Of a stretch of 64,000 bases of DNA, positions 1-64,000 are shown one piece after another (position 1 is the stretch's first letter; every line of letters starts with the position of its first letter). Made by a program: the position numbers and the translations under genes. The DNA comes from Negaprion brevirostris. Lineage: Eukaryota. The notes under the pieces were generated by a model. It was not told the DNA's origin and did no database searches. It saw nothing but the letters and a program-made list of their open reading frames with translations. The stretch lies in contig JARDVH010000110.1 of NCBI GenBank assembly GCA_030324005.1, forward strand, positions 31,195,081-31,259,080. Reading direction: 5' to 3'.

Positions 1-1414
1 ACTGTGCTCCCTTAACCTCTAACTGGTGCGTGACCACATGCTGTGAATCATATTGGTCCACACCCAGTATCCTAACAGTCATCACGATGCTTTCATTTTG
101 TAGCAATCTGCGTTTGATCAGCCCTGGCAAAAATGAAAACAATGACTATCAGATGACAAGAGCTAGATGACCTAGTTTTGAGTCTGGTGTACAACACAAC
201 ATACCTGTCCATCAGGCATATGGTTTAAAAAAAAAAAACCACCACACAAAATTTGAATTAAATAATGTTTGCATTATGTGCTTAATTATGTAGCATTTTG
301 CTAGCCTTAATGAGAACTGAGTTAACAGACAATGAACTGATTGAATCTTTTTGATTTTTGGAAAGCAATTTGACATAGTTAACCTTTTCTTTGTGCTTTA
401 CGTAGGTTCAGATAATGTTTGTTTTTGCAATAATTAATTAAATAGCGTTGGTCATAAACCCTGGTTGTACTGTTTTTTTCTGTATAATCTTCATCAGCAA
501 TATGGTGGGGCTTTCACTAGTGATGTAAGTCTTGGCGTAACCGAAATATTTGTAATCAATGAAATTTGTAAAATGCATGCAAGCACCTGGTGTTAGCCCT
601 GCATGTCCTTGGGAGTTGACTGTTTTGGGAATGGGATCTGCATCAGTGTAATAAGTTCACAACACAAACCTTATTCTGAATGAACCAGAAATGTTTAGCG
701 TCTAAAAATGTAAGACGCATATTATAACTTTGAAATACAAGCAGAAGTTGCTCAGGAGTAAGGGCTCATTGGAACATACCATTGGAGCAACGGCCCCAAG
801 GAAAGCTACAGCAGATAAGTAGGAGGTAGCCAGGGTAATCGATGCCAATGCTTCTACTTCAGCTTAGTTTAAAANNNNNNNNGATTTGAATCTTTGACTC
901 TGAAATTAGGTGATGTGATTTAGAACCTGGCTTTCACCTTGAAATATTTTTCCTTTACACCCTTACTCACCTCATCTATAAAATGTCTTACATGGAATTC
1001 AATTAATTGTTATATGTCCCTCTCATAACACCTATTATGGGCTGAGTGTTGACATCAGAATCTTGCTGTGTGCCATCTCTAGCTCTCCATGTGGGTGAAA
1101 CACTGCACACCCTGGGGAAGAAGGTTGTCAAGATTGTTTGAGATGGGGAGATTGGAGGTGATAGGTCAGCTGCAGCTTTATCATGTTTTTTTTTCCCTGA
1201 TCACAAACATTACAGCAGATTAATAGTGTAATATTCTTTCCTGTTGACTTAGGTCTTGTATTTTATTGTAGTACATCTTTAAGAGGATGAATGTGTCCGT
1301 ATACATCACTAGAAGGGAAATGATTGTGCATTGTGTGTTCTGGATTTAGTTTCACTTCTGTTTTAAGAAGCAGAGAAGGCAGCTCCTAAAGTTTCCAAGT
1401 TTTATGGACACGCA

Positions 1415-1985
1415 TACAAATATACGAATTTGGAGCAGGAGTAGGCCACTTGGCTCCTCCAGCCTGCTTCACCATTCAGTAAGATGATAGCTGATCTGAC
1501 TGTTACCTCAACCCCGTATTTCCACCGACCCTGATAACCTTTCACCACTTGTTAATCAGGAATCCATCTAACTCTGCCTTAAAAATATTCAAAGACTTTT
1601 CCACTGCCTTTTGCGGAAGAGAGTTCCAGAAATTCATGACATTCTGAAAGAAAAAAAATTCTTTTCTTCTCCAGCTTAAAGAAGTAAACCCTTACTTTTA
1701 AACCATGACTTCTAGTTCTAGGTTTTCCCAAAGGAGGAAACATCCTCTCCACATTGACTCTGTCAATATCCCTCAGAAACTTAAAGGATTCAATCAAATT
1801 TTCTCTTATTCTTCTAAATTCTAATGGCTACACAAACATGACATCTCCAGCCTTTCTTCATAAGACAACCTGCCCATTCTTGGAATTGGTCTAGAAACCT
1901 TCCCTGAACAGCTGCTAAAGCATTTACATCTTTCCTTAAATTAGTAGACCAAGACTGGTGTGTTCTCACCAATGCCCTGTACAAC
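1415..1985 (-). mobile_element. CR1 LINE 3' fragment
   Basis: Typical tail ggagcaggagtaggccact...; minus-strand peptide DIDRVNVERMFPPLGKPRTRSHGLKVR. Confidence 0.88.
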
Positions 1986-3759
1986 ATTTGCAATATACAA
2001 CTGTTCTCATGTGCCTGGTCTGAATAAAAGAACCTACAATGTGTTAACCACCCAATTCCTTATGAGTGATTGCTGCCTTATATCTTATACAGCAAATAAG
2101 CTCAAGGACTTGTTATAAGAACATGACATATTTGATCAAGAGAACATGTGGATACAGTTAATGATCACTTCAACTCTGAGGATGATACCTGCTAGGCCCT
2201 GGCATGTTGTTGTTAGTAATGGATGGGAAAAAAAGTACAAACTGAGTTACTGAAGAATGTATCGATGATTTGGGACGGAATTTAACCTGGACAATGAAGT
2301 CTCAGTGTTCAGCTGGTGAATTGGCGAGACCACTCTATCAGTGTTTTCTGGGAGGCCTGGCATAGTAAATGCCAAATAGGCACTTAATTGGGTAGCAGTG
2401 GGCCTTCCCTGGAATAAATGAGCTTTGAGGCATGTCTCCACCTGCTGAGAGCTGATGACCAATCAGCGAGCCCTCTCTTTCACAATGCTGGGAACTCTCA
2501 ACCAGGCAGTTATGCCTTTGAACAAGGAAGGAGCCATTCCTCCCTCCGCCCTGAAAACAGCATGCAAACGGTGTTTGCTTTTCACACTTCATGCATTGCA
2601 AGTCCCCACATGCAATTAGGTGCATACCAGCAGGAGCTGGATGAGGTACTTAAATGTGCATTAACTGGTCAGAGGCAGAAAGGTAACCCGGTCCCTAGAT
2701 GTTATTCTCTCACCCAATTAAATCAAACTCGCCACAGGAGAGGGCATTAAATTTCTCCCTTGATTAATGCATCTGTGAATAGATGACCTGTGACCATTTG
2801 TGATGTGGCATAGAAGATTAGGNNNNNNNNNNAGATTAGGGCAGTTATGAGCTTTACTGCCAGTGGCAGAGAGATGCATGTGGTGAAGGGGGTTAGGTTG
2901 CCACATGTGGTCATGACTTTTTAGCAAATTGCAGCCTCCATAAGCACTGCTCTGGATAATGGAAAATAAAAGCATACTGTATATTCTAGTATGGGATACC
3001 AATGGGTGTATGTTGTGACCTATATCCCACCTCTTCCCTCCATATGGAAACTTACATAAAGGGCATTCGCAGTGGGAAACACCATCTATGTAATGGGGAA
3101 GAGTTTGGATAATGGTAATCATGGAAAAAAAATACATTTTTACAGGTGTTAAAGCAGTTACCAGGAGCAGAAAAAAACAAGATTTTTATAATCCTTAAAA
3201 AGTATCTGCTGATTTCTTTAAATTCACTTCTATCTCTTTCCTGGTACCAATCAACTGGACAAATGTATTTTGTGGTTGCCAACATAATTGGGAAATTAAA
3301 GCAGTGATATAAAATGGAATCAATTGCATTATCTCAACCATTATTGCCTCTTCTAAATAAGCCTGCGCATTTATTTCACTATCCACTTGAAATGATAATG
3401 GTGAAAGGGATAGGAATTCACTGTAACAAATATTTGCCCCAGTTGCAAATACTATTTTAAAATTGGGCAAAATCACGCTTTAAAAAAAAACAGCCTAACT
3501 AATTTAAGCAAGTGTGCAAATGAGTGTATTCCTTGTACAAAATAAAGTGACATCTTCTCCATTTGTTGACATTACTTCTTTGGCTTCCTAGGGTCATACA
3601 TATTCAGTGTATTTATACCACATTTCTTCACCATTCTGCTGGGATTCTGTTGTGAGACTGCCAGGACCCCAAAGGTGAAGATTTATAGTCATACAGTGCA
3701 AGTTCACTAACTTACTTTTACTATCAAATCCTAGTTCCATGAACACATCTTTTAACAGG

Positions 3760-4310
3760 ATGGTTTCTTATTCTGCATTGAGTGGCTCAACTCCTCATCT
3801 TTCCAAAGCCTCTACCTGTACGGCACAGTTAGGGAATACTCTCCACTTGCTTTGACAGATATGACTGTGACTACATTGAAGAAGTGTGACACTATATGTA
3901 AAGCAGTACATTTGAATGGCATCTCTCCACTAGTCTAACCGTCTACCTCATCCACTACTGACAAATTGTTACTGCAGAGTGACTTATCCACAGAATTTTC
4001 CAAAGCTTCTTAGCCAGCACCCCTAGACCTATGATTTCCACCACACAGGACAAGAACAGCAGAAATATAGAAATAAATGCTGCTGAGGATATCTCTTCAA
4101 GTCACACTGCATCCTGACTTGAATCTATTTCTTCACTGCCACTGGTTCAAGATCCTGAACTCTTTATTTACCAATATTGTGGGAGCGGATTCACTACAAA
4201 TAATGCAGTGGTTCCAGAAAGCAGCCCACTGCTGCCTCCTCAGGGCAGAAACGTGGAATAAATGTCAACCTTGCAGGCAATTTGTCCCAATTGCAGAAAT
4301 GATATTTAGA
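3760..4310 (+). mobile_element. Old 3' fragment of the same L2/CR1-group LINE
   Basis: Shares gaatactctccacttg, tgcagtggttccagaaagcagcccac and ataaatg tail motifs with 42435-43698. Confidence 0.6.
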
Positions 4311-5249
4311 AAGTTTGTAACTCAGCAGCAAATGGAAATAATGCCGTGGAACTGAAGACAATAGAACTTTAACTCAATCAGATATAATTAATTGTCTGAA
4401 TAATGCTGAAAGCTTTTCTTTTCTATATGTTAGTCACAGCCATCGACGAGGACTTCTTCAGTCATGTCCTTGTTTAGAGCTCCCCAGTCACAAATAAAAA
4501 TCACGTAAACTAGCCTTTAATGAATAAATATCTAGTGGATTAAAATTGTATTAATCCTATCCTTTATTCTTCACATTGAACTATTTGTAAATGAAATACT
4601 TGGGCTATGGAATTACTGCTTATTGGTAATAAAACATTTTTTATAACCATTTTTACTCGTTACTTACAAGTTTTCTGTTAAATTATACTCTTNNNNNNNN
4701 NNNNNNNNNNNNNNNNNNNNNNNNNNNNNNNNNNNNNNNNNNNNNNNNNNNNNNNNNNNNNNNNNNNNNNNNNNNNNNNNNNNNNNNNNNNNTAGTTCTA
4801 GTTAAAAAAAAAAATCAGATTTCTCTTCTACCCTTTTGTGCTTTCTGCATCTATTCTGCCTCATTCTGCTAGGTGCATTAGCCTGTAGATTTTCATGGTA
4901 TTTTCTTTTGCTATGAGCTTTGCTGTTTGAGGGGGAGCAAGGACAAAGCAGAGCAAGACAAGGCGCAGGATGGCCCCAATCCAGCAAAGCAATGAAACAC
5001 ATAGACATCTTTAAACAGAGTAACGATACAGGAATATTTTTCTACATTGTTAAAGTTGCATTAAAAACACAACAATTTTAATCATTGAGGCGAGAAAGGT
5101 TCACGTGTGATTGCTGTTAGGAAAATTATCAGTGTGGCTCCAACATATATGCGTGCAAGTTCTGCCTCTGAACCCGTGCTGACTCATGTGTGTAATTTTG
5201 TAACAGGTGGGCACAATAACCTCAAGAAGCAAATGTTGAAGAAGAATTT

Positions 5250-5575
5250 CATGGAATCCCTACCATGCAGAAGGAGGCCATTTAGCCTGTCAAGTCTGCA
5301 TTGACTCTTACCCAGGCATACCCTCTAACCCCACATATTTACCCCCTCAATCCCCCTAACCCATATATCCTGGGACACTAAGGGACAACATAGCTCAGCC
5401 AATCCACCTAACCTGGACTTCTTTGGAATGTGGGAGGAAACCAGAGTACCGAGAAGAAACCAACACAGACATGTAGAATGTGCAAACTCCACACAAACAG
5501 ACACAGGCTGGAATTGAACCTGGGTCCCTGGCATTGTGAGGCTGCAGTACATTCCCCTGTGCCAGCATGCCACCC
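5250..5575 (-). mobile_element. tRNA-derived SINE with CR1-type tail (HE1-like)
   Basis: Degenerate tRNA-like A/B-box head on the minus strand (gggttcaattcc), central gtgtggagtttgcacattct, CR1-like tail. Confidence 0.85.
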
Positions 5576-6948
5576 ATTTGTTCTGATTTTTTAAAAGAGT
5601 TCCAATGGATTGGTCTTGACATGTGCTTTTTTTCCCCACATTTAATCAATTGATAAAGATCAGTCCTTCATGTGGAGGAAAGACTGAATGACACAACAAA
5701 GGATTAATATGCTTTACCGTCACCCTTGGGACTTTCAGCACAAGTCCTGCTTTGAGAATTGCATAATTGTGAGCTCAAATTAGGGCTCGAGCATGCAATC
5801 AGAGACTGACAGTCCAGTCACATATTGCGAACGGTGGTCTTGTTGGACAGGTATCTTTCTGAAACTTAGATTCTTCCAGCCTATTCTGATTGGGCTAAAA
5901 GATTGTTTCAAAGAGAAGGAGCTTTCCCTGTAACCTGTTCAACATATATCCACCAACCAGCATCAAATGACTATTTAACTCATTTTACTTTTCATGGAGC
6001 ATCACTGTGCAAACTAACTGATGTTCAACTAATACAAATGGCTGAACTCCAAATGGCTATTCTTTAGTGGTGATGCACTTTGGTATACGTGGACATGAAA
6101 AACACTCTGTAATCCAAGTTATTTTCCTTTTCATCTGATACGAGTTTGGACATTTTCTGCCCAGCTACAACTCAAACTCTTAATAACTTGACTAATTTCA
6201 GCTTTACGTGAGTAGACTCAGTATGCAAAGCTCCAAAGAGCGTTGGTGTGGTCTGCGGGAAAAAAAATCATTAATCTAGATGGAGAGCTCTTTTGGTTTG
6301 AAATTTGAGAACACAGAGTAGAGGTTAGAGTTTGTTGCACCTGCAAAACTATTTTTGGAACTAGTGGTCTTGTGGCCACTTAAAGCAGGCATTATATATA
6401 AAAATAACTACAGCCTGTAACAGCCCTCTGTAAAACTGGATCATTGAAAAGTGAAAAAACATTAGGCTCTTTGCCTTGGATTCTTCAATGCCCGCTGTGC
6501 CTAACAATAGGTTGAGAAAAACATAATTGCTGTGGAGAAACAATCTTCCCTCAACTCCACACTACCTTGACTGCCCTTCCACTCATTGTTTTGCACCTCC
6601 ATTCATTTCCTGGAACTTACCATTGGGTCTCTGCTCATGAGGTAAGCAACCTGATATTTATTTACTTCAAATAAGTCCCAATGGTGTTGATAGCTCACCC
6701 AGGTACTATTAGTCAGGCATAATGCCTCCTTTTGAATCCATCTCAAACCCTCCAGCACAGGCATGTAATGAAGCTGAATTTCTGGTTTTATATTTGAAAC
6801 CCGGTTCTGATTAATTTCTACATTGTGGTTCTTTAGATATGGCATTGTACATTAACTCACTTGCATGAAGAGGAATTATTTGACAATAATTATTAATAAA
6901 TAGCCATGCTATTGGGCACTTCGCAGCAACAGACATAACAGACATAAT

Positions 6949-7074
6949 GGCTGGTATTTTACAACCTTGCTCGGGTGAGGCTGGTAAAATCCCACCCGAG
7001 ACCAACAGAGAATTCCGTTCTGCAAGCCTCATCAGCCCCAATTCCAGGGCAGGCATGCCAGTAAAATTCCAGCC
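6949..7074. mobile_element. ~126 bp Harbinger-type MITE
   Basis: TIRs ggctggtattttac / gtaaaattccagcc, TSD aat/aat. Same family as 19588-19713 and 61512-61638. Confidence 0.8.
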
Positions 7075-7160
7075 AATAAATAGAGCAAATGTCATTTCTG
7101 AACTATGAGTTTCTAAACAAGAAAAGGAAAGTTTATCAGGTAAACATGATGTTATTTTCT

Positions 7161-7500
7161 ATTCCCATAGAAAGTTTACAGCACAGAAAGAGGCCATTTG
7201 TCCCATCATATCTGTGACAGCCAGAAAACAACAACTCACCACCCTCACTCCACCCCACCCCCCCCACCCCCACCCCCACCCCCATCCCNNNNNNNNNNNN
7301 NNNNNNNNNNNNNNNNNNNNNNNNNNNNNNNNNNNNNNNNNNNNNNNNNNNNNNNNNNNNNNNNNNNNNNNNNNNNNNNNNNNNNNNNCTGGAAGTGCAG
7401 ATCCAAACACTTTTTCAATGAATTCAAGGTTCCTATCTCTATTACCCTTTTAGGTGGTGAGTTCCAAGCCCCCACAACCCTCTGGGTGAAAAAAAAATTA
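7161..7500 (-). mobile_element. CR1 LINE 3' fragment (gapped, with C-rich simple repeat)
   Basis: catagaaagtttacagcacagaaagaggccatt tail; gagttccaagcccccacaaccctctgggtgaaaaa. Confidence 0.7.
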
Positions 7501-8804
7501 TTGTCACTTTTCTTGACACAGCATTGTTCATTTTCTTTAGAAGAAGGTCAAGATGAGGTCTAATGTATGACAAATGATGAAAGAAAAATGACACAAAGTC
7601 AAGAGTTGATGGCTACGTTTTCTTAAAGAAAGAAAAGAAAGACTTATATTGTACATTTATCAAATAAGATATATTGTTTGTGTGATTAGTTTTCCATTAT
7701 TTAGTTCATTTTTTTTAAATGAAGCAAATGGAAGAAAGTTCTAGCAAAAGTCATGAACAATATATAATCATTAAGAACCAGAATATGTGAAAGCATATTT
7801 TTCCAGCACTAATTCCAATGTTGTCGCTGAACATTGTTGCATATTTGAATTGGGTTTAAATACCACCTGTTTTTTCTAAAGCAGACTTCACGCTCATTGC
7901 AGCATCTATATTGGAACAGCACTGATAATTTTCTTGATATAATATGTACCTGAAAACTGGACAAAAGGAAGCACTAACCATTCAACAGAATACGCTAGCT
8001 GATGGGCGATGCTTTAGATATTTAGCTTTAGCAGACAAAATACTGAGTTGTGTTAAGAGTGCTGTCGGGCTCTGGATCTCCCAGCTATCATTCCCTCTCC
8101 ACTTGACTGTTGAAGGATCGTGGGTGAGAGCTGATTGTTATGATTTCTGGGATTTGTTGCCTAATATCTGCATTTCAAATGTAGAGCTATTATAGGTCAC
8201 AATTTGTCAATGTTGGCTGAACATCTAGTATTATTTTAGATTTTGCACTGTCCCTCCCTGCTGACAGCTGTGGGACAATCAAAATGGGAAAATCTAATTT
8301 GACTGTGAAAATGGCAGATCGCTGGCCCCTCACCAGTTGCTATTTTCCTCCACTAATGGAACTGTGCACCCCAGGCAGGAANNNNNAAACCCATCAAGAA
8401 CCTGCCAAATTATGGGCTGATTATGGCCACCATTTCAATTTACTGTTATATTTCCACCAAAATGAAAAATCCTGACTTCTTTCTGCACTGTCCTTTGCTG
8501 CTAAGGTAACAGTAGTCTCTTAAGAAAAAAAAGCATGTAAATACACTATCGTACAGCATTGTTTCATTTTCCAGGACAGATGCACGTTAGAAGCTCCCCT
8601 TGAGCTATTGCTGGATTTTTTTTTGATGATAAGATATGGAACTGCTCATGTTTGAATGTGCCTCAAAACTGAAGACAAAATCTCACCACAATAAAACCAC
8701 AGCACAAGAAAAAGGACAATGTGAGAAATCATTTTTAATATGCTGGCTTGGTTTGATAGGAAAATGAACCAGAAAATGTAATTCTTTTATCACATGTTGG
8801 CCTT

Positions 8805-9812
8805 TTATTGCTCCACTGCAAACCCAACTTTCCCCTTTGGCATGGTGCTGATAGAGGCACTGCTAGTGGAGGGGTTCGCTATGTGTATATCTTCTGTAGA
8901 AATGGAAGAATCTGTTAGAGTTGGAATTACTTTGCCACTCGCTGCTGACTTTCCACATNNNNNNNNNNNNNNNNNNNNNNNNNNNNNNNNNNNNNNNNNN
9001 NNNNNNNNNNNNNNNNNNNNNNNNNNNNNNNNNNNNNNNNNNNNNNNNNNNNNNNNNNCCTTGACTTTGATTATCTCCCATTTTTGAATAGGCCAGGCCA
9101 GTTTCTGTTAGGATCTGACTACAGGGGCAAGCTTGATCCAGCACCTCCTCAGTGACAAGGGTAACCAAAGAACTAATATCTTCACTAATTTGACTCAAAC
9201 TTCTCAGCATTGCTATGTTCATCTGTTGCAGGTTTGTATCTACTTGTTTGAGGCCAACATAAATAGCACCCCATATACTGGACATATCTATCTCAAGAGA
9301 ATTCTGGATCTCAGTGAGGCCAACTTTCAAAGCACTCATCTGGTCTGCCATTCCATCCTGCAAGGCATCCTGCAAGTTTGAAAACATGGAAGCTTGCATG
9401 TCCGCTGTACCATACTTCTCTGAGGCTTGCAGCTTTGCCATGTTGAGTTGCTCAGCTGCATGCACGTCAGTAAAATTAGTATGCATGTATGCTTCAAGAT
9501 CAGCCATGGCAGCTTGTAGATCCCCACTGATTGCATTCTTAGCCTCTTGGAGCCCCAAGAACACAGCCTGAATATTCAGATCAAGCAGATCATGTGGCAC
9601 TACAACTTGCATCTGATGACACCTACGTAGCCTTGTGGATGGTCTAGAAACTGCTTCCTCCATCAGCTGTGCTACAACTGCTTGTTCTGAGGTGACTAGC
9701 TGCATTGATCGCTCCTGTGCTGAAGGTGACTGTGTTGTTTCTTGAGCCCCTCTTGTGGTTATCTTGATGCTTGATTTGGCTGGCCTCTCCAGCACCAATG
9801 GAACCGGCACAT
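8805..9812 (-). CDS. Intact large exon-like ORF with a coiled-coil region resembling the Harbinger Myb/SANT (ORF2) C-terminus; candidate terminal exon of the TRIM gene
   Basis: Acceptor gtttctttctatccgagcag|AT (phase 1). About 250 stop-free codons run to the gap at 9058 (DVPVPLVLE...LGLQEAKNAISGDLQAAMADLEA...). After the gap an open S/T-rich frame reads CGKSAASGKVIPTLTDSSISTEDIHIANPSTSSASISTMPKGKVGFAVEQ*, with AATAAA overlapping the stop. Frame across the gap is unverified. Confidence 0.6.
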
Positions 9813-10065
9813 CTGCTCGGATAGAAAGAAACAAGCATGAAACTATCATTCAGCCAGCTGAGGACGGAGCTGTTGCCTCCAAACTCGAAAACAGTGTCAT
9901 CTAAAATGGATCTGATAGTAACATGGGGGATAATGATAGATAAAGCAACCTGTTATCATTGACAGCAGGAAGCAGTGAAAATTGCTGTTCAAGATGAAGA
10001 GAAGAACATGGTAATGATGAAAGCTCAGGTCTGATTATGATAATGGCACCAAATGAAGAGCTCAC

Positions 10066-10135
10066 TGATAGCCTCCTCTCGACAGAGGAGAAGTATTTTG
10101 AGCAAGGCTTGATATAACGGCAGCTGCAGTAGTAT
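10066..10135 (-). other. Candidate 70-nt exon
   Basis: gtttctgctgtatag|AT ACT ACT...TAT CA|gtgagc. All three frames are open. The phase-1 frame gives (D)TTAAAVISSLAQNTSPLSRGGY. Usage unproven. Confidence 0.3.
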
Positions 10136-12117
10136 CTATACAGCAGAAACAATGTGCATAAAATAGGATAAAATAGTTACTGAAACTACTCTGACCACTA
10201 ACTCAAGTTTAATAGTTAAAATGTTGTTTAACTATGAAGGAGCAACCTCAAAGCTTTGGGATATGGCCAGTGTGAAAGATTTCAACATCCTAAACATAAA
10301 GTGTACAGGACAAAGATAGTTGAAAGGGTAGGGTTGTTGTGTTCTTACAATCATAATTTCCACATGAAGCCAATAAGATCAGGCATATCACTAAACTAAT
10401 ATCCTTCAACTTCAGCCAGAGATAGTTAGACTCCAGGGCGTGTAATTTGGGTTCATAGAATTCAAATCTCCCTCCACCCAAAGGAAGGAAGTCAGTACAG
10501 AGTGTTACTTTCCTCCTAGTTGTGTAAACTACATTGTTTTTTAGCTAGATTGTAATTTCCCTGATATCGTGAGGGTCCAGGTAATAACTCCTCAGAAATC
10601 CTTCCCTCATCAAAGGGGAAAGGAATTGTGTTCATGGGGTGTTTGATACAGAAGGTTAGATGAAAAAATTTAAGTTTTAAGTAATCACATGGGGTGTGNN
10701 NNNNNNNNNNNNNNNNNNNNNNNNNNNNNNNNNNNNNNNNNNNNNNNNNNNNNNNNNNNNNNNNNNNNNNNNNNNNNNNNNNNNNNNNNNNNNNNNNNAT
10801 GAAAAAATTTAAGTTTTAAGTAAACACATGGGGTGTGATCTTATTGGCCATTCACCACAGCAACCCCCCTCTCTGCTGCTGCAGCCAGGACAGAGAATTT
10901 GGCACCCAGCCAAATCTCCATTCACTGCAGCAGGACCAGAAAATCCCACTGACATGAACAGCCATAAGATCCCGCCCACAAATCTTATATTCTGAAAAGC
11001 CTGCAACTTTTTGGCTATGCAAAGAGTATAAATTGCAACACTTTCATAATATCCAGAAAAGATAACTAGCTCTTATTTCTATGAGAGAATCCCAAGTGTA
11101 AATTTTTCCTTCATACAAATACTAGACTTTGAAAGAAAAGTTGGACATCCATTAAAATCAAGGTATGTCAACTTGACCCCGAGAGTGCGAGACTATTTAG
11201 GATGGATCTCACATGGAAGTGACCCTGACAACACTCTGGTCATCCAAATGACACAGGGATATTTATAACTAATTTTTGGTGTTATATAATTAAAAGATGG
11301 CATGGAAGGCGGTCATTTGCTCAGTACCACCCATTATCCCAATTTAGGTGAGAAGACCATCTTTTTATAATTAGTTCATTATAATATACTACAATGATAA
11401 TAATTGTTATAATAATTGCCCATGCAATTTCTAAGGAATGTTTTTTCTGAATTTATTCTTGAAATGTTAGGGCTGTATAATGGTCATGTTGGTCAAACAC
11501 TCAGTCAACATATGGCATAATAAGATAATAAGACTTGAGGCCTGGTGTTCCTTTATCAGATTTTGGTTGTATTTGTTCAAACAAGCATTGTTTTTATTAC
11601 AACTGATTTTATCAGCATGGTTCCCCTGAAATTAGGGTGGGTGAGGATTGTAGAATGGCATTCCCCCTTGGCCTCAGGCACAATCTTACAAGATTCAGGT
11701 GGCCATGCCAGTAAAATCAGGGCCTAAATGCGAGTTGTCATTGCAAGGACCACTGATATGAAGGGAATGGACCGTGCATTTGCTTGGTCAACTTTGCTCT
11801 TAGAAAATGCAACTAACTGAAGGTTTTACTGAAAAGTAGTTTTTAAATTAATTAATTGTGACATTGAGCCTTCGGTCTAGATCATTCTCCTCAAAAACTG
11901 ACTTAACTTCATGAGTTTTAGCCAGTATTGTAGTGTCCAGCTCAACTTATGTTGGCTGATGGCCAGAGCCATGTGATAAAAAAAAGGCTGAGGTTGTGGT
12001 ATTGGAATGCTGCAGTAAGGAAGTGGAACTTTAATAAAATATTGTTCTGAGCGGTCAGATCATGTTGACCTCTCAAGAGGATTGTAGAATTGGCTCTTGA
12101 ACCAAAACGGTTTTGAA

Positions 12118-12222
12118 ATAAATCCTCCATCTCCCAAGTTTGGATGTGTGCACCGTATTTATTTATAATCCACATAATTAAATACGGTGCACATATCCAA
12201 ACTTGGGAGATGGAGGATTTAT
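12118..12222. repeat. Near-perfect 44-bp inverted repeat (hairpin)
   Basis: 12118-12161 pairs with 12179-12222 at 43/44 positions; 17-nt AT-rich loop. Confidence 0.95.
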
Positions 12223-12784
12223 AAAACATTTATAATGATAAATATAGCTGAGGCAACAACATTTCAGCTTCTTTCTTTGCCAAGAAGTTGAGCTAGTGTG
12301 AGGGTTTATTATTTTGCCCTTTTTTCAAGTCTTGTCTGAGATGTTGGTGTTTTGCTCCTTTTCTGACTGTGTTTCTTGTTCTGTAGTGTCAACCCTCTGG
12401 GTATTACCTGCCTTGTCCTTAGGTCACCTGTGAAGCCAATTCGTGAGGTGCTGTCAGGAATCTTGGGTTGGAGAGTACATTGTTGGTGCCTCAATTATTT
12501 CTGTGTCCGCTTTTCGAGCTGGCTCTTGGAAGACAGAGTATGACTACATGTTGCATAGTTCCTCCATCAATGTTATCTTTAGGACCACTTTTGAAGTTGT
12601 CTATGTGGGCAGTTTGAAGAGATTGCTTGCCGTATTTCTGCTTAGAAAATAGTTATTCTGTTCATTTGTTAATTACTGCATGTACCTTGACAGTTCTTTT
12701 TGCCACTGCGGCCTTAAGCCAAATCTTTATTCAACTTCCATTCCTGAGCCCGCTCTCCTTCCACAAGTACAAATTAATTTGGGT

Positions 12785-12896
12785 TTATAATGTTGCTTTT
12801 TGTTTGTTCCAAGGCATATCTAACGTTGCAGCTTCAGTATATCGTACTGTCTTTTGCTCAAGGGAAATAGGTAATGATTCTTCTGGAACAGGAGTC
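12785..12896 (-). other. Candidate alternative terminal exon (phase 2)
   Basis: tcctattcattcag|G ACT CCT...TTA TAA, translating TPVPEESLPISLEQKTVRYTEAATLDMPWNKQKATL*. AATAAA at 12726-12731 (minus). Phase-compatible with exon 6. Confidence 0.28.
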
Positions 12897-13166
12897 CTGA
12901 ATGAATAGGATGTTCTGAAAACTTTATATTGCTGTCCTCATCCCAGTTGGGGATTGCAGAGGTGTTCCAGTTTTAGTTAGCATTAAAGAGCCATCACATC
13001 AAATTCAGAATTTGTTAGTGACATTATTCTGTTAGTGACATGAGAGGTACTTATTTAATTCCCTCCNNNNNNNNNNNNNNNNNNNNNNNNNNNNNNNNNN
13101 NNNNNNNNNNNNNNNNNNNNNNNNNNNNNNNNNNNNNNNNNNNNNNNNNNNNNNNNNNNNNNNNNN

Positions 13167-13420
13167 ATTCTCTTAAGGTAAACGTGCAGATTCAATCAGC
13201 AGTTAGGAAGGCAAATGCAATGTTAGCATTCATGTCGAGAGGACGAGAATACAAGAGCAAGGGATTTACTTTTGAGGCTGTTTAAGGCTCTCATTTGGAG
13301 TATTGTGAGCAGTTTTAGGCTCCATATCTAAGAAAGGATGTGCTGGCCTTGAATAGGGTCCAAAGGAGGTTCACAAGAATGGTCCCTGGAATGAATAACT
13401 TTTGTATGAGGAACGGTTGA
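13167..13420 (+). mobile_element. CR1 LINE fragment
   Basis: SLKVNVQIQSAVRKANAMLAFMSRG peptide. Confidence 0.85.
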
Positions 13421-13770
13421 CATAGTTGAAACAAAACGTTAAACAAAATAAATGAATGAAATAGTTCTAATGTGGACAAAGTTTTAAATGAAGATTGATT
13501 TATCAAGCTCATAGGAATAGCATTGCAGTAGGATAACAATATTTGAAGATTTAGCACAAAATAGAAATGATGAAAGAAGCAATTTTACAGCAAATTCGGT
13601 GCAATAGAGTAAAAGTTACAATTACTACTGGTTCCATGCCAAATAGCAAATCGATATATACCAAATTGTTTAATAATTGTTTAATATGCAGCAATGATTC
13701 ACAATCAAAGATTTTAGTTTTCCAGTCATAAAATGTAACAGGAAAATGATAAGAAAAAATTTATGCTCAT

Positions 13771-13896
13771 TCTAAATGCCACTTCAAGCTGAGAATTTGG
13801 GCTTGGTCTGCAATCAATCACTTCAGCTCTTGTCTTCAATTCTTCAAGAAGGAATGCCAGACCGTTATCTCTGAGAGTAATGGCCTCACGGTTATC
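13771..13896 (-). pseudogene. Possible degenerate Myb/SANT-like N-terminal helix segment abutting the Gypsy 3' LTR
   Basis: DNREAITLRDNGLAFLLEELKTRAEVIDCRPSPNSQLEVAF resembles the APRFSDxxLExLLExVxxRRxVL start of Harbinger Myb proteins. The CxKKxxDL helix is not seen. Confidence 0.3.
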
Positions 13897-16453
13897 TGTA
13901 ATATCTTGAAGCAGTAGCCAGTTTGTTGCAAAAAAAAACATAAACTTTATTGGGAATACATGTGGAGGTATTTACAGATTCATTGCTATTTTGCTGCCTG
14001 GGGCAGGCACTGACGGCCTCTGCTGGTTGATTGGCAGGATGGAGGGGAACCCACTCCCATTATTACATTTCATTTCCCCCCTTAAATTCCTTACACAATT
14101 ACATAACATTTGTCATGTCTCTTGGCTTTAACTTCCCCTCTTCTACAAACCAAGCCTCTGAGGTGCGCTGAGGGGTCGTCAGAGAAACAGATGCATCACT
14201 AGAACTTGGTGGTTCTGTATTCAACAGCTCAATGGGTCTATCAGGAATGATAGTTGCAGGGTAACTATCACCTCAGAGGTTGACAGCAAAACATCAATCA
14301 CAGATTGGCCATTTCTTCATTGGAATCTTTCTCTTACTCGATCCACAGTCTGTGCACTACATTGTCCTCAAATTCAAAATGGCAATGGACCCATTTCTGA
14401 AATGGTGGCTCCAGGAGTCCAGCACATCCACTTCCAAAGATCCGTTCATACATGGGATTGCCTACTTTGAATGTGTGGACACTACTGTTGTGCTGTGGTT
14501 TAGCTTCTGATCACATTCATTCTCTCTCACCTCCCCCTCCAATTTGCGAACCACACAGATAAGTGCGCAATCGACGTTTCATCATCAGCTTTGACGGCGT
14601 GGAGCCAGTACTATTCTGTGCTGTTGTGAGCTAAGTTAGAAAGAACCTGGAAAGATGAGCCTCCAAAGTACCTTCAGAAGACTTCTTCAACCTGCTTTAA
14701 AAGTGTGGACAGTTCTTTCAGCAAGATCATTTGACAAAGGATGTCTGACAGCAGTCTTGCAATGTCAGGTGCCATTCAGGTCTGTGAGCCTCTTAATTTC
14801 TGTGCTGATGAAAGCTGTTCCACTGTCACAGACAATGATCTCAGGCAACCCATGTATACTAAAGGAGTGACACAGCTTCTCAATAGTAGCAGCTGAAGTT
14901 GGTGTCTTTATATCATAGTTATCAAATCACTTGACCTGAGGACAGCAAAGCCACTTCCATGGGTGAAGAAGAGCTGAAGGATGCCGCCTCTGGTGCTGCT
15001 GGCAAAGGGAACAATGATTAACCATGTCCTCAATGTCACTGTCTTATCCCTGGCTCCAGACATACCTGGGTGTGCGCTACGGAATTCTGCTATCAGTGCC
15101 TCTCTTCCCAGGGAAGGGACTATGATTCTGGGACCCCACAGCAAGATGCTGTTCTAAAATCTCAATTCAGTGCTTCTAGAATAACAGGGGTGGACGTCAT
15201 CAGATTCAAAAGTACTTAGCTAATCTTGTAAAACAAAGTTTGCTCATTTTTGACAAAACTGGGTTTCTGCCCATCCAATTCTTCATTTGTTTAGTACATA
15301 CAGGCGTTGAATCCAAGAAATTTAACAACACAAATCCTTGATGAACAGACATGTTATCCAGACTACCTGGTAATGGAAAATGACAAAGTGTGTCTGCATT
15401 GGCTATGTATATACGAGCAGGGATAGAGTATGAATGTATACTCATAAGCTGGTAGCATCAAATCCCAACACTGGATTCTTGCTGAAGTTATAAGTGGAAT
15501 AGCTTTGCATTTGCTGAATAAGCCTGTCAGTGATTTATGGTCAGACACAAGTGTAAAATGTTGCCCATGAAACTTCTTGACACCGAATACATGGACAAAG
15601 CTTTCTTCTTCAGATGGCAGTATCCCTTTTCAGCCTGGGCGTGCTCTTGAAATGCAGCTGATGGGTTTTTCTAACCCATCCTCCATTCAATGGGACAGTA
15701 CGGTTGCAATGCCATAAAAAGGAGCGTCACATCTCAGTGCCAGCTCTTTAGTGAGGTTATAATGTACCACCAATACAGCCGTCAGTACAAACCCTTTCTT
15801 TAAATCCAGCTGCCTTTGCAGCTTATCAGCTTTCACTGATTGCAAGCTTCACTCTTTCCGGAATATCAGTGGTCATGGGTCACTTTTGCTCCTGGATAAG
15901 TCTGCCCACTGTTAAAATTGCTTTTGTTGAAAAAACAGTGCAGCAGTCACTGCCTTTAAACCCCACAGGTTTGAATGTATTTTTCTTTTCTTTGTGATTT
16001 GAACTGTGGGTGTGATACCCTTTAAGGTTGTGATTTGCTGGTTTTGTGTTTTCCCTGCACTTCAAGGAATCATGGGTTGCTCTGTTATTATTTTACTTCT
16101 AACAAAACTTTTGAAACCTTTTGCCATTTTAAAACTGCAGCAATTCTGTCCTGTGTGATTCTGGCCCTCTGCAGGAACCAGGTGAGGCCTGTTCTTTGTT
16201 CTCCTGTCCTTTGTCAACTATGCAGGACCCCACCATCCCCAAACTTGAGGGTACTCACTGCCATGGCATAGTATGCAGCATTAGTCAAACTTAACCTTGT
16301 TGTCAGTTTGGCAGGAGCCAGTTTGATGCAAACAAACTGGCAACACGCATGGACATAGTTACAGGTCGTCGCCATCTTGCTGCCCAGGGCAGGCACTATC
16401 TGTGCCTGCCAATTGCTTAGCAAGACGGTGAGGCAACCACACCCATTACTACA
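13897..16453 (-). mobile_element. Decayed Gypsy/Ty3 LTR retrotransposon with both LTRs (internally deleted)
   Basis: 3' LTR at 13897-14067 (tgtaata...tattaca) with a polypurine tract next to it. Homologous 5' LTR at ~16298-16453 (shared gcag.agccagtttg.tgcaaa, ttgctgcc..gggcaggcact, cccatta.taca). RNase H motifs CDAPFYGIATVLSH and SDHKSLTGLF...SARIQCW. Integrase motifs LLWGPRIIVP...HPGMS and GLPEIIVCDSGTAF. Many stops. Confidence 0.9.
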
Positions 16454-18726
16454 ATGTGATTTGTGCTTTGTGAGTAATCTGTGATCAGCATAAGGCCAGG
16501 CGTATGGTTGACAGAAATAAGTATGTAGCCCAACATCAAATATCTCCCAATCCAATTTTCTAAACTTTCAAGCCCAAAATGTAAATTAGGAACCAGATAT
16601 CTATAACTAAGTTGTTGGTAAGCAAAATTGTAATGCAACCTTGGGCTAGAATGGTAGACACCACTCAGAAACGGACTATAAGTTGAGATGCATAAAATCA
16701 GGTGGGAGGGCAGGGTGTCTTCCCATCTCCATTGGAATCCCAGAATCAGGCCTCATCCATCTCTTTTTTTCCATGACTGATAGAGGTTTGTCCCAGATCA
16801 GGATGGTGAAATCCAGCCCTTTGTATTTTCCTTCTGACATATCTTGCTTTATATCATCAGCAAATTTGGTGAGTGTATTTAATAGTTAGTACAGAAGTAA
16901 TTGTAAAGGAAGGCAATAGCCTCGAAATTGTCAACTCCACAGCACAGAAACTCAATTTTGGTAAGCTCAGAGATCCCTTACATTGAAGAGACAATTTTCT
17001 AATGCAGTGTAAATGTGGTGTTACTGCATTCAACAAAGATCTATGACATCCACATATTTCATTCTATACACATCAGGGTCTCCTATACAGCTCTCCTCTG
17101 TCACATGATCTAACATTAAAGTTTAAAAAGTGCAAATTGGGCTCCCTCCAGCAACAAACCGTGCAAGAATTAAACACCATATATTCACAGGTAGTTGTTT
17201 AACTGCAAGAATTGGGAAGGTGCATTTGGCATGAATTTGGTTTCCATAATGCTATGGATGATGCTGCTTCATAAGCCTCATGTGCCCCTAGAGGTGCATG
17301 CTCCTCAACCAATTGATCTGATTGAGAATGAATGTCCAAGGGTACTTGATATTTAGAAAGGATAAGGAAAATAGGGAAGGAGGTGGTATGGTGTTGTTAG
17401 TTTAGGATAAAATCAGTGCAATAGTGAGCGAGGATATTGCCTTAGAAAATCTAGATGCAGAATCAGTCTGGATGGAACTAGGAGGCAACAAGGGATGGAA
17501 AACATTAATGGGAGTTATCTATAGGTTTCCAAACTGTAGTGGTTAGGTAGGAATGGCATTAAACAAGAAATGCCGCATGGATGCTAAAGTAATCATGAAT
17601 GACTTCAATCTACATACAAATTGGGCAAATGAAATTAGCAAGAACATTTTGGTGGATAAATTCCTGGACTATGTACAAGTTTTATCGCAGGCCAGACCAT
17701 CAAGGAACCAATTAGGGAACAGGGTATCCTAGATTTGGTATTGTGCAATGAGGAGTTAATTGTTATTGTGGGATATTTAGGTAAGAGTGACCATAACATA
17801 ATTAATTCTTTAATAAGATTGAAAGTGAAGTAGTTTAATTTGAAATTAGGGCTCCAAATCTGAACAATGGAAACTACAAAGGAAGAGGGATGAGTTGGCT
17901 ATGATAGGTTGGAGAACTTTATTAAAACGCATGACAGTGAACAGGCAATAGCTAATATAAAGTAATGAATGCATGTATTGCTACAGTTAGACATTCCTTT
18001 CTGTTATAAAAATAAAACAGCAAAAGCAGCCTAACCATAGATTCTAATACTGTCCTTAATTTAAGGATAGCATTACATCCAAAGTGGAATTGTATAAAGT
18101 TACTAGAAAAAGGAGCAAGCCCAAGGATTGGGAGGAGTTTAGAATTCAATAAAAGGAGGACCAAGAGATTGATCAAGAAGGGAAACATAGAGTATGAAAG
18201 TAAACTTGCAAGGAGCATAAAAGTGGACTGCAAAAGTTTCTATAAGTATGCAAAAAGAAATGAGTTAATGAAAACAAATGTAGGTGCCCTATAGTTTGCA
18301 ACAGGATAATTTATAATGGAGAACAAGGAACTGACAGAGCAATTAAACAACTACTTTAGTTCTGTCTTCACAGAAGAGGAGACAAATAACTTCACAGAAA
18401 TGCTAGGGAATCAAGAGTCAAGTCAGAAGGAAGAATTGGAAGTAATTAATATTAGTTAAAAAATAGTGCTGGAGAAATTAATGGGACAAAAAGCCAGTAC
18501 ATCCCAGAGGTGGGTAATCTACATCTCAGTATCCTAAAGGAGGTGTCTATGGAAATAATGGGTGCATTGGTTGTCATCTGCCAAAATTCTGTAAGTTCTG
18601 AAACACATTGGAGGGTGGCAAATGTAACCCCACTATTTAAAAATGAGGGAGGGAGAAAACAGGGAAATACAGATTGGTTAGCTAAACATCAGTAGTAGGG
18701 AAAATGTTAGAGTCTATTGTAAGTGA

Positions 18727-19138
18727 TGTGAAGGGGGGTAATTGAAATGATTCAATATTGAACATTAATAGCTTTGACTTAGATATATATAATTATGAGC
18801 ACTTGAAACAGCTTGAAAAGAATAGTTATTAGAATGCTTTCTCAACACGATGGAGTGGGAACGTAACAATCACTCACATAATAACCTTCACAGGATGGGT
18901 AAGCAAAAGTGTGATAAGAAGCACAGACTTGAGCTGTCCTAAACACATAAGGAGAACAACTGCACCCTGTATCATTCTGCTCATTTAGTGAAGTACGGTA
19001 ACCAAAAGATATAAATGTGTTAAATGGCATTTGTATAAGTGAGGTATCCTGCAAGGGCAGGTTGTATCTCCCAAGCATACCTATAAAAAGTCTCTGTTAT
19101 TGCAACTTATAGACGAGTGATTTCAATCTTTTATCACA
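18727..19138. mobile_element. Probable solo LTR nested in the CR1
   Basis: A 412-bp insert bounded by tgtga...tcaca interrupts contiguous CR1 sequence. Degenerate 6-bp flanks aagtga/acggga and a TATA-like cctataaaa at ~19080. Confidence 0.55.
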
Positions 19139-19587
19139 ACGGGATGTGATGATAAGACACTTGGAAAATAGCAACAGGATTAGGCAAGCTTTAGGCTTTT
19201 TGAGAACATGACTAGGAGAATAGACAAGAGACAATCAATAGATATTGTGTACTTGGATTTTCAAAAAGCTTTTGATAAAGTTCCACATTAGAGATTAGTG
19301 TGCAAAATTAAAGCATATAAGATTTGAGGAGATATATTGNNNNNNNNNNNNNNNNNNNNNNNNNNNNNNNNNNNNNNNNNNNNNNNNNNNNNNNNNNNNN
19401 NNNNNNNNNNNNNNNNNNNNNNNNNNNNNNNNNNNNNNNCTTTTGATAAAGTTCCACATTAGAGATTAGTGTGCAAACTTAAAGCATATAAGATTTGAGG
19501 AGATATATTGGCATGGATTGAGAATCTGTTAGCAGTCAGAAAACAGAGAGTAGGAATAAATTGGTCTTTTTTAAAGTGCCAGTCAGA

Positions 19588-19713
19588 GGGAAGAATTTTA
19601 CTGGCATGTCCTGGTGAGTTTCGCACGATCCCGCCCGAGGCCAATGGAAAATGTTGTTCTCTGAGCTTGTCCGCCCCCAGAATCGGGGCTGGCTTGCTGG
19701 TAAAATTCAGGCC
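19588..19713. mobile_element. ~126 bp Harbinger-type MITE nested in the CR1
   Basis: Imperfect TIRs gggaagaattttac / gtaaaattcaggcc and a 3-bp duplication aga/aga. Confidence 0.75.
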
Positions 19714-20981
19714 AGAGACGAGCAAAGTCCTGCAGAGTGCAGTGCTTGAGTGTCAGCTATTCACAATATACATAAATGATTTAGATGTGGGAATCAAAAA
19801 TAATATTTCTAAGTTCGCAGAATGCATGAAACTTGATGGAAACTTAAGTGGTGAGGAGGATGTTAAGAGACTTAAAGGTGTCATAGACAAGTTGAGTGAG
19901 TGGGAAAATATATTGCAGAAGCAATATAAAATGGATAAAAGTGAAGTTATCTTCTTCAATAGGAAAAACAGAATGGTAGAGTATTATTTAAATGGTGATA
20001 GATTAGAAAATGATATTGTACACAAAATGACCTGAGTATTCTTGTCCCCAGTCACTGAAAGCAAGTACATAGGTACAGCAAGGCAAATGGTATGTTGGCC
20101 TTCATTGCAAGAATATTCAAGTACAGGAGCAAATATGTCTTATTACAGCTATACAGGGCCTTGGTGAGACCAAACTGTGTGCAGTTTTGGTCTCCTTACC
20201 TGAGAAAGAATATACTTGCCATGGAGGGAGTACTGCAAATGTTCATCAGACTGATTCTTGGGATGGCAGGATTGTCATACGTGGAGAGATTGCGTCAACT
20301 AGGCCTGCATTCATAGGAGATGTGAAAAAGGAGAGAGGTCCCATTGAAACAAAAAGCATTCTGACAGGGCTGGACAGACTGGATACAGAGATAATGTTGC
20401 CCCTGGCTGAAGGAGCTAGATCAAAAGGTCACAGCCTCAGGGTATTAGGTAGGCCGTTTAAGACTGAGGTGAGGAGAGATTTCTTCACTCATTATGTATG
20501 AAGCTATGGGACTATCTGCCACAAAAGACTATGCAGGACAAGTCACTGAATCTATTTAAGAAGGAAATAAATTAGTCTCTAGGCATTAAAAGGACCAAGG
20601 GGAGAGCTGCAGTATGGATTAGCCATGATCATATTAAATGATAGAGCAGGCTCAGGGGGCCAAATGGCCTGGTCCTTCTCCTACTTCCTATATTTCTATG
20701 GTGAGTTTTGGATCCGGGAAAACATAGGTAGAGTGGAAGTATTGTCAAAGGAAGTTTTGATCTGGAATGGTGGGCAGAAATGGACCTCTGATTGTGACCC
20801 AGGAGTGACTTTGATATTGTCCCTTGAATGTAATGTAATAGCCAGAAGAATGCTATTGAGTTAATATTTCATTAGGAAACTGTCAGTTGCATTTGTTAGT
20901 TAATGTCAAACATATATTTTTCATTAAGTTACTCTATTGGTTGTCTGTTAATTAATGTTTGATGTATCTTGATTTTAGTTT

Positions 20982-21020
20982 GTCTTTCAAACTAAAGTCT
21001 TTCAAACTAAGTCTTTCAAA
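20982..21020 (+). repeat. Tandem gtctttcaaactaa x~2.7
   Basis: Read directly from the sequence. Confidence 0.85.
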
Positions 21021-21303
21021 GTGAAATCCTTTCTTTCTATTATTTCTATAGGAGTTTTGCAGATCCCTTATTTTTAAAATGTTGTTGGTTTCTATGGGGA
21101 TTGTAACACAAGGTGAAACTGACAAAAACTTTGACCATCTGTAAATATGCAGTTGCACATGGAAATCTGGATGTTGTTGTTAATATTCTGCAAATCTACA
21201 GGATCTGCTGTTGCAATCTTCATTGCTGAAATCTGCACAACATAATGACATAAATTTAGGGATCATTGCCTGCTACTTTCACACTAAACACAGATGCAAC
21301 AGT

Positions 21304-21624
21304 TATAGAATCCCTACAGTGCAGGAGGAGGCCATTGGGCCCATCGAGTCTGCACTGAACAGACCTCCACCCAGCCCTTATCTTCATAACCCCACTTATT
21401 TACCCTGCTAATCCTCTTGACATTAAGGGACACTTTATCATGGCCAATTCACCTAACCACCACATCTTTGGACCGTGGGAGGAAACCGGAGCACCCGGAG
21501 GAAACTTGCACAAACGTGGGGAGAGTACGTAAACTCCACACAGACAGTGACCTAACCCAAGAATTGAACCCTGGGCCCTGGGGCTGTGAGGCAGCAGTGC
21601 TAACTACAGTGCCACCATGCTGCT
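21304..21624 (-). mobile_element. tRNA-derived SINE with CR1-type tail (HE1-like)
   Basis: Head ggtggcactgtagttagcactgctgcctcacag...gggttcaattc; tail gcactgtagggattctat. Confidence 0.9.
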
Positions 21625-24384
21625 GCTGAATTGGATCTGGTGCAAACAACAATAGCTATCATTAACAGCATAATGAATGATGATTACTGCTAAGAACCTC
21701 TTTAGATTGGAAAATGAACTTTCTAAGTGTGGAGTTTCATTCCATCAGTAGAAAAATACTTTTGTTGATCTAAGATTTTAAAAGTGTATGTTTTAATTTT
21801 TTTAAATCTCTTCCTTAATCCCACTTGTATGTCCCAATCTTCATTTCACATACAATAACTTAACAGTATTATCTTAATTTTTTCTTGCTTTTCAATCTGC
21901 GTGTTTCAGTTAGATTACCCAATCTGATTGGCTGAAGAGCCTCTGTGCTGCTTGGCCTATCCAGAGATGATGCCGTTTCCTTGTGGAGAACACCACACTG
22001 GATAAGAAAGATGCACAATTACTACAAATCTCCACTGATAAACACCCAAATATCCTCTTGGTGAATGGCAAAAACTCTTCCTATGCCAGTTAATGCAAAA
22101 TCCAGGCCAAAGTGTCTGATTAACCTGTGGGAAATGAACAGTGTATGAAAATGAACACGGTACGGAAGCTAAGCTCAGATGGTTGTTGCAGTCACTGAGA
22201 ATGGGAGATCTCACAGAGACTGAAATGCAAGAAGAATGAAAAATAGATTTGTTGAGGACAACACGAAGTTGTGGGGGAGAGGGTGGGAGGTGTGAAAGAA
22301 ATCTTGAATAATAAAAAGGTTGGCACTAAGTGGGTGAAGTATTTAAATATGGAAAATATACTGAAATAAACTGGAGATTGCAGTAAGATTTTGAGATGCT
22401 CACTAGTTCACCGGAACAGTAGTAAAGGAGGAAAGCATGGTGGATTCAATTAGATGCATAAAAGCTAGTTGAAGAACTCTCAAGGACAACAGAAAAAAGA
22501 ACATCGGAAACAGCAAAAAAGCCCATTTATTTTTGTAGCCATCCACATAGAAGGAAAGGTGAATTGGTACTGAAAAATATATTTACTTAGCAGTGGGCTT
22601 GATGTAATATTCATGGACATGATTTCTACTTTTAGGAAATGGAGTAGTCATTGCAATGCCAGAGTAAACCTATTGTTATGATCCTGGTTGATGTTAAACT
22701 GGACTGGAAGATCTCAGAATGGAACTCTGCCTCAAAAGACTGCAACTTTTACTTTTCTTATCAAAAGTGGAGGAACAGAGTCACAGGACCACAAATTCAT
22801 TTCAATAACAAGAGAAATACATTTATTAAACATGAGAAAATTTATTCTGCTTTTTGATTAAATTGCAGATAGGTTTTATGATTAATATAGATTATAAAAC
22901 ACATTTGGAGCTGCCGTGGTCTCATTAACACACAAAGTTAATGTTTACTGATTTCTCCTCAGAATCTCTTCACATGAGAGTTTCCAAACTCCACTCCCAA
23001 AATATACTTTAATATCTCCTCTAGTAGCAATACTTTCACTTAGTGCTTTGCAATCCATAATCCAGTCCTGATTTTATGAATGACTTTTTTGAACAAAGTT
23101 TTGTCCACTTTTAATAGTGAGTCCATCCCAGGGTTTTATGCTAACCCCTTTAGGATTTCTTTGCCTTGACTCTCTTCAATATTTACACAAATTCTGACAT
23201 CCAATCAATACCTTCTTCCCAATTGCTTTAATATTTGTTTCCCAGTTGGGAGTAACAGATTCCAAACTTCAGGATTACTTTAAAAACCTTTTTCTAGCAT
23301 TCTCACGAACTGATTCCTCGTCTGATCTGTGACTTGTAATGAACAGTACTGTTATTTGCTCACAGTGCTTCTTTGCTCCTTTAAATTCAGACCTGGAAAT
23401 TCTTCTTCATTTCTCTACTTTCCTTAAATAGTTGTCGTTTAGATTTCTGGCAATGGTTTTTTTAAGCATTTGTCCATGTATGGCTTTTCTTCTAACAAAG
23501 CTGAGAGAGGTGTTCTCCCTCTGGCTGCCAGTCACCTACTGCTCAGGCATCCAGTTAAAACTAAAAAACAAAGAAAGTCCTCTCTCTCTGCAAGGGCCTC
23601 TGCTTGCTAGTCAATGCTTGCACCTAGTTAGCTTTCATATGGCAGCTCTCTACAACCACAATAGAATCCCAGCTGGAACTGAAACAAATCCTTCACACAT
23701 ATAAACACTTTTGTCCTGCATGAAATCTAACAGCAGATTCCTTCTAGGCAGAAACGTTAAATTAAACACACCTGAAAGTAAACACTATTTCCAAAGTTCG
23801 TCCACACAACTGCAAATCCTTGAAAACTGCATTTTGTTTCCTAACCCTATTCACTAGAAAATACAAATGATACTAAACAGTTATGAAAAAGAATGTGATT
23901 ATATTGATATATGATATTTTTCTACCAATTGTGTTCTAAGGTTACTGATGGATACACAAAGTACTCTGAGCTGCTGAGCTTTAAAGGAACTAACACTGAA
24001 ATGACCCTTCAAATTGGAGCACTTGGAGGTGTGTGTTGAATATAGACAACTGAAGAGATACTCATGCCTGCTGAAAAGCTATCAAAGAACCCAAGGGAAT
24101 TTTGAATGGGAACATCTATTAATGCAATCCAGACATCCGCTGATTTCACACTAATTTGCAAAACGGATTGACCAATGCCACCTACTGTATAATAGTAGAT
24201 AACTTCACTGTGGCAATGTAAACTGATATAACAGTTTTCAATTGTTTGACAAAGCAGGAAAATACTTGAGAAGTTATTGCATCTATTTTGCCTGATTACA
24301 TCCCTGTGAAATATGTTGGAATGTCTTTTAACATTCAAGTGCCATATAAATGTAATTTCTTGACTATGTTGTAAAACTGATTTT

Positions 24385-24536
24385 TCTCTTCACCTTATCT
24401 GTAACATTACATTCTACAACCTATCCTTTTCTTCTCCTCTACGTACGTTATCGACAGTATGCTTTGTCTGTATAGCATGCAAGAAACAATAATTTTCAAT
24501 GTATCCAATACATGTGACAATAATAAATCAAATCAA
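24385..24536 (+). repeat. LINE-type 3' tail repeat (Rex1/Babar-like); second copy at ~52290-52422
   Basis: Both copies share gtatgctttgtctgtatag...tgtga..ataataaatcaaatcaa. Confidence 0.6.
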
Positions 24537-25572
24537 TTCCTGGCAATTCTTGTGGAGTCTTTGCACTGGGACTTCCAAGGCATCTTCTGGGTACCTCCAG
24601 TGTATAACCACCTGGAGACTGGAAGATCTGTCCTGTTTTTCCATTAATTCATTTGGACTGAAATTGAATTGCAAATTCTGAAATTCTATTACAGATTCCA
24701 CATAGGTATACACTGACGCAATTGAGTAAGACAGAAAGATATGGATATAGATTGATTGCATGTACTTTCAGTTTACAAACCAACACTAACAAGTGAATTA
24801 AGGATGATATTATGAGCATTGCTTTCAAATTATATCTGTGGTATCGGAAATTTAAAAACAAAACAGTGGCACACTTATTCTGAAGAAGTGTTGCCTCTCT
24901 CATTAAGATATACTTCCCAACCATTTAGCCATGACAAATAAAACTCTTTTTTCTGGATTGTTTTTTACTTCTTTGCTGTGATGTTAATCATTGTTTATCT
25001 ACCACTATTTTCATTTATGACAATCCTTTGGCGTAGCAATCATATTTATTACAGATCTGTGAACTGTTGCAACCATCTGAAAACTATCTGATGTACAACC
25101 GTGATCAATGTTATTTTGTGCCCTTCGGTAGTTGACCATTCAGCGCTTGTCTTGATGAAAGTACCTTTACTTCTGACAAATGGCTTGAGCCTTGCAGTTT
25201 TATAAAAATGAGCTAGTTTTTGTACCTTTACTTTGATTGTTATTGTCTATTTGCTGACAATAATATACAATGACACAGGTATCAGGCAGCTTATTGATGA
25301 TACATTCCAATGATTTCTGCCAATATTTGATTGAGTGTCAACATAGAATGGATAATAAATTCAAGATGCAGTCAATAGATTGTATGGAATTCATAACAGA
25401 GTGATAACTGATGTGGCTTTAACAATCAAAAGATAGAATCCAACAACTAGCATTGGCATCAGGAAAAAAAGTTTTGTTACTTAAAATAAATTGCAGTTTA
25501 CAATCAGTCACAAAATATATACAGGCAGTTTCTCAACTTCTGTGATAATCTATTTAGTTTGTCAATAAGTAC

Positions 25573-25631
25573 CTTTGGAAAATAGAGATGTGTACTGAGC
25601 TCTTCTGATGTCCCCGCTTCCTACAGTTTTC
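25573..25631 (-). CDS. Probable TRIM coding exon 7 (59 nt)
   Basis: ttctttatcatag|G AAA...AAA G|gtactt. Translates (L)KTVGSGDIRRAQYTSLFSK. Phase 2-1, continues exon 6 and ends in phase 1 like the exon that normally precedes the terminal TRIM exon. Confidence 0.62.
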
Positions 25632-26329
25632 CTATGATAAAGAATCAAATCATAATTAGTATTCAAGATGTACAGACACCTTGAAATAATTAACTGGCAT
25701 GAAAGCCTGCATCATAAATTGTGCCAACATATACTACCCAGATACAATTGACTAAATATCACTGTTTGTCATCTCAGGAAAAGGCCCTCATCCCAACAAG
25801 CTTCACCTACTTCATTAATAACCTTCCTTCCAGCAGAAGCATTCAGAATGAAGCTGGCCACTAATGATTGCACAGTGTTCAGACATCCAGCAGAGTGTTA
25901 GGAAAATATCAGGGAAATCCTATAAATTGAAATAACCTCTGCCGATTGTATATTTTTTAAAACTATCAGAAAACAGAAGCTGCTTAAAGGCAGGGACAGT
26001 GGTATTATGCTAATGGAACTAATACTTTTGTTGATGGGCCTAGCAACACATCAAATGGCTACTTACCTAAGGCAAGCCAGTAACAACGGCGAACAGAATA
26101 TTAAAGGTTTGAGTAAGGGGTTATGAGGTTCAAAGGAGGTGACAAAGTGTGAACTTTGCATTTAAACTCAAAAAGGTGGACTCTGGGATTTGGAATAACC
26201 TGACATTTACCATCAGCCCATAGTCTTAACAAGAAAGGATGGGCTAAATGGTTTCCTCTTGTGCTGCAATGGTTCTATCACTCTACAGACCAGTCATATC
26301 AACACTGCAGCTACAAGAGCAGAACAGAG

Positions 26330-26800
26330 GTTTAGTAGACTGTGCATGTTGTGCTAATTTCCTGGACTCTCGTGTGCTGGGCAGCCTGTCACTGAGGTGG
26401 AAACAATGGAAAGTGAGTACAGCAATGGTTCTATTCAACATTCTCTACAACATGTCTGGCATGTAGCATTTGTGTGGGTCTTTAGCCACACTGGGAGCTC
26501 CTGACAAAGGGAAAGGCAACAAGACTTGTTTGCAGGAGCAGTTGTGTCATTTACATTCTGTCTCTCCATCAGATACAACAGAAGGTGAGGAAGAGATGAG
26601 TATTTGTGCTACACTCTAGAGCTTAGAGGATGGTGCACCACCATCAGAAGACACTTTGTCACTTCATTNNNNNNNNNNNNNNNNNNNNNNNNNNNNNNNN
26701 NNNNNNNNNNNNNNNNNNNNNNNNNNNNNNNNNNNNNNNNNNNNNNNNNNNNNNNNNNNNNNNNNNNNCTTTCTACCAGAGCAGAAACATTCACTGGGCT
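26330..26800 (+). mobile_element. Possible older Harbinger ORF2 remnant
   Basis: Donor ggaaa|gtgagt and acceptor ctctccatcag|AT ACA ACA GAA GGT GAG GAA GAG (acidic exon start). Layout is similar to Harbinger Myb-gene exons. Highly degraded. Confidence 0.3.
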
Positions 26801-27194
26801 TTGTTTTTACATTTAGAACAGTTGGTATGATCTAGTGAGTATTATACAGACGGCAGGAGGAGGTAATAGAGTCAGTGTTTCAGATCCCAGCATCCACTTT
26901 AATTAGTGTTTATCATTTCATAATTGCTGGCTTAATAAATATAACAATAACCAACATTTCCAAATGTGTGAAGGAATCATGCACTCACAAAACTGATAGC
27001 AAATGCAGAAATAAACTGGAAAATCAAATTACCAATGAAAATGAGCATGTGCTTCTTTCCTGATCCTCCAGCATTTAATGTCATTAAATTCAGCATTCCC
27101 ACTTGTTCTAACACTACTATTGTGTAACTGGCTAATAGACCAGCTTACAGTACCATTACAATGAAGAATTACTAAATGTCCTTCTTCTACTTAC

Positions 27195-27273
27195 AGCGAT
27201 TCAGGCAAATTTTCTTCCTCATTCTCATCTTCCATTGCAAATCTTTCTTCCACCACTTCATCATTTGACTGAA
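27195..27273 (-). CDS. Probable TRIM coding exon 6 (79 nt, acidic linker)
   Basis: poly-T+ag|TT CAG...TCG CT|gtaagt. Translates (V)QSNDEVVEERFAMEDENEEENLPES(L). Phase 1-2, fits the exon 5 output, strong splice sites. Confidence 0.72.
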
Positions 27274-28503
27274 CTAAAAAAAAAAGTTTAAAAATTCATA
27301 CATAGGACAATGATTTATGTTATTCCTGTATACAGCATTACAATCCACAGGTATTACCCTAACTGGATCATATACAGTAACAAATCACATGGAAACAAAA
27401 TAATCATGGTTTAAGAGGCATGTTTCAGGCTTATATGTCACATAGAATTATTATGCGCTACAATTCACAAAATAAAGTTATGCGTTTTCTGTTTAAAAAA
27501 TGTAACCATTAATCAGTTTCCTATACAACTTGTCAATTATATTTATTACCATCAACAACTTTTATTTTTTACAACCTAACCAATTAATAATCCACTTCAC
27601 AATTCCTTTTAGGCCAAGTACCTGGGTTTTCAGCCCCTGCCAGGGCTAGGATTGGAATCAGACTGGAGCTATGAATTGTCCTGCCCAATAGTGCACTGGT
27701 TCCCCAGCTCCATCTCGTCTTTGAGCTGTTCTTACTAAGGTAGAATGTGGGTGGCACTGTGACAGGAATGGGAGTGGGGGTGGGAAGGTGTGAGTGGACC
27801 AGCAAGAATATTCACCTGCACATGTCATAAGGCCAAATAAAAGGAGGCTGCCTTGGACTTTTCAATCAGTCCCTAGGTCTCCACAGGCAGTTTAAGCACT
27901 TGAAGCAGGCCACCAGGCAACAGACGCTCCCTGCCAGCCTGCTCACATCCAAGAGAAACCACAAGCTGCCCTGTGAAGGAGTTCTGCAGTTCTCCCCCCA
28001 CACTGGTGACCTGCCTTTGGATCTTAAGAACAAGGTCATAGCTGGATTGAAGTGCCCTATTATCCTCCTTTGCAATCTAATGCTCCTTCCATGCTGGATA
28101 GCCACAGATTGTTCTCCAGATTGAGAGCCCACTCACTGTCTTTAATTGAACATCAAGCACCCATTTCCACCCCACCCCTCCCCCCCTCCGCCCCTCCCCT
28201 CCCTTCCCCAGGCCAATTATGGGAGTACATGAAAATCAAAAGGAATGACTGTTTCTGCCCATAGGTGCATCCAAGACCAAGAAAATGTCTCTTGAACTCA
28301 GTTCTTACCCCTGGGTGGAAAATCATTGCTCTCTCTCTCTCTCCACCACCAATCCCACCTCTCACCCCCTCATCCTCCAATAGGTATGCTCATTTTTTTC
28401 ATTCCCATATTCTATCTTTCAATTTCTGTCAAATATTTTAAATCTTGTACCATGACAATCATGTGCATTTTGAACTAATTGTAGTTATGTTACCACTTAC
28501 AAC

Positions 28504-28945
28504 TCATAGAAAGATAGAAAATAGGAGCAGGAGGAGGCCATTTGTCCCTTTGAGCCTGTGCCACCATTCATTATGATCATGGCTGATCATCCAACTCAAT
28601 AGCCTGATCCTGTCTTCTCCTTTGATCCCTTTAACTTGAGTGCTATGTTTAGCTGCTTCTTGAAAACACACAATGTTTTGGCCACGACTGCTTCTTGGCT
28701 GACTAATCTGTGGGTGAAGAAATTTCTCCTCATCTCTGTCCTAAACATCCTACCCTGTATCCTCAAACTGTTCTTCTTGCATCTACCCTGCATAGTCCTG
28801 TTAGAATTTTATAGGTTTCTGGGAGATCCCCCTCCCCCCCGCCGCCCTGGCCATTCTTCTAAACTCCAGCAAATATAATCCTAACCAATTCAATCTCTCC
28901 TCATACATCAATTCTGCCACCCCAGGTATCAGTTTGGTAAACTCA
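28504..28945 (-). mobile_element. CR1 LINE 3' fragment
   Basis: catagaaagatagaaaataggagcagg tail; FRTEMRRNFFTHRLV peptide. Confidence 0.85.
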
Positions 28946-29527
28946 TACTATTGCACATAATTTTTCCCATTTTCCTATTGCTGGAGAAAAACAGCTTGAA
29001 GGAGTTTCTGCTTAAGATACTCTATTTACAAAAATACACTTGGATCTCTTCCCTCCCAGATTGATTTTACAGATTATTTTCACACTTGGGAGATTTAACA
29101 TTTGGATTTTTTTTTCACCAGAAGCAAACAGCTCCACTGCATTGGTCATGCAAGCAGTCCTGGAGCTCTTCCAACTGGTCTGGTTTTCTGATCAGGGAAA
29201 TTTCCTGATCAGGGGAAAGTGATTACAGGTTGGGTTCATATTTAGCCTTTAATGGCTTTTGCCAGAGTTTGTCCCCAGGCTAGGATGAGCATTGGCCCTT
29301 AGTGAAACAAATGGAGTTGCTTGATGGTGCATGTAGGCCATTCCCCAAAATAAATATGAATGGTACCAGCTTGAGAAGGAGATTGGAGAAGAAATTTGAT
29401 CTTGTTCCCCTGTATTTTTAGGTAGATTATTAGGAGTGATGTCTAATTTCAGCAACTGTTTTCCATGCTTGATCTCTATCCAGAAGCATGTTGGCTGCTA
29501 TGCTGTTGATTTCTGTTGTGATATTAT

Positions 29528-29631
29528 GGGTGGGATTGTCCAGCCACACCCACCCTAAGAATGGAAAATCCCACCCGAGGTCAATGGACCTTTGTGATTT
29601 CCATGGCGGGTGGGATAGAAAAATTCTGGCC
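29528..29631. mobile_element. Short Harbinger-type MITE
   Basis: gggtgggattgtcc...aaaattctggcc. Internal ccacccgaggtcaatgga is shared with other copies. Confidence 0.62.
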
Positions 29632-29689
29632 GGTGTGTATGCAAAAGGCAAAACAAGGATTTCAACATCAGGAGAAGCCACGCCAGAAG

Positions 29690-31315
29690 CTTCCAGGTAC
29701 AGCACTCTAACCAACCAAGAGCTCATACCAAACAGCATCAAGCCATGATTCAGAAAACATCCAGCCAAGCTATATGGTTAGATAATGGGGACGCCCACAC
29801 CATTGATACACAAAGTGAGCTGACGAACATCACTGTGAACATCAAAGAATATGTTGGCACAGTGGGTACCAATCAAAACCTTTGCCATTGTCCTGATTAT
29901 ATGGCCACAGATGCAGAGTCAGAATGATCTATCTATAAAACTGGAGGCAGATGCAAACATCCTTCCACTTTGTATGCTGAAATGTATAAACCCACACAGA
30001 AGTGGCAGATTCGATCAACCAATGCCAAACTCACTGCATACAATGGCTTGGAGATTCCACCCTTCAGATTCATGAACTAAACTGGAACTGGAAAAATTCA
30101 CACTGTTATCCCAGATATTTTATTTTGTGGGCTCCACAGTGAGCATGTAAGATTCTATCCTTAGTTATGATAATAACAAGACCACGGACTACAAGGAGAA
30201 CCATCAGAATTACTGTGCTTACCTTTAGAGAAGATTGTCTAATTCTGCAACACAGATCACCAACCAACAGGCTACATGACACTGTTTGAACCAACTAAGT
30301 ATATCCATTCTGAACTTGTAAACATCGCGCTGCAGAACAAATGCACAGTTACTATTCGGCAGGCTGGTGTGGACAAACATCCCTAGTCATGACTCAGTGA
30401 TACTGTCAGGCATACATGAGGCATTGCTCAATAAACAGTGAAGAGGAAGATGCCCATGGCCAGCATGTAAGAATGAATTACCCAACCTGAACATCAACAG
30501 AAAGTTCAAATACCTAACCCAATTGATGGCACCAGAAATCAAGCAGCAGCATAGAACCAGGATCATATCAAGCACAAACAACAAACAATTCTACGCCCCA
30601 TCCACCATGGAATCGGAACATTGACCTCAGGTTGGATTTTCAGATCTCAGGTCAAGCAAGGCCATAAAATCTCACCTATTGTGGCAAAAATGATCCAAAT
30701 CAGAACAGTACTGCAACCAGAAACAATGAGCAGTCTTAATGCAATTAGAACACAGTCTGAAAAGCAACACAAACAAAGCATCCATAACCAGCAAATATAC
30801 ATCAACCTCCAACAAAGATCATCATGACTAAGAGTGATAGGCAAACCACCGATATCTTTCAGTAATTCAGTAATTTATTGCTACGTGTTAAAGTACATTG
30901 GCTGGAACTTTACTGCCTCACAGAACGGAAATCTCCTTTGGCTTCTGGCGGTATTTTCCTAGCTCATGGGTGAGGTCATAAAATCCCGCCCAATGTTATT
31001 TTGTTTTGCTGTCATGCAAATAGTTTGATTCTTTAAAGGTAAACATTTGGTTAGAAAATTGGGGAATGTTGTTTCTGATGTGTCATCACCATTAAGGAAG
31101 TATACCTTAAACTGATATCAATCATTATATCCGAAAGGATGTAGTGTATTAGTCCCATATCTAGTAACAGTCTCCAAGCAGCAGCGGTCAAAGTCACGCA
31201 TGTGGCTCACAGCCTCCCTGTGAATATTTATCTGTACATTGACTTAACTTTAAATAAAGAGCCCAGATTAATGTATGGTTAGTAAAGTTACGTCAAAGAA
31301 AAGAAGAACGTAACA
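29690..31315 (+). mobile_element. Heavily decayed Gypsy-like LTR element remnant
   Basis: Protease-like ADANILP at ~29950 and pol-like composition. A purine run followed by tgt...AATAAA...taaca forms an LTR-like end (~31067-31315). Confidence 0.45.
30900..30991. mobile_element. Short Harbinger-type MITE
   Basis: ggctggaactttac...aaaatcccgccc with att/aat flanks. Confidence 0.65.
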
Positions 31316-31955
31316 CCTTCCTGTGGCCAGAGTAACAAAAACAGTTGTTCGGTGCATTGAATATGCAAATCAGGATCTTAGTCCATTTTAGTCCCTAATC
31401 AAAATTCCTCATCGTTTGGGGAAAGTCTGTGCTGCACATGCTCCACTCAGCTTTTCCAGATCTGTGGTACCTAAATGGCCACGTTTGAAAGAAACACCCT
31501 GAGGCTATATCTGGGAAAAATGATATGTTAAGTTTATTATTTTTTTTATTTTCACGTAGCTGAAAGAAGCAGGAATATGGCACTTGGCCGCAGAAAAACA
31601 ATGTGGGTTGTTACCAGCCCAGGCTTGCTTGCATCCTATTCAACTTCACCCCTCTCCACCCTAAGTCAAAAATTTATCTATGGGCTTATTCAGCACTGCA
31701 GCTGGATAAATTTCTGAAGATTCCAACTGTGAGTGGTTCAGGGATGTCTGACTGGCATCTATGGCTTGCTAGTCATGTGGTTATATAGAGCCATCAGCAA
31801 ACATAATCGGCCCAAATCCATTTTTAAGCAAGTTTTTAGCTGGTGTTTCCAGGCAGTTCACCTATTTTGCCACAGATTCTGACACTACTTAAATTTCTCC
31901 ACTCAATTGTCAGTTTATGACACAATTAACATAAATAAATCAACACAATTTCCTG

Positions 31956-32658
31956 GGGTAGAATTTTTAGGATGTTGAGTGCTCGGCACTTGCCATTCCG
32001 AGAGATGATGTGTAACACATTCCCACCAGCACTCTGAATTTAACTGCTATATCACTATATAATTGAGCTCTGATCGGCAGTGGGTGTGACTTGCATCCGC
32101 TCTGGGAAGGAAGTCCAACCCGTGAAAGCAGTTAGGGACAGGCCAGGGGGTTAATGAGGGTCAGAGCCCCCGGGTCCTGGAGGGAAAGATGCCCCAAATC
32201 AGAGGGGGCCTTCAGATTGTGGCACCACCCCCACACCCTACCACCATCCTGCTCGAGTTGTAGATTGATTCATTTTCTGGTTTCCCAGCCCGCTCTCTCC
32301 TGCTGCCACCAGCCTACAAATCGAGGCTGGAGTGGGAAAAGTGCCTTATGAGGCCATAAAGTGGCCACTTGAGGATTTCAAAAGGGGAAAGGGTAGGTTT
32401 GTCCACTCACAGGCATTACGCAGCCCACCATGAAATAGTGGGATCCCAGAGGGAACCCTGTCTGTGCAGTTCAGCATTGGACAGGAGTAGGCACAGTAAG
32501 AAGTCTCATAACACCAGGTTAAGGTCCAACAAGTTTACTTGGTAGTACAAGCTTTTGGAGCGCTGCTCCTTCACTCAACTGAGACTACTTGCTGTGTAAT
32601 TTTATGCTTCCTCCCACTTCAGAACCGGCCTGAGGGTTTGGAGCATAAAATTCTGCCC
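31956..32658. mobile_element. Non-autonomous Harbinger-like element containing a Penelope-like fragment (~32510-32575)
   Basis: Termini gggtagaatttt / aaaattctgccc. Internal aacaccaggttaaggtccaacaagttt...gagcgctgctccttca. Confidence 0.55.
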
Positions 32659-35194
32659 TTACAAATTACTTTGAGTAAAACCAATTATTTTGGTAAGTAA
32701 GTACTACCTTTGTCCTTCCTTTCCCTTTTAATGTTAAAAAGCTTATGATTAGGTAATTGATTTTCATGCTTTGAATCACAGTTATGTTTCCTCTGGTAAT
32801 GTGCTTTTTATTACAAGGTACTTTGCTTCATATAATGCTTTTCCCTCTGTTTAAGTTTGATATCAATGCCAACATCATTGTTCTGCAGTTATCTTTTCAC
32901 TTTAAGACTGCTAAATGCTTACTGCCTATCTCAGGGGTCACATTACACATAAATACAGAATCTTTATCATATGTCTTTTCCACCTTCTTTAAGTACTACT
33001 TAAGCCTCCATAAAACATGTAATTTGTCTTATTCAACAAATACACCGCATTTCACGTATCTACGTCTAACTCCCACACAATAATTATTTGCCTTATAAGA
33101 CAATTTGGGTAGCCTGTCAGCTAGAATTTCTTTCTGACTTGATGTTCCCTACTTTATTTCATCTTCCATATGAATGATAGCTATGCCCTTCCATTTGTCA
33201 TCTTCTAAAGCCTCAAATTTTAACACCAATAAATTGTTTGTTATTTCCCTCCATATTATTTTTCCAATGACTGAAGTATTTTACCAGCTATAGAAGTTTC
33301 ATTCCTCACTACTCTAACGTGCCTAACAGTTGATCTATCAATAAACATTTACCCTTTTCTCATTCTCTAAAAGGACATTCATAATATACCTGTTTCTTGA
33401 TGATTTAAATATACAAAAACACATTGGGGTGGATTTTCTCGCCCAATTCGTGATGGGGGAATCTCTAAAATCGACTGAGTAAGAACAAGACACGTACAAT
33501 GGAATGTGAAAATGGGACTGTGAGATTTTAACCCTTTCTGCTGAACTGCAGTCATCTTCAAGTTCTGAGCTGCAGGAAGTTGATGCTTGCTGTATGCTAT
33601 TGAATTCTATTGGGAGATTTATCTTATGGCGGTGCCGTAAGGTGATGGGTAGATCTATTAAAATCAACTGGCCAGGACTAATAACTGGACACAAATCCTA
33701 TTTGGATGCAAATTCTGGCGAGAGAGGCCCAAAATGGAATTTGTACCGGCGTAAGCTCAGATTGCAATTTGCCCGGGCCCTTCCAGCTATTATGATCAGA
33801 ATCTCACCCAGAAAGGGNNNNNNNNNNTGATTTGAATTCATCTGAATATACTGTATCTCATTCCCAAGGTTAAAATCAGATGGTCCAGCCAATTGGAATC
33901 TTCCAGCCCATCAGCGAGATGTCTTGTGGACACCAATGACTATTGTTCCCAGAAACAGGGACCTGGCCCTAAAGACTGTGAGAAGATGGGAAGAAGTGAG
34001 TGCTGCCCCACATTTACTTCCAGGGCAAAGCAGCCACTGGCCAGATCTCGACAGTCCTTCGTGAGAGCCAGGGGTGTGACTCGTGCTGGGCTGGAGGGGG
34101 CCAAACCGTAGTTCTCCACAATAATGGGAGTAGCAATGGGTCTGTGCAGCCTTGAGATTTGCCTTCTTTATGGTTTAACACACTTTAACAACGCAAGCAC
34201 AAGTATGGACCTGTCTGACCTAAAATCCTCCCACACGACATTCTGCAGCTTGTCTCATAGAGAATCATTTTATATCCCTTAAAGTTTCAAAAGGCTCTGT
34301 GGCTTCACTGTTGCAGTCTGACTACTTTTATTCCTTTGCAGTTACTTGTTAATGTCCAATTTCACACCCCAATAACTATTAGGAGACTCTGTGATCTGCC
34401 TGAGATAGTGTGCCAATATTAAATCTTTTGTGGTTGTTCATTTAAATTCAATTTCACATCCCATCAACTTTTACAAGCTTTATAAAATTAACCAGCTGCT
34501 GTCTGCCTCATAGTGCTATTGAAATTGTTTGTTTATTCAGCTTTTCATGCCCCATTAACTTTTAAGAGCTTTTTTGGATGCACACCTGAGCTGTGGCTGA
34601 ATTCAGATGTTTTTCTAAAGGGATTTTTCACTTCCATCCAAGCAGCTGGCTGAACTCAGTCATTAGAATGCAGGGGTTGTTCAAGGAAGACCTCACAGCT
34701 GCTGTTGAACTTTCAGGCTGAACCCCAGAACATTGGGCAGAATATTTCACTGCCAGAGTTTGGCTGCCAATAGCCCTGGGAGATCAAGGCTCCTGATTTG
34801 AGTGGAAGGAAGTAATAAGACTGAAGTTTGGCAGCCTAAGGGGCTGGTTGCTTATCACCCAGAGAATGTGAGACAATAATGTTCGGGGCTGGTGGGGAGG
34901 TGGGAATATGCACTATTGAGTTTTAAATCACGGGTCATGCAGTGGCTGTCCAGGTGGATGAAGTGCAGAGACATGACAACAATAAGATTGCGAGATGTCA
35001 AAGCCTAAGTATCCACTTTGCCTATTAGTGTTGCCCTTCTCTGCCTCTGAGTGTACAAGTGCTTTTTTACATTCTTGCGAGTCATGTTCATCCAACCAAT
35101 TGGCCATCGTCATTTATCCGTCACCAATCTCAGCTGCCCTCATGCTCCACTGCCCTCATGCTCCACGTCAGGGTTAGGGGTTCAATTCTTAAGT

Positions 35195-35259
35195 GTCAAG
35201 GAGTGAATGCTGGTTGCCAGGATTCCACCTTGCCTGGCAACCAGCATTCACTCCTTGAC
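35195..35259. repeat. Perfect 27-bp inverted repeat at the centre of a larger palindrome (~35040-35445)
   Basis: gtcaaggagtgaatgctggttgccagg / cctggcaaccagcattcactccttgac with an 11-nt loop. Outer arms at ~35041-35113 and ~35368-35445. Confidence 0.93.
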
Positions 35260-35759
35260 TTTGAGCANNNNNNNNNNNNNNNNNNNNNNNNNNNNNNNNN
35301 NNNNNNNNNNNNNNNNNNNNNNNNNNNNNNNNNNNNNNNNNNNNNNNNNNNNNNNNNNNNNNNNNNNATGATGATGGCCAATTGGTTGGACGAACATGAC
35401 TCGCAAGAATGTAAAAAAGCACATGTGCACTCAGACGCAGAGGAGTAGGTGACCATGTGCCCAAACACATGATAGTCCCTATTCTTGCTGATGTAAAGGG
35501 AGGGAATAACCAGAGGAGGAGCCTGTCAGCAGTGTGAAGGGGCAGAGGCAGTGACTGAGATTGTTGAAGTGACGATGTCCTATGGGCAGCAACTAATTGA
35601 TGTAGAGCTGGCTGCGAGAGATGGTGTAGAGTTGTCAGCTTCCAGGATCATGAGAACTAAGGGTGCTGGGAGGAATTGAGGGTCATGGGATGGATGACCT
35701 TACTGACCAATTGTCTGTCTCTCTCTCTCTCCTCTCATTCATCCCAGATTAGTGACATT

Positions 35760-36510
35760 ATGAGCCTGTAGAGCTGGTGATAACCCGAATTACTGCTCTG
35801 GAGGTGGATGTAATGCCAACTCTGACAAGCCCAATCCAGAATGCAGCCTCTGCAGTAGGAGGCCACAGGTCAGGATTAAGATCTGGCAGCCCCTCAGACT
35901 GAGGAGCAGGGGTCAAAGAGACTGCAGAAGGAGTTCTTGGGTTGACAGGACCTATACGTCCCTCACTGACCTGCTGGACACCATGTGCTGCCAAAGTCTT
36001 CAGTTAACCAAGGTGAGAGCATGGCACATCTGCGTCAGTGTGGGACCTGACACCTCATGGGGTAGGACACCTGCTCCCAGTGGCCTACAAATTCATGGCA
36101 GCCCTGAACTCTTTTGCTGCTGGATCAGTTCAGAAATTATGACTGATGACGCCACTGTGTAGGCCTGAGACCGAGTGGAATCTTGTTGTAATGCCATACA
36201 GACAGTAATCAGATGGTGCATAAGGTTAATGAGATGCACTTCCACTGTTTGGACTGCTCTAGCAGTTCTCCTCTGGAAGCCTCAACCTCTGGGTTGTTGT
36301 AGTTTGCTATGCCCTCCATAAACTAACATGGCAGCAAGGTGACATGCTGGAGGAGGAAGAGGAAGACCGTGTCACTTCCTCCGATGAGGAGGTGGACCAG
36401 GAGGGTGAGCCCAAAGAGGACCCAGAGGAAGGAAGGCAGGCAGCTAGGGTGCGATGGGCCAGGAGGACCAGGAAGGTCCTGATCGCCGCCAGATCTCAGA
36501 TTAGGAGGCT
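35760..36510 (+). pseudogene. Harbinger DDE transposase remnant
   Basis: VAYKFMAALNSFAAGSVQ (compare HARBI1-type ALxFYATGSFQ), MHFHCLDCS (compare MRFRCLDRS), VVVCYALHKL (compare IVACCVLHN), followed by an acidic tail LEEEEEDR. Internally deleted. Confidence 0.8.
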
Positions 36511-37049
36511 TGGCATCTGGCAGCTCCATTACCCCTGTATCCTTCAACTGCACCCCACTAATAGAGCCTCCTCCTCTCCCCCCAGCCATCGACCCCCACC
36601 ACCACTCACCCATGACTGGACCTGGGTTGCCAGTGACAGTAACTCACTTGTCAAGGCAGGAAGGTGATGACGACTTGCTGTGAGGGAAGCTCTGATGCTC
36701 CTCAGATTCTGCTTATGTCTGACTCCTGTCTGTCTGTGCTGATTGCACACTGACTCCCAAATTCATGTGTCAGGGTTAACGGTACATTCTTTATCACTAA
36801 GGGGGAAAAGGGAGAAGGTTAAGCGTACGGTGAGTGATGAAGCACTCATTCCAGGGTGTATGTCACTGAGGGTCACCGTTGGGATTGGTTGTAGGGCCTG
36901 CAGGAGGATCTGCATTCTGGGGTCAAAAACAGGGATGTTGTGGTTTTGAGGAGAAAACTTCTTTAAAATGGTGAATCTTAAATTATCAAGTCCCTTATTA
37001 ACAGTGTCTGACTTCACCTGTGCCCAGTCTGTGTTCCAAAAACTTTCTA

Positions 37050-38762
37050 ATTTTACATGGCTTACCACTATACCAACGTGTCTCCCCAGGATGTTGCACC
37101 AGAAGTGGAAGAGGCCTTTGCCTTTTGTGTGCCTTATAGCTTGAAATGCCCTTGGCGGATGTCCTCTGCAGGTCCTAGACCCAGAAGGACCCAGCCAGCT
37201 TTCAGGGTTCCATCACTGTCCTGACATGCACAAGAAGGGGGGATTCAGAGGAGCTGGAGACTAAGTGTTGCCTTGATGGAAGGCCCTGGGATTGTCTCCA
37301 GTGCTTCCTCCTCTCTTGGGAGCTAGGCTACTCCATAGGATGGAGGGGCAGTTGGAGTGAGGTCCAGAAGCCTCTGTGTCGTCTGGCGCTGTCAGTCCTG
37401 ACATTGTCTAAACCAGGTTTTTGAAGCCCTCAGCAAAGGCCCTCGGTGTCTGGACCATGATTCTATATGAGTTGGCCATGCTCTGGAGGCCCTCAGCCAT
37501 GGTCCTCAAACACTGCTCCATGCCTTAAACTCCTCCACTCAAGGCTTAGACATCCTGCCTGAGGCATTTCACTGCTGTCACCACCCTTGCAGTGTTGGCC
37601 TGGGCGCCACACAATGCTGGCAGCATCTCCTGCAACTGAAGGCTTTGCGGCACCTCCAATTGGCCTCCAGTTGTGGGAATTTCACTGACAATCCCGCATA
37701 GATTTCCCAGCTCTGCCTTTGCATCACCAGCAGTTCAGGAAGGAACATGTCCAGGGACACGGAATCTAGCTAAGACACAACTATGTCCTGGATTTAGCAG
37801 ATCTCTGCCCGCCTGATCCCTGGGATGTTGTTGTCTCCATCTAAAGTGTATCAGCATTGTGTGGTACTGATCACATGATGACCCAGAAGCTTGCCTAAGA
37901 TTGTCCACCGAGGTGTATGTCTCTGCGACAGTGGATGGTGCGGATGAAAATTGTGGTGCCTCTTCAGTTTTCCTTGGAGATCTGCTCTGCAGTGTTGTCA
38001 AGGGTGGACGATACCTCTAGATGGCCCGGCCTCATCTTGCAGTGATTCTACAAGACAAGGGACAGTTTCAGTAAATGGGAAGGACAACAGTCCGGCATTC
38101 AACAGCTCATTTGAGACAGGTCACCTGGATTAAAGGGGAAGTGGATCCACATTTCTCTGGTGCAGGCCAACTTCACTGTCAGTCATAGCTCGCTCCTGGC
38201 CTTCCCCTGTGATCCCCATAGAACTTTCTTCATAGGGGGTGCGGAGTCTGAACTCAGGCATGCCCCCATCCATCTTCACCCTTCCCCTTTATTATGGGAT
38301 GTCTTCTCCTGTGGAGAAACAAAGAGGACATTATGGGCTGAATGCCTGGCAGTTCGAGAGTCTATAGCACATGGCATATGTGGGCATCACGCTGTGACAG
38401 AAAGGGTTTTTGATGAAAAGTGCTGGTTCCGAGGAAGATGCTGGGAGGTCAGGTATCAGGAAGCTGCAGGGTGGTAATGGGTGGATCAAGGACACATTCT
38501 GTAGGCACCAGGGGGAGACAGGTGGTCACTCACCCTTGTAGCACGTAGAAGGTCATTCGTCTTCTTGTGGCATTGGGCCCCCAGCTTCTTTGTGCTGGTG
38601 GCACAAGCTATAACTGCCATCACCTCTAGGCAGTGTTAGCAATCTTACTTGGGGTGTCCCTTCAAATCATGAGTAAAGGGTGCCCTGCCTCTCCTGTGCT
38701 GCGTCCAAAAGCCTGGGCAGGTCGCCGACCAAGAAACATGAAGCAGGTCTCCTTGCAGCTAT
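37050..38762 (-). pseudogene. Harbinger Myb/SANT-like (ORF2) gene remnant with introns
   Basis: Exon 1 (38534-38762): ARRPASCFLVGDLPRLLDAAQERQGTLY...CLEVMAVIACATSTKKLGAQCHKKTNDLLRATR|gtgagt, start codon reads ATA. Exon 2 from 38308: EKTSHNKG..DGGMPEFRLRTP. The last exon carries heptads (LLVMQRQSWEIYAGLS...MAEGLQSMA). Confidence 0.82.
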
Positions 38763-39351
38763 CCTCAGGTGCTGGGGCATCATTTAAATGCAATTCCCCT
38801 CTTGTTGGCTGTGCTTAGCTGAGCCCCAATTGGGCAAATCAGATGCGTGGGGCCTCTAGCTTGGCATATTTCACTTAGTCATTTATTTGACTGGTTAGGA
38901 CGATCGCGATTGGGATCCTGCCGAATAGGCTGGCGGGAATCGCACTGTGTTTCCTCCCCAAAATGACACTTGGGAGAATTCCACCTGTTATTTTAGACTG
39001 ATTTTCACCTTTTGCATCTTTTCTGTTTTACATTTGGGTTTATTATTGTTTACTGAATTTCAATTAATGTGTCTACATGGCAGTTTTTTAGGTTCCTTTG
39101 TTCAACATTTTTTTATGTGAGTTCTCTTTGTCTTATCTTTTTTAACTTCTGTATACAAATTCCTTTGTGATCATTTTCTAAATTAACCTCCCTCCTTATA
39201 TGTCTGTTCTATTCAAATTGGTACTACCTATACAAGAGACTATAAATTACATGTATTAAAATATACTTTTATTTTGCACTTACGTACGTATCAATTCTTC
39301 TAAAATGTGGATCACCTAATCAAACTCAACTAATCAGAGCCAACTACTTAC

Positions 39352-39488
39352 CAGGGTGGTCAAAAATGATGGTGTTTAACATCTCAAAGATTCGCTTGGT
39401 CTCCTGTTTGATGGTTGAAATTGTGGTCTCATCCAGTTTCTTCCAGGACACCTTCAGTTTCTCTACCTCAGTATTGTTGTTAGAGATC
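39352..39488 (-). CDS. TRIM coding exon 5 (137 nt, linker helix)
   Basis: aatttcag|G ATC...CCT G|gtaagt. Translates ISNNNTEVEKLKVSWKKLDETTISTIKQETKRIFEMLNTIIFDHP. Phase 2-1 with a consensus donor. Confidence 0.88.
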
Positions 39489-40058
39489 CTGAAATTGTTT
39501 AAAATCAAATATTTCCAATTGACATTATTTGTTCCTCAGTCTCAAAAGCACATTCTGTTTTGTTGTGCACAGTATAGACAAGCAAATTTAAATATGGTTT
39601 TTAAAAGAACATGCAATTTAATTTTTAAATAAATTCCTATAAGAAAGTGACATTGTTTTTATATTCAGTCACAAATATAGATCGTATTGGAGTGCTTCAT
39701 TGTATTGATTATACATAATGTTATTGTGACAAAAATGATGCACAATTGTTCCATCCCTCCTCTTTATCCACAGGAATAAAGGATGTGGGAATGATTAAAT
39801 ATACCAGCCAGAAAATCAACATTATAAATCTCACTTAGTCAAAGGTTGTTTCACTGAAGAACTTGTAGATTGGCTACAAAACAAAGCGTTTAGCATTTGG
39901 TACCAAGATTCAAACCTATTCTGTCAGGTTTGCTTGGTTATGCATTAAGGAAATTCAAATTCATTATTGAATCCAACAGATAATCTGACAAGCAGAAACA
40001 GAAGATTTTGGAAATAGTAAGTCAGGCAGCATTTGTGGAGAGAGAAACAGAGATAATG

Positions 40059-40397
40059 ACTGGAATTCTCCCACTGTTCGCACCAACAGGATTCCCCAGT
40101 CCTGTCGACAGCGCACCCCCTTTGGTGTGGGGTGACGTTGGTAGGGATTCTCATTGATAGCGACTGGACCAGAGAATCCCACCAATAGCAAAAAAAGCGC
40201 CATCTCCCACCGGTGGGAAACGCACAGCTGGGAGGCCACAGAATCTCGCCCAGCATTTCAGTTTGGTGACGGGTCAGATTTTCCGGTCCCACCCACCAGC
40301 AGGGTCTGTCAGGCCCGCCAAAGTCAAAGGATGTTTTGTTTGCTGGTCCCATCTGCCTCAGAGGAACCTGCAAAGGCGGGGCCTGGAAATTCTGGCC
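40059..40397. mobile_element. Two adjacent Harbinger-type MITEs
   Basis: gactggaattctcc...gaatctcgccc (~40059-40251) and gggtcagattttcc...aaattctggcc (~40271-40397). Confidence 0.55.
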
Positions 40398-40419
40398 AAC
40401 CTTTCATCACAACCGAGAA

Positions 40420-40945
40420 AAGTTAGTAAGGTTTTAAAATGGGTGAAAGGGGTGGGGGGGGGGGGGGGCGTGGCGAAAAAGCAAAAGGGAAGGTCCTAAT
40501 AGGACTGGAGATAGGAGACATTAAATGACACTAGAGTTGGTGCAGTGCCAAAGAGGGTGGTAATCAAACAAATAAAAAAAATCAAAAGATGTAACCAGAG
40601 GAGGTGGGAAAGGCAATGTAATAAACAGCTGCCATCTGAAAACAAAGGTAAATAAATAGAATGAAACCAAAATATGCAAATAATTAAAAGGAAACAAAAT
40701 GCCAGCAGAGGTTCTTCCACCACCTCCAGATCACCATCTTTCCCTTTTGTCCTTTTTTTCTAACATTCTGTACACAAACTTATCACATTTTTAACATTTC
40801 CAATTTCTGGTAGAGGGTCTTCAACCTGACTGACATGTTAACGCTGTTTCTCTCTCCACAGACACTGACTAACCTGTTCTGTCGAGTACTTCCAGCACTT
40901 TCTATTTTTATTTCAGATTTCCAGCATCTTCAGGATTTTGCTTTT
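40420..40945. repeat. Penelope-like terminal-repeat remnants (also ~39985-40055)
   Basis: caggcagcatttgtggagagagaaacagag and its inverse tgtttctctctccacagacactgact...ttccagcactttctattttta. Confidence 0.5.
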
Positions 40946-41128
40946 GAGATAGTCTGATAAACTTGCTTTCAAGGCCTTCACCACGTGTAATTTTTATACT
41001 AGTGGAGCCTGATCCAAGGTATTTTCCCGAGGGTTCTAGGATTAATCCTTCTCCACTTGCCCCATAAGTACAACTTATCACACCTTAGCCCTTTTCTTTG
41101 TGCTTTCTAACATTAGCTAAAATCCTAC

Positions 41129-41151
41129 CTTTCATAAGTAGATTTGAAATC
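41129..41151 (-). CDS. TRIM coding exon 4 (23 nt microexon)
   Basis: gtcttttgcag|GATTTCAAATCTACTTATGAAAG|gtagga, translating DFKSTYE(R). The 23-nt phase 0-2 exon is typical of TRIM genes and bridges exons 3 and 5 exactly. Confidence 0.88.
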
Positions 41152-42434
41152 CTGCAAAAGACATCAAAATAATTTAAATGCAGTTGAAGGACAAATTATA
41201 GATGACATCTTTCTCATTAACATACAACAATGAAATTTAAGAAGTTGAGGACTTCATAATTAAAATTTTCTATTGGATGTACATTAATATTGTTTTGAAA
41301 ATTCATCTTCACACTATTATAAAACATGAATATGTATGTTATGATACACATGTAAATATGTCAATTACTGTTGTTACTGCAACAGGCCTACTGAGATGGA
41401 AAAAAAAGTGATTTCAGAGCAACAGTATTGCAAAAGTCCAATCAATGGTTCACATGTTTTATAATATAATTTAGTTTTAGGAATTAACTGCAGATAAATG
41501 GGGGCATCTGGTTGAGAAACAAATGGTGGNNNNNNNNNNNNNNNNNNNNNNNNNNNNNNNNNNNNNNNNNNNNNNNNNNNNNNNNNNNNNNNNNNNNNNN
41601 NNNNNNNNNNNNNNNNNNNNNNNNNNNNNGGCGGCAGGGGTGTGGTGGAGGGAGGGAGTAATGTGGAAGGGAGGCTTGGGTAGAATGTTGTTTTCTTTAA
41701 TTGATGTGTGCGTTTGCTGACAGAAGCAGCCAGTTACGTTTGCACTGGCTTACTCTAGTGGAAGAAAGAAATTAGCCTGAATAGTTAGCCTGGAAAGAAC
41801 TATACCGAAGCTGTAAAACAGACTGAGAGCAGTCTGTGCACGTCCAAAGTCAGGACGAGGAACTGAAGAATACATAGTCATAGCCTTTGAAGAAATTTGA
41901 TGGATCGCTTAGCCAAAAGCTAATGGAAGGATCCTCATGAAATTTGTACCTTGGAGGATAACAGAAGCATAACAGCAAAAATATCAATCACTGTTATTGC
42001 AATAGGATTACCCAAACTAAAATTTTCTAATGTTAGAGCTACGCTGTGTGCACTAGTGTCTTTTATTTTCCCCTTGGACAATATATCCTCAGAAGGAATC
42101 AATACAACATCTTTCTTTTACTTAAAAAAATTGCTAATATCCTTCTATTTCCCAGAAGCTGAGGAAAGCAAACTCTTCTTCAGTGCAATTCCCTGCCCAT
42201 AAGTAAGGAAGACTATCAAATATACAAAAATATCAGACTGGAAAAGACCGGCTGGCCAATGTAGCCTGTCTCATATAATTGTGAGATGTTATGAATCAAA
42301 TCATGAGACTGCCTATCCTCCCTTGACATGTTGTCTCCTGGTAGAGGCAAACAGAAGACCAAAGCAAAAACTCAAAGCTGATTGATAAATCTGGAAATTT
42401 CCTCTCTGATCTCTTTCAGAAATCCAAATTTGTC

Positions 42435-43698
42435 CAAGAAGGCTACTCTCCATTGGTTGGAGTCAAACCTCACAAAGGAAGATAGTTTTGATTGTTGGAG
42501 GTTAATTGTCTGAGCCTCAGACATCACCAAAGGAGTTTCTCTGGGTTGCTTCCTGGGTCTAACCATCTTCAATTGATTCATCAATTATCTTCCTTCCATC
42601 ATACAATCAGAAAGTCACTCACTGATCATTGCACAATGTTCAGTACCATTCATAGTCCTCAGACATTGAAGCTGTCCAGATCATATGCAGCAAGACTTAA
42701 ACAATGTTCAGACTTGGATGAAGTGGCAAGAAACATTTGTGTTACGTAAGTACCAGGCAATGATTATCTCCAGCAAGAGGGAATCTAACCATCTCTTCTT
42801 GACATTCAATAGCTTTACCATTGCTGAATCCACCACTATCAATATCCTGTGTTTATCCTTAACCAGAAGCTTAAATGGACAACTATATAAATACTATAGC
42901 TACAAGATCAGGTGAGAGGCTTGGAATTCTGGGACAAATCATTCGCCTCTTGTCCCCTTCAAAGTCTGTCCACCAACTACAAGGCACAAGTCAAGAGCGT
43001 GTATAAATATTCTCCACTTGTCTAGATAGAGTTCAACTGTAACAACCCTCAACAGATTCAACATATAAGGGATGGGTTAATAGACCTTCCAATTAAGTCC
43101 TAATTTGATGTCAATTATTCAACAGAAGTCACTGGTCTATAAAGGGGCTACAACTGTCATTGGGTGTTGGGAGAGAATTGTATGTGGAGTTGGATCAAAG
43201 AAATAAAGGTAGTTTATGAAGAAGCAGAATTTGTGCCTTCTTTATAACTGAGAGGCTCAAACACAACAGCCTCAAGCACAAAGGAGCTTTCTTGACCAGT
43301 ACTCTATCCATCACCTGAAACATTCCCTCTCTTCCCCTACCACTGATAAATAGTGGCATCAGTGTACAATTCACAAGATGTCCTGCAGCAATTCATCAAG
43401 CCTTCTTCAACAGCACCTTCCATCTTGAAGAACAAGGGCAGCAAATGCACATGACCTGCAAGTTCCCCTTTAAGCCACACACACCATTCTGACTTGGAAC
43501 TACATCACCATTCATTCCCTGTTGCTGGGTCAAAACCTTGGAACTCTCTTCCTACCAGCACTATAGTTGTACCTGCTCCAGGTAGACTGCAGCAGATCAA
43601 GAAGGTGACTCGCCATCACCCTCTCAAGGGCAATTAGGAAAAGACACCAAATGCTAGCCATAGCAGTGACACACACATCCCATGGATGAATAAAAAAA
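42435..43698 (+). mobile_element. L2/CR1-group LINE 3' portion (RT remnant + tail)
   Basis: WLESNL.QRK..IVGG and the LF..FINxL.S.IxSE..xTDxCT region. Tail cacatcccatggatgaataaaaaaa. Interrupted at ~43070-43270. Confidence 0.8.
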
Positions 43699-44446
43699 GT
43701 TGGTCCATGATATTCATTCATTGGTAACTACTTTTTTACAATATGACCATCACCACACCAGAAAGCAGTCTAAACCTCTATTGAAAGTTTACAGTAAATC
43801 AACAGATGAGAGAGTCCTAGTGGTGATTTTACATAGCCTTTTCCTTTCTAAAGTCATAGGAAGTTCTCAACTCCATGCCTCTCTCCAGCAGTGCAACTGA
43901 GGTCAATAAATCAGTGAAGCATGGGATACACTGCACAACAAAACCTGTCTTGCTCACAACCAACCTCCTGCTCCATTCCCAGCCCCCTGCAGCCCAATAT
44001 GTGTGTGGGTGGTGACAATCTCAGACTTCACAGATTGCTGTTTTAACAGAGAGCAGTGACTTACCTACTTTATATTTATAAACATGATCTAATTGAGAAC
44101 CCTGAACATATTAATGAGTTTGTGTCTGTATCATTTGTAAACCAAGCTTTTATAAATCTGAATTCATCCACTTCAGTATCATCAGAATGCATGGAGAATA
44201 TCACACACTGTTATGAATATTTTAAATTGAAACCAAATCATTAGCAGTATACTGTCACAATTGAAAAGGGTAAATAAGAAGGAAGAGTTAAATTAAACAG
44301 CAGCAATTAGGTGAGACAAAAAATGGGCTTTAAAAAGCCTGACTGAGCGTTGTAGTAGGAAATAAGAACTGAGGTGGCGGCGGATACAAAGAGTTTCTCA
44401 GCTTTGCTATATATGCGCTTTATAAAGTTGTCACTGTTTCCAGGGG

Positions 44447-44735
44447 TCAATCATGAGGGGACATAGTTTTACAGTAAGGGGCAGGAGATTGAGAGGGGAT
44501 TTGAGAAAAAACATTTTCACTCAGAAGGTGATGGGAATCTGGGATGCACTGTCTGGGAAGGTAGTGGAGGCCAGAAACCTTACAAACTTTAAGAAGTATT
44601 TGGATGAGCACTTGAAACAGCAGAATATTCAAGGATATGGGGCAAGTGCTGGAAAATGGGATCAGAGTGGTTATTGTCAGTGTAGACTCGATGGGCTGAA
44701 GGGTCTTTTCTGTGCTGTGTGATGCTATGACCATG
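44447..44735 (+). mobile_element. CR1 LINE 3' end in TRIM intron
   Basis: RGHSFTVRGRRLRGDLRKNIFTQKVMGIWDALS; tail tgtgctgtgtgatgctatga. Confidence 0.9.
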
Positions 44736-44892
44736 ACTTTGCATTCTTAGGTAACCAGCTGGTGTCAAATTCTGTTTGAAAGAACATTGACAAGTAAGTA
44801 CCAGCACTGAAAAACTACCTAAAAGAGCATACTAACTCCATTTCATGAAAGCAGTGATGTAAAAAAGTGAATAAAGTTGAATCTACTATTAC

Positions 44893-45126
44893 CTTAATAA
44901 AGAATAATGGATCTTTTTGATTTTTCAGGTCTTGTACCTCCTGAATAAGATGAGTAATCACTTCTCTTTTAATTTCCAATTCTTGGATTTTCTTTAAGAC
45001 TTTCGAAAGATTTATATTTTTTTCTGTTATAACTGTGTCTAAGATTTGCTTTTCTTGTTTGGTCAGCAGCATTCTAATTTCCTGGAACAAGTCTGAAATT
45101 TGTTTTCTCAAAACAGCACTATCTTT
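44893..45126 (-). CDS. TRIM coding exon 3 (234 nt, coiled coil)
   Basis: tttcattacag|AAA...AAG|gtaata. Translates KDSAVLRKQISDLFQEIRMLLTKQEKQIL...QKDPLFFIK. Canonical 231-234 nt TRIM exon. Confidence 0.95.
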
Positions 45127-45374
45127 CTGTAATGAAAGAAAAATAATTCTCATTAAAGAGTAAGGATTTAAATCATTGATTCTGCCTTTCGCAGTAATAT
45201 CAATTAATGGATGGTAATGTCTGTCTTCCCTCAAACCCGAGATTTAGCAGCTATCAAGCCACTGAAGAAGAATTATCGTTTTCTTGTCACCATGCTATAA
45301 ATACGGTTATAAGAAATCTTTTTGTGCAGAAACTTTGATGAAATGATGCTTCAGATAGACTAATGCTAATCCAT

Positions 45375-46500
45375 GCATATTTTCTACTGTAAGCATGTAG
45401 GAATATAGGAAACTGAATAGGTTATTTAGTCTGTCCCAGCATTCAATAAGATCATGGCTCATCTGCGACCTAACTCCACATGGTCTCCCTTGTCTCATAT
45501 TTCTTAATACTTTTAGTTAAAAGACACTTTTTTAATTTCAGCTTTAAAGTTAACAATTGACCTAGCACCAACTGCCTTTTCTTGGCAAAAAGTTCTAAAC
45601 TTCCTGAGAGGGAGGGAACATCATTAAATCACTGGCAAGGGGCAGGGAAAATCAGAGAATGAGATCCCGCTGTGACGATTCTTATTCTCAAGGTCTCATG
45701 GAATTTTTACTATTTTCACCCATAGCAAATGTCAAAAGTCACCTCCACCACCACCCCCATCCCCATCAACATCTTTGTGCATCAGGAAACTTGTGGCTCT
45801 CTTCTCCAACATCAAAGTTGCTCATGGTTGAAGCCCCAACATGCATTTTGGTGGACACCCAATTTGTATTCCACTAATTAGAGTAGCTACCCATTATCCT
45901 TGCACTTTTTCATAGAAACACAGAAAATAGGAGCAGGAATAGGACTTTTGGGCCTTTAGGCCTGCCCCACACCATTCATTATGATCAAGGCTGATCATCC
46001 AACTCAGTAACCTAATTCTGCTTTCCACCCGTATCCTTGGATGCCTTTAGCCCCAAGAGCTAAAGCTAACTCCTTCTTGAAAACATACAATGTTTTTGGC
46101 CTCACTGCTTTTTGTGGTAGAGAATTGCACAGGCTGTCTGGGTGAATAAATTCCACCTTATCAGTCCTAGATGGTCTAACACATATCCTTCTAACACTGT
46201 GATCGCTGGGTCTGAACTACCCCACCATTGCAAATATTCTTCCTGCATTTACCCTGTCTAGTCCTATTTCAATGAGATCTCATTTACCTTCTGGTAATGA
46301 TCCAATGACTCTATTCTCAGAACAGCAGGGGAGGCTTCTATAAGATTCCTTTATATTCCAGTGAATATAACCCTAATCGACTCAATTTCTCCTCATAAAT
46401 CAATCCCACCATTCCATGAATCAGACTAGTAATCCTACACAGAATTCCCTCTATCACAAGAATATTCTTCCTCAGATAAGGAGACCAAAGTTGCACACGG
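45375..46500 (-). mobile_element. Two CR1 3' fragments (~45375-45605, ~45911-46500) with intervening MITE-like sequence
   Basis: CR1 tails (cattcaataagatcatggct; catagaaacacagaaaataggagcagg) and ggagaccaaagttgcacac. Confidence 0.75.
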
Positions 46501-46771
46501 TACCTGCATGATTTGCATGCGCCTCATGTATTTAATTAAATAACTAAAAATAACCATTTTAGCTGCCTGTGTTTTTTTTCTTTGTGGGATTCACATTAAA
46601 CATGGTTCCTTTGGAGTTTATCAAAGAGGAATATGTGCATTATCTCGAAGATCCCAAACATTTGAGTTTTTGAGCAAATCAACAAGACAGCTCTACGTAA
46701 GCATTTAAGTTGCAGTTTCATGTGAATTATATCAAAAATCAGATGGATATTTTCAGAATAAACACAAATAC

Positions 46772-46867
46772 CTTTAAGTTCATTTCTGTTCCTTGCAGCT
46801 CTTTCGTAGCTTCCTCTAAATTTGCTCTGCAACTCTGCAGCTTCTCCAGTTTTTCTGAAAGGCTGGC
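46772..46867 (-). CDS. TRIM coding exon 2 (96 nt, coiled coil)
   Basis: caacag|GCC...AAG|gtattt. Translates ASLSEKLEKLQSCRANLEEATKELQGTEMNLK. A 96-nt phase 0-0 exon is the canonical second coding exon of TRIM genes. Confidence 0.93.
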
Positions 46868-46988
46868 CTGTTGATGTAATTTTTATAGTGATGCCAGTTA
46901 CAATATATCAAAAGTTGGCATATTTAATTATCTCTCAAATGAATGAAGTTTTTTCAAAGCCTAAATATTCAGTACAATGCTCTCTTAC

Positions 46989-47567
46989 CTTTGTCTCATT
47001 ATGTATGTCTTTTAAAATGCGTATGTCGTGGTTCTTGTGTGGACCAGCAACATAACATGTTACACAAATACAGGAGTGGTCATCTAAGCAGTAATATTCA
47101 ATGAGCTTCTCATGATCTGAACATTTTCTGTCTTCCAGCGAACTTGCAGGCTCAATCAGTAGGTGATTTTTCTGAGCTGTTTTCTCAGAGTGCTTTCTCA
47201 AGTGATGCTCACATAAAGATGCTTCACAGTTCATGCATGTTTTGACTGCAGGGAGGGGATTATCCAAACAGAAATCACAGAAGATCTTAGGTGGTTCCTC
47301 ATTCATCTGTGTGGCTTCAAAACGTTCTATTATGTTACTCAATTTCAAATTTTTGTGCAGCACGGGCTTTTGAGCATATTCAGCTCGGCACTCTGGGCAC
47401 GAGTAGCCAGGCCCTGTGTCTTTCTTGTCCCAGTTCTTTTCAATGCAACTACGACAGAAATTATGCCCACAGGACAAGGAAACTGGTTCTGTGTAAATAT
47501 TCCAGCAAATTGAACAATTTAATTCTTCTTTCAAATTACCAACAGCTGAAGTAGAAGCCATTTTCAT
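46989..47567 (-). CDS. TRIM (TRIM25/finTRIM-like) E3 ligase, first coding exon: RING + B-box1 + B-box2
   Basis: Translation MKMASTSAVGNLKEELNCSICWNIYTEPVSLSCGHNFCRSCI...CPECR is a C3HC4 RING, followed by CDFCLDNPLPAVKTCMNCEASLCEHH (B-box1) and CSDHEKLIEYYCLDDHSCICVTC...HKNH (B-box2). Donor AAG|gtaaga, 579 nt, phase 0. An acceptor ctcttcctcag lies 2 nt before the ATG, implying an upstream non-coding exon that I did not locate. Confidence 0.97.
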
Positions 47568-47958
47568 CTCTGAGGAAGAGAGAACAAGCAGCTATTTGTT
47601 GTACGGTTAACCATCAGAAAGGACTTACACTTATATAATGCTTCACACAACTTCACAATGCTTAAACAGCACTCAACTGTCTCTGGAGTACTTTTAAAGT
47701 GCTGTTGTAACCAAGGGTAATACAGAAGCTAATTTGCATCCAGCAAGCTCACATAAATACATTGAGATAAATGTTAAATTGTCGTGACATGCATATTGAG
47801 GGATAGATTTTCGCGAATCCTGCTATTGTTAAAATAGAGTCATGGGGTCAAGTTATGCTCACTTGAGAAGGTAGATGGGACCTCAACTCATCTCGATGGC
47901 TTCTCTGATTTCAATGGTTCGTCTGTACTTCACTGGAGTGTTTGTAGTATGTGCTTCC

Positions 47959-47999
47959 ATCGGCTTCTCGGCCTTTTGGCTAAGATCAAGTGTAGTATC
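47959..47999 (+). pseudogene. U2 snRNA 5' fragment (about nt 1-40)
   Basis: atcggcttctcggccttttggctaagatcaagtgtagtatc matches vertebrate U2 ATCGCTTCTCGGCCTTTTGGCTAAGATCAAGTGTAGTATC with a 1-nt insertion, including the branch-point pairing GTAGTA. The rest of U2 is absent. Confidence 0.93.
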
Positions 48000-48660
48000 G
48001 ACATGCTGTACTTGGTTGAGGTCATTAGGTTACATTTTAGCTTCATTTGAAGCAATTTTTTAAAGTGGCATCTCGGCCTTTTAGCTAAGATGCAAATGAG
48101 ATCAAGCCTTGGAGGAGGAACTATACCTACTCCAATCAGCTTGGATCATGTAGATCAAGCNNNNNNNNNNNNNNNNNNNNNNNNNNNNNNNNNNNNNNNN
48201 NNNNNNNNNNNNNNNNNNNNNNNNNNNNNNNNNNNNNNNNNNNNNNNNNNNNNNNNNNNNNNNNNNNNNNNNNNNNNNNNNNNNNNNNNNNNNNNNNNNN
48301 NNNNNNNNNNNNNNNNNNNNNNNNNNNNNNNNNNNNNNNNNNNNNNNNNNNNNNNNNNNNNNNNNNNNNNNNNNNNNNNNNNNNNNNNNNNNNNNNNNNN
48401 NNNATCAAGCCTTGGAGAAAGTGCAATGCCTGCTCCAATCAGCTTGGACCATGTCGATCAAGCCCAAGACAGGAAGTGGTGAGCCTGTCTTGTCAGCTTG
48501 GATTGGGAATGTCTCACTTGTGGACACTTTGAATTGAACTTTGATTGGATTAAATCGGATATAAACAAAAAAAAAACAAGGGCAACTAGGGATGGAACCA
48601 ATAAAATCAAATTTCCTGATTACCCTGTCATGCAATAAATATTCTGATACAAGTTGGCTT
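47959..48660 (+). mobile_element. Putative U2-headed repeat element (SINEU-like or chimeric retrocopy)
   Basis: U2 head; second U2-like segment tctcggccttttagctaagat at ~48071-48091; repeated ~55-nt units on both sides of a gap; hairpin caagacagg/cctgtcttg; AATAAA near 48633; gcttcc on both flanks. Confidence 0.5.
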
Positions 48661-49254
48661 CCTAATAACCGTACCTTCACTTTACTTTTCTGCCTTTTGT
48701 TTCATGTTTGCCTCCAGATCAAAGAGAATGAAGCTTGTGTCACCACCTAACAGAGAAGGGAAGGAAAAAGGTAAGCAAAAAGGTTCTTGCAACAATCACT
48801 TGCAGTAGAATACAAGAGGCCCAGCTCAGTATAACAGAGGGTGTACTTAAGTCTCACTAATTCCAGCTGATAGCTGGGTGTTGTAATCAGTAAGGAGCAC
48901 ATAGGCCGAAACTTTATCACCGTTCACCCTAGCAGGATTTTCCCTACTTTGCTGCAGCAGGAGCATGGCGCGAATGGCAGGTGATGTTGCACCTATAGGC
49001 CGGGATTTACAGCTATGTCACTGGCAGCATGGTGGCACAGTAGTTAGCGCTGCTGCCTCACAGTGCCAATCATCATACAACAATTATCTAGAATATACAC
49101 ACCAGTCATTAAGATTCCACTTGGAACACTAAAAGCACAGACAGTAAAAAGCCCTTTCCTTGGATCCCAAAGAACTCATTTAACCCCCGTGTTTGTTTCT
49201 GTAAATCAAACAAGGTTGGGGTGGGAGAAGGGGGATTATTTCCAGAAAGACTGG

Positions 49255-50292
49255 GGGTGGGATTCTCCCAAAGATATTCCAAGTATCGAATTTGCATAAA
49301 AACTGCTGTTAATCACACTTTTTTCAGATGGATTTTCAAAATGAATCTCCCACATTCTGAGCACTGGCATGAATCTCATGAAAAATCAATGGGTGGAAGC
49401 GTTTCCCACTGGAGAGGCAGTCAGCAAAGTGCTGAGCAGGGCATCCTACATCGCTGCCCATGTGACCTGCCCACAGCCCAATCACTGGGCTCCTGGACAT
49501 TTTCGGGCCAGACCCAATCCCACTACCAATGTGTCCGGGCCAGACCCAATCCCGCTACCAACCCCCTGGATCGCCTCATTCTCCCCTGCCTGTCCCCCCG
49601 GCAGTCCCGATCTCCTGATGCCGTCCCCGCTACCTGCAGTCCCAACACTCCTGGCAGGCCAAACTCTGCCCCCATCCCCATGCCCACCACGCTGATGTCT
49701 ATCCCTGATCGCTGGGCTCCCTCTCTCTGCCATCGCCAAGTGCAGAGTGGCAATAGGACCCCCACCAATCTGCCTCCCCGGCAGTGGAACCTCCCANNNN
49801 NNNNNNNNNNNNNNNNNNNNNNNNNNNNNNNNNNNNNNNNNNNNNNNNNNNNNNNNNNNNNNNNNNNNNNNNNNNNNNNNNNNNNNNNNNNNNNNNTTGA
49901 GTTGTAATAAGGGGTCAGGCTAGCATTGCCAAGCTGGCACTGCGCAGGGGGCAAGCCCCTTACTCCCAAAATCTTGGGGGGCCTCTATGGGGTTGCTCTT
50001 CCAACATCCCGTTAGTGGGGAGCTGTTGTAAACCCTGCTAGAGTTAAACTACCCTGGCAGGGACGGAAAGGTTAATGGGCCCAGAAACTTCAGTCTTGCA
50101 CCTGCTAATTATATGATAACCCTCATTACCATAATTTATTCAGCTCTGTGCCAACTTCTGGTTGTAGGCACCAGAGGTCCGAGGGGCAGAGGCCATGGTT
50201 TCCGGCAGGAAGCCCGCTGAGCAACTTCCGCTTGAGTTTCCTGGCTCACTGCATTGCTAAAGCAGTATAATAGGCTGGGAGAATCACCTCCC
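49255..50292. mobile_element. Non-autonomous Harbinger-like element
   Basis: Termini gggtgggattctccca / tgggagaatcacctccc. GC-rich interior with ggca/tgcc motifs. Confidence 0.55.
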
Positions 50293-50809
50293 CAGATTTG
50301 GAATATCATCCCAAATGGAGCATGTGAATGTTTTATTCAAAAATTTTACGTAAAAATAGTTAATTCTTGGGTCAGGTGCATTTGTAAAATATATTCCGGC
50401 GGTCACAGAGGGTTAATGCAAAATGGAAAATCTGCATTTTCAGGTTTATTACGGCTATTGATATTACTGATATTAAATTGTAGGACCATGAAATTTTAAA
50501 TACATCTAATTCCTAAGAATTTTTTTATTTTGTTAGCAACAATTTAAAATGAACAGAAAATCACAACTTTTCTGCAATGATTATTTGATGCGTCACAACC
50601 AACTAATAAGTGAATTACTGTCATAAATATGTAAAATCTACTAACTTAGCCATGCTGAATGGTAAGGGAATTAAAAGACGAGTTGTCTAGATATCCAAAG
50701 GAAATAATGAGCTTGACAATACATTACTAATGAAGGCATAGGTTTAACTGTTCCTGGGCCATGATGGCAGATTGGAGGGGGAAGGGGGAAAGGGGGAGTT
50801 GTATTAGAA

Positions 50810-51348
50810 TGCTTCTCCAATGCATTCTTTCCACCAATGGAGTTTTCCAATGTCAATCTATTAAACAGGTCAACCAGCCAGGTAATTGTCCATTTATTCC
50901 TAGGATTACTCATGTCTACTTAGTCAGGGTCCCAATGTCCAAGTGATTAATCTTAATGGTCCACTTCCAACACTGAATACCTCAAGAGCTTCATGCTTTG
51001 TTAATGGGAGAGGAGATATGAGTTCTTCACATTCCCCAGGAGGCCGTTGTCTTTGATAGGTTTTGCAAACATTCTATTCCAATGATTTGGAGGAGTTTTT
51101 TTTTGGCTGCGCTCTCAAATCACGTTTAGTCTGTGCTTTTAAAAAAACTGTTCAGTTCAGGAATCCAGCCAGTGGATTAAAAATTGTTATTTTGTATCTT
51201 TACGCACATGAGCATGTGCATAATCACATCATCATGACTACCACAACTGTGTTGATTTGCTGCCCGCTTCCATGGAGTGGCTGGCTGGCCTGTTTAATAG
51301 ACTGATATTGGAAAACTTTATTGGTGGAAAGAATGCATTGGAGAAGCA
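50810..51348. mobile_element. Element with ~70 bp inverted repeats (MITE/DNA transposon derivative)
   Basis: 50810-50880 is the imperfect reverse complement of 51278-51348. The ORF track shows near-identical peptides on opposite strands. Confidence 0.7.
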
Positions 51349-52696
51349 GGGAGGCCCGTTTTGCAAACTGATAGCTCTGAAAATAATTCAACCCAGCACT
51401 ACTGTTTCCAGAAGAGCAACTAAATCAGGCATATACACCCGTAAATTGGAAGCACCAGGAGAACCAAATTCAGCCTGAAGCCATCCAAACTACAGGTTGC
51501 ATATTTCTTCTACTTTTTAGGCTTTCTAATGTGGCCAATATAGCCCTCCTCACCCTGCAATCTATATTTGGGCGTCTATGAGCTATAAACTTTTTTTTCC
51601 GTAAAGTCAGAGTATATTTTTATTGCTTTCCTTAAATCAGCTTAAGTAAAATAATGCTGACCTCTTTCTTTGTTAAGCTCAAGAAAACCCATCTGATTGG
51701 TCATTTTTATGGTCACAGCACGTAAACAGTTAAACCTTCACTAATTTGGCAAGTGTACCCTATTCAAACAAAGGACCTGTTGCAGTCAAATGAGCAGAAG
51801 AAAAAAGGGGCAGTCATTTTACCTCTTCTCAGCTGATTATAATAGCAATGATTTTGTAATCTCACTGGAATTTAGCCGGTTGCCCCATTGTGTGTGAATT
51901 CCACCAATTCAGTGGAAACATCTGCCCTGCAGTAAGCTGTGCCATCAGAGCCAATGGCTCCATGCCACAAAGGACGGGTGCATGCATGAAAGGTTGAAAC
52001 CAAACTGTTGAATGGGATTCCCCTTGATCCATATGTACACACTGGCCTGCAGCCTTTTTACTTCCTCACTGCAATGCAAGCCAGATATGTCAGCTCCATG
52101 TTGATTGGGCCAACAGCATCAAGAGCCTGCCCGCCATTCCTGATTGACAAAAGGCATGGAGGCAGTCAATTAGGAGGTCACGTGCGGAGAGATTGCTCTG
52201 TTGTTCTTGCTCCTGACAAAAAGGGGTTCAGGACCCCCAGCAGTTTTGAATGGACCTACCTCGCGCACTAAGTTGGTCTTTCCCTACACATTAGCTATCA
52301 TTGCAACACTACTGTACCTCTCCTTTCCTTCTCTATGAACGGTATGCTTTGTCTGTATAGTGCATAACAAATAATAGTTTCAACTGTATACTAATACACG
52401 TGATCATAATAAATCAAATCAACTCAGTCCAGAAAAAGAAGTGAAGAAAGGTAAGTCATGATTTTTACCATAAACGAGTTAGAAACAGAATATACGTGGT
52501 CATGAAGAGAAGGTAAACAATGTTAATTGGGAAATATTAGATTGTATGAAAGTAAGATAGCAAATAAAAGTGGAAGGGTTGCACAACTTACATTTTGCAA
52601 ATCCTAATAATAATAGGAACAAAAAATTTCTATTGCTTCATTCCAATTGCTCTTATACTTAAACAGTGTGTTAGTCACTACTCTTGAAGAGGGATT

Positions 52697-53052
52697 ATTT
52701 TTTATTCATTCATGGGTCATGGGTGTCACTTGTTGGCCAGCACTTTTTGTCTATCCCTAGTGGCCCTCGGAAGGCAGTAGAGAATCAATCACACTGCTAT
52801 GGGTCTGGAGTCACATGTAAGCCAGACCAGTTAAGGACAGCGAGTTTCATTCATTAAAGGACATTAGTGAACCAGATGTGTTTTTCTGACAAGCAACAAT
52901 GGTTTCATGGCCATCAGTAGATTCTTAATTCCAGGTATTTTATGTTGAATACAAATTCCACTATCTGCCATGCAGGATTTGAACCCGGTCCCCTTAACAT
53001 TAGCTGAGTTTCTGGATTAATAGTCTAGCGATAATACCACTAGGCCATCCCT
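52697..53052 (-). mobile_element. SINE with L2-group LINE tail
   Basis: Minus-strand head gatggcctagtggtattatcgctagac...gggttcaaatcc. The tail cccatgaatgaataaaaa matches the 43680-43698 LINE end. Confidence 0.8.
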
Positions 53053-54432
53053 CCTCCTCCTGTGAATTATTGTTCATTTCTTATCTGCAGCAACATTCCA
53101 ATTGCTACCTGAAGGTCTTCTTTGTTGGAATTTCTAGACATTTGAGTACAATAGTTTAGATATAGAATACATTAAACAGGAGCTGGAAAAGGGTTGACTT
53201 AATCATAAGGAATTGATTTCATTGCCTACTTTAAATAAATTTTCTGTCCCACTATGGAAAGTGTGAATGTGACGTACAGTTTAGCCATTTGGCAGATACC
53301 ATTTTCTTGTTTCTAGAGTACAGGGAATAAGAATCTCCCAAATTTGACTAATTTGAATTATTAGGCAACTTTGATGATATTTTCACCTGGATAACAACGA
53401 ATTCTGTGTGCCTGAAAGATGATAACCAGTTGAGCAGTATGTTTCTTAGAAGTCTCACACGCTTCACCTGAGAATAATTCCTATTGCAGNNNNNNNNNNN
53501 NNNNNNNNNNNNNNNNNNNNNNNNNNNNNNNNNNNNNNNNNNNNNNNNNNNNNNNNNNNNNNNNNNNNNNNNNNNNNNNNNNNNNNNNNNNNNNNNNNNN
53601 NNNNNNNNNNNNNNNNNNNNNNNNNNNNNNNNNNNNNNNNNNNNNNNNNNNNNNNNNNNNNNNNNNNNNNNNNNNNNNNNNNNNNNNNNNNNNNNNNNNN
53701 NNNNNNNNNNNNNNNNNNNNNNNNNNNNNNNNNNNNNNNNNNNNNNNNNNNNNNNNNNNNNNNNNNNNNNNNNNNNNNNNNNNNNNNNNNNNNNNNNNNN
53801 NNNNNNNNNNNNNNNNNNNNNNNNNNNNNNNNNNNNNNNNNNNNNNNNNNNNNNNNNNNNNNNNNNNNNNNNNNNNNNNNNNNNNNNNNNNNNNNNNNNN
53901 NNNNNNNNNNNNNNNNNNNNNNNNNNNNNNNNNNNNNNNNNNNNNNNNNTGCAGAATGTTTTGTATGCAAGCAATAGCTGATTGCTCACCAGAAAACCAA
54001 CGTAAAAATGATATTCAGAAAGCCTTTGCTATTCTTAACCAGACATTTTCTCTTGTAATCGATGAATCAGACAATAATCTGTTGGAAAATATGAGTTAAA
54101 TCAAAGGTTACTTTTGTTAAGCTTTGTCAAAAACTAAAGCCATGAGGACTTTAGTCTGTTTTGGTAATTGAAGAAGTAAATACCTTATCCATGTGTACCC
54201 TGGAAAAGGATTTTCTGATTTGGATAGTTCTTAACTCTTAACAATATTTGTTCCACTGATGACTCCGTACAAAAATGATCCTGTCTTTTTCAATGTCTTC
54301 TTTGCTGTTAAATTACTAACTGCAGTTCTGGACAGAAAGAGCAATGATGCCCCCACATAGTTATCAGTGATCACTCTGGTTGCTATGTTGTATCGTAGGT
54401 GTCAACAATGCCCCTAATACACCAAGATAACC

Positions 54433-54500
54433 AATCAGGTAACTAATAAATCAGGTAACAAATCAGGTAATGCATCAATCAGGTAACAAATCTGGTAAGT
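54433..54500 (+). repeat. Short tandem motif aatc(a/t)ggtaa x5
   Basis: Read directly from the sequence; variable spacers. Confidence 0.85.
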
Positions 54501-55021
54501 GAAAGATGTAACATTTTACACAAAAGTATGAACTTTGACCAAAATGATCACACAAGTTCCAGCCAATAAAAAGGACTAATCTCACAGCAGCTTGGACATC
54601 AATAGAGGTGATAAGATGATACAAAGGATACCTTAAGATCAGGAAGTTTGCACATTAGAATAAATGGGCTTTGGGGTGCTAACATTAGGTTTTGGTAGTT
54701 ATTTCGCTAGAAATGGAAGATGCTATTCCACTATTTCAGTTAGGGCAGGGAGTTCTCTCAGTATTTCTTAACCATTGTCCCTCAACCAAAACAATCAAAA
54801 ACACATCAATTAATTATTCACCTTCACTGCTTTTTGAGGGATCATACTTTTGCATAATGGCTGCTGCAGTTGCCTAAACATTAAATATAAGATATTAATG
54901 AATGTTTAACCCTAACGACTACATAGGGAATATAATATTTGAATTCTATTGACTAATCCACTCTGGATGAAGAGTATTGGATTAACTTTGCCATATTAAT
55001 TTGGATACGTAGGTACAAAAT

Positions 55022-55470
55022 TCACAGAATCATAGATTGATTATAACACAGAAGGAGGTTATTTGGTTGATCATCTATATGCCAAGAGGAGTCCCTCAAA
55101 TTCCATTCCCCAAAGTCTTGCATTTTTTCCCACTTTGAGTTCTTAACAAATTTCTTTCTGAAAGCTGTGATTGAATCTGCATCCACTATACTTTCCCACA
55201 GTATATTCCTGATCCTAACTACTCATTGCGTAAAAAGTTTCCTCTCCTGTCACTGCTTTGCCAACCACCTTAATTCAGTATCCTCTAGTTCTTGACCCTT
55301 CTACCATTGGGAAGCTCACTCTATCTGCACTGTCTAGATCCACCATGATTTTGAGCACCTCTATGAAATCTCCTTCAACCTTCTTTAAAAAAACCAACCC
55401 CAGCTTTCCCAATCTATCCAGTCCTTCGTCCCTGAAACCATTCTTCTAAATCTTTTCTATACCCTCTCTG
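55022..55470 (-). mobile_element. CR1 LINE 3' fragment
   Basis: agaatcatagattgattataacacagaaggagg tail and downstream CR1-like sequence. Confidence 0.75.
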
Positions 55471-55570
55471 CATGGCCTATACACACGCACACACACAATT
55501 TACATCAGTTGCATTCATGTTGAACTTGTCTTTATTGGTGTCACTCTGGTGAATTCCTCATTCATGGGTG

Positions 55571-55879
55571 CATAGCATCTGAAAGTGCAGAAGTAGGCCA
55601 TTCGGCCCATCAAGTCTGCTCCAACCACAATCCCACCCAGGCCCTATCTCCATAAACCCATGCATTTACCCTAGTTAATCTCCCTCATACTAAGGGCAAT
55701 GTAACATGGCCAACCAACCTAACCCACACATCTTTGGTCTGTGGGAGGAAACCGGAGCATCTGGAGGAAACTCACTTAGACATGGGAAGAATGTGCAAAC
55801 TCCACACAGTGACCCAAGCCGGGAATCGAACCCGAGTCCCTGGCGCTGTGAGGCAGCAGCGCTAACCACTGTGCCACCC
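55571..55879 (-). mobile_element. tRNA-derived SINE with CR1-type tail (HE1-like)
   Basis: Head gggtggcacagtggttagcgctgctgcctcacagcgccagggactcgggttcgattccc. Confidence 0.92.
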
Positions 55880-56334
55880 AACTGCCATTATCACCGTTGC
55901 TCCACCGTTGCTGGGTCACAGACAGCACTGTGGGTGCACCATCACCACATGGACTGCAGTGGCTCAGGAAGGCGTGACTCACCATCCAGTGGAATTAGGA
56001 ATGGACCATAAATGCTGACCTCGCCAGAGACACCCACATCCCATCAATGACTAAAGCAACATCAGCCATCAGGCAGACAAAAAGGCAGCAAATAAAAAAT
56101 ACAAGCAAAGTGGCAGAATGTGTTTAAAACAAAAAGAAATTTGTACCTCCATGAAACTGCGAATTATGTACCAGTTCAGTGGCTGCTTGACATTTGCGCA
56201 GTAGCCTGCAGTCAAGGAATTAGTTAATCCATGGAGGCTTGTTTTTTAAATAATCAAGATGCCTGCATGTTAAATAGCAGCTCAAACTCATAAGGCCAAT
56301 ACTCTATATTGCTCTAGGAAATGTTTGCTGCTGA

Positions 56335-57083
56335 AAGGACATGGAGTCTTTGGAGAGAGTACAGAAAAGGTTTACCAGGTTGTTGCCTGGTATAGGGTGG
56401 CTCTGTGGCACAGTGGTTAGCACTGCTGCCTCACAGCACAAGGGATCTGGGTTTGATTCCTGGCTGGGGGTCACTGTCTGTGTGGAGTTTGCACGTTGTC
56501 TGTGTGGAGTTTCCTCCGGGTGCTCCAGTTTCCTCCCACAGTCTGAAAGACGTGTGGGTTAGGGTGCATTGACCCGAACAGGAGCTGGAGTGTGGCAACT
56601 ATCACAGTCACTTCATTGCAGTGTTAATGTAAGCCTTACATGTGGCTAATAAATAAATAAACTTTAAGGATATTAGCTATGAGGATCGAATAAACTGGGA
56701 TTGTTCTCCCCGGAAAAATGGTGGCTGAGGGGCGACTTGACAGAAATGTATTAAATTTTGAGGAGTATGGATAGGGTGAACAGCTGGAAGCTTTTTCCCA
56801 GGGCAGAAACGACAATTACAATGGGGGAACAAGTTCAAGGTAAAGGGGCAAAGATTCAGTGGAGATGTGTGGGGGAAATATTTTACAGAGGGTGGTGGGG
56901 GTCTGGAATGCATTGCCAAGTGAGGGTGGTTGAGGCAGATACGTTAGTGGATAGGCATATGAACAGACGGGAAATAGAGGGATGCAGGCGGTTGGTCTAG
57001 AGAGGACAATGTGATAGGGGCAGGTTTGGAGGGCCGAAGGGCCTGTCCCTGTGCTATACTGATCTTTGTTCTCTGTTCTTTGT
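56335..57083 (+). mobile_element. CR1 LINE 3' portion interrupted by a SINE
   Basis: MESLERVQKRFTRLLPG; MRSMDRVNSWKLFPRAE; tail gggccgaagggcctgtccctgtgctatactgatctttgttct. Confidence 0.88.
56393..56666 (+). mobile_element. tRNA-derived SINE with alternative (non-CR1) tail
   Basis: Same head as the HE1-like copies. Tail cttcattgcagtgttaatgtaagccttacatgtggctaataaataaataaacttta. Inserted into CR1. Confidence 0.88.
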
Positions 57084-57739
57084 NNNNNNNNNNNNNNNNN
57101 NNNNNNNNNNNNNNNNNNNNNNNNNNNNNNNNNNNNNNNNNNNNNNNNNNNNNNNNNNNNNNNNNNNNNNNNNNNNNNNNNNNNNNNNNNNNNNNNNNNN
57201 NNNNNNNNNNNNNNNNNNNNNNNNNNNNNNNNNNNNNNNNNNNNNNNNNNNNNNNNNNNNNNNNNNNNNNNNNNNNNNNNNNNNNNNNNNNNNNNNNNNN
57301 NNNNNNNNNNNNNNNNNNNNNNNNNNNNNNNNNNNNNNNNNNNNNNNNNNNNNNNNNNNNNNNNNNNNNNNNNNNNNNNNNNNNNNNNNNNNNNNNNNNN
57401 NNNNNNNNNNNNNNNNNNNNNNNNNNNNNNNNNNNNNNNNNNNNNNNNNNNNNNNNNNNNNNNNNNNNNNNNNNNNNNNNNNNNNNNNCAAATGCTTTCA
57501 TGAAATTCCTTAATAATGATTCTTGTTTGGGGGATATAGCTACAGGGTCACTTGTATCCAGGTGTATAAATGTATATCTTGCAGCTCTTCTTGCATGCTG
57601 GTTCCGAGTGAAGGAGAGAGAAAAAAAAGAGCGTTCTGCATGGACTGGAGACATTTTGTATTTATTTTTAGATTTAAAACAGACCACTGTTTCTAACTAA
57701 TAAATGAAATGGCAAACTTGGTTTTAGCTGAAAGGCATA

Positions 57740-59640
57740 GGGGTGACCTTGAGCCTACGCTTGCTGCCTGAGAGAATGCTGGGGGTGGGGCTCAAGATCC
57801 GGAAGCTGCAGGTCTCGTCACTGAGATCATAATCTTGGATCTTCCCCACCCCTCGCCAGCTACGTCTCCAGGTTCACACTGATAATGGATGGAAATCCAC
57901 TTTACATGAATTTGAATACATTTCAATGTCATTAACCCACACTCCCCACCATATATAGACACCGCGCAGACGTAACGTAGCTAGCACAGTTTACAACAGG
58001 ATAACCCAGACATGAACCTGTCCTGGAGTTCTCCCCAGGAGTGTAAAGGTGAATAAAGTACTCCAGGGAGAGGAATATGGCCAGCCAGTGGCCTAACAAT
58101 GTCCCCTGGCACTGCCCCTTGTCACAGGTTGGCATTGCCAGATTGGCATGAGCATGGTGCCAACCTGGCAGTGCCAATTTGTGCCAAGAGATGGGCTCCA
58201 ATGGGAGGCTCATGGGGAGGGGGAGGGTTCATTTAGATGTGGTGGTGGCCTGGAGCAGATGGAGGAGGAGGGGCTGTTGACGATGGCCATTTCTGTGGCG
58301 GTGGAAGGGGTCAATAATTGGGGGAGATGGGAAGGAAGAAGTTAATGATTGGAAGTGGGGGAAAGAAGGGACTGATTGTGGGTGAGGGGAGGATGGAGAA
58401 CAGTTGGGCTTTGGTGGCATATTGAGACCTGATCCCATTGCATGACATGTTTTTTAGGCAGAAATCTGTAAGGTCTGGACAGAAAACCAGCATGTTTCTC
58501 CCACCTCATTATAGAATGGGTGGAGGGGGAGTGTACAATTCTGGCCAAAATGATGGATGAAAAATAAATGCAGAACTGCACACACAGAAAGCAACATATT
58601 TTTCTTTCATGGCACACACAAAGGGGGCGATTTTATGGGCTTTTCACGCCTATTGATTGGCCTGGTGGGATGATAAGATCACAAGAGAGGCGAGAAATCG
58701 GGTTTGCACCTAGTTTCTCGTCTTTTACAATATTAAGGGCCCTGTTAAGCCTGCCTAATCAGCCTCACACCTAGGGAGGATGCCAGGCTGATTTAAATGT
58801 TTATGAGTTAATTTTAGTATTATTAGTGAGCCTGGGACACAGTCATCCAGGCTCACTTGCCTTAATAGCCTCACAGGCAGCTGTCCATACTGGCAAGGCT
58901 CCTGCATGGCCCCCAACAACAAGGACCTGATGTGATGGCCTCACCCATGGGACTGGAGGGCATTGAAGCCCCATGGGTGGTCAGGGCAGTAGTTGGCAGT
59001 GCCTATTGGGCAGTGCCACCCTGGTATACTGGCAGTGCTAGTCTGGCATTGTTCCTGACCAGTGGGCACCCTAGCACTGCCAGCCTGGCACCTTGGCAGT
59101 GCCAACCAGGCACCCTGGCACTGCCAAGTGGGCAATGCCAAGGGGCTGCACTGTCTGCATTAGAGATCACTGGGACAGCAATCAACCAGAGGATGAACAG
59201 GAATGGCAATCAACCAAGTGGATGGTGAATGGGGCCATGATTGACCAATGAGAAATTTTGAACAGGGGTAGTGATTAACCAGGGTGTTTCACAATTGAGT
59301 TGGCAATCAGGGGGATGTGATCAGGGGCAGTGATTGTGGCAGGGGACCGCATTCTGGGGGTGATTGGGGCAGCCACAATTGGGGGGAGATCAGTGGGGCC
59401 ATGATTGGGGGGTAATGGGGTGGGAGGTGTGATCGGGGAGGTGGAGGTGCACTGTCAAGGGGGAGTGGGGAGTGGCAATCTCTTAAAGCACTATGTACTC
59501 TTTACAGTGCATGAGGAGATCGGGGTGCATGAGCTATAGCACCGGCTAGCAATGAGCGTATGGCTTCCTGGCATGAATACCCTCTGTCCACTTTGCTGCC
59601 TACTGGCAAGAATCACACTTTGTCTCTCTTTTTCTAAGTG
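57740..59640. mobile_element. Two GC-rich non-autonomous Harbinger-like derivatives (~57740-58546, ~58623-59640)
   Basis: Termini resemble the MITE family (aattctggcc, ggggcgatttt). Repeated ctggcactgcc/ggcagtgcca motifs. Boundaries approximate. Confidence 0.45.
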
Positions 59641-60241
59641 TCAGAAGATTTACTTTTCTTCTCTCTGAAAAATAGGTCTGAAACTATCTCATTTTCACTC
59701 GTTTGGCACTTAGAATTTTTTGTTAGGTTTGCCCCCAAAGAATCCACTCAGGCAAAGTTAATTTTTTCCCCCTATTCTTCCATGAAGGAATTTTTACAGG
59801 AAGTGCACAATGAGTGCAGTCATTGGGTGAGCTGATGAGAAAGTCATTGATGTCTGGGTGAGGAGATGAGAAATCCTTGAACTCTGTTTTGGCCCCATTT
59901 GTCATTTATTATGCAGTGTGGTATGTTTGACCACAGTTTGTTTGTTAATTTATGTGTACCTTTGCTAACTTATAAGATAGATATTGTAAGTTATTTTATC
60001 TTTCTGACCCTGTATAATAGACTTTATTTTTCTTTTGTCAAGACTTGTAACTTTATTCTCTGAGCGAGTACCTTGAATTACAAACTTACAACACTTTTAA
60101 CAAAACCTGATTGATCCCTAATCAGTTAGTATCAAACATTTGGAGGTCTGGCCTAGGATTGTAACATAGTATGCCAAAAAATTGTGGAAGAAAGCTTATT
60201 TGGGCCCTTTCCACCACACATCTAAAATTTCCTATATAACA

Positions 60242-60546
60242 GGTGCCATGGTGGCATAATGGTTCGCACTGCTGCCTCACAGCACCAGGAACCAAGGTTC
60301 AATTCCCAGCTTGGGTCACTGTCTATAAGGCGTGTGCACATTCTCCTTACGTCTGCATAGGTTTCCTCCAGATGCTCCGATTTACCCCGCAGTCTGAAAA
60401 ACATGAAGGTTAGGTGCATTGGCTATGCTAAATTCTCCCTCAGTGTACCCAAACAGGGGCCAGAGTGCAGTGGCTAAGGGATTTTCACAGTAACTTAATT
60501 ACAGTGTTAATATAAGCCTACTTGTGACACTGATAAATAAACTTTA
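60242..60546 (+). mobile_element. tRNA-derived SINE with alternative (non-CR1) tail
   Basis: Head ggtggcataatggttcgcactgctgcctcacag; tail cagtgttaatataagcctacttgtgacactgataaataaacttta. Confidence 0.88.
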
Positions 60547-61511
60547 TTGGGCTCTGCCAAACTCAACGTAGAATGAATATAACCAATGACCNNNNNNNNN
60601 NNNNNNNNNNNNNNNNNNNNNNNNNNNNNNNNNNNNNNNNNNNNNNNNNNNNNNNNNNNNNNNNNNNNNNNNNNNNNNNNNNNNNNNNNNNATATAACCA
60701 ATGACCAGTGAAACTGTGAAGATAAAAAGCCTCTAACATTCTTGCATTGTACCTAAATATAATTTGTAAAACTACATGATCCTATTTCAAGAGTCCAATA
60801 TAGGCTCTTCAACTTTGAACAGATCCTTTGCACAAAATTACCATTTTTTTACCACACAACTCAGTCTGTGTACAAGAAAATCCTTTGGCAATGCTCCCCC
60901 TCTGCCAATGTTACTTATTTGGAAGTTTCAGCAGAAACCCCATTCAAACGCATTAACAGGGTGGTAAAACAATATCAATACAGTGGGAGCTCCTCCGAGA
61001 ATGTCCCGTACGTGGAATTTCAGAAAGAATTTTATCCTGCGTATCTTTAATCTTTAATTTCATTTTTAAGTATTTAACTATCTCCTTTTAACCAAATGAA
61101 TCAACATTGTATTAATTGGTTTTACTGGAAGTCTATTTCACATAGTGACTTGTGTTTGGAGATAAAATTCTTCTGAACATGTCTGCTATGCTCCAACACC
61201 CACCCATTATTTGATTTTAAAATTCCAATAAGCAGACTGCATCGTTTACACACAGACCTGTGATTTTTACTCTTTCCAATCTTATTAATCCCAGTCATGA
61301 TGAATATCTTACTGGAGAAAGCACCAGAAGCCAAGTACAGCTTCTATCAATTTACAAAGCACAGTATATTTAAACAACCAAACCATTTTGTACAGGCTAA
61401 ACTGCTACATCATATCCTCAGGTCAAATCACCAGCAGTTAGCTCTCACCCTCAAAGGTGGGAGCAGCCTATGGTCATCAGGGACTATGGCAACTTTACTT
61501 ACGATCATAAT

Positions 61512-61638
61512 GGCCAGAATTATACGGCCCCACCCACAGGGGGAATCTGAGCAGGCGAGGGGCTGTCCAGGGAAAAATCTGTTGACCTTCGATAGGATTT
61601 TATGGATTCAGGAAGAATGAGGTTGTAAAATCCCACCC
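61512..61638. mobile_element. ~127 bp Harbinger-type MITE
   Basis: TIRs ggccagaattatac / gtaaaatcccaccc, TSD aat/aat. Confidence 0.78.
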
Positions 61639-62291
61639 AATATATACAAATGAACTGACTCAGCAGAAATATGGACCAAAATCCTATTTAGTACATCACA
61701 CCAGATGTTGCTATTATGTTCGTATAAAAGAATTCATTGGCTCGTAGGAAAATCTTGTTAACATACAACTTTACAGGCATTGTTTACAGAATGCTGTAAG
61801 TCATTGCCAGTGCATGTAATGATATAATGGCCACAGATACCGAGCTTCAAAAAGGTCAATCAATTTACTTCAAGATGATGTGATCCAATTATGATTATAT
61901 TGATCATAATGATGCAAGTAATAGTGATGTTTTGCTCCACTTTGTAACACCAGATCTAAACTGCAAATTACAATGGATTTTTGTTTCATCAGCTAGTTTG
62001 AGAACAAATGGCCAAATAATTGCAGTACTTAACTACTGATTAGCAATCTAAAAACATACATATTGATGTAGATTTAAATAATTAGGTTGGAATCCAATTA
62101 ACTTAATTGATGAAAACTATGGATTATTTTCCACGTTGGTCTAAAGTAGCAAAGGCATGCATTCCACACTGGCTTGTTGATCGTATCCCAAAGAAACCTT
62201 ACAGTATTAACAGGTAGAATTCCTTAAAGATATCCTAAATCAAGACATTTTCTCCTTAGTTACTCAGGCTTGTTAAAACTGTATAAACCCC

Positions 62292-62421
62292 GGGTGGAAT
62301 CCTCTGGCTGCGCTGGTCTAAAAGCTGAAAATTCCTGCCCCACCGTCAATGGCATTTCACATTCTCCACAACCTGCCCGCTAAAATTTCAGTGGCGGGCA
62401 GGATGGGAGAATTCCGGCCCC
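62292..62421. mobile_element. Short Harbinger-type MITE
   Basis: gggtggaatcctc...gaattccggccc termini. Confidence 0.6.
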
Positions 62422-62680
62422 CGAATCAAAAATATTTTACCCTGAATTTCCTGGATATCAAAGGTTTTATGCCAGTTTCACACAAGAAAACTTATCCTTA
62501 ATTGATTTCACACAGTTTTACACTGAAACATCTCTAAACTCAAATTTCTTGGAACACTTTAGTTTCTAAAATATGTTTACTAAAATCTGCTGCGATTCAT
62601 TTCCATTGCGTTGCCTAGACAAAAAATGTTCCTGGAATTACACAAGTAATACACTTAGTGTAGGTTCTGATATTATAAAA

Positions 62681-62975
62681 TCATAGAATCATAGAATCCC
62701 TACAGTGCAGAAGGAGGCCATTCGACCCATCAAACCTGTGCCAACAATAATTCCACACAGATCCTATCCTGCCTCATCCCATGCATTTGCCCTGCTAATC
62801 CTCCTGACATTAAGGGGCAATTTAGCATGGCCAATCCATCTAACCTGTACATCTTTAGAATGTAGGAGAAACCAAGCAACTAGAGGAAACCCACACAGAC
62901 AGAGGGAGAACATGAAAACTTCAACTGAATTGAACTGAGACACTGGCACCTTGAGGCAGCAGTGCTAACCACATA
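62681..62975 (-). mobile_element. tRNA-derived SINE with CR1-type tail (HE1-like)
   Basis: catagaatcatagaatccctacagtgcag tail repeat; degraded head. Confidence 0.85.
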
Positions 62976-64000
62976 GCAATGCAAATAAATTTTTCAAGTT
63001 TGATAGCAATTTTCTTGCAATTTTTTAAAAAGATTTTCGACTGTGATCTGCAATTTTTCATCACTTTGAAAATCTATATTAGGTCTATTCATAAGTCTTT
63101 ATTTTAGCAGGTTCAATTTTCTTAGTCTCTCTTCACAGTTTTCGGTGACTAAAACCTCCAGTCTTTGTTCATCCCTTTCTCTGAACTTTCTACAACGTGT
63201 CAATATACTTTGAAATGTTGAGGACAAAGATTTGCAAACAATGCCCTAAATATGATTTCACTGATGTCTTATCTCAGATTAATCCGTGTGAAATGATTAT
63301 CAGATTTTCTGAGCTGATGCTCTTGCTAGCAATTTCAATAAATGCACCCAAATATTTCTTTGCTACTTTTGTTAAACATCAAGTCTCTTTTTTTCAACAG
63401 GTATTACTTTGTATTTCACAACACTAATAAACATCAACCGTCTCTTTTCCTGCCTACTTAATTTATATTGATTTCTTTGAATGTTATCAATCTCTACAAT
63501 GGTATTGGCTTGTACATACTGTCGTTAGTATGTTTTATTGCATTACTGGAAGGCATTTCCTTCATAATACTTAAAAAGAAAGACTTGCGTTTATATAGCA
63601 CCTTTCACATCCTCAAAATGTCCCAGGATATTTTACAGCCAATTAAGTACTTTGACATTTAATCATTGCTGTGATGTAAGAAATGCAGCAATTAAATTGC
63701 ACAGCCAGATCCCATAACAACAATGGAATAAATAATCTGATAAGTTTTTGGTCATTAGGGACATCAACAGATGTTAATATTCTCATCGAAAAGCAGACTA
63801 ATAACCACCTTGAGGTCAAACACAATTCACACATTGCTTTTTGTATAACAATCAAAAGTAAAAGCAGATATGGTAGCACAGTGATTACTTTACTGGACTA
63901 GTCCTCCAGAACCCTGGACTAACAAACTGGTAAGATGAATTCAAATTAAACCATGTTGATGGGGGAAGTTAAATTCAGATTACTAAATAAATTTGAAATA

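Follow-up and report, generated by a model that had tools for sequence, protein, structure and literature searches.

The 64,000-nucleotide stretch of Negaprion brevirostris DNA analyzed here (the window) contains a genuine TRIM gene that lacks a PRY/SPRY domain and splices, from position 25573 to position 9812, into a long helical last exon. What is new is that, judged by profile comparison, homologous phase-1 last exons sit on unrelated genes, namely this TRIM gene, an Ig/multi-pass membrane protein gene and a TNFR-type gene. Our best explanation, in which we place about even confidence, is that the locus encodes a conserved SPRY-less shark TRIM ligase whose helical last exon was captured from an old Harbinger-type Myb-like gene and acts as an oligomerizing or scaffolding tail.

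The RBCC and linker part of the gene is formed by seven minus-strand exons, with AG/GT at every boundary, that sum to 402 amino acids and end in phase 1. This confirms, exon by exon, the initial annotation, which had proposed seven phase-consistent minus-strand exons giving about 402 aa with a phase-1 end at 25573. Exon 1 (46989–47567, 579 nt, 193 aa) carries the ATG, the RING, B-box 1 and B-box 2 (Pfam), and is identical to three shark orthologues at 193/193, 193/193 and 191/193 residues. The coiled coil is encoded by exon 2 (46772–46867, 96 nt) and exon 3 (44893–45126, 234 nt), followed by exon 4 (41129–41151, 23 nt), which reads DFKSTYE in agreement with the orthologues, a linker in exon 5 (39352–39488, 137 nt), the acidic exon 6 (27195–27273, 79 nt), and exon 7 (25573–25631, 59 nt), with the phase-1 donor at its end. 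The resulting order of RING, B-box 1, B-box 2, coiled coil and acidic linker is that of a TRIM (RBCC) protein. Among Pfam families, zf-C3HC4 and zf-B_box score over the cut-off, TRIM_CC is weak and under it, and ANCHR-like_BBOX was over the cut-off in one run and just under in another.

The long form of exon 8 (8805–9812, minus strand) is an alternative last exon consisting of an S/T/P-rich linker, the helical core, a poorly conserved tail and a stop. Its acceptor at 9812 is in phase 1, the exon 7/8 join reads YTSLFSK-DVPVPLVLER in frame, and the stop codon (8805–8807) is overlapped by an AATAAA (8804–8809, minus strand). The acceptor, the in-frame join and the overlapped stop stand as first annotated, but the ORF is not intact as had been stated, being interrupted by 100 N at 8959–9058. 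With the N run read literally, the frame closes at 8863. The run holds no real sequence, however, since DNA contigs from two of three near-identical runs (X8 and X9) join 9059 straight to 8955, with a 3-nt overlap; contigs from run X7 do not bridge the gap. The 100-N run is an assembly artefact, and from the X8 and X9 joins exon 8 is 905 nt long and the protein 703 aa, replacing the earlier estimate of about 740 aa. Additional acceptors that had been suggested at 13896, 12896 and 10135 open only 0–24 codons in the phase-1 frame and are missing from all 14 orthologous proteins.

RefSeq isoforms of three sharks (XP_038651488, XP_072369071 and XP_043559715; 695–703 aa) show the host exons joined in frame to the new one. 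The protein was thus already predicted in these species, under the names 'TRIM25-like' and 'uncharacterized' and with a C-terminal domain that has neither family nor name; the presence of the exon on other genes is absent from the RefSeq names. The same junction is found in contig X3, which passes from the last bases of exon 7 to 9812 and through the whole of exon 8, its loose end matching the last 30 nt of exon 7 at 26/30 positions. X3 comes from a relative and its RNA nature is a guess; support for the 25573 to 9812 join, for which the initial annotation had called for transcripts, comes from RefSeq models of other sharks and one RNA-like contig rather than from N. brevirostris RNA.

The long form is one of three alternative endings. 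Transcripts can also leave exon 8 at an internal donor (CTAC|GTAGGT) after a short form of 186 nt (9627–9812, minus strand, phase 1-1), or skip exon 8 entirely; both routes continue into acidic exons and finish in a last exon beyond the window (G000:C110:31190740-31190862, 4.2 kb to its left). Mapping of the two middle acidic exons gave no position in the interval between exon 8 and that last exon, which includes 1,930 N, of which 1,570 adjoin the window on its left. Isoforms with the fusion exist side by side with parental ones, the long, short-exon and skipping forms all being represented: 3 of the 14 orthologous proteins have the long form, 5 leave at the internal donor and 2 skip exon 8. 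The helix is absent from the entries of Carcharodon, Pristiophorus, Rhincodon and Hemiscyllium, and the Stegostoma entry ends just past the donor. The helical exon is therefore an alternative end beside the acidic one and no simple replacement of a PRY/SPRY domain. The C-terminal swap envisaged originally holds insofar as a TRIM without SPRY does splice in frame into a long helical last exon; it is incomplete insofar as this was taken for the sole end and as relatives of the exon on other genes lay out of its sight.

The lack of a B30.2 domain noted within the window extends to its surroundings. A PRY/SPRY search gave 143 matches in the genome (150 of 186 candidates scored), none of them near the TRIM locus, and the PRY/SPRY exon of a paralogue, used as query, found nothing at E ≤ 1 across 414 kb around the gene, of which the 200 kb downstream include 20,343 N. 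The protein thus falls outside the class IV TRIMs (TRIM25/finTRIM type), which are defined by a C-terminal PRY/SPRY (B30.2). As the closest paralogue retains PRY/SPRY, the domain was probably lost in this gene.

Within exon 8, the helical core is identical to that of the three sharks at 148/163, 150/163 and 127/163 residues (78–92%), against 41/76, 39/76 and 33/76 (43–54%) for the tail (Fisher p ≤ 3e-7). Taking core-versus-tail identity as a proxy, the helical part appears to be under purifying selection, and the exon chain with its long helical last exon is conserved in other sharks, as the initial annotation had asked. These comparisons bear on whether the long form merely results from reading through the internal donor, without consequence, so that only the short exon and acidic end would matter. 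Use of the donor in 5/14 orthologous proteins, skipping in 2/14, and the lack of a long form in five genera among the entries retrieved would fit such a reading, yet four species preserve an open frame of 300 codons, conservation is far higher in the core than in the tail, and homology with the Ig-gene exon spans the donor. We give read-through very little credence.

The core (9112–9660, minus strand) has an 11-residue (3.66) hydrophobic period and is homologous to the last exons of the Ig/multi-pass and TNFR-type genes. These are single-copy paralogues (at C84 and C157), one ending an Ig plus multi-pass membrane protein in sharks and a ray, the other a TNFR_c6 protein. By hhalign the pairs score 99.5% (TRIM–Ig), 97.7% (Ig–TNFR) and 96.6% (TRIM–TNFR), with reversed controls below 0.4%, and an HMM built from the TRIM exon only gives the Ig and TNFR exons 79–82 and 38 bits, against ≤27 for 142 generic repeats. 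All three exons have a phase-1 acceptor and a downstream AATAAA, the hydrophobic period is 3.62–3.66 in all members, conserved non-repeat motifs stand at both ends, and the Ig gene likewise has a second, acidic end. A search of 1.84 billion representatives returned 7 full-length matches, all within the three host genes. Only three clear copies were seen, each intact and single-copy, and none of the 11, 18 and 72 candidates scored was a decayed member of the family. A word-index search using just the core as query picked up 0 of 860 candidates, although true relatives do exist. The gappy region of the TNFR-type gene yielded neither a transmembrane nor a signal exon, and no host gene emerged for the C132 exon, where over half of the region is N. 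Additional cases at FAM216B and LHFPL genes are possible, as is family membership of L152 and L169, whose 87.5% against the family lies inside the generic range. A CDADC1-like exon preceding L214 was rejected as its host, as it ends in phase 0 and allows no direct in-frame join. It is likely that a single exon of transposon type has been co-opted repeatedly as a plug-in module for proteins. A search of a literature collection with few subscription journals found no paper on this TRIM gene or exon family, and PMC9004415 yielded nothing relevant.

Where the exon came from is harder to decide. Of the TRIM–Harbinger ORF2 chimera first proposed, the in-frame fusion, conserved in sharks, has held up; the Harbinger origin is not established, the exon scoring 0.05% by hhalign against the window-type Harbinger ORF2 last exon. 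In the window that exon type belongs to a broken Harbinger copy in intron 5 (35930–39000), with a nuclease remnant on the plus strand and Myb and heptad-type ORF2 last exon on the minus strand. We regard this copy as a bystander and not the source, its heptad-type exon bearing no similarity. Heptad rather than 11-mer repeats typify the abundant Harbinger family, and against its ORF2 last exons the helical exon scored 0.05–0.7% by hhalign and ≤2.3 bits by HMM. A better match is the 'GPAFKRR' Myb/SANT lineage, which carries xxxG[LF]xx 11-mers and scores 92.8% against the pooled family (reversed 3%) and 1–51% against ten sets of generic repeats; the TRIM exon alone scores 3.9%. Generic 11-mer repeat sets, however, reach 84–98% against the helical-exon family, and HMMER gives 2–19 bits for family versus Myb lineage, where generic 11-mer proteins have a median of 11 and a maximum of 30. 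The similarity to Myb/SANT last exons is thus suggestive, within the generic-repeat range. Myb/SANT loci in this genome share the phase-1 linker, helix, stop and poly(A) layout of the helical exon, an architecture that alone does not prove descent. One 'GPAFKRR' exon is preceded by 26 kb in which no Myb occurs, and an LHFPL exon ending in phase 1 stands 25 kb ahead of it.

The alternative is that a module of chondrichthyan hosts, with no transposon in its ancestry, was shuffled as an exon between genes, its likeness to Myb-gene last exons reflecting convergence of 11-mer amphipathic helices. It is consistent with the want of a specific sequence link to Harbinger, the mere three intact, single-copy exons with no decayed ones, and a Myb/SANT domain in 0 of 180 proteins examined, including all 150 profile matches. 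Likewise, no Myb/SANT tri-helix occurs in the TRIM protein or the exon flanks, remnants of Myb, ORF2 or an adjacent nuclease are missing from the flanks of the five exons tested (nearest nuclease scrap 8.7 kb off), and the helical exon has no Pfam transposable-element domain. Yet no older donor gene turned up among the 1.84 billion representatives, the layout is typical of Myb-gene last exons here, and the Ig-gene copy retains a basic tail that, by eye, resembles Harbinger ORF2. We consider a host module somewhat unlikely and Harbinger ancestry plausible, with a slight lean in its favor.

Under Harbinger-type capture, an element would have inserted into a phase-1 intron, and its last exon, equipped with a phase-1 acceptor, stop and poly(A) signal of its own, would have served as an in-frame alternative end, while the remainder decayed. 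The same capture would have happened independently in phase-1 introns of other genes, although the exon may instead have been copied from one host gene to another, and a later internal donor would have created the linker-only form. The 11-mer helix may self-associate, clustering RING domains, or bind a host partner; splicing would then determine whether the ligase carries the helical or the acidic tail. A putative oligomerizing or scaffolding role is the most likely for this tail. The structure model of the core has two long unpacked helices (pTM 0.37), and the trimer prediction scored 0.24 against a mark of 0.32, with no control folds alongside. Foldseek against PDB gave nothing at E ≤ 0.001; the best ESM Atlas value was 0.79 for the core, with nothing usable for the Ig-gene exon.

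Apolipoproteins, perilipins and synuclein are lipid-binding 11-mer helix families. Whatever its origin, the helix could bind lipid surfaces, bringing the ligase to droplets or to curved membranes instead of oligomerizing it, as the 3.62–3.66 period throughout the family, weak Pfam Apolipoprotein matches below cut-off, many ApoA-like or synuclein-like repeats among the profile matches and the two unpacked helices might suggest. The same matches also include coiled-coil stalks (CCDC90-like, tape measure), and the conserved non-repeat motifs at its two ends point to a specific protein interface, which leaves lipid binding unlikely. Rated lower still is a shark-specific, splice-switched homotypic domain, in which a Harbinger ORF2 last exon repeatedly captured in cartilaginous fishes would bind its own kind and wire the E3 ligase to membrane or receptor proteins. 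Hosts would then be the TRIM, Ig/multi-pass and TNFR-type genes, perhaps also FAM216B, LHFPL and more. The initial annotation had speculated that the helix might bind Harbinger proteins and direct their ubiquitination as transposon defense. Harbinger copies abound (5248 nuclease candidates), and ubiquitin-ligase adaptors capturing TE domains offer a precedent (PMC12062965). The tri-helix Myb motif credited with DNA and protein binding (PMC9392472) is not in the fusion, however, the RBCC, at 99–100% identity across shark orders, does not resemble a gene in an arms race, the exon also terminates membrane and TNFR-type proteins devoid of a ligase, and the abundant Harbinger family has heptad, not 11-mer, repeats. 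Given that the fusion excludes the Myb domain and that the TRIM barely varies, defense is highly improbable.

The preferred reading, a SPRY-less TRIM with a captured scaffolding tail, has several counterparts. In TRIMCyp, zebrafish ftr52 (RanBD/cyclophilin) and a chromodomain finTRIM, an unrelated domain on new exons likewise stands in place of the B30.2 end of an RBCC (PMC3137616). The shark end differs in being an 11-mer helix that lacks both annotation and a known ligand, beside an acidic alternative, and the shark TRIM is nearly invariant rather than fast-evolving, so it lacks the rapid evolution of a TRIMCyp-like restriction factor. The host–transposase fusion genes KRABINER, SETMAR and PGBD3-CSB similarly used the acceptor of the element to gain an alternative last exon while retaining the parental isoform (bioRxiv 10.1101/2020.05.07.082677). 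That survey covers tetrapods and Pfam transposase domains, its main text naming neither 'Harbinger' nor 'shark', whereas the shark piece is a non-catalytic, non-DNA-binding helix of presumed transposon origin. NAIF1 and MSANTD1-4, domesticated Harbinger Myb-like genes (PMC9392472), likely share a source gene (ORF2) with the shark exon, repeatedly reused in jawed vertebrates; they retain Myb/SANT as stand-alone genes, in contrast to a last exon alone on unrelated hosts. F-box::HTH and F-box::CxC7 fusions (PMC12062965) also pair a ubiquitin-ligase component with a TE-derived domain as a proposed protein-interaction surface, but form multicopy families with recognizable TE domains, whereas the shark TRIM is single-copy and its module common to non-ligase genes.

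A Pfam-less last exon on at least three unrelated genes represents a class of gene innovation invisible to domain-based surveys, and the Ig-gene copy appears to have been retained since before the shark/ray split. If the exon is Harbinger-derived, transposon capture would take in the non-catalytic ORF2 tail as well as transposases and DNA-binding domains, and orphan phase-1 linker-helix last exons would provide a simple screening rule for vertebrate genomes. The nearly invariant SPRY-less shark TRIM, with its switchable tails, offers a test case for how TRIM proteins change partners.

In the window, G000:C110:31195081-31259080, the TRIM gene is real, conserved and SPRY-less, with an alternative helical end, and its protein is already in databases as an unnamed model. 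As the initial annotation had read it, seven minus-strand exons, all with canonical splice sites, encode 402 aa (RING, two B-boxes, coiled coil and acidic linker) and end in phase 1 at 25573, and the frame stays open through the acceptor at 9812. The exon 8 ORF (8805-9812), then taken to be intact, carries a 100-N gap as assembled and is open once this is closed. In contigs of the near-identical runs X8 and X9, 9059 is joined directly to 8955, and contigs from relatives (X1, X3, X5) bridge the gap as well; with the X8/X9 join, exon 8 therefore measures 905 nt and the protein has 703 aa rather than ~740 aa, its stop codon lying under AATAAA. None of the genome's PRY/SPRY matches lies near the locus and none was found in the region round the gene; the closest paralogue, on contig C150 (50% identical in exon 1), retains one. 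From their translations, we take the upstream neighbour to be PPARGC1B-like and the downstream neighbours PDE6-like and SLC26A2-like. Separately, at 35036-35445 an assembly gap is surrounded by inverted arms of 78 nt and a perfect 27-nt hairpin, probably the end of a small element or an artefact of assembly.

The exon 7 to exon 8 join is real: it appears in the long-form models given below and, independently, in run X3 (a relative's, presumed RNA), where a contig of 1,906 nt covers 9814-8733 and matches the end of exon 7 with 26/30 bases of its loose end. The gene has three endings. Among 14 orthologous proteins retrieved as database models, three are long forms (703, 695 and 695 aa; S. canicula, S. 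torazame and C. plagiosum), five leave at the internal donor 9627 for acidic exons, two skip exon 8, one stops just beyond the internal donor and three end otherwise. Given the long, acidic and skipping routes, the helix is therefore an alternative end and not the sole replacement for PRY/SPRY that had been proposed. The acidic route finishes with an exon 4.2 kb left of the window. The route's first exons look like a copy of exons 6-7 (z 3-11 in 4/4 proteins); in proteins P0002-P0005 the acidic exons appear to be a tandem copy of 27195-27273 and 25573-25631. The acidic isoform ends in T/S-K-S-V, which we take to be a possible PDZ-binding end.

Across two shark orders, identity is 191-193/193 in exon 1, 127-150/163 in the helical core (9112-9660) and 33-41/76 in the tail of the same exon. 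The core has a hydrophobic period of 3.66 residues and is modelled as two long helices (pLDDT 69, pTM 0.37).

Genome searches returned two single-copy paralogues of the helical exon. The copy on contig C84 closes a protein that combines an Ig domain with several hydrophobic segments (five by eye), a layout we take to be CD47-like; the protein is annotated in four sharks and in one ray, Narcine, and has an alternative acidic end as well. The Ig gene (G000:C84:102107-102135 kb, minus; loci L002, L026-L029), with its two alternative ends, sits at the end of the chromosome bearing most SPRY exons, close to an exon of kinesin-14 type (presumably KIFC1), and is possibly in the MHC region. On contig C157 (G000:C157:3483.5-3487.2 kb, minus; L003, L037) the helical last exon follows, in phase, two intact TNFR cysteine-rich exons, and the locus matches a Logan protein joining TNFR_c6 to the same helix. 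No transmembrane exon was found between the TNFR and helical exons, nor the gene's 5′ end; the predicted product is possibly a soluble, multimerised decoy receptor.

Profile comparisons among the TRIM, Ig and TNFR exons gave 96.6-99.5% vs <0.4% for reversed profiles, and non-circular HMM scores of the paralogue exons exceeded those of every one of the 142-143 generic repeat proteins. Searching 1.84 billion representatives at E<=0.001 returned 222 matches; the seven full-length ones all came from the TRIM, Ig and TNFR-type genes, and the others scanned (56 further proteins among 150 listed) were generic 11-mer repeats or could be assigned to no family. Salamander paralemmin-3 (P0025, P0026), with long 11-mer helical insertions, gave the top generic matches. 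Two weaker candidates with the phase-1 layout score inside the generic range: the related orphan helical last exons L159:4004-4804 (C133:24.244 Mb) and L173:2196-2966 (C132:772 kb), 41% identical, of which the former occupies a phase-1 intron position 3 kb before FAM216B-like exons. No report of reuse of TRIM exon 8 on unrelated genes was found in the literature searched.

A Harbinger ORF2 source had been suggested for exon 8, and we lean slightly towards that ancestry. The broken Harbinger copy in intron 5 (35930-39000; 74% to its own family consensus) is a member of an abundant family; the ORF2 last exon of that family is also phase 1 but heptad-type, and shows no similarity to exon 8 by HMM and profile comparison. 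A separate nuclease scrap lies at 8-112, the left edge of the window. Myb/SANT loci of the N. brevirostris genome also end in phase-1 linker-helix exons. One such lineage, 'GPAFKRR', comprises eight last exons, five of them preceded by a Myb domain; it carries 11-mer G[LF] repeats and has numerous decayed relatives. Its comparison with the pooled three-gene family reaches 92.8%, but only 3.9% with the TRIM exon alone; generic repeat sets give 84-98% with the family and 1-51% with the lineage, and by HMMER the lineage matches the family no better than generic repeats do.

For one 'GPAFKRR' member, an intact 323-codon last exon (L235:2461-3453; C163:120.82 Mb, minus), the 26 kb upstream (2,424 N) hold no Myb, and an LHFPL exon that ends in phase 1 (L237:8151-8579) precedes it by 25 kb. 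The exon looks like a capture of the same kind and is a candidate for a second host-ORF2 fusion, one more clearly linked to Myb genes. A further Myb-less exon (L238:8436-9068; C106:73.17 Mb, plus) lies downstream of a cytidine-deaminase exon, presumably CDADC1-like, that ends in phase 0; no exon linking the two was found. Beyond the NAIF1/MSANTD types, several Myb/SANT genes appear intact and have last exons that are open (L045, L047-L053; C128, C115, C124, C121, C163, C110, C146); they are possibly undescribed shark-specific domesticated Harbinger ORF2 genes. The gene at L046/L194 (C59:38.05 Mb) reads, to our eye, like MSANTD3, although one study reports that cartilaginous fish lack MSANTD3 (PMC9392472).

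Transposon defence by the TRIM-helix fusion, the function first proposed, is unlikely because the Myb motif, credited in that study with DNA and protein binding (PMC9392472), is absent from the fusion, the TRIM gene is almost invariant, and the helical module also terminates non-ligase proteins. We infer that a self-contained last exon was captured independently into phase-1 introns, a route of the kind described for tetrapod host-transposase fusions (10.1101/2020.05.07.082677). The main rival for its function is that the helix binds lipid surfaces instead of oligomerising; in our preferred reading, the captured helix would oligomerise or scaffold the ligase.

Follow-up and report, generated by a model that had tools for sequence, protein, structure and literature searches.

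NAIF1 and MSANTD1-4 are described, in the accessible part of the report (PMC9392472), as domesticated Harbinger Myb-like genes that keep the Myb domain. In TSNARE1 a Harbinger Myb is fused to a SNARE, and isoforms occur with or without the transposon part (accessible text of 10.1101/2021.02.09.430442). For tetrapods, the available part of a survey reports host-transposase fusion genes that originated by alternative splicing and kept their transposase domains (10.1101/2020.05.07.082677). The known cases of Harbinger domestication and of host-transposon fusion were identified through DNA-binding or catalytic domains. According to the accessible part of PMC9179366, similarity among Myb-like proteins is confined to portions of the Myb domain, and elephant shark yielded no Harbinger.

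A 64,000-nucleotide stretch of the Negaprion brevirostris genome (contig JARDVH010000110.1, positions 31,195,081 to 31,259,080; the window) was analysed for the nature of one long open reading frame (ORF). In the account that we consider fairly likely, the ORF is exon 8 of a TRIM gene in its read-through form, and it began as the last exon of an ancient Harbinger ORF2-type Myb/SANT gene, captured through its splice acceptor and predicted to form a self-associating rod. As with NAIF1 and MSANTD1-4, a Myb/SANT ORF2-type source is likely, with long retention in jawed vertebrates and several independent events; however, those genes are stand-alone and defined by their Myb domain in the accessible report (PMC9392472), whereas the shark exon has no Myb and is a last helical exon that forms an alternative end of a host gene. 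The accessible text on TSNARE1 (10.1101/2021.02.09.430442) likewise describes a host gene fused to Harbinger ORF2, whose isoforms either contain or lack the transposon part, but TSNARE1 took the DNA-binding domain and the shark TRIM would have taken the tail, at its C-terminus. With the host-transposase fusions the exon would share capture by splicing, coexisting fusion and parental isoforms and a likely element-supplied acceptor; the survey, in its available part, covers tetrapods and Pfam transposase domains that are mostly DNA-binding (10.1101/2020.05.07.082677). Unlike the surveyed fusions, the shark domain has no Pfam match over the cut-off and would derive from a non-transposase gene.

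What would be new here is that the retained piece, a helical tail, has no annotation and escapes Pfam, and that at least three unrelated genes each kept it separately, with an isoform switch in two of them. If this is true, a whole class of exons derived from transposons goes unseen in surveys based on Pfam domains, and the shark TRIM, Ig and TNFR isoforms are direct tests of the role of the tail. No report of the TRIM tail exon was found in literature whose coverage excluded most subscription papers and supplements.

A terminal exon of a TRIM gene with two isoforms

The initial annotation had described about 250 uninterrupted codons before an assembly gap and about 50 after it. This was confirmed: on the minus strand 9849-9061 is open, with 263 codons from the preceding stop to the gap and 251 from the exon start, and the frame runs for ~50 more codons to a TAA. 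The gap might have hidden a frameshift. In a near-identical DNA run (X2) position 8955 is joined to 9059, skipping 103 bases (100 N + 3), and in two RNA-guess runs, from other species, 105 bases are skipped and 2 letters intervene, which gives the same net length (4 of 21 listed runs were compared, over 8300-10100). Because the DNA run and the two RNA-guess runs agree in net length, the 100-N gap is spurious, and closing it by the X2 join leaves 301 open codons to the TAA at 8805 without a frameshift.

A genome search with the ORF DNA returned a single candidate, the exon itself, a result that does not prove rarity. Three of 11 protein candidates matched, the two besides the ORF itself being distant paralogues (34% and 32% identical). 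As first noticed, neither transposase nor terminal inverted repeats (TIRs) flank the exon: no transposase remnant was found near it, and the 25 longest of 52 inverted pairs include no convincing TIR pair, although decay would be expected. A 3-bp target duplication was likewise not seen around the exon. No DNA tandem repeat is left within the exon, and neither the ORF nor the long isoform gave a Myb match. Pfam searches with the ORF gave only Asp23 and Baculo_PEP_C rows (E 0.07-0.09), none over the cut-off, and the best Atlas matches (0.80 and 0.84) are leads only.

The TRIM gene of the window encodes a RING, B-boxes and a coiled coil, with no SPRY seen, and eight exons, located with the exons of shark and skate proteins, lie in order within the window (Table 1). 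Searching proteins with the ORF yielded entries from sharks and skate (2 of 324 candidates in one search, 10 matches in another). Skate RefSeq isoform X1 (P0013, 705 aa) carries the RING, B-boxes and coiled coil followed by the whole ORF, while the 548-549 aa isoforms of skate, two catsharks and zebra shark contain the first 62 codons of exon 8 and then an acidic tail. Both forms are annotated in skate RefSeq (705 and 549 aa), and short isoforms are 6 of the 7 named members of the RefSeq cluster. A search for longer proteins gave 0 of 699 candidates, a null result that is weak because P0013 exists. No readable bases matched exon 9 of the short isoform, N runs lying in that interval; the last exon of this isoform lies 4.2 kb outside the window, past its start.

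Contig X20, 1022 nt long with a depth of 190, spans 8722-9814, through the whole extension to the 3' UTR, and differs from the window by no indel in 755 bases. Its 28 loose letters at 9814, compared by hand, match exon 7 in 24 of 28. X20 is thus a spliced long transcript, the one contig in which the exon 7-exon 8 junction was seen; contig X15, one of three RNA-guess runs, keeps intron-like letters at the exon 8 acceptor, which is unspliced there, and X16 is fragmentary. The joining to the TRIM that had been left open is therefore settled: the ORF is exon 8 of the TRIM gene, collinear with and spliced to the RING-B-box-coiled-coil exons. With SPRY-less TRIMs (RefSeq labels TRIM8-like, TRIM25-like, MID2-like) the protein has the RING, B-boxes and coiled coil in common; by comparison, the shark TRIM has two alternative C-termini, acidic or 11-mer helix. 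Exon 1 is 98-99% identical across sharks and skate.

Table 1. Features of the TRIM gene and its surroundings in the window
Feature	Position	Strand	Basis
Exon 1, coding part: RING, two B-boxes	46986..47567	-	Pfam; tblastn 98-99%
Exon 2, approximate ends	46770..46870	-	tblastn
Exon 3, coiled coil, approximate ends	44893..45130 (45138 by exon mapping)	-	Pfam, tblastn
Exon 4, short, approximate ends	41128..41151	-	exon mapping
Exon 5	39353..39490	-	tblastn
Harbinger relic in a TRIM intron, from a younger subfamily of heptad type; did not give rise to exon 8	36293..38626		profiles, shuffles
Exon 6	27194..27274	-	tblastn, sequence
Exon 7; phase-1 donor, 15.8 kb intron to exon 8	25572..25633	-	tblastn, contig X20, sequence
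Splice acceptor AG, phase 1	9813..9814	-	sequence; X20 loose end
Exon 8, long read-through terminal form, 301 codons with gap closed	8805..9812	-	skate P0013 tblastn; X20 8722-9814; frame test
Exon 8, 5' part common to both isoforms, 62 codons, S/T/Q/E-rich linker	9627..9812	-	P0004, P0015, P0016 match 9813-9628, then leave
Internal splice donor GTAGGT, likely used by 548-549 aa isoforms	9621..9626	-	sequence; short isoforms diverge here
Long helical domain, 11-residue rhythm, long isoform only	9130..9594	-	period 3.66; AlphaFold
C-terminal cap, ~65 aa	9094..9297	-	shared with SHANK-locus exon, dispersed relics, Myb-gene last exon
Assembly artefact, 100 N + 3 surplus bases	8956..9058		missing from near-identical DNA run
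Stop codon of long isoform	8805..8807	-	sequence
Candidate polyadenylation signal ATTAAA	8734..8739	-	sequence; X20 end at 8722 (weak hint only)

Conservation of the reading frame supports the earlier proposal of a coding exon under purifying selection. The extension is 66-91% identical across skate and sharks (helical part: skate 111/168, Chiloscyllium 128/163, Scyliorhinus torazame 125/138), all named matches being elasmobranchs, and the single-copy exon lies in the same TRIM gene in distant species with its frame intact. When neutral evolution to 64% identity was simulated with substitutions only, 35 of 1000 frames stayed stop-free, indels not being counted. Together, frame conservation and neutral simulation support constraint on the helical part of exon 8.

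Heptads had been seen both in the ORF and in the Harbinger element at ~37.7 kb. They stand for the subfamily of the latter (hydrophobic period 3.52 with a 14-residue repeat), but not for the ORF, which has a period of 3.66, an 11-residue (11/3) rhythm. This period recalls the 11-mer amphipathic helices of apolipoproteins, Baculo_PEP_C and Gp58, the Pfam rows being far below cut-off: PF01442 gave no row for the ORF at E<=1, and relatives reach 16-24 bits against a cut-off of 90. A clean apolipoprotein profile scored 14% with the domain and 0.1% with the cap, a likeness of rhythm and not membership. AlphaFold modelled the domain as helices 7-64 and 70-161 (pLDDT 70, pTM 0.35). A Foldseek search of the PDB gave no match at E<=0.001, and the best hit of a wide structure search with VIA (Z 10.4, rmsd 3.1, 162 aligned) reflects long helices only and is uninformative.

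Some further features of the gene were noticed. At its start the acidic tail, in exon 9 of the short isoform, is similar to exon 6 (48% over 27 aa), which suggests that an ancient exon duplication left its two copies flanking exon 8. Intron 7 contains a 49-bp inverted repeat (12118-12222; 96% complementary, 7-base loop). Three annotated Mobula isoforms (P0010, P0023, P0024) have neither the helical extension nor the RING part, possibly through loss or an annotation gap in this ray.

Relatives of the tail in other genes

Judged by its sequence, the helical tail also ends at least two shark genes unrelated to TRIM. It is the last exon of a gene (C84; E 1e-13), seen in five named shark and ray species, for a multi-pass membrane protein that has a single Ig domain and 4-5 hydrophobic segments, and of a TNF-receptor-like cysteine-rich protein gene without a hydrophobic segment (C157; E 2.4e-4). 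The Narcine isoform P0022 of the Ig gene lacks the domain, the same either-or pattern as in TRIM, and the TRIM and Ig-gene exons align as DNA (63% over 244 bases). P0009, a 1462-aa repeat protein, was left out of the domain set. At the TNFR locus (G000:C157:3483500-3487200; L138, minus strand) the cysteine-rich exons are followed by the helical exon, and the assembled protein has no membrane segment; its product is possibly a soluble receptor form.

A further exon (C130) was first found as a weak domain match (E 0.37 and 0.07). It lies ~7 kb past a PDZ exon that we take to be SHANK, and is nearly invariant from sharks to rays. Against the domain profile it reached 89% (score 47.0), a score attained by 0 of 98 permutations that keep the rhythm. 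One gene model joins it to the PDZ exon and RefSeq has it as a separate gene (G000:C130:32874000-32875830; L132:7063-8832, plus strand); a Myb helix-3-like remnant upstream is weak (3.4 bits). Used as query, the SHANK-locus exon gave 18 of 22 candidates at E<=10, comprising itself, the Ig and TNFR exons, three more intact frames and 12 stop-bearing rows, 9 of which were kept as relics. All nine relics have 1-3 stops in 60-67 codons; they lie on at least seven contigs and are about equally diverged. DNA identity among the relics and the C130 exon is 60-74%, with two pairs that connect to the exons of the Ig and TNFR genes.

An intact frame on C97, matched by the SHANK-locus exon at E 2.3e-5 (reciprocal 1.8e-5), is preceded by a Myb exon (PF13873, 25.4 bits, cut-off 21.7), and the donor of the one and the acceptor of the other are predicted to splice in frame. 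It is the only cap-family locus with a clear Myb exon. This intact two-exon Myb/SANT gene with cap (G000:C97:7455593-7457083; L259, minus strand) is a candidate for a domesticated gene of the shark lineage. Alone, its last exon reached 1.1% against the domain profile (score 19.6), which 8 of 98 permutations equalled and which is not significant; the direct likeness is weak, and the link therefore needs an intermediate.

The SHANK-locus exon and the relics are such intermediates; the homology seen, that of the cap, spans ~65 of the ~155 domain residues. A profile of the SHANK-locus exon and the four strongest relics reached 95.7% against the domain (score 51; 0 of 98 permutations), compared with at most 27.6 for permutations that retain the rhythm. 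Profiles free of domain members gave 97.4% with 12 loci, 97.1% with the relics alone and 95.7% with the five strongest; the same profiles gave 0.1-2% against apolipoproteins, minisatellites and two other Harbinger-type tails (for the five strongest, apolipoprotein 0.1%, minisatellite 0.2%, local Harbinger 0.2%). L249, L255 and L256 (simple repeat or cap not visible) were left out of the cap profile, and P0003, whose gene model leaves early, out of the cap alignment. A cap HMM built from the three hosts alone ranked the cap loci, together with two further intact helical frames, within the top 35 of 15,381 sequence windows, which were drawn from 65 fetched loci and are not a random sample. These relic tests are not fully independent, because the relics were chosen via the SHANK-locus exon, which was itself found with a domain member. 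In an unrooted cap tree of 24 rows the three host clades are supported and the relic branches lack resolution.

The TRIM, Ig and TNFR exons, those of the SHANK locus and the Myb gene and three last exons of Myb-linked Harbinger type all have a predicted phase-1 acceptor, often AG|ATG. Phase 1 often arises by chance, and most of these acceptors are predicted only. The similarity of the cap to the Myb-linked last exon, reached via intermediates, exceeds the shared rhythm. Myb-gene ancestry is therefore supported in two steps, and the exon probably comes from a Myb-type (Harbinger ORF2-like) C-terminus via an older family elsewhere in the genome. The Harbinger attribution itself we infer, because no transposase or TIR lies beside any member; the relics are old, and the stretches scanned contain no transposase remnant tail-to-tail with any of them.

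Origin and possible role of the exon

The initial annotation derived the ORF from the C-terminus of the Harbinger Myb protein, through the element at ~37.7 kb. That element is indeed a decayed Harbinger, with a transposase C-terminus at 36293-36433 (plus strand) and a Myb remnant at 38531-38626 (minus strand). However, the 33-residue match quoted for it has 7 identities in 32 positions and a BLOSUM62 score of 1; the best local score of the ORF was equalled by 302 of 500 shuffles against this element and by 287 of 500 against an intact copy of its subfamily. A 29-copy profile of the subfamily matched the domain at 1.8%, and the domain HMM reached at best 3 bits on 30 loci of the subfamily. A 27-column profile match (E 0.026) does fall on the very segment that had been named, but with these scores and a heptad set against an 11-mer rhythm, descent from the 37.7 kb subfamily is refuted at the sensitivity tested and strikes us as extremely improbable, a deep common ancestry of all such tails being possible. 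A Myb-type source stays probable, through another, older family. We give similarly little credence to the part past the internal donor being an intron that is open by chance and seen in pre-mRNA or leaky transcripts. The unspliced acceptor in one RNA-guess run and the predominance of short isoforms in RefSeq would fit such an intron, yet the frame is kept in skate, bamboo shark and catshark, and X20 is spliced, has a depth of 190 and shows no indel in 755 bases.

The 11-residue helix could also have grown from a 33-bp intronic minisatellite, with its likeness to the host genes a convergence of periodic sequence. The highest scores of the domain HMM come from translated 33-bp arrays (75 bits; as a profile 96%, score 60), and because of this the 11-mer rhythm alone is no evidence of origin; the missing DNA tandem repeat fits this and the other views alike. 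Against it, the cap profile separates minisatellites (0.2-1.3%) from the domain (95-97%), permutations that keep the rhythm fall far below the cap score, and the TRIM and Ig-gene exons align as DNA. We regard a minisatellite origin as quite improbable, and expansion of a minisatellite within the exon after capture as possible. Spread of the module by duplication or retro-copying of the last exon of a host Myb gene, with the TRIM exon conserved and the relics as pseudogene fragments, is unlikely but deserves more weight. It would explain why neither transposase nor TIR adjoins any member and why relics are few (12 of 18 rows stop-bearing) compared with 175 genomic matches of the young 37.7 kb subfamily. 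The scatter of about equally diverged relics over at least seven contigs argues against such copying, as do the PF13873 genes of this build, which are typical Harbinger ORF2 with one intact copy in the window's own subfamily, and the Harbinger derivation reported for vertebrate host genes of such kind in the accessible part of PMC9392472.

Under the preferred reading, capture of an element's exon, a Myb-type element would have inserted into the TRIM intron before sharks and rays split, and the phase-1 acceptor of its own last exon would have captured exon 7. The internal donor would keep the older acidic C-terminus in the short isoform, and polyadenylation near 8722 would end the long form, whose tail is predicted to add an 11/3 helix of ~150 residues after the TRIM coil. 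Higher-order assembly activates the RING of TRIM proteins, and because of this our best guess for the function of the extension is an extra oligomerising coil, which may cluster RING dimers or relocate the ligase; the alternative is a lipid-surface anchor. More speculatively, and we think improbably, one ancient transposon exon family might serve as a plug-in assembly module in elasmobranchs, as a phase-1-captured, switchable C-terminus in TRIM, Ig and TNFR (there replacing the membrane anchor) and in nearly invariant form at the SHANK locus. Its unrelated hosts would then oligomerise, perhaps together or with Myb proteins of live Harbinger elements, which would in turn be ubiquitinated by the TRIM.

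Other Myb-type tails and helical frames in the genome

Myb-linked last exons with a 'GPAFKR' motif were considered as a source and set aside. They reached 48.8% against the domain, with 1 of 98 permutations attaining the score and 14% for the clean apolipoprotein control. The link is suggestive only. A first apolipoprotein control that contained a minisatellite row scored equal (48.3%). Several 'GPAFKR' last exons are intact among many broken copies (L068, L069, L072, L146, L149, L173, L174, L187) and are candidates for more domesticated genes.

Long open 11-residue repeats are also produced by 33-bp minisatellites at L088, L092, L216 and L231, which mimic apolipoprotein-like domains in HMM searches. 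A copy of the 37.7 kb subfamily with an open Myb exon and an open 406-codon last exon lies at G000:C84:80572000-80574000 (L051/L140, minus strand). On C163 an intact 331-codon frame of the Myb last-exon type (G000:C163:120820460-120821453; L128, minus strand), with decayed relatives, lies ~25 kb beyond a same-strand LHFPL exon, and no Myb exon was found upstream of it. Four more intact frames end in cap-like helices: L272:8005-8805 (plus strand), L354, L261:847-1506 (minus strand) and L263:8401-9015 (plus strand).
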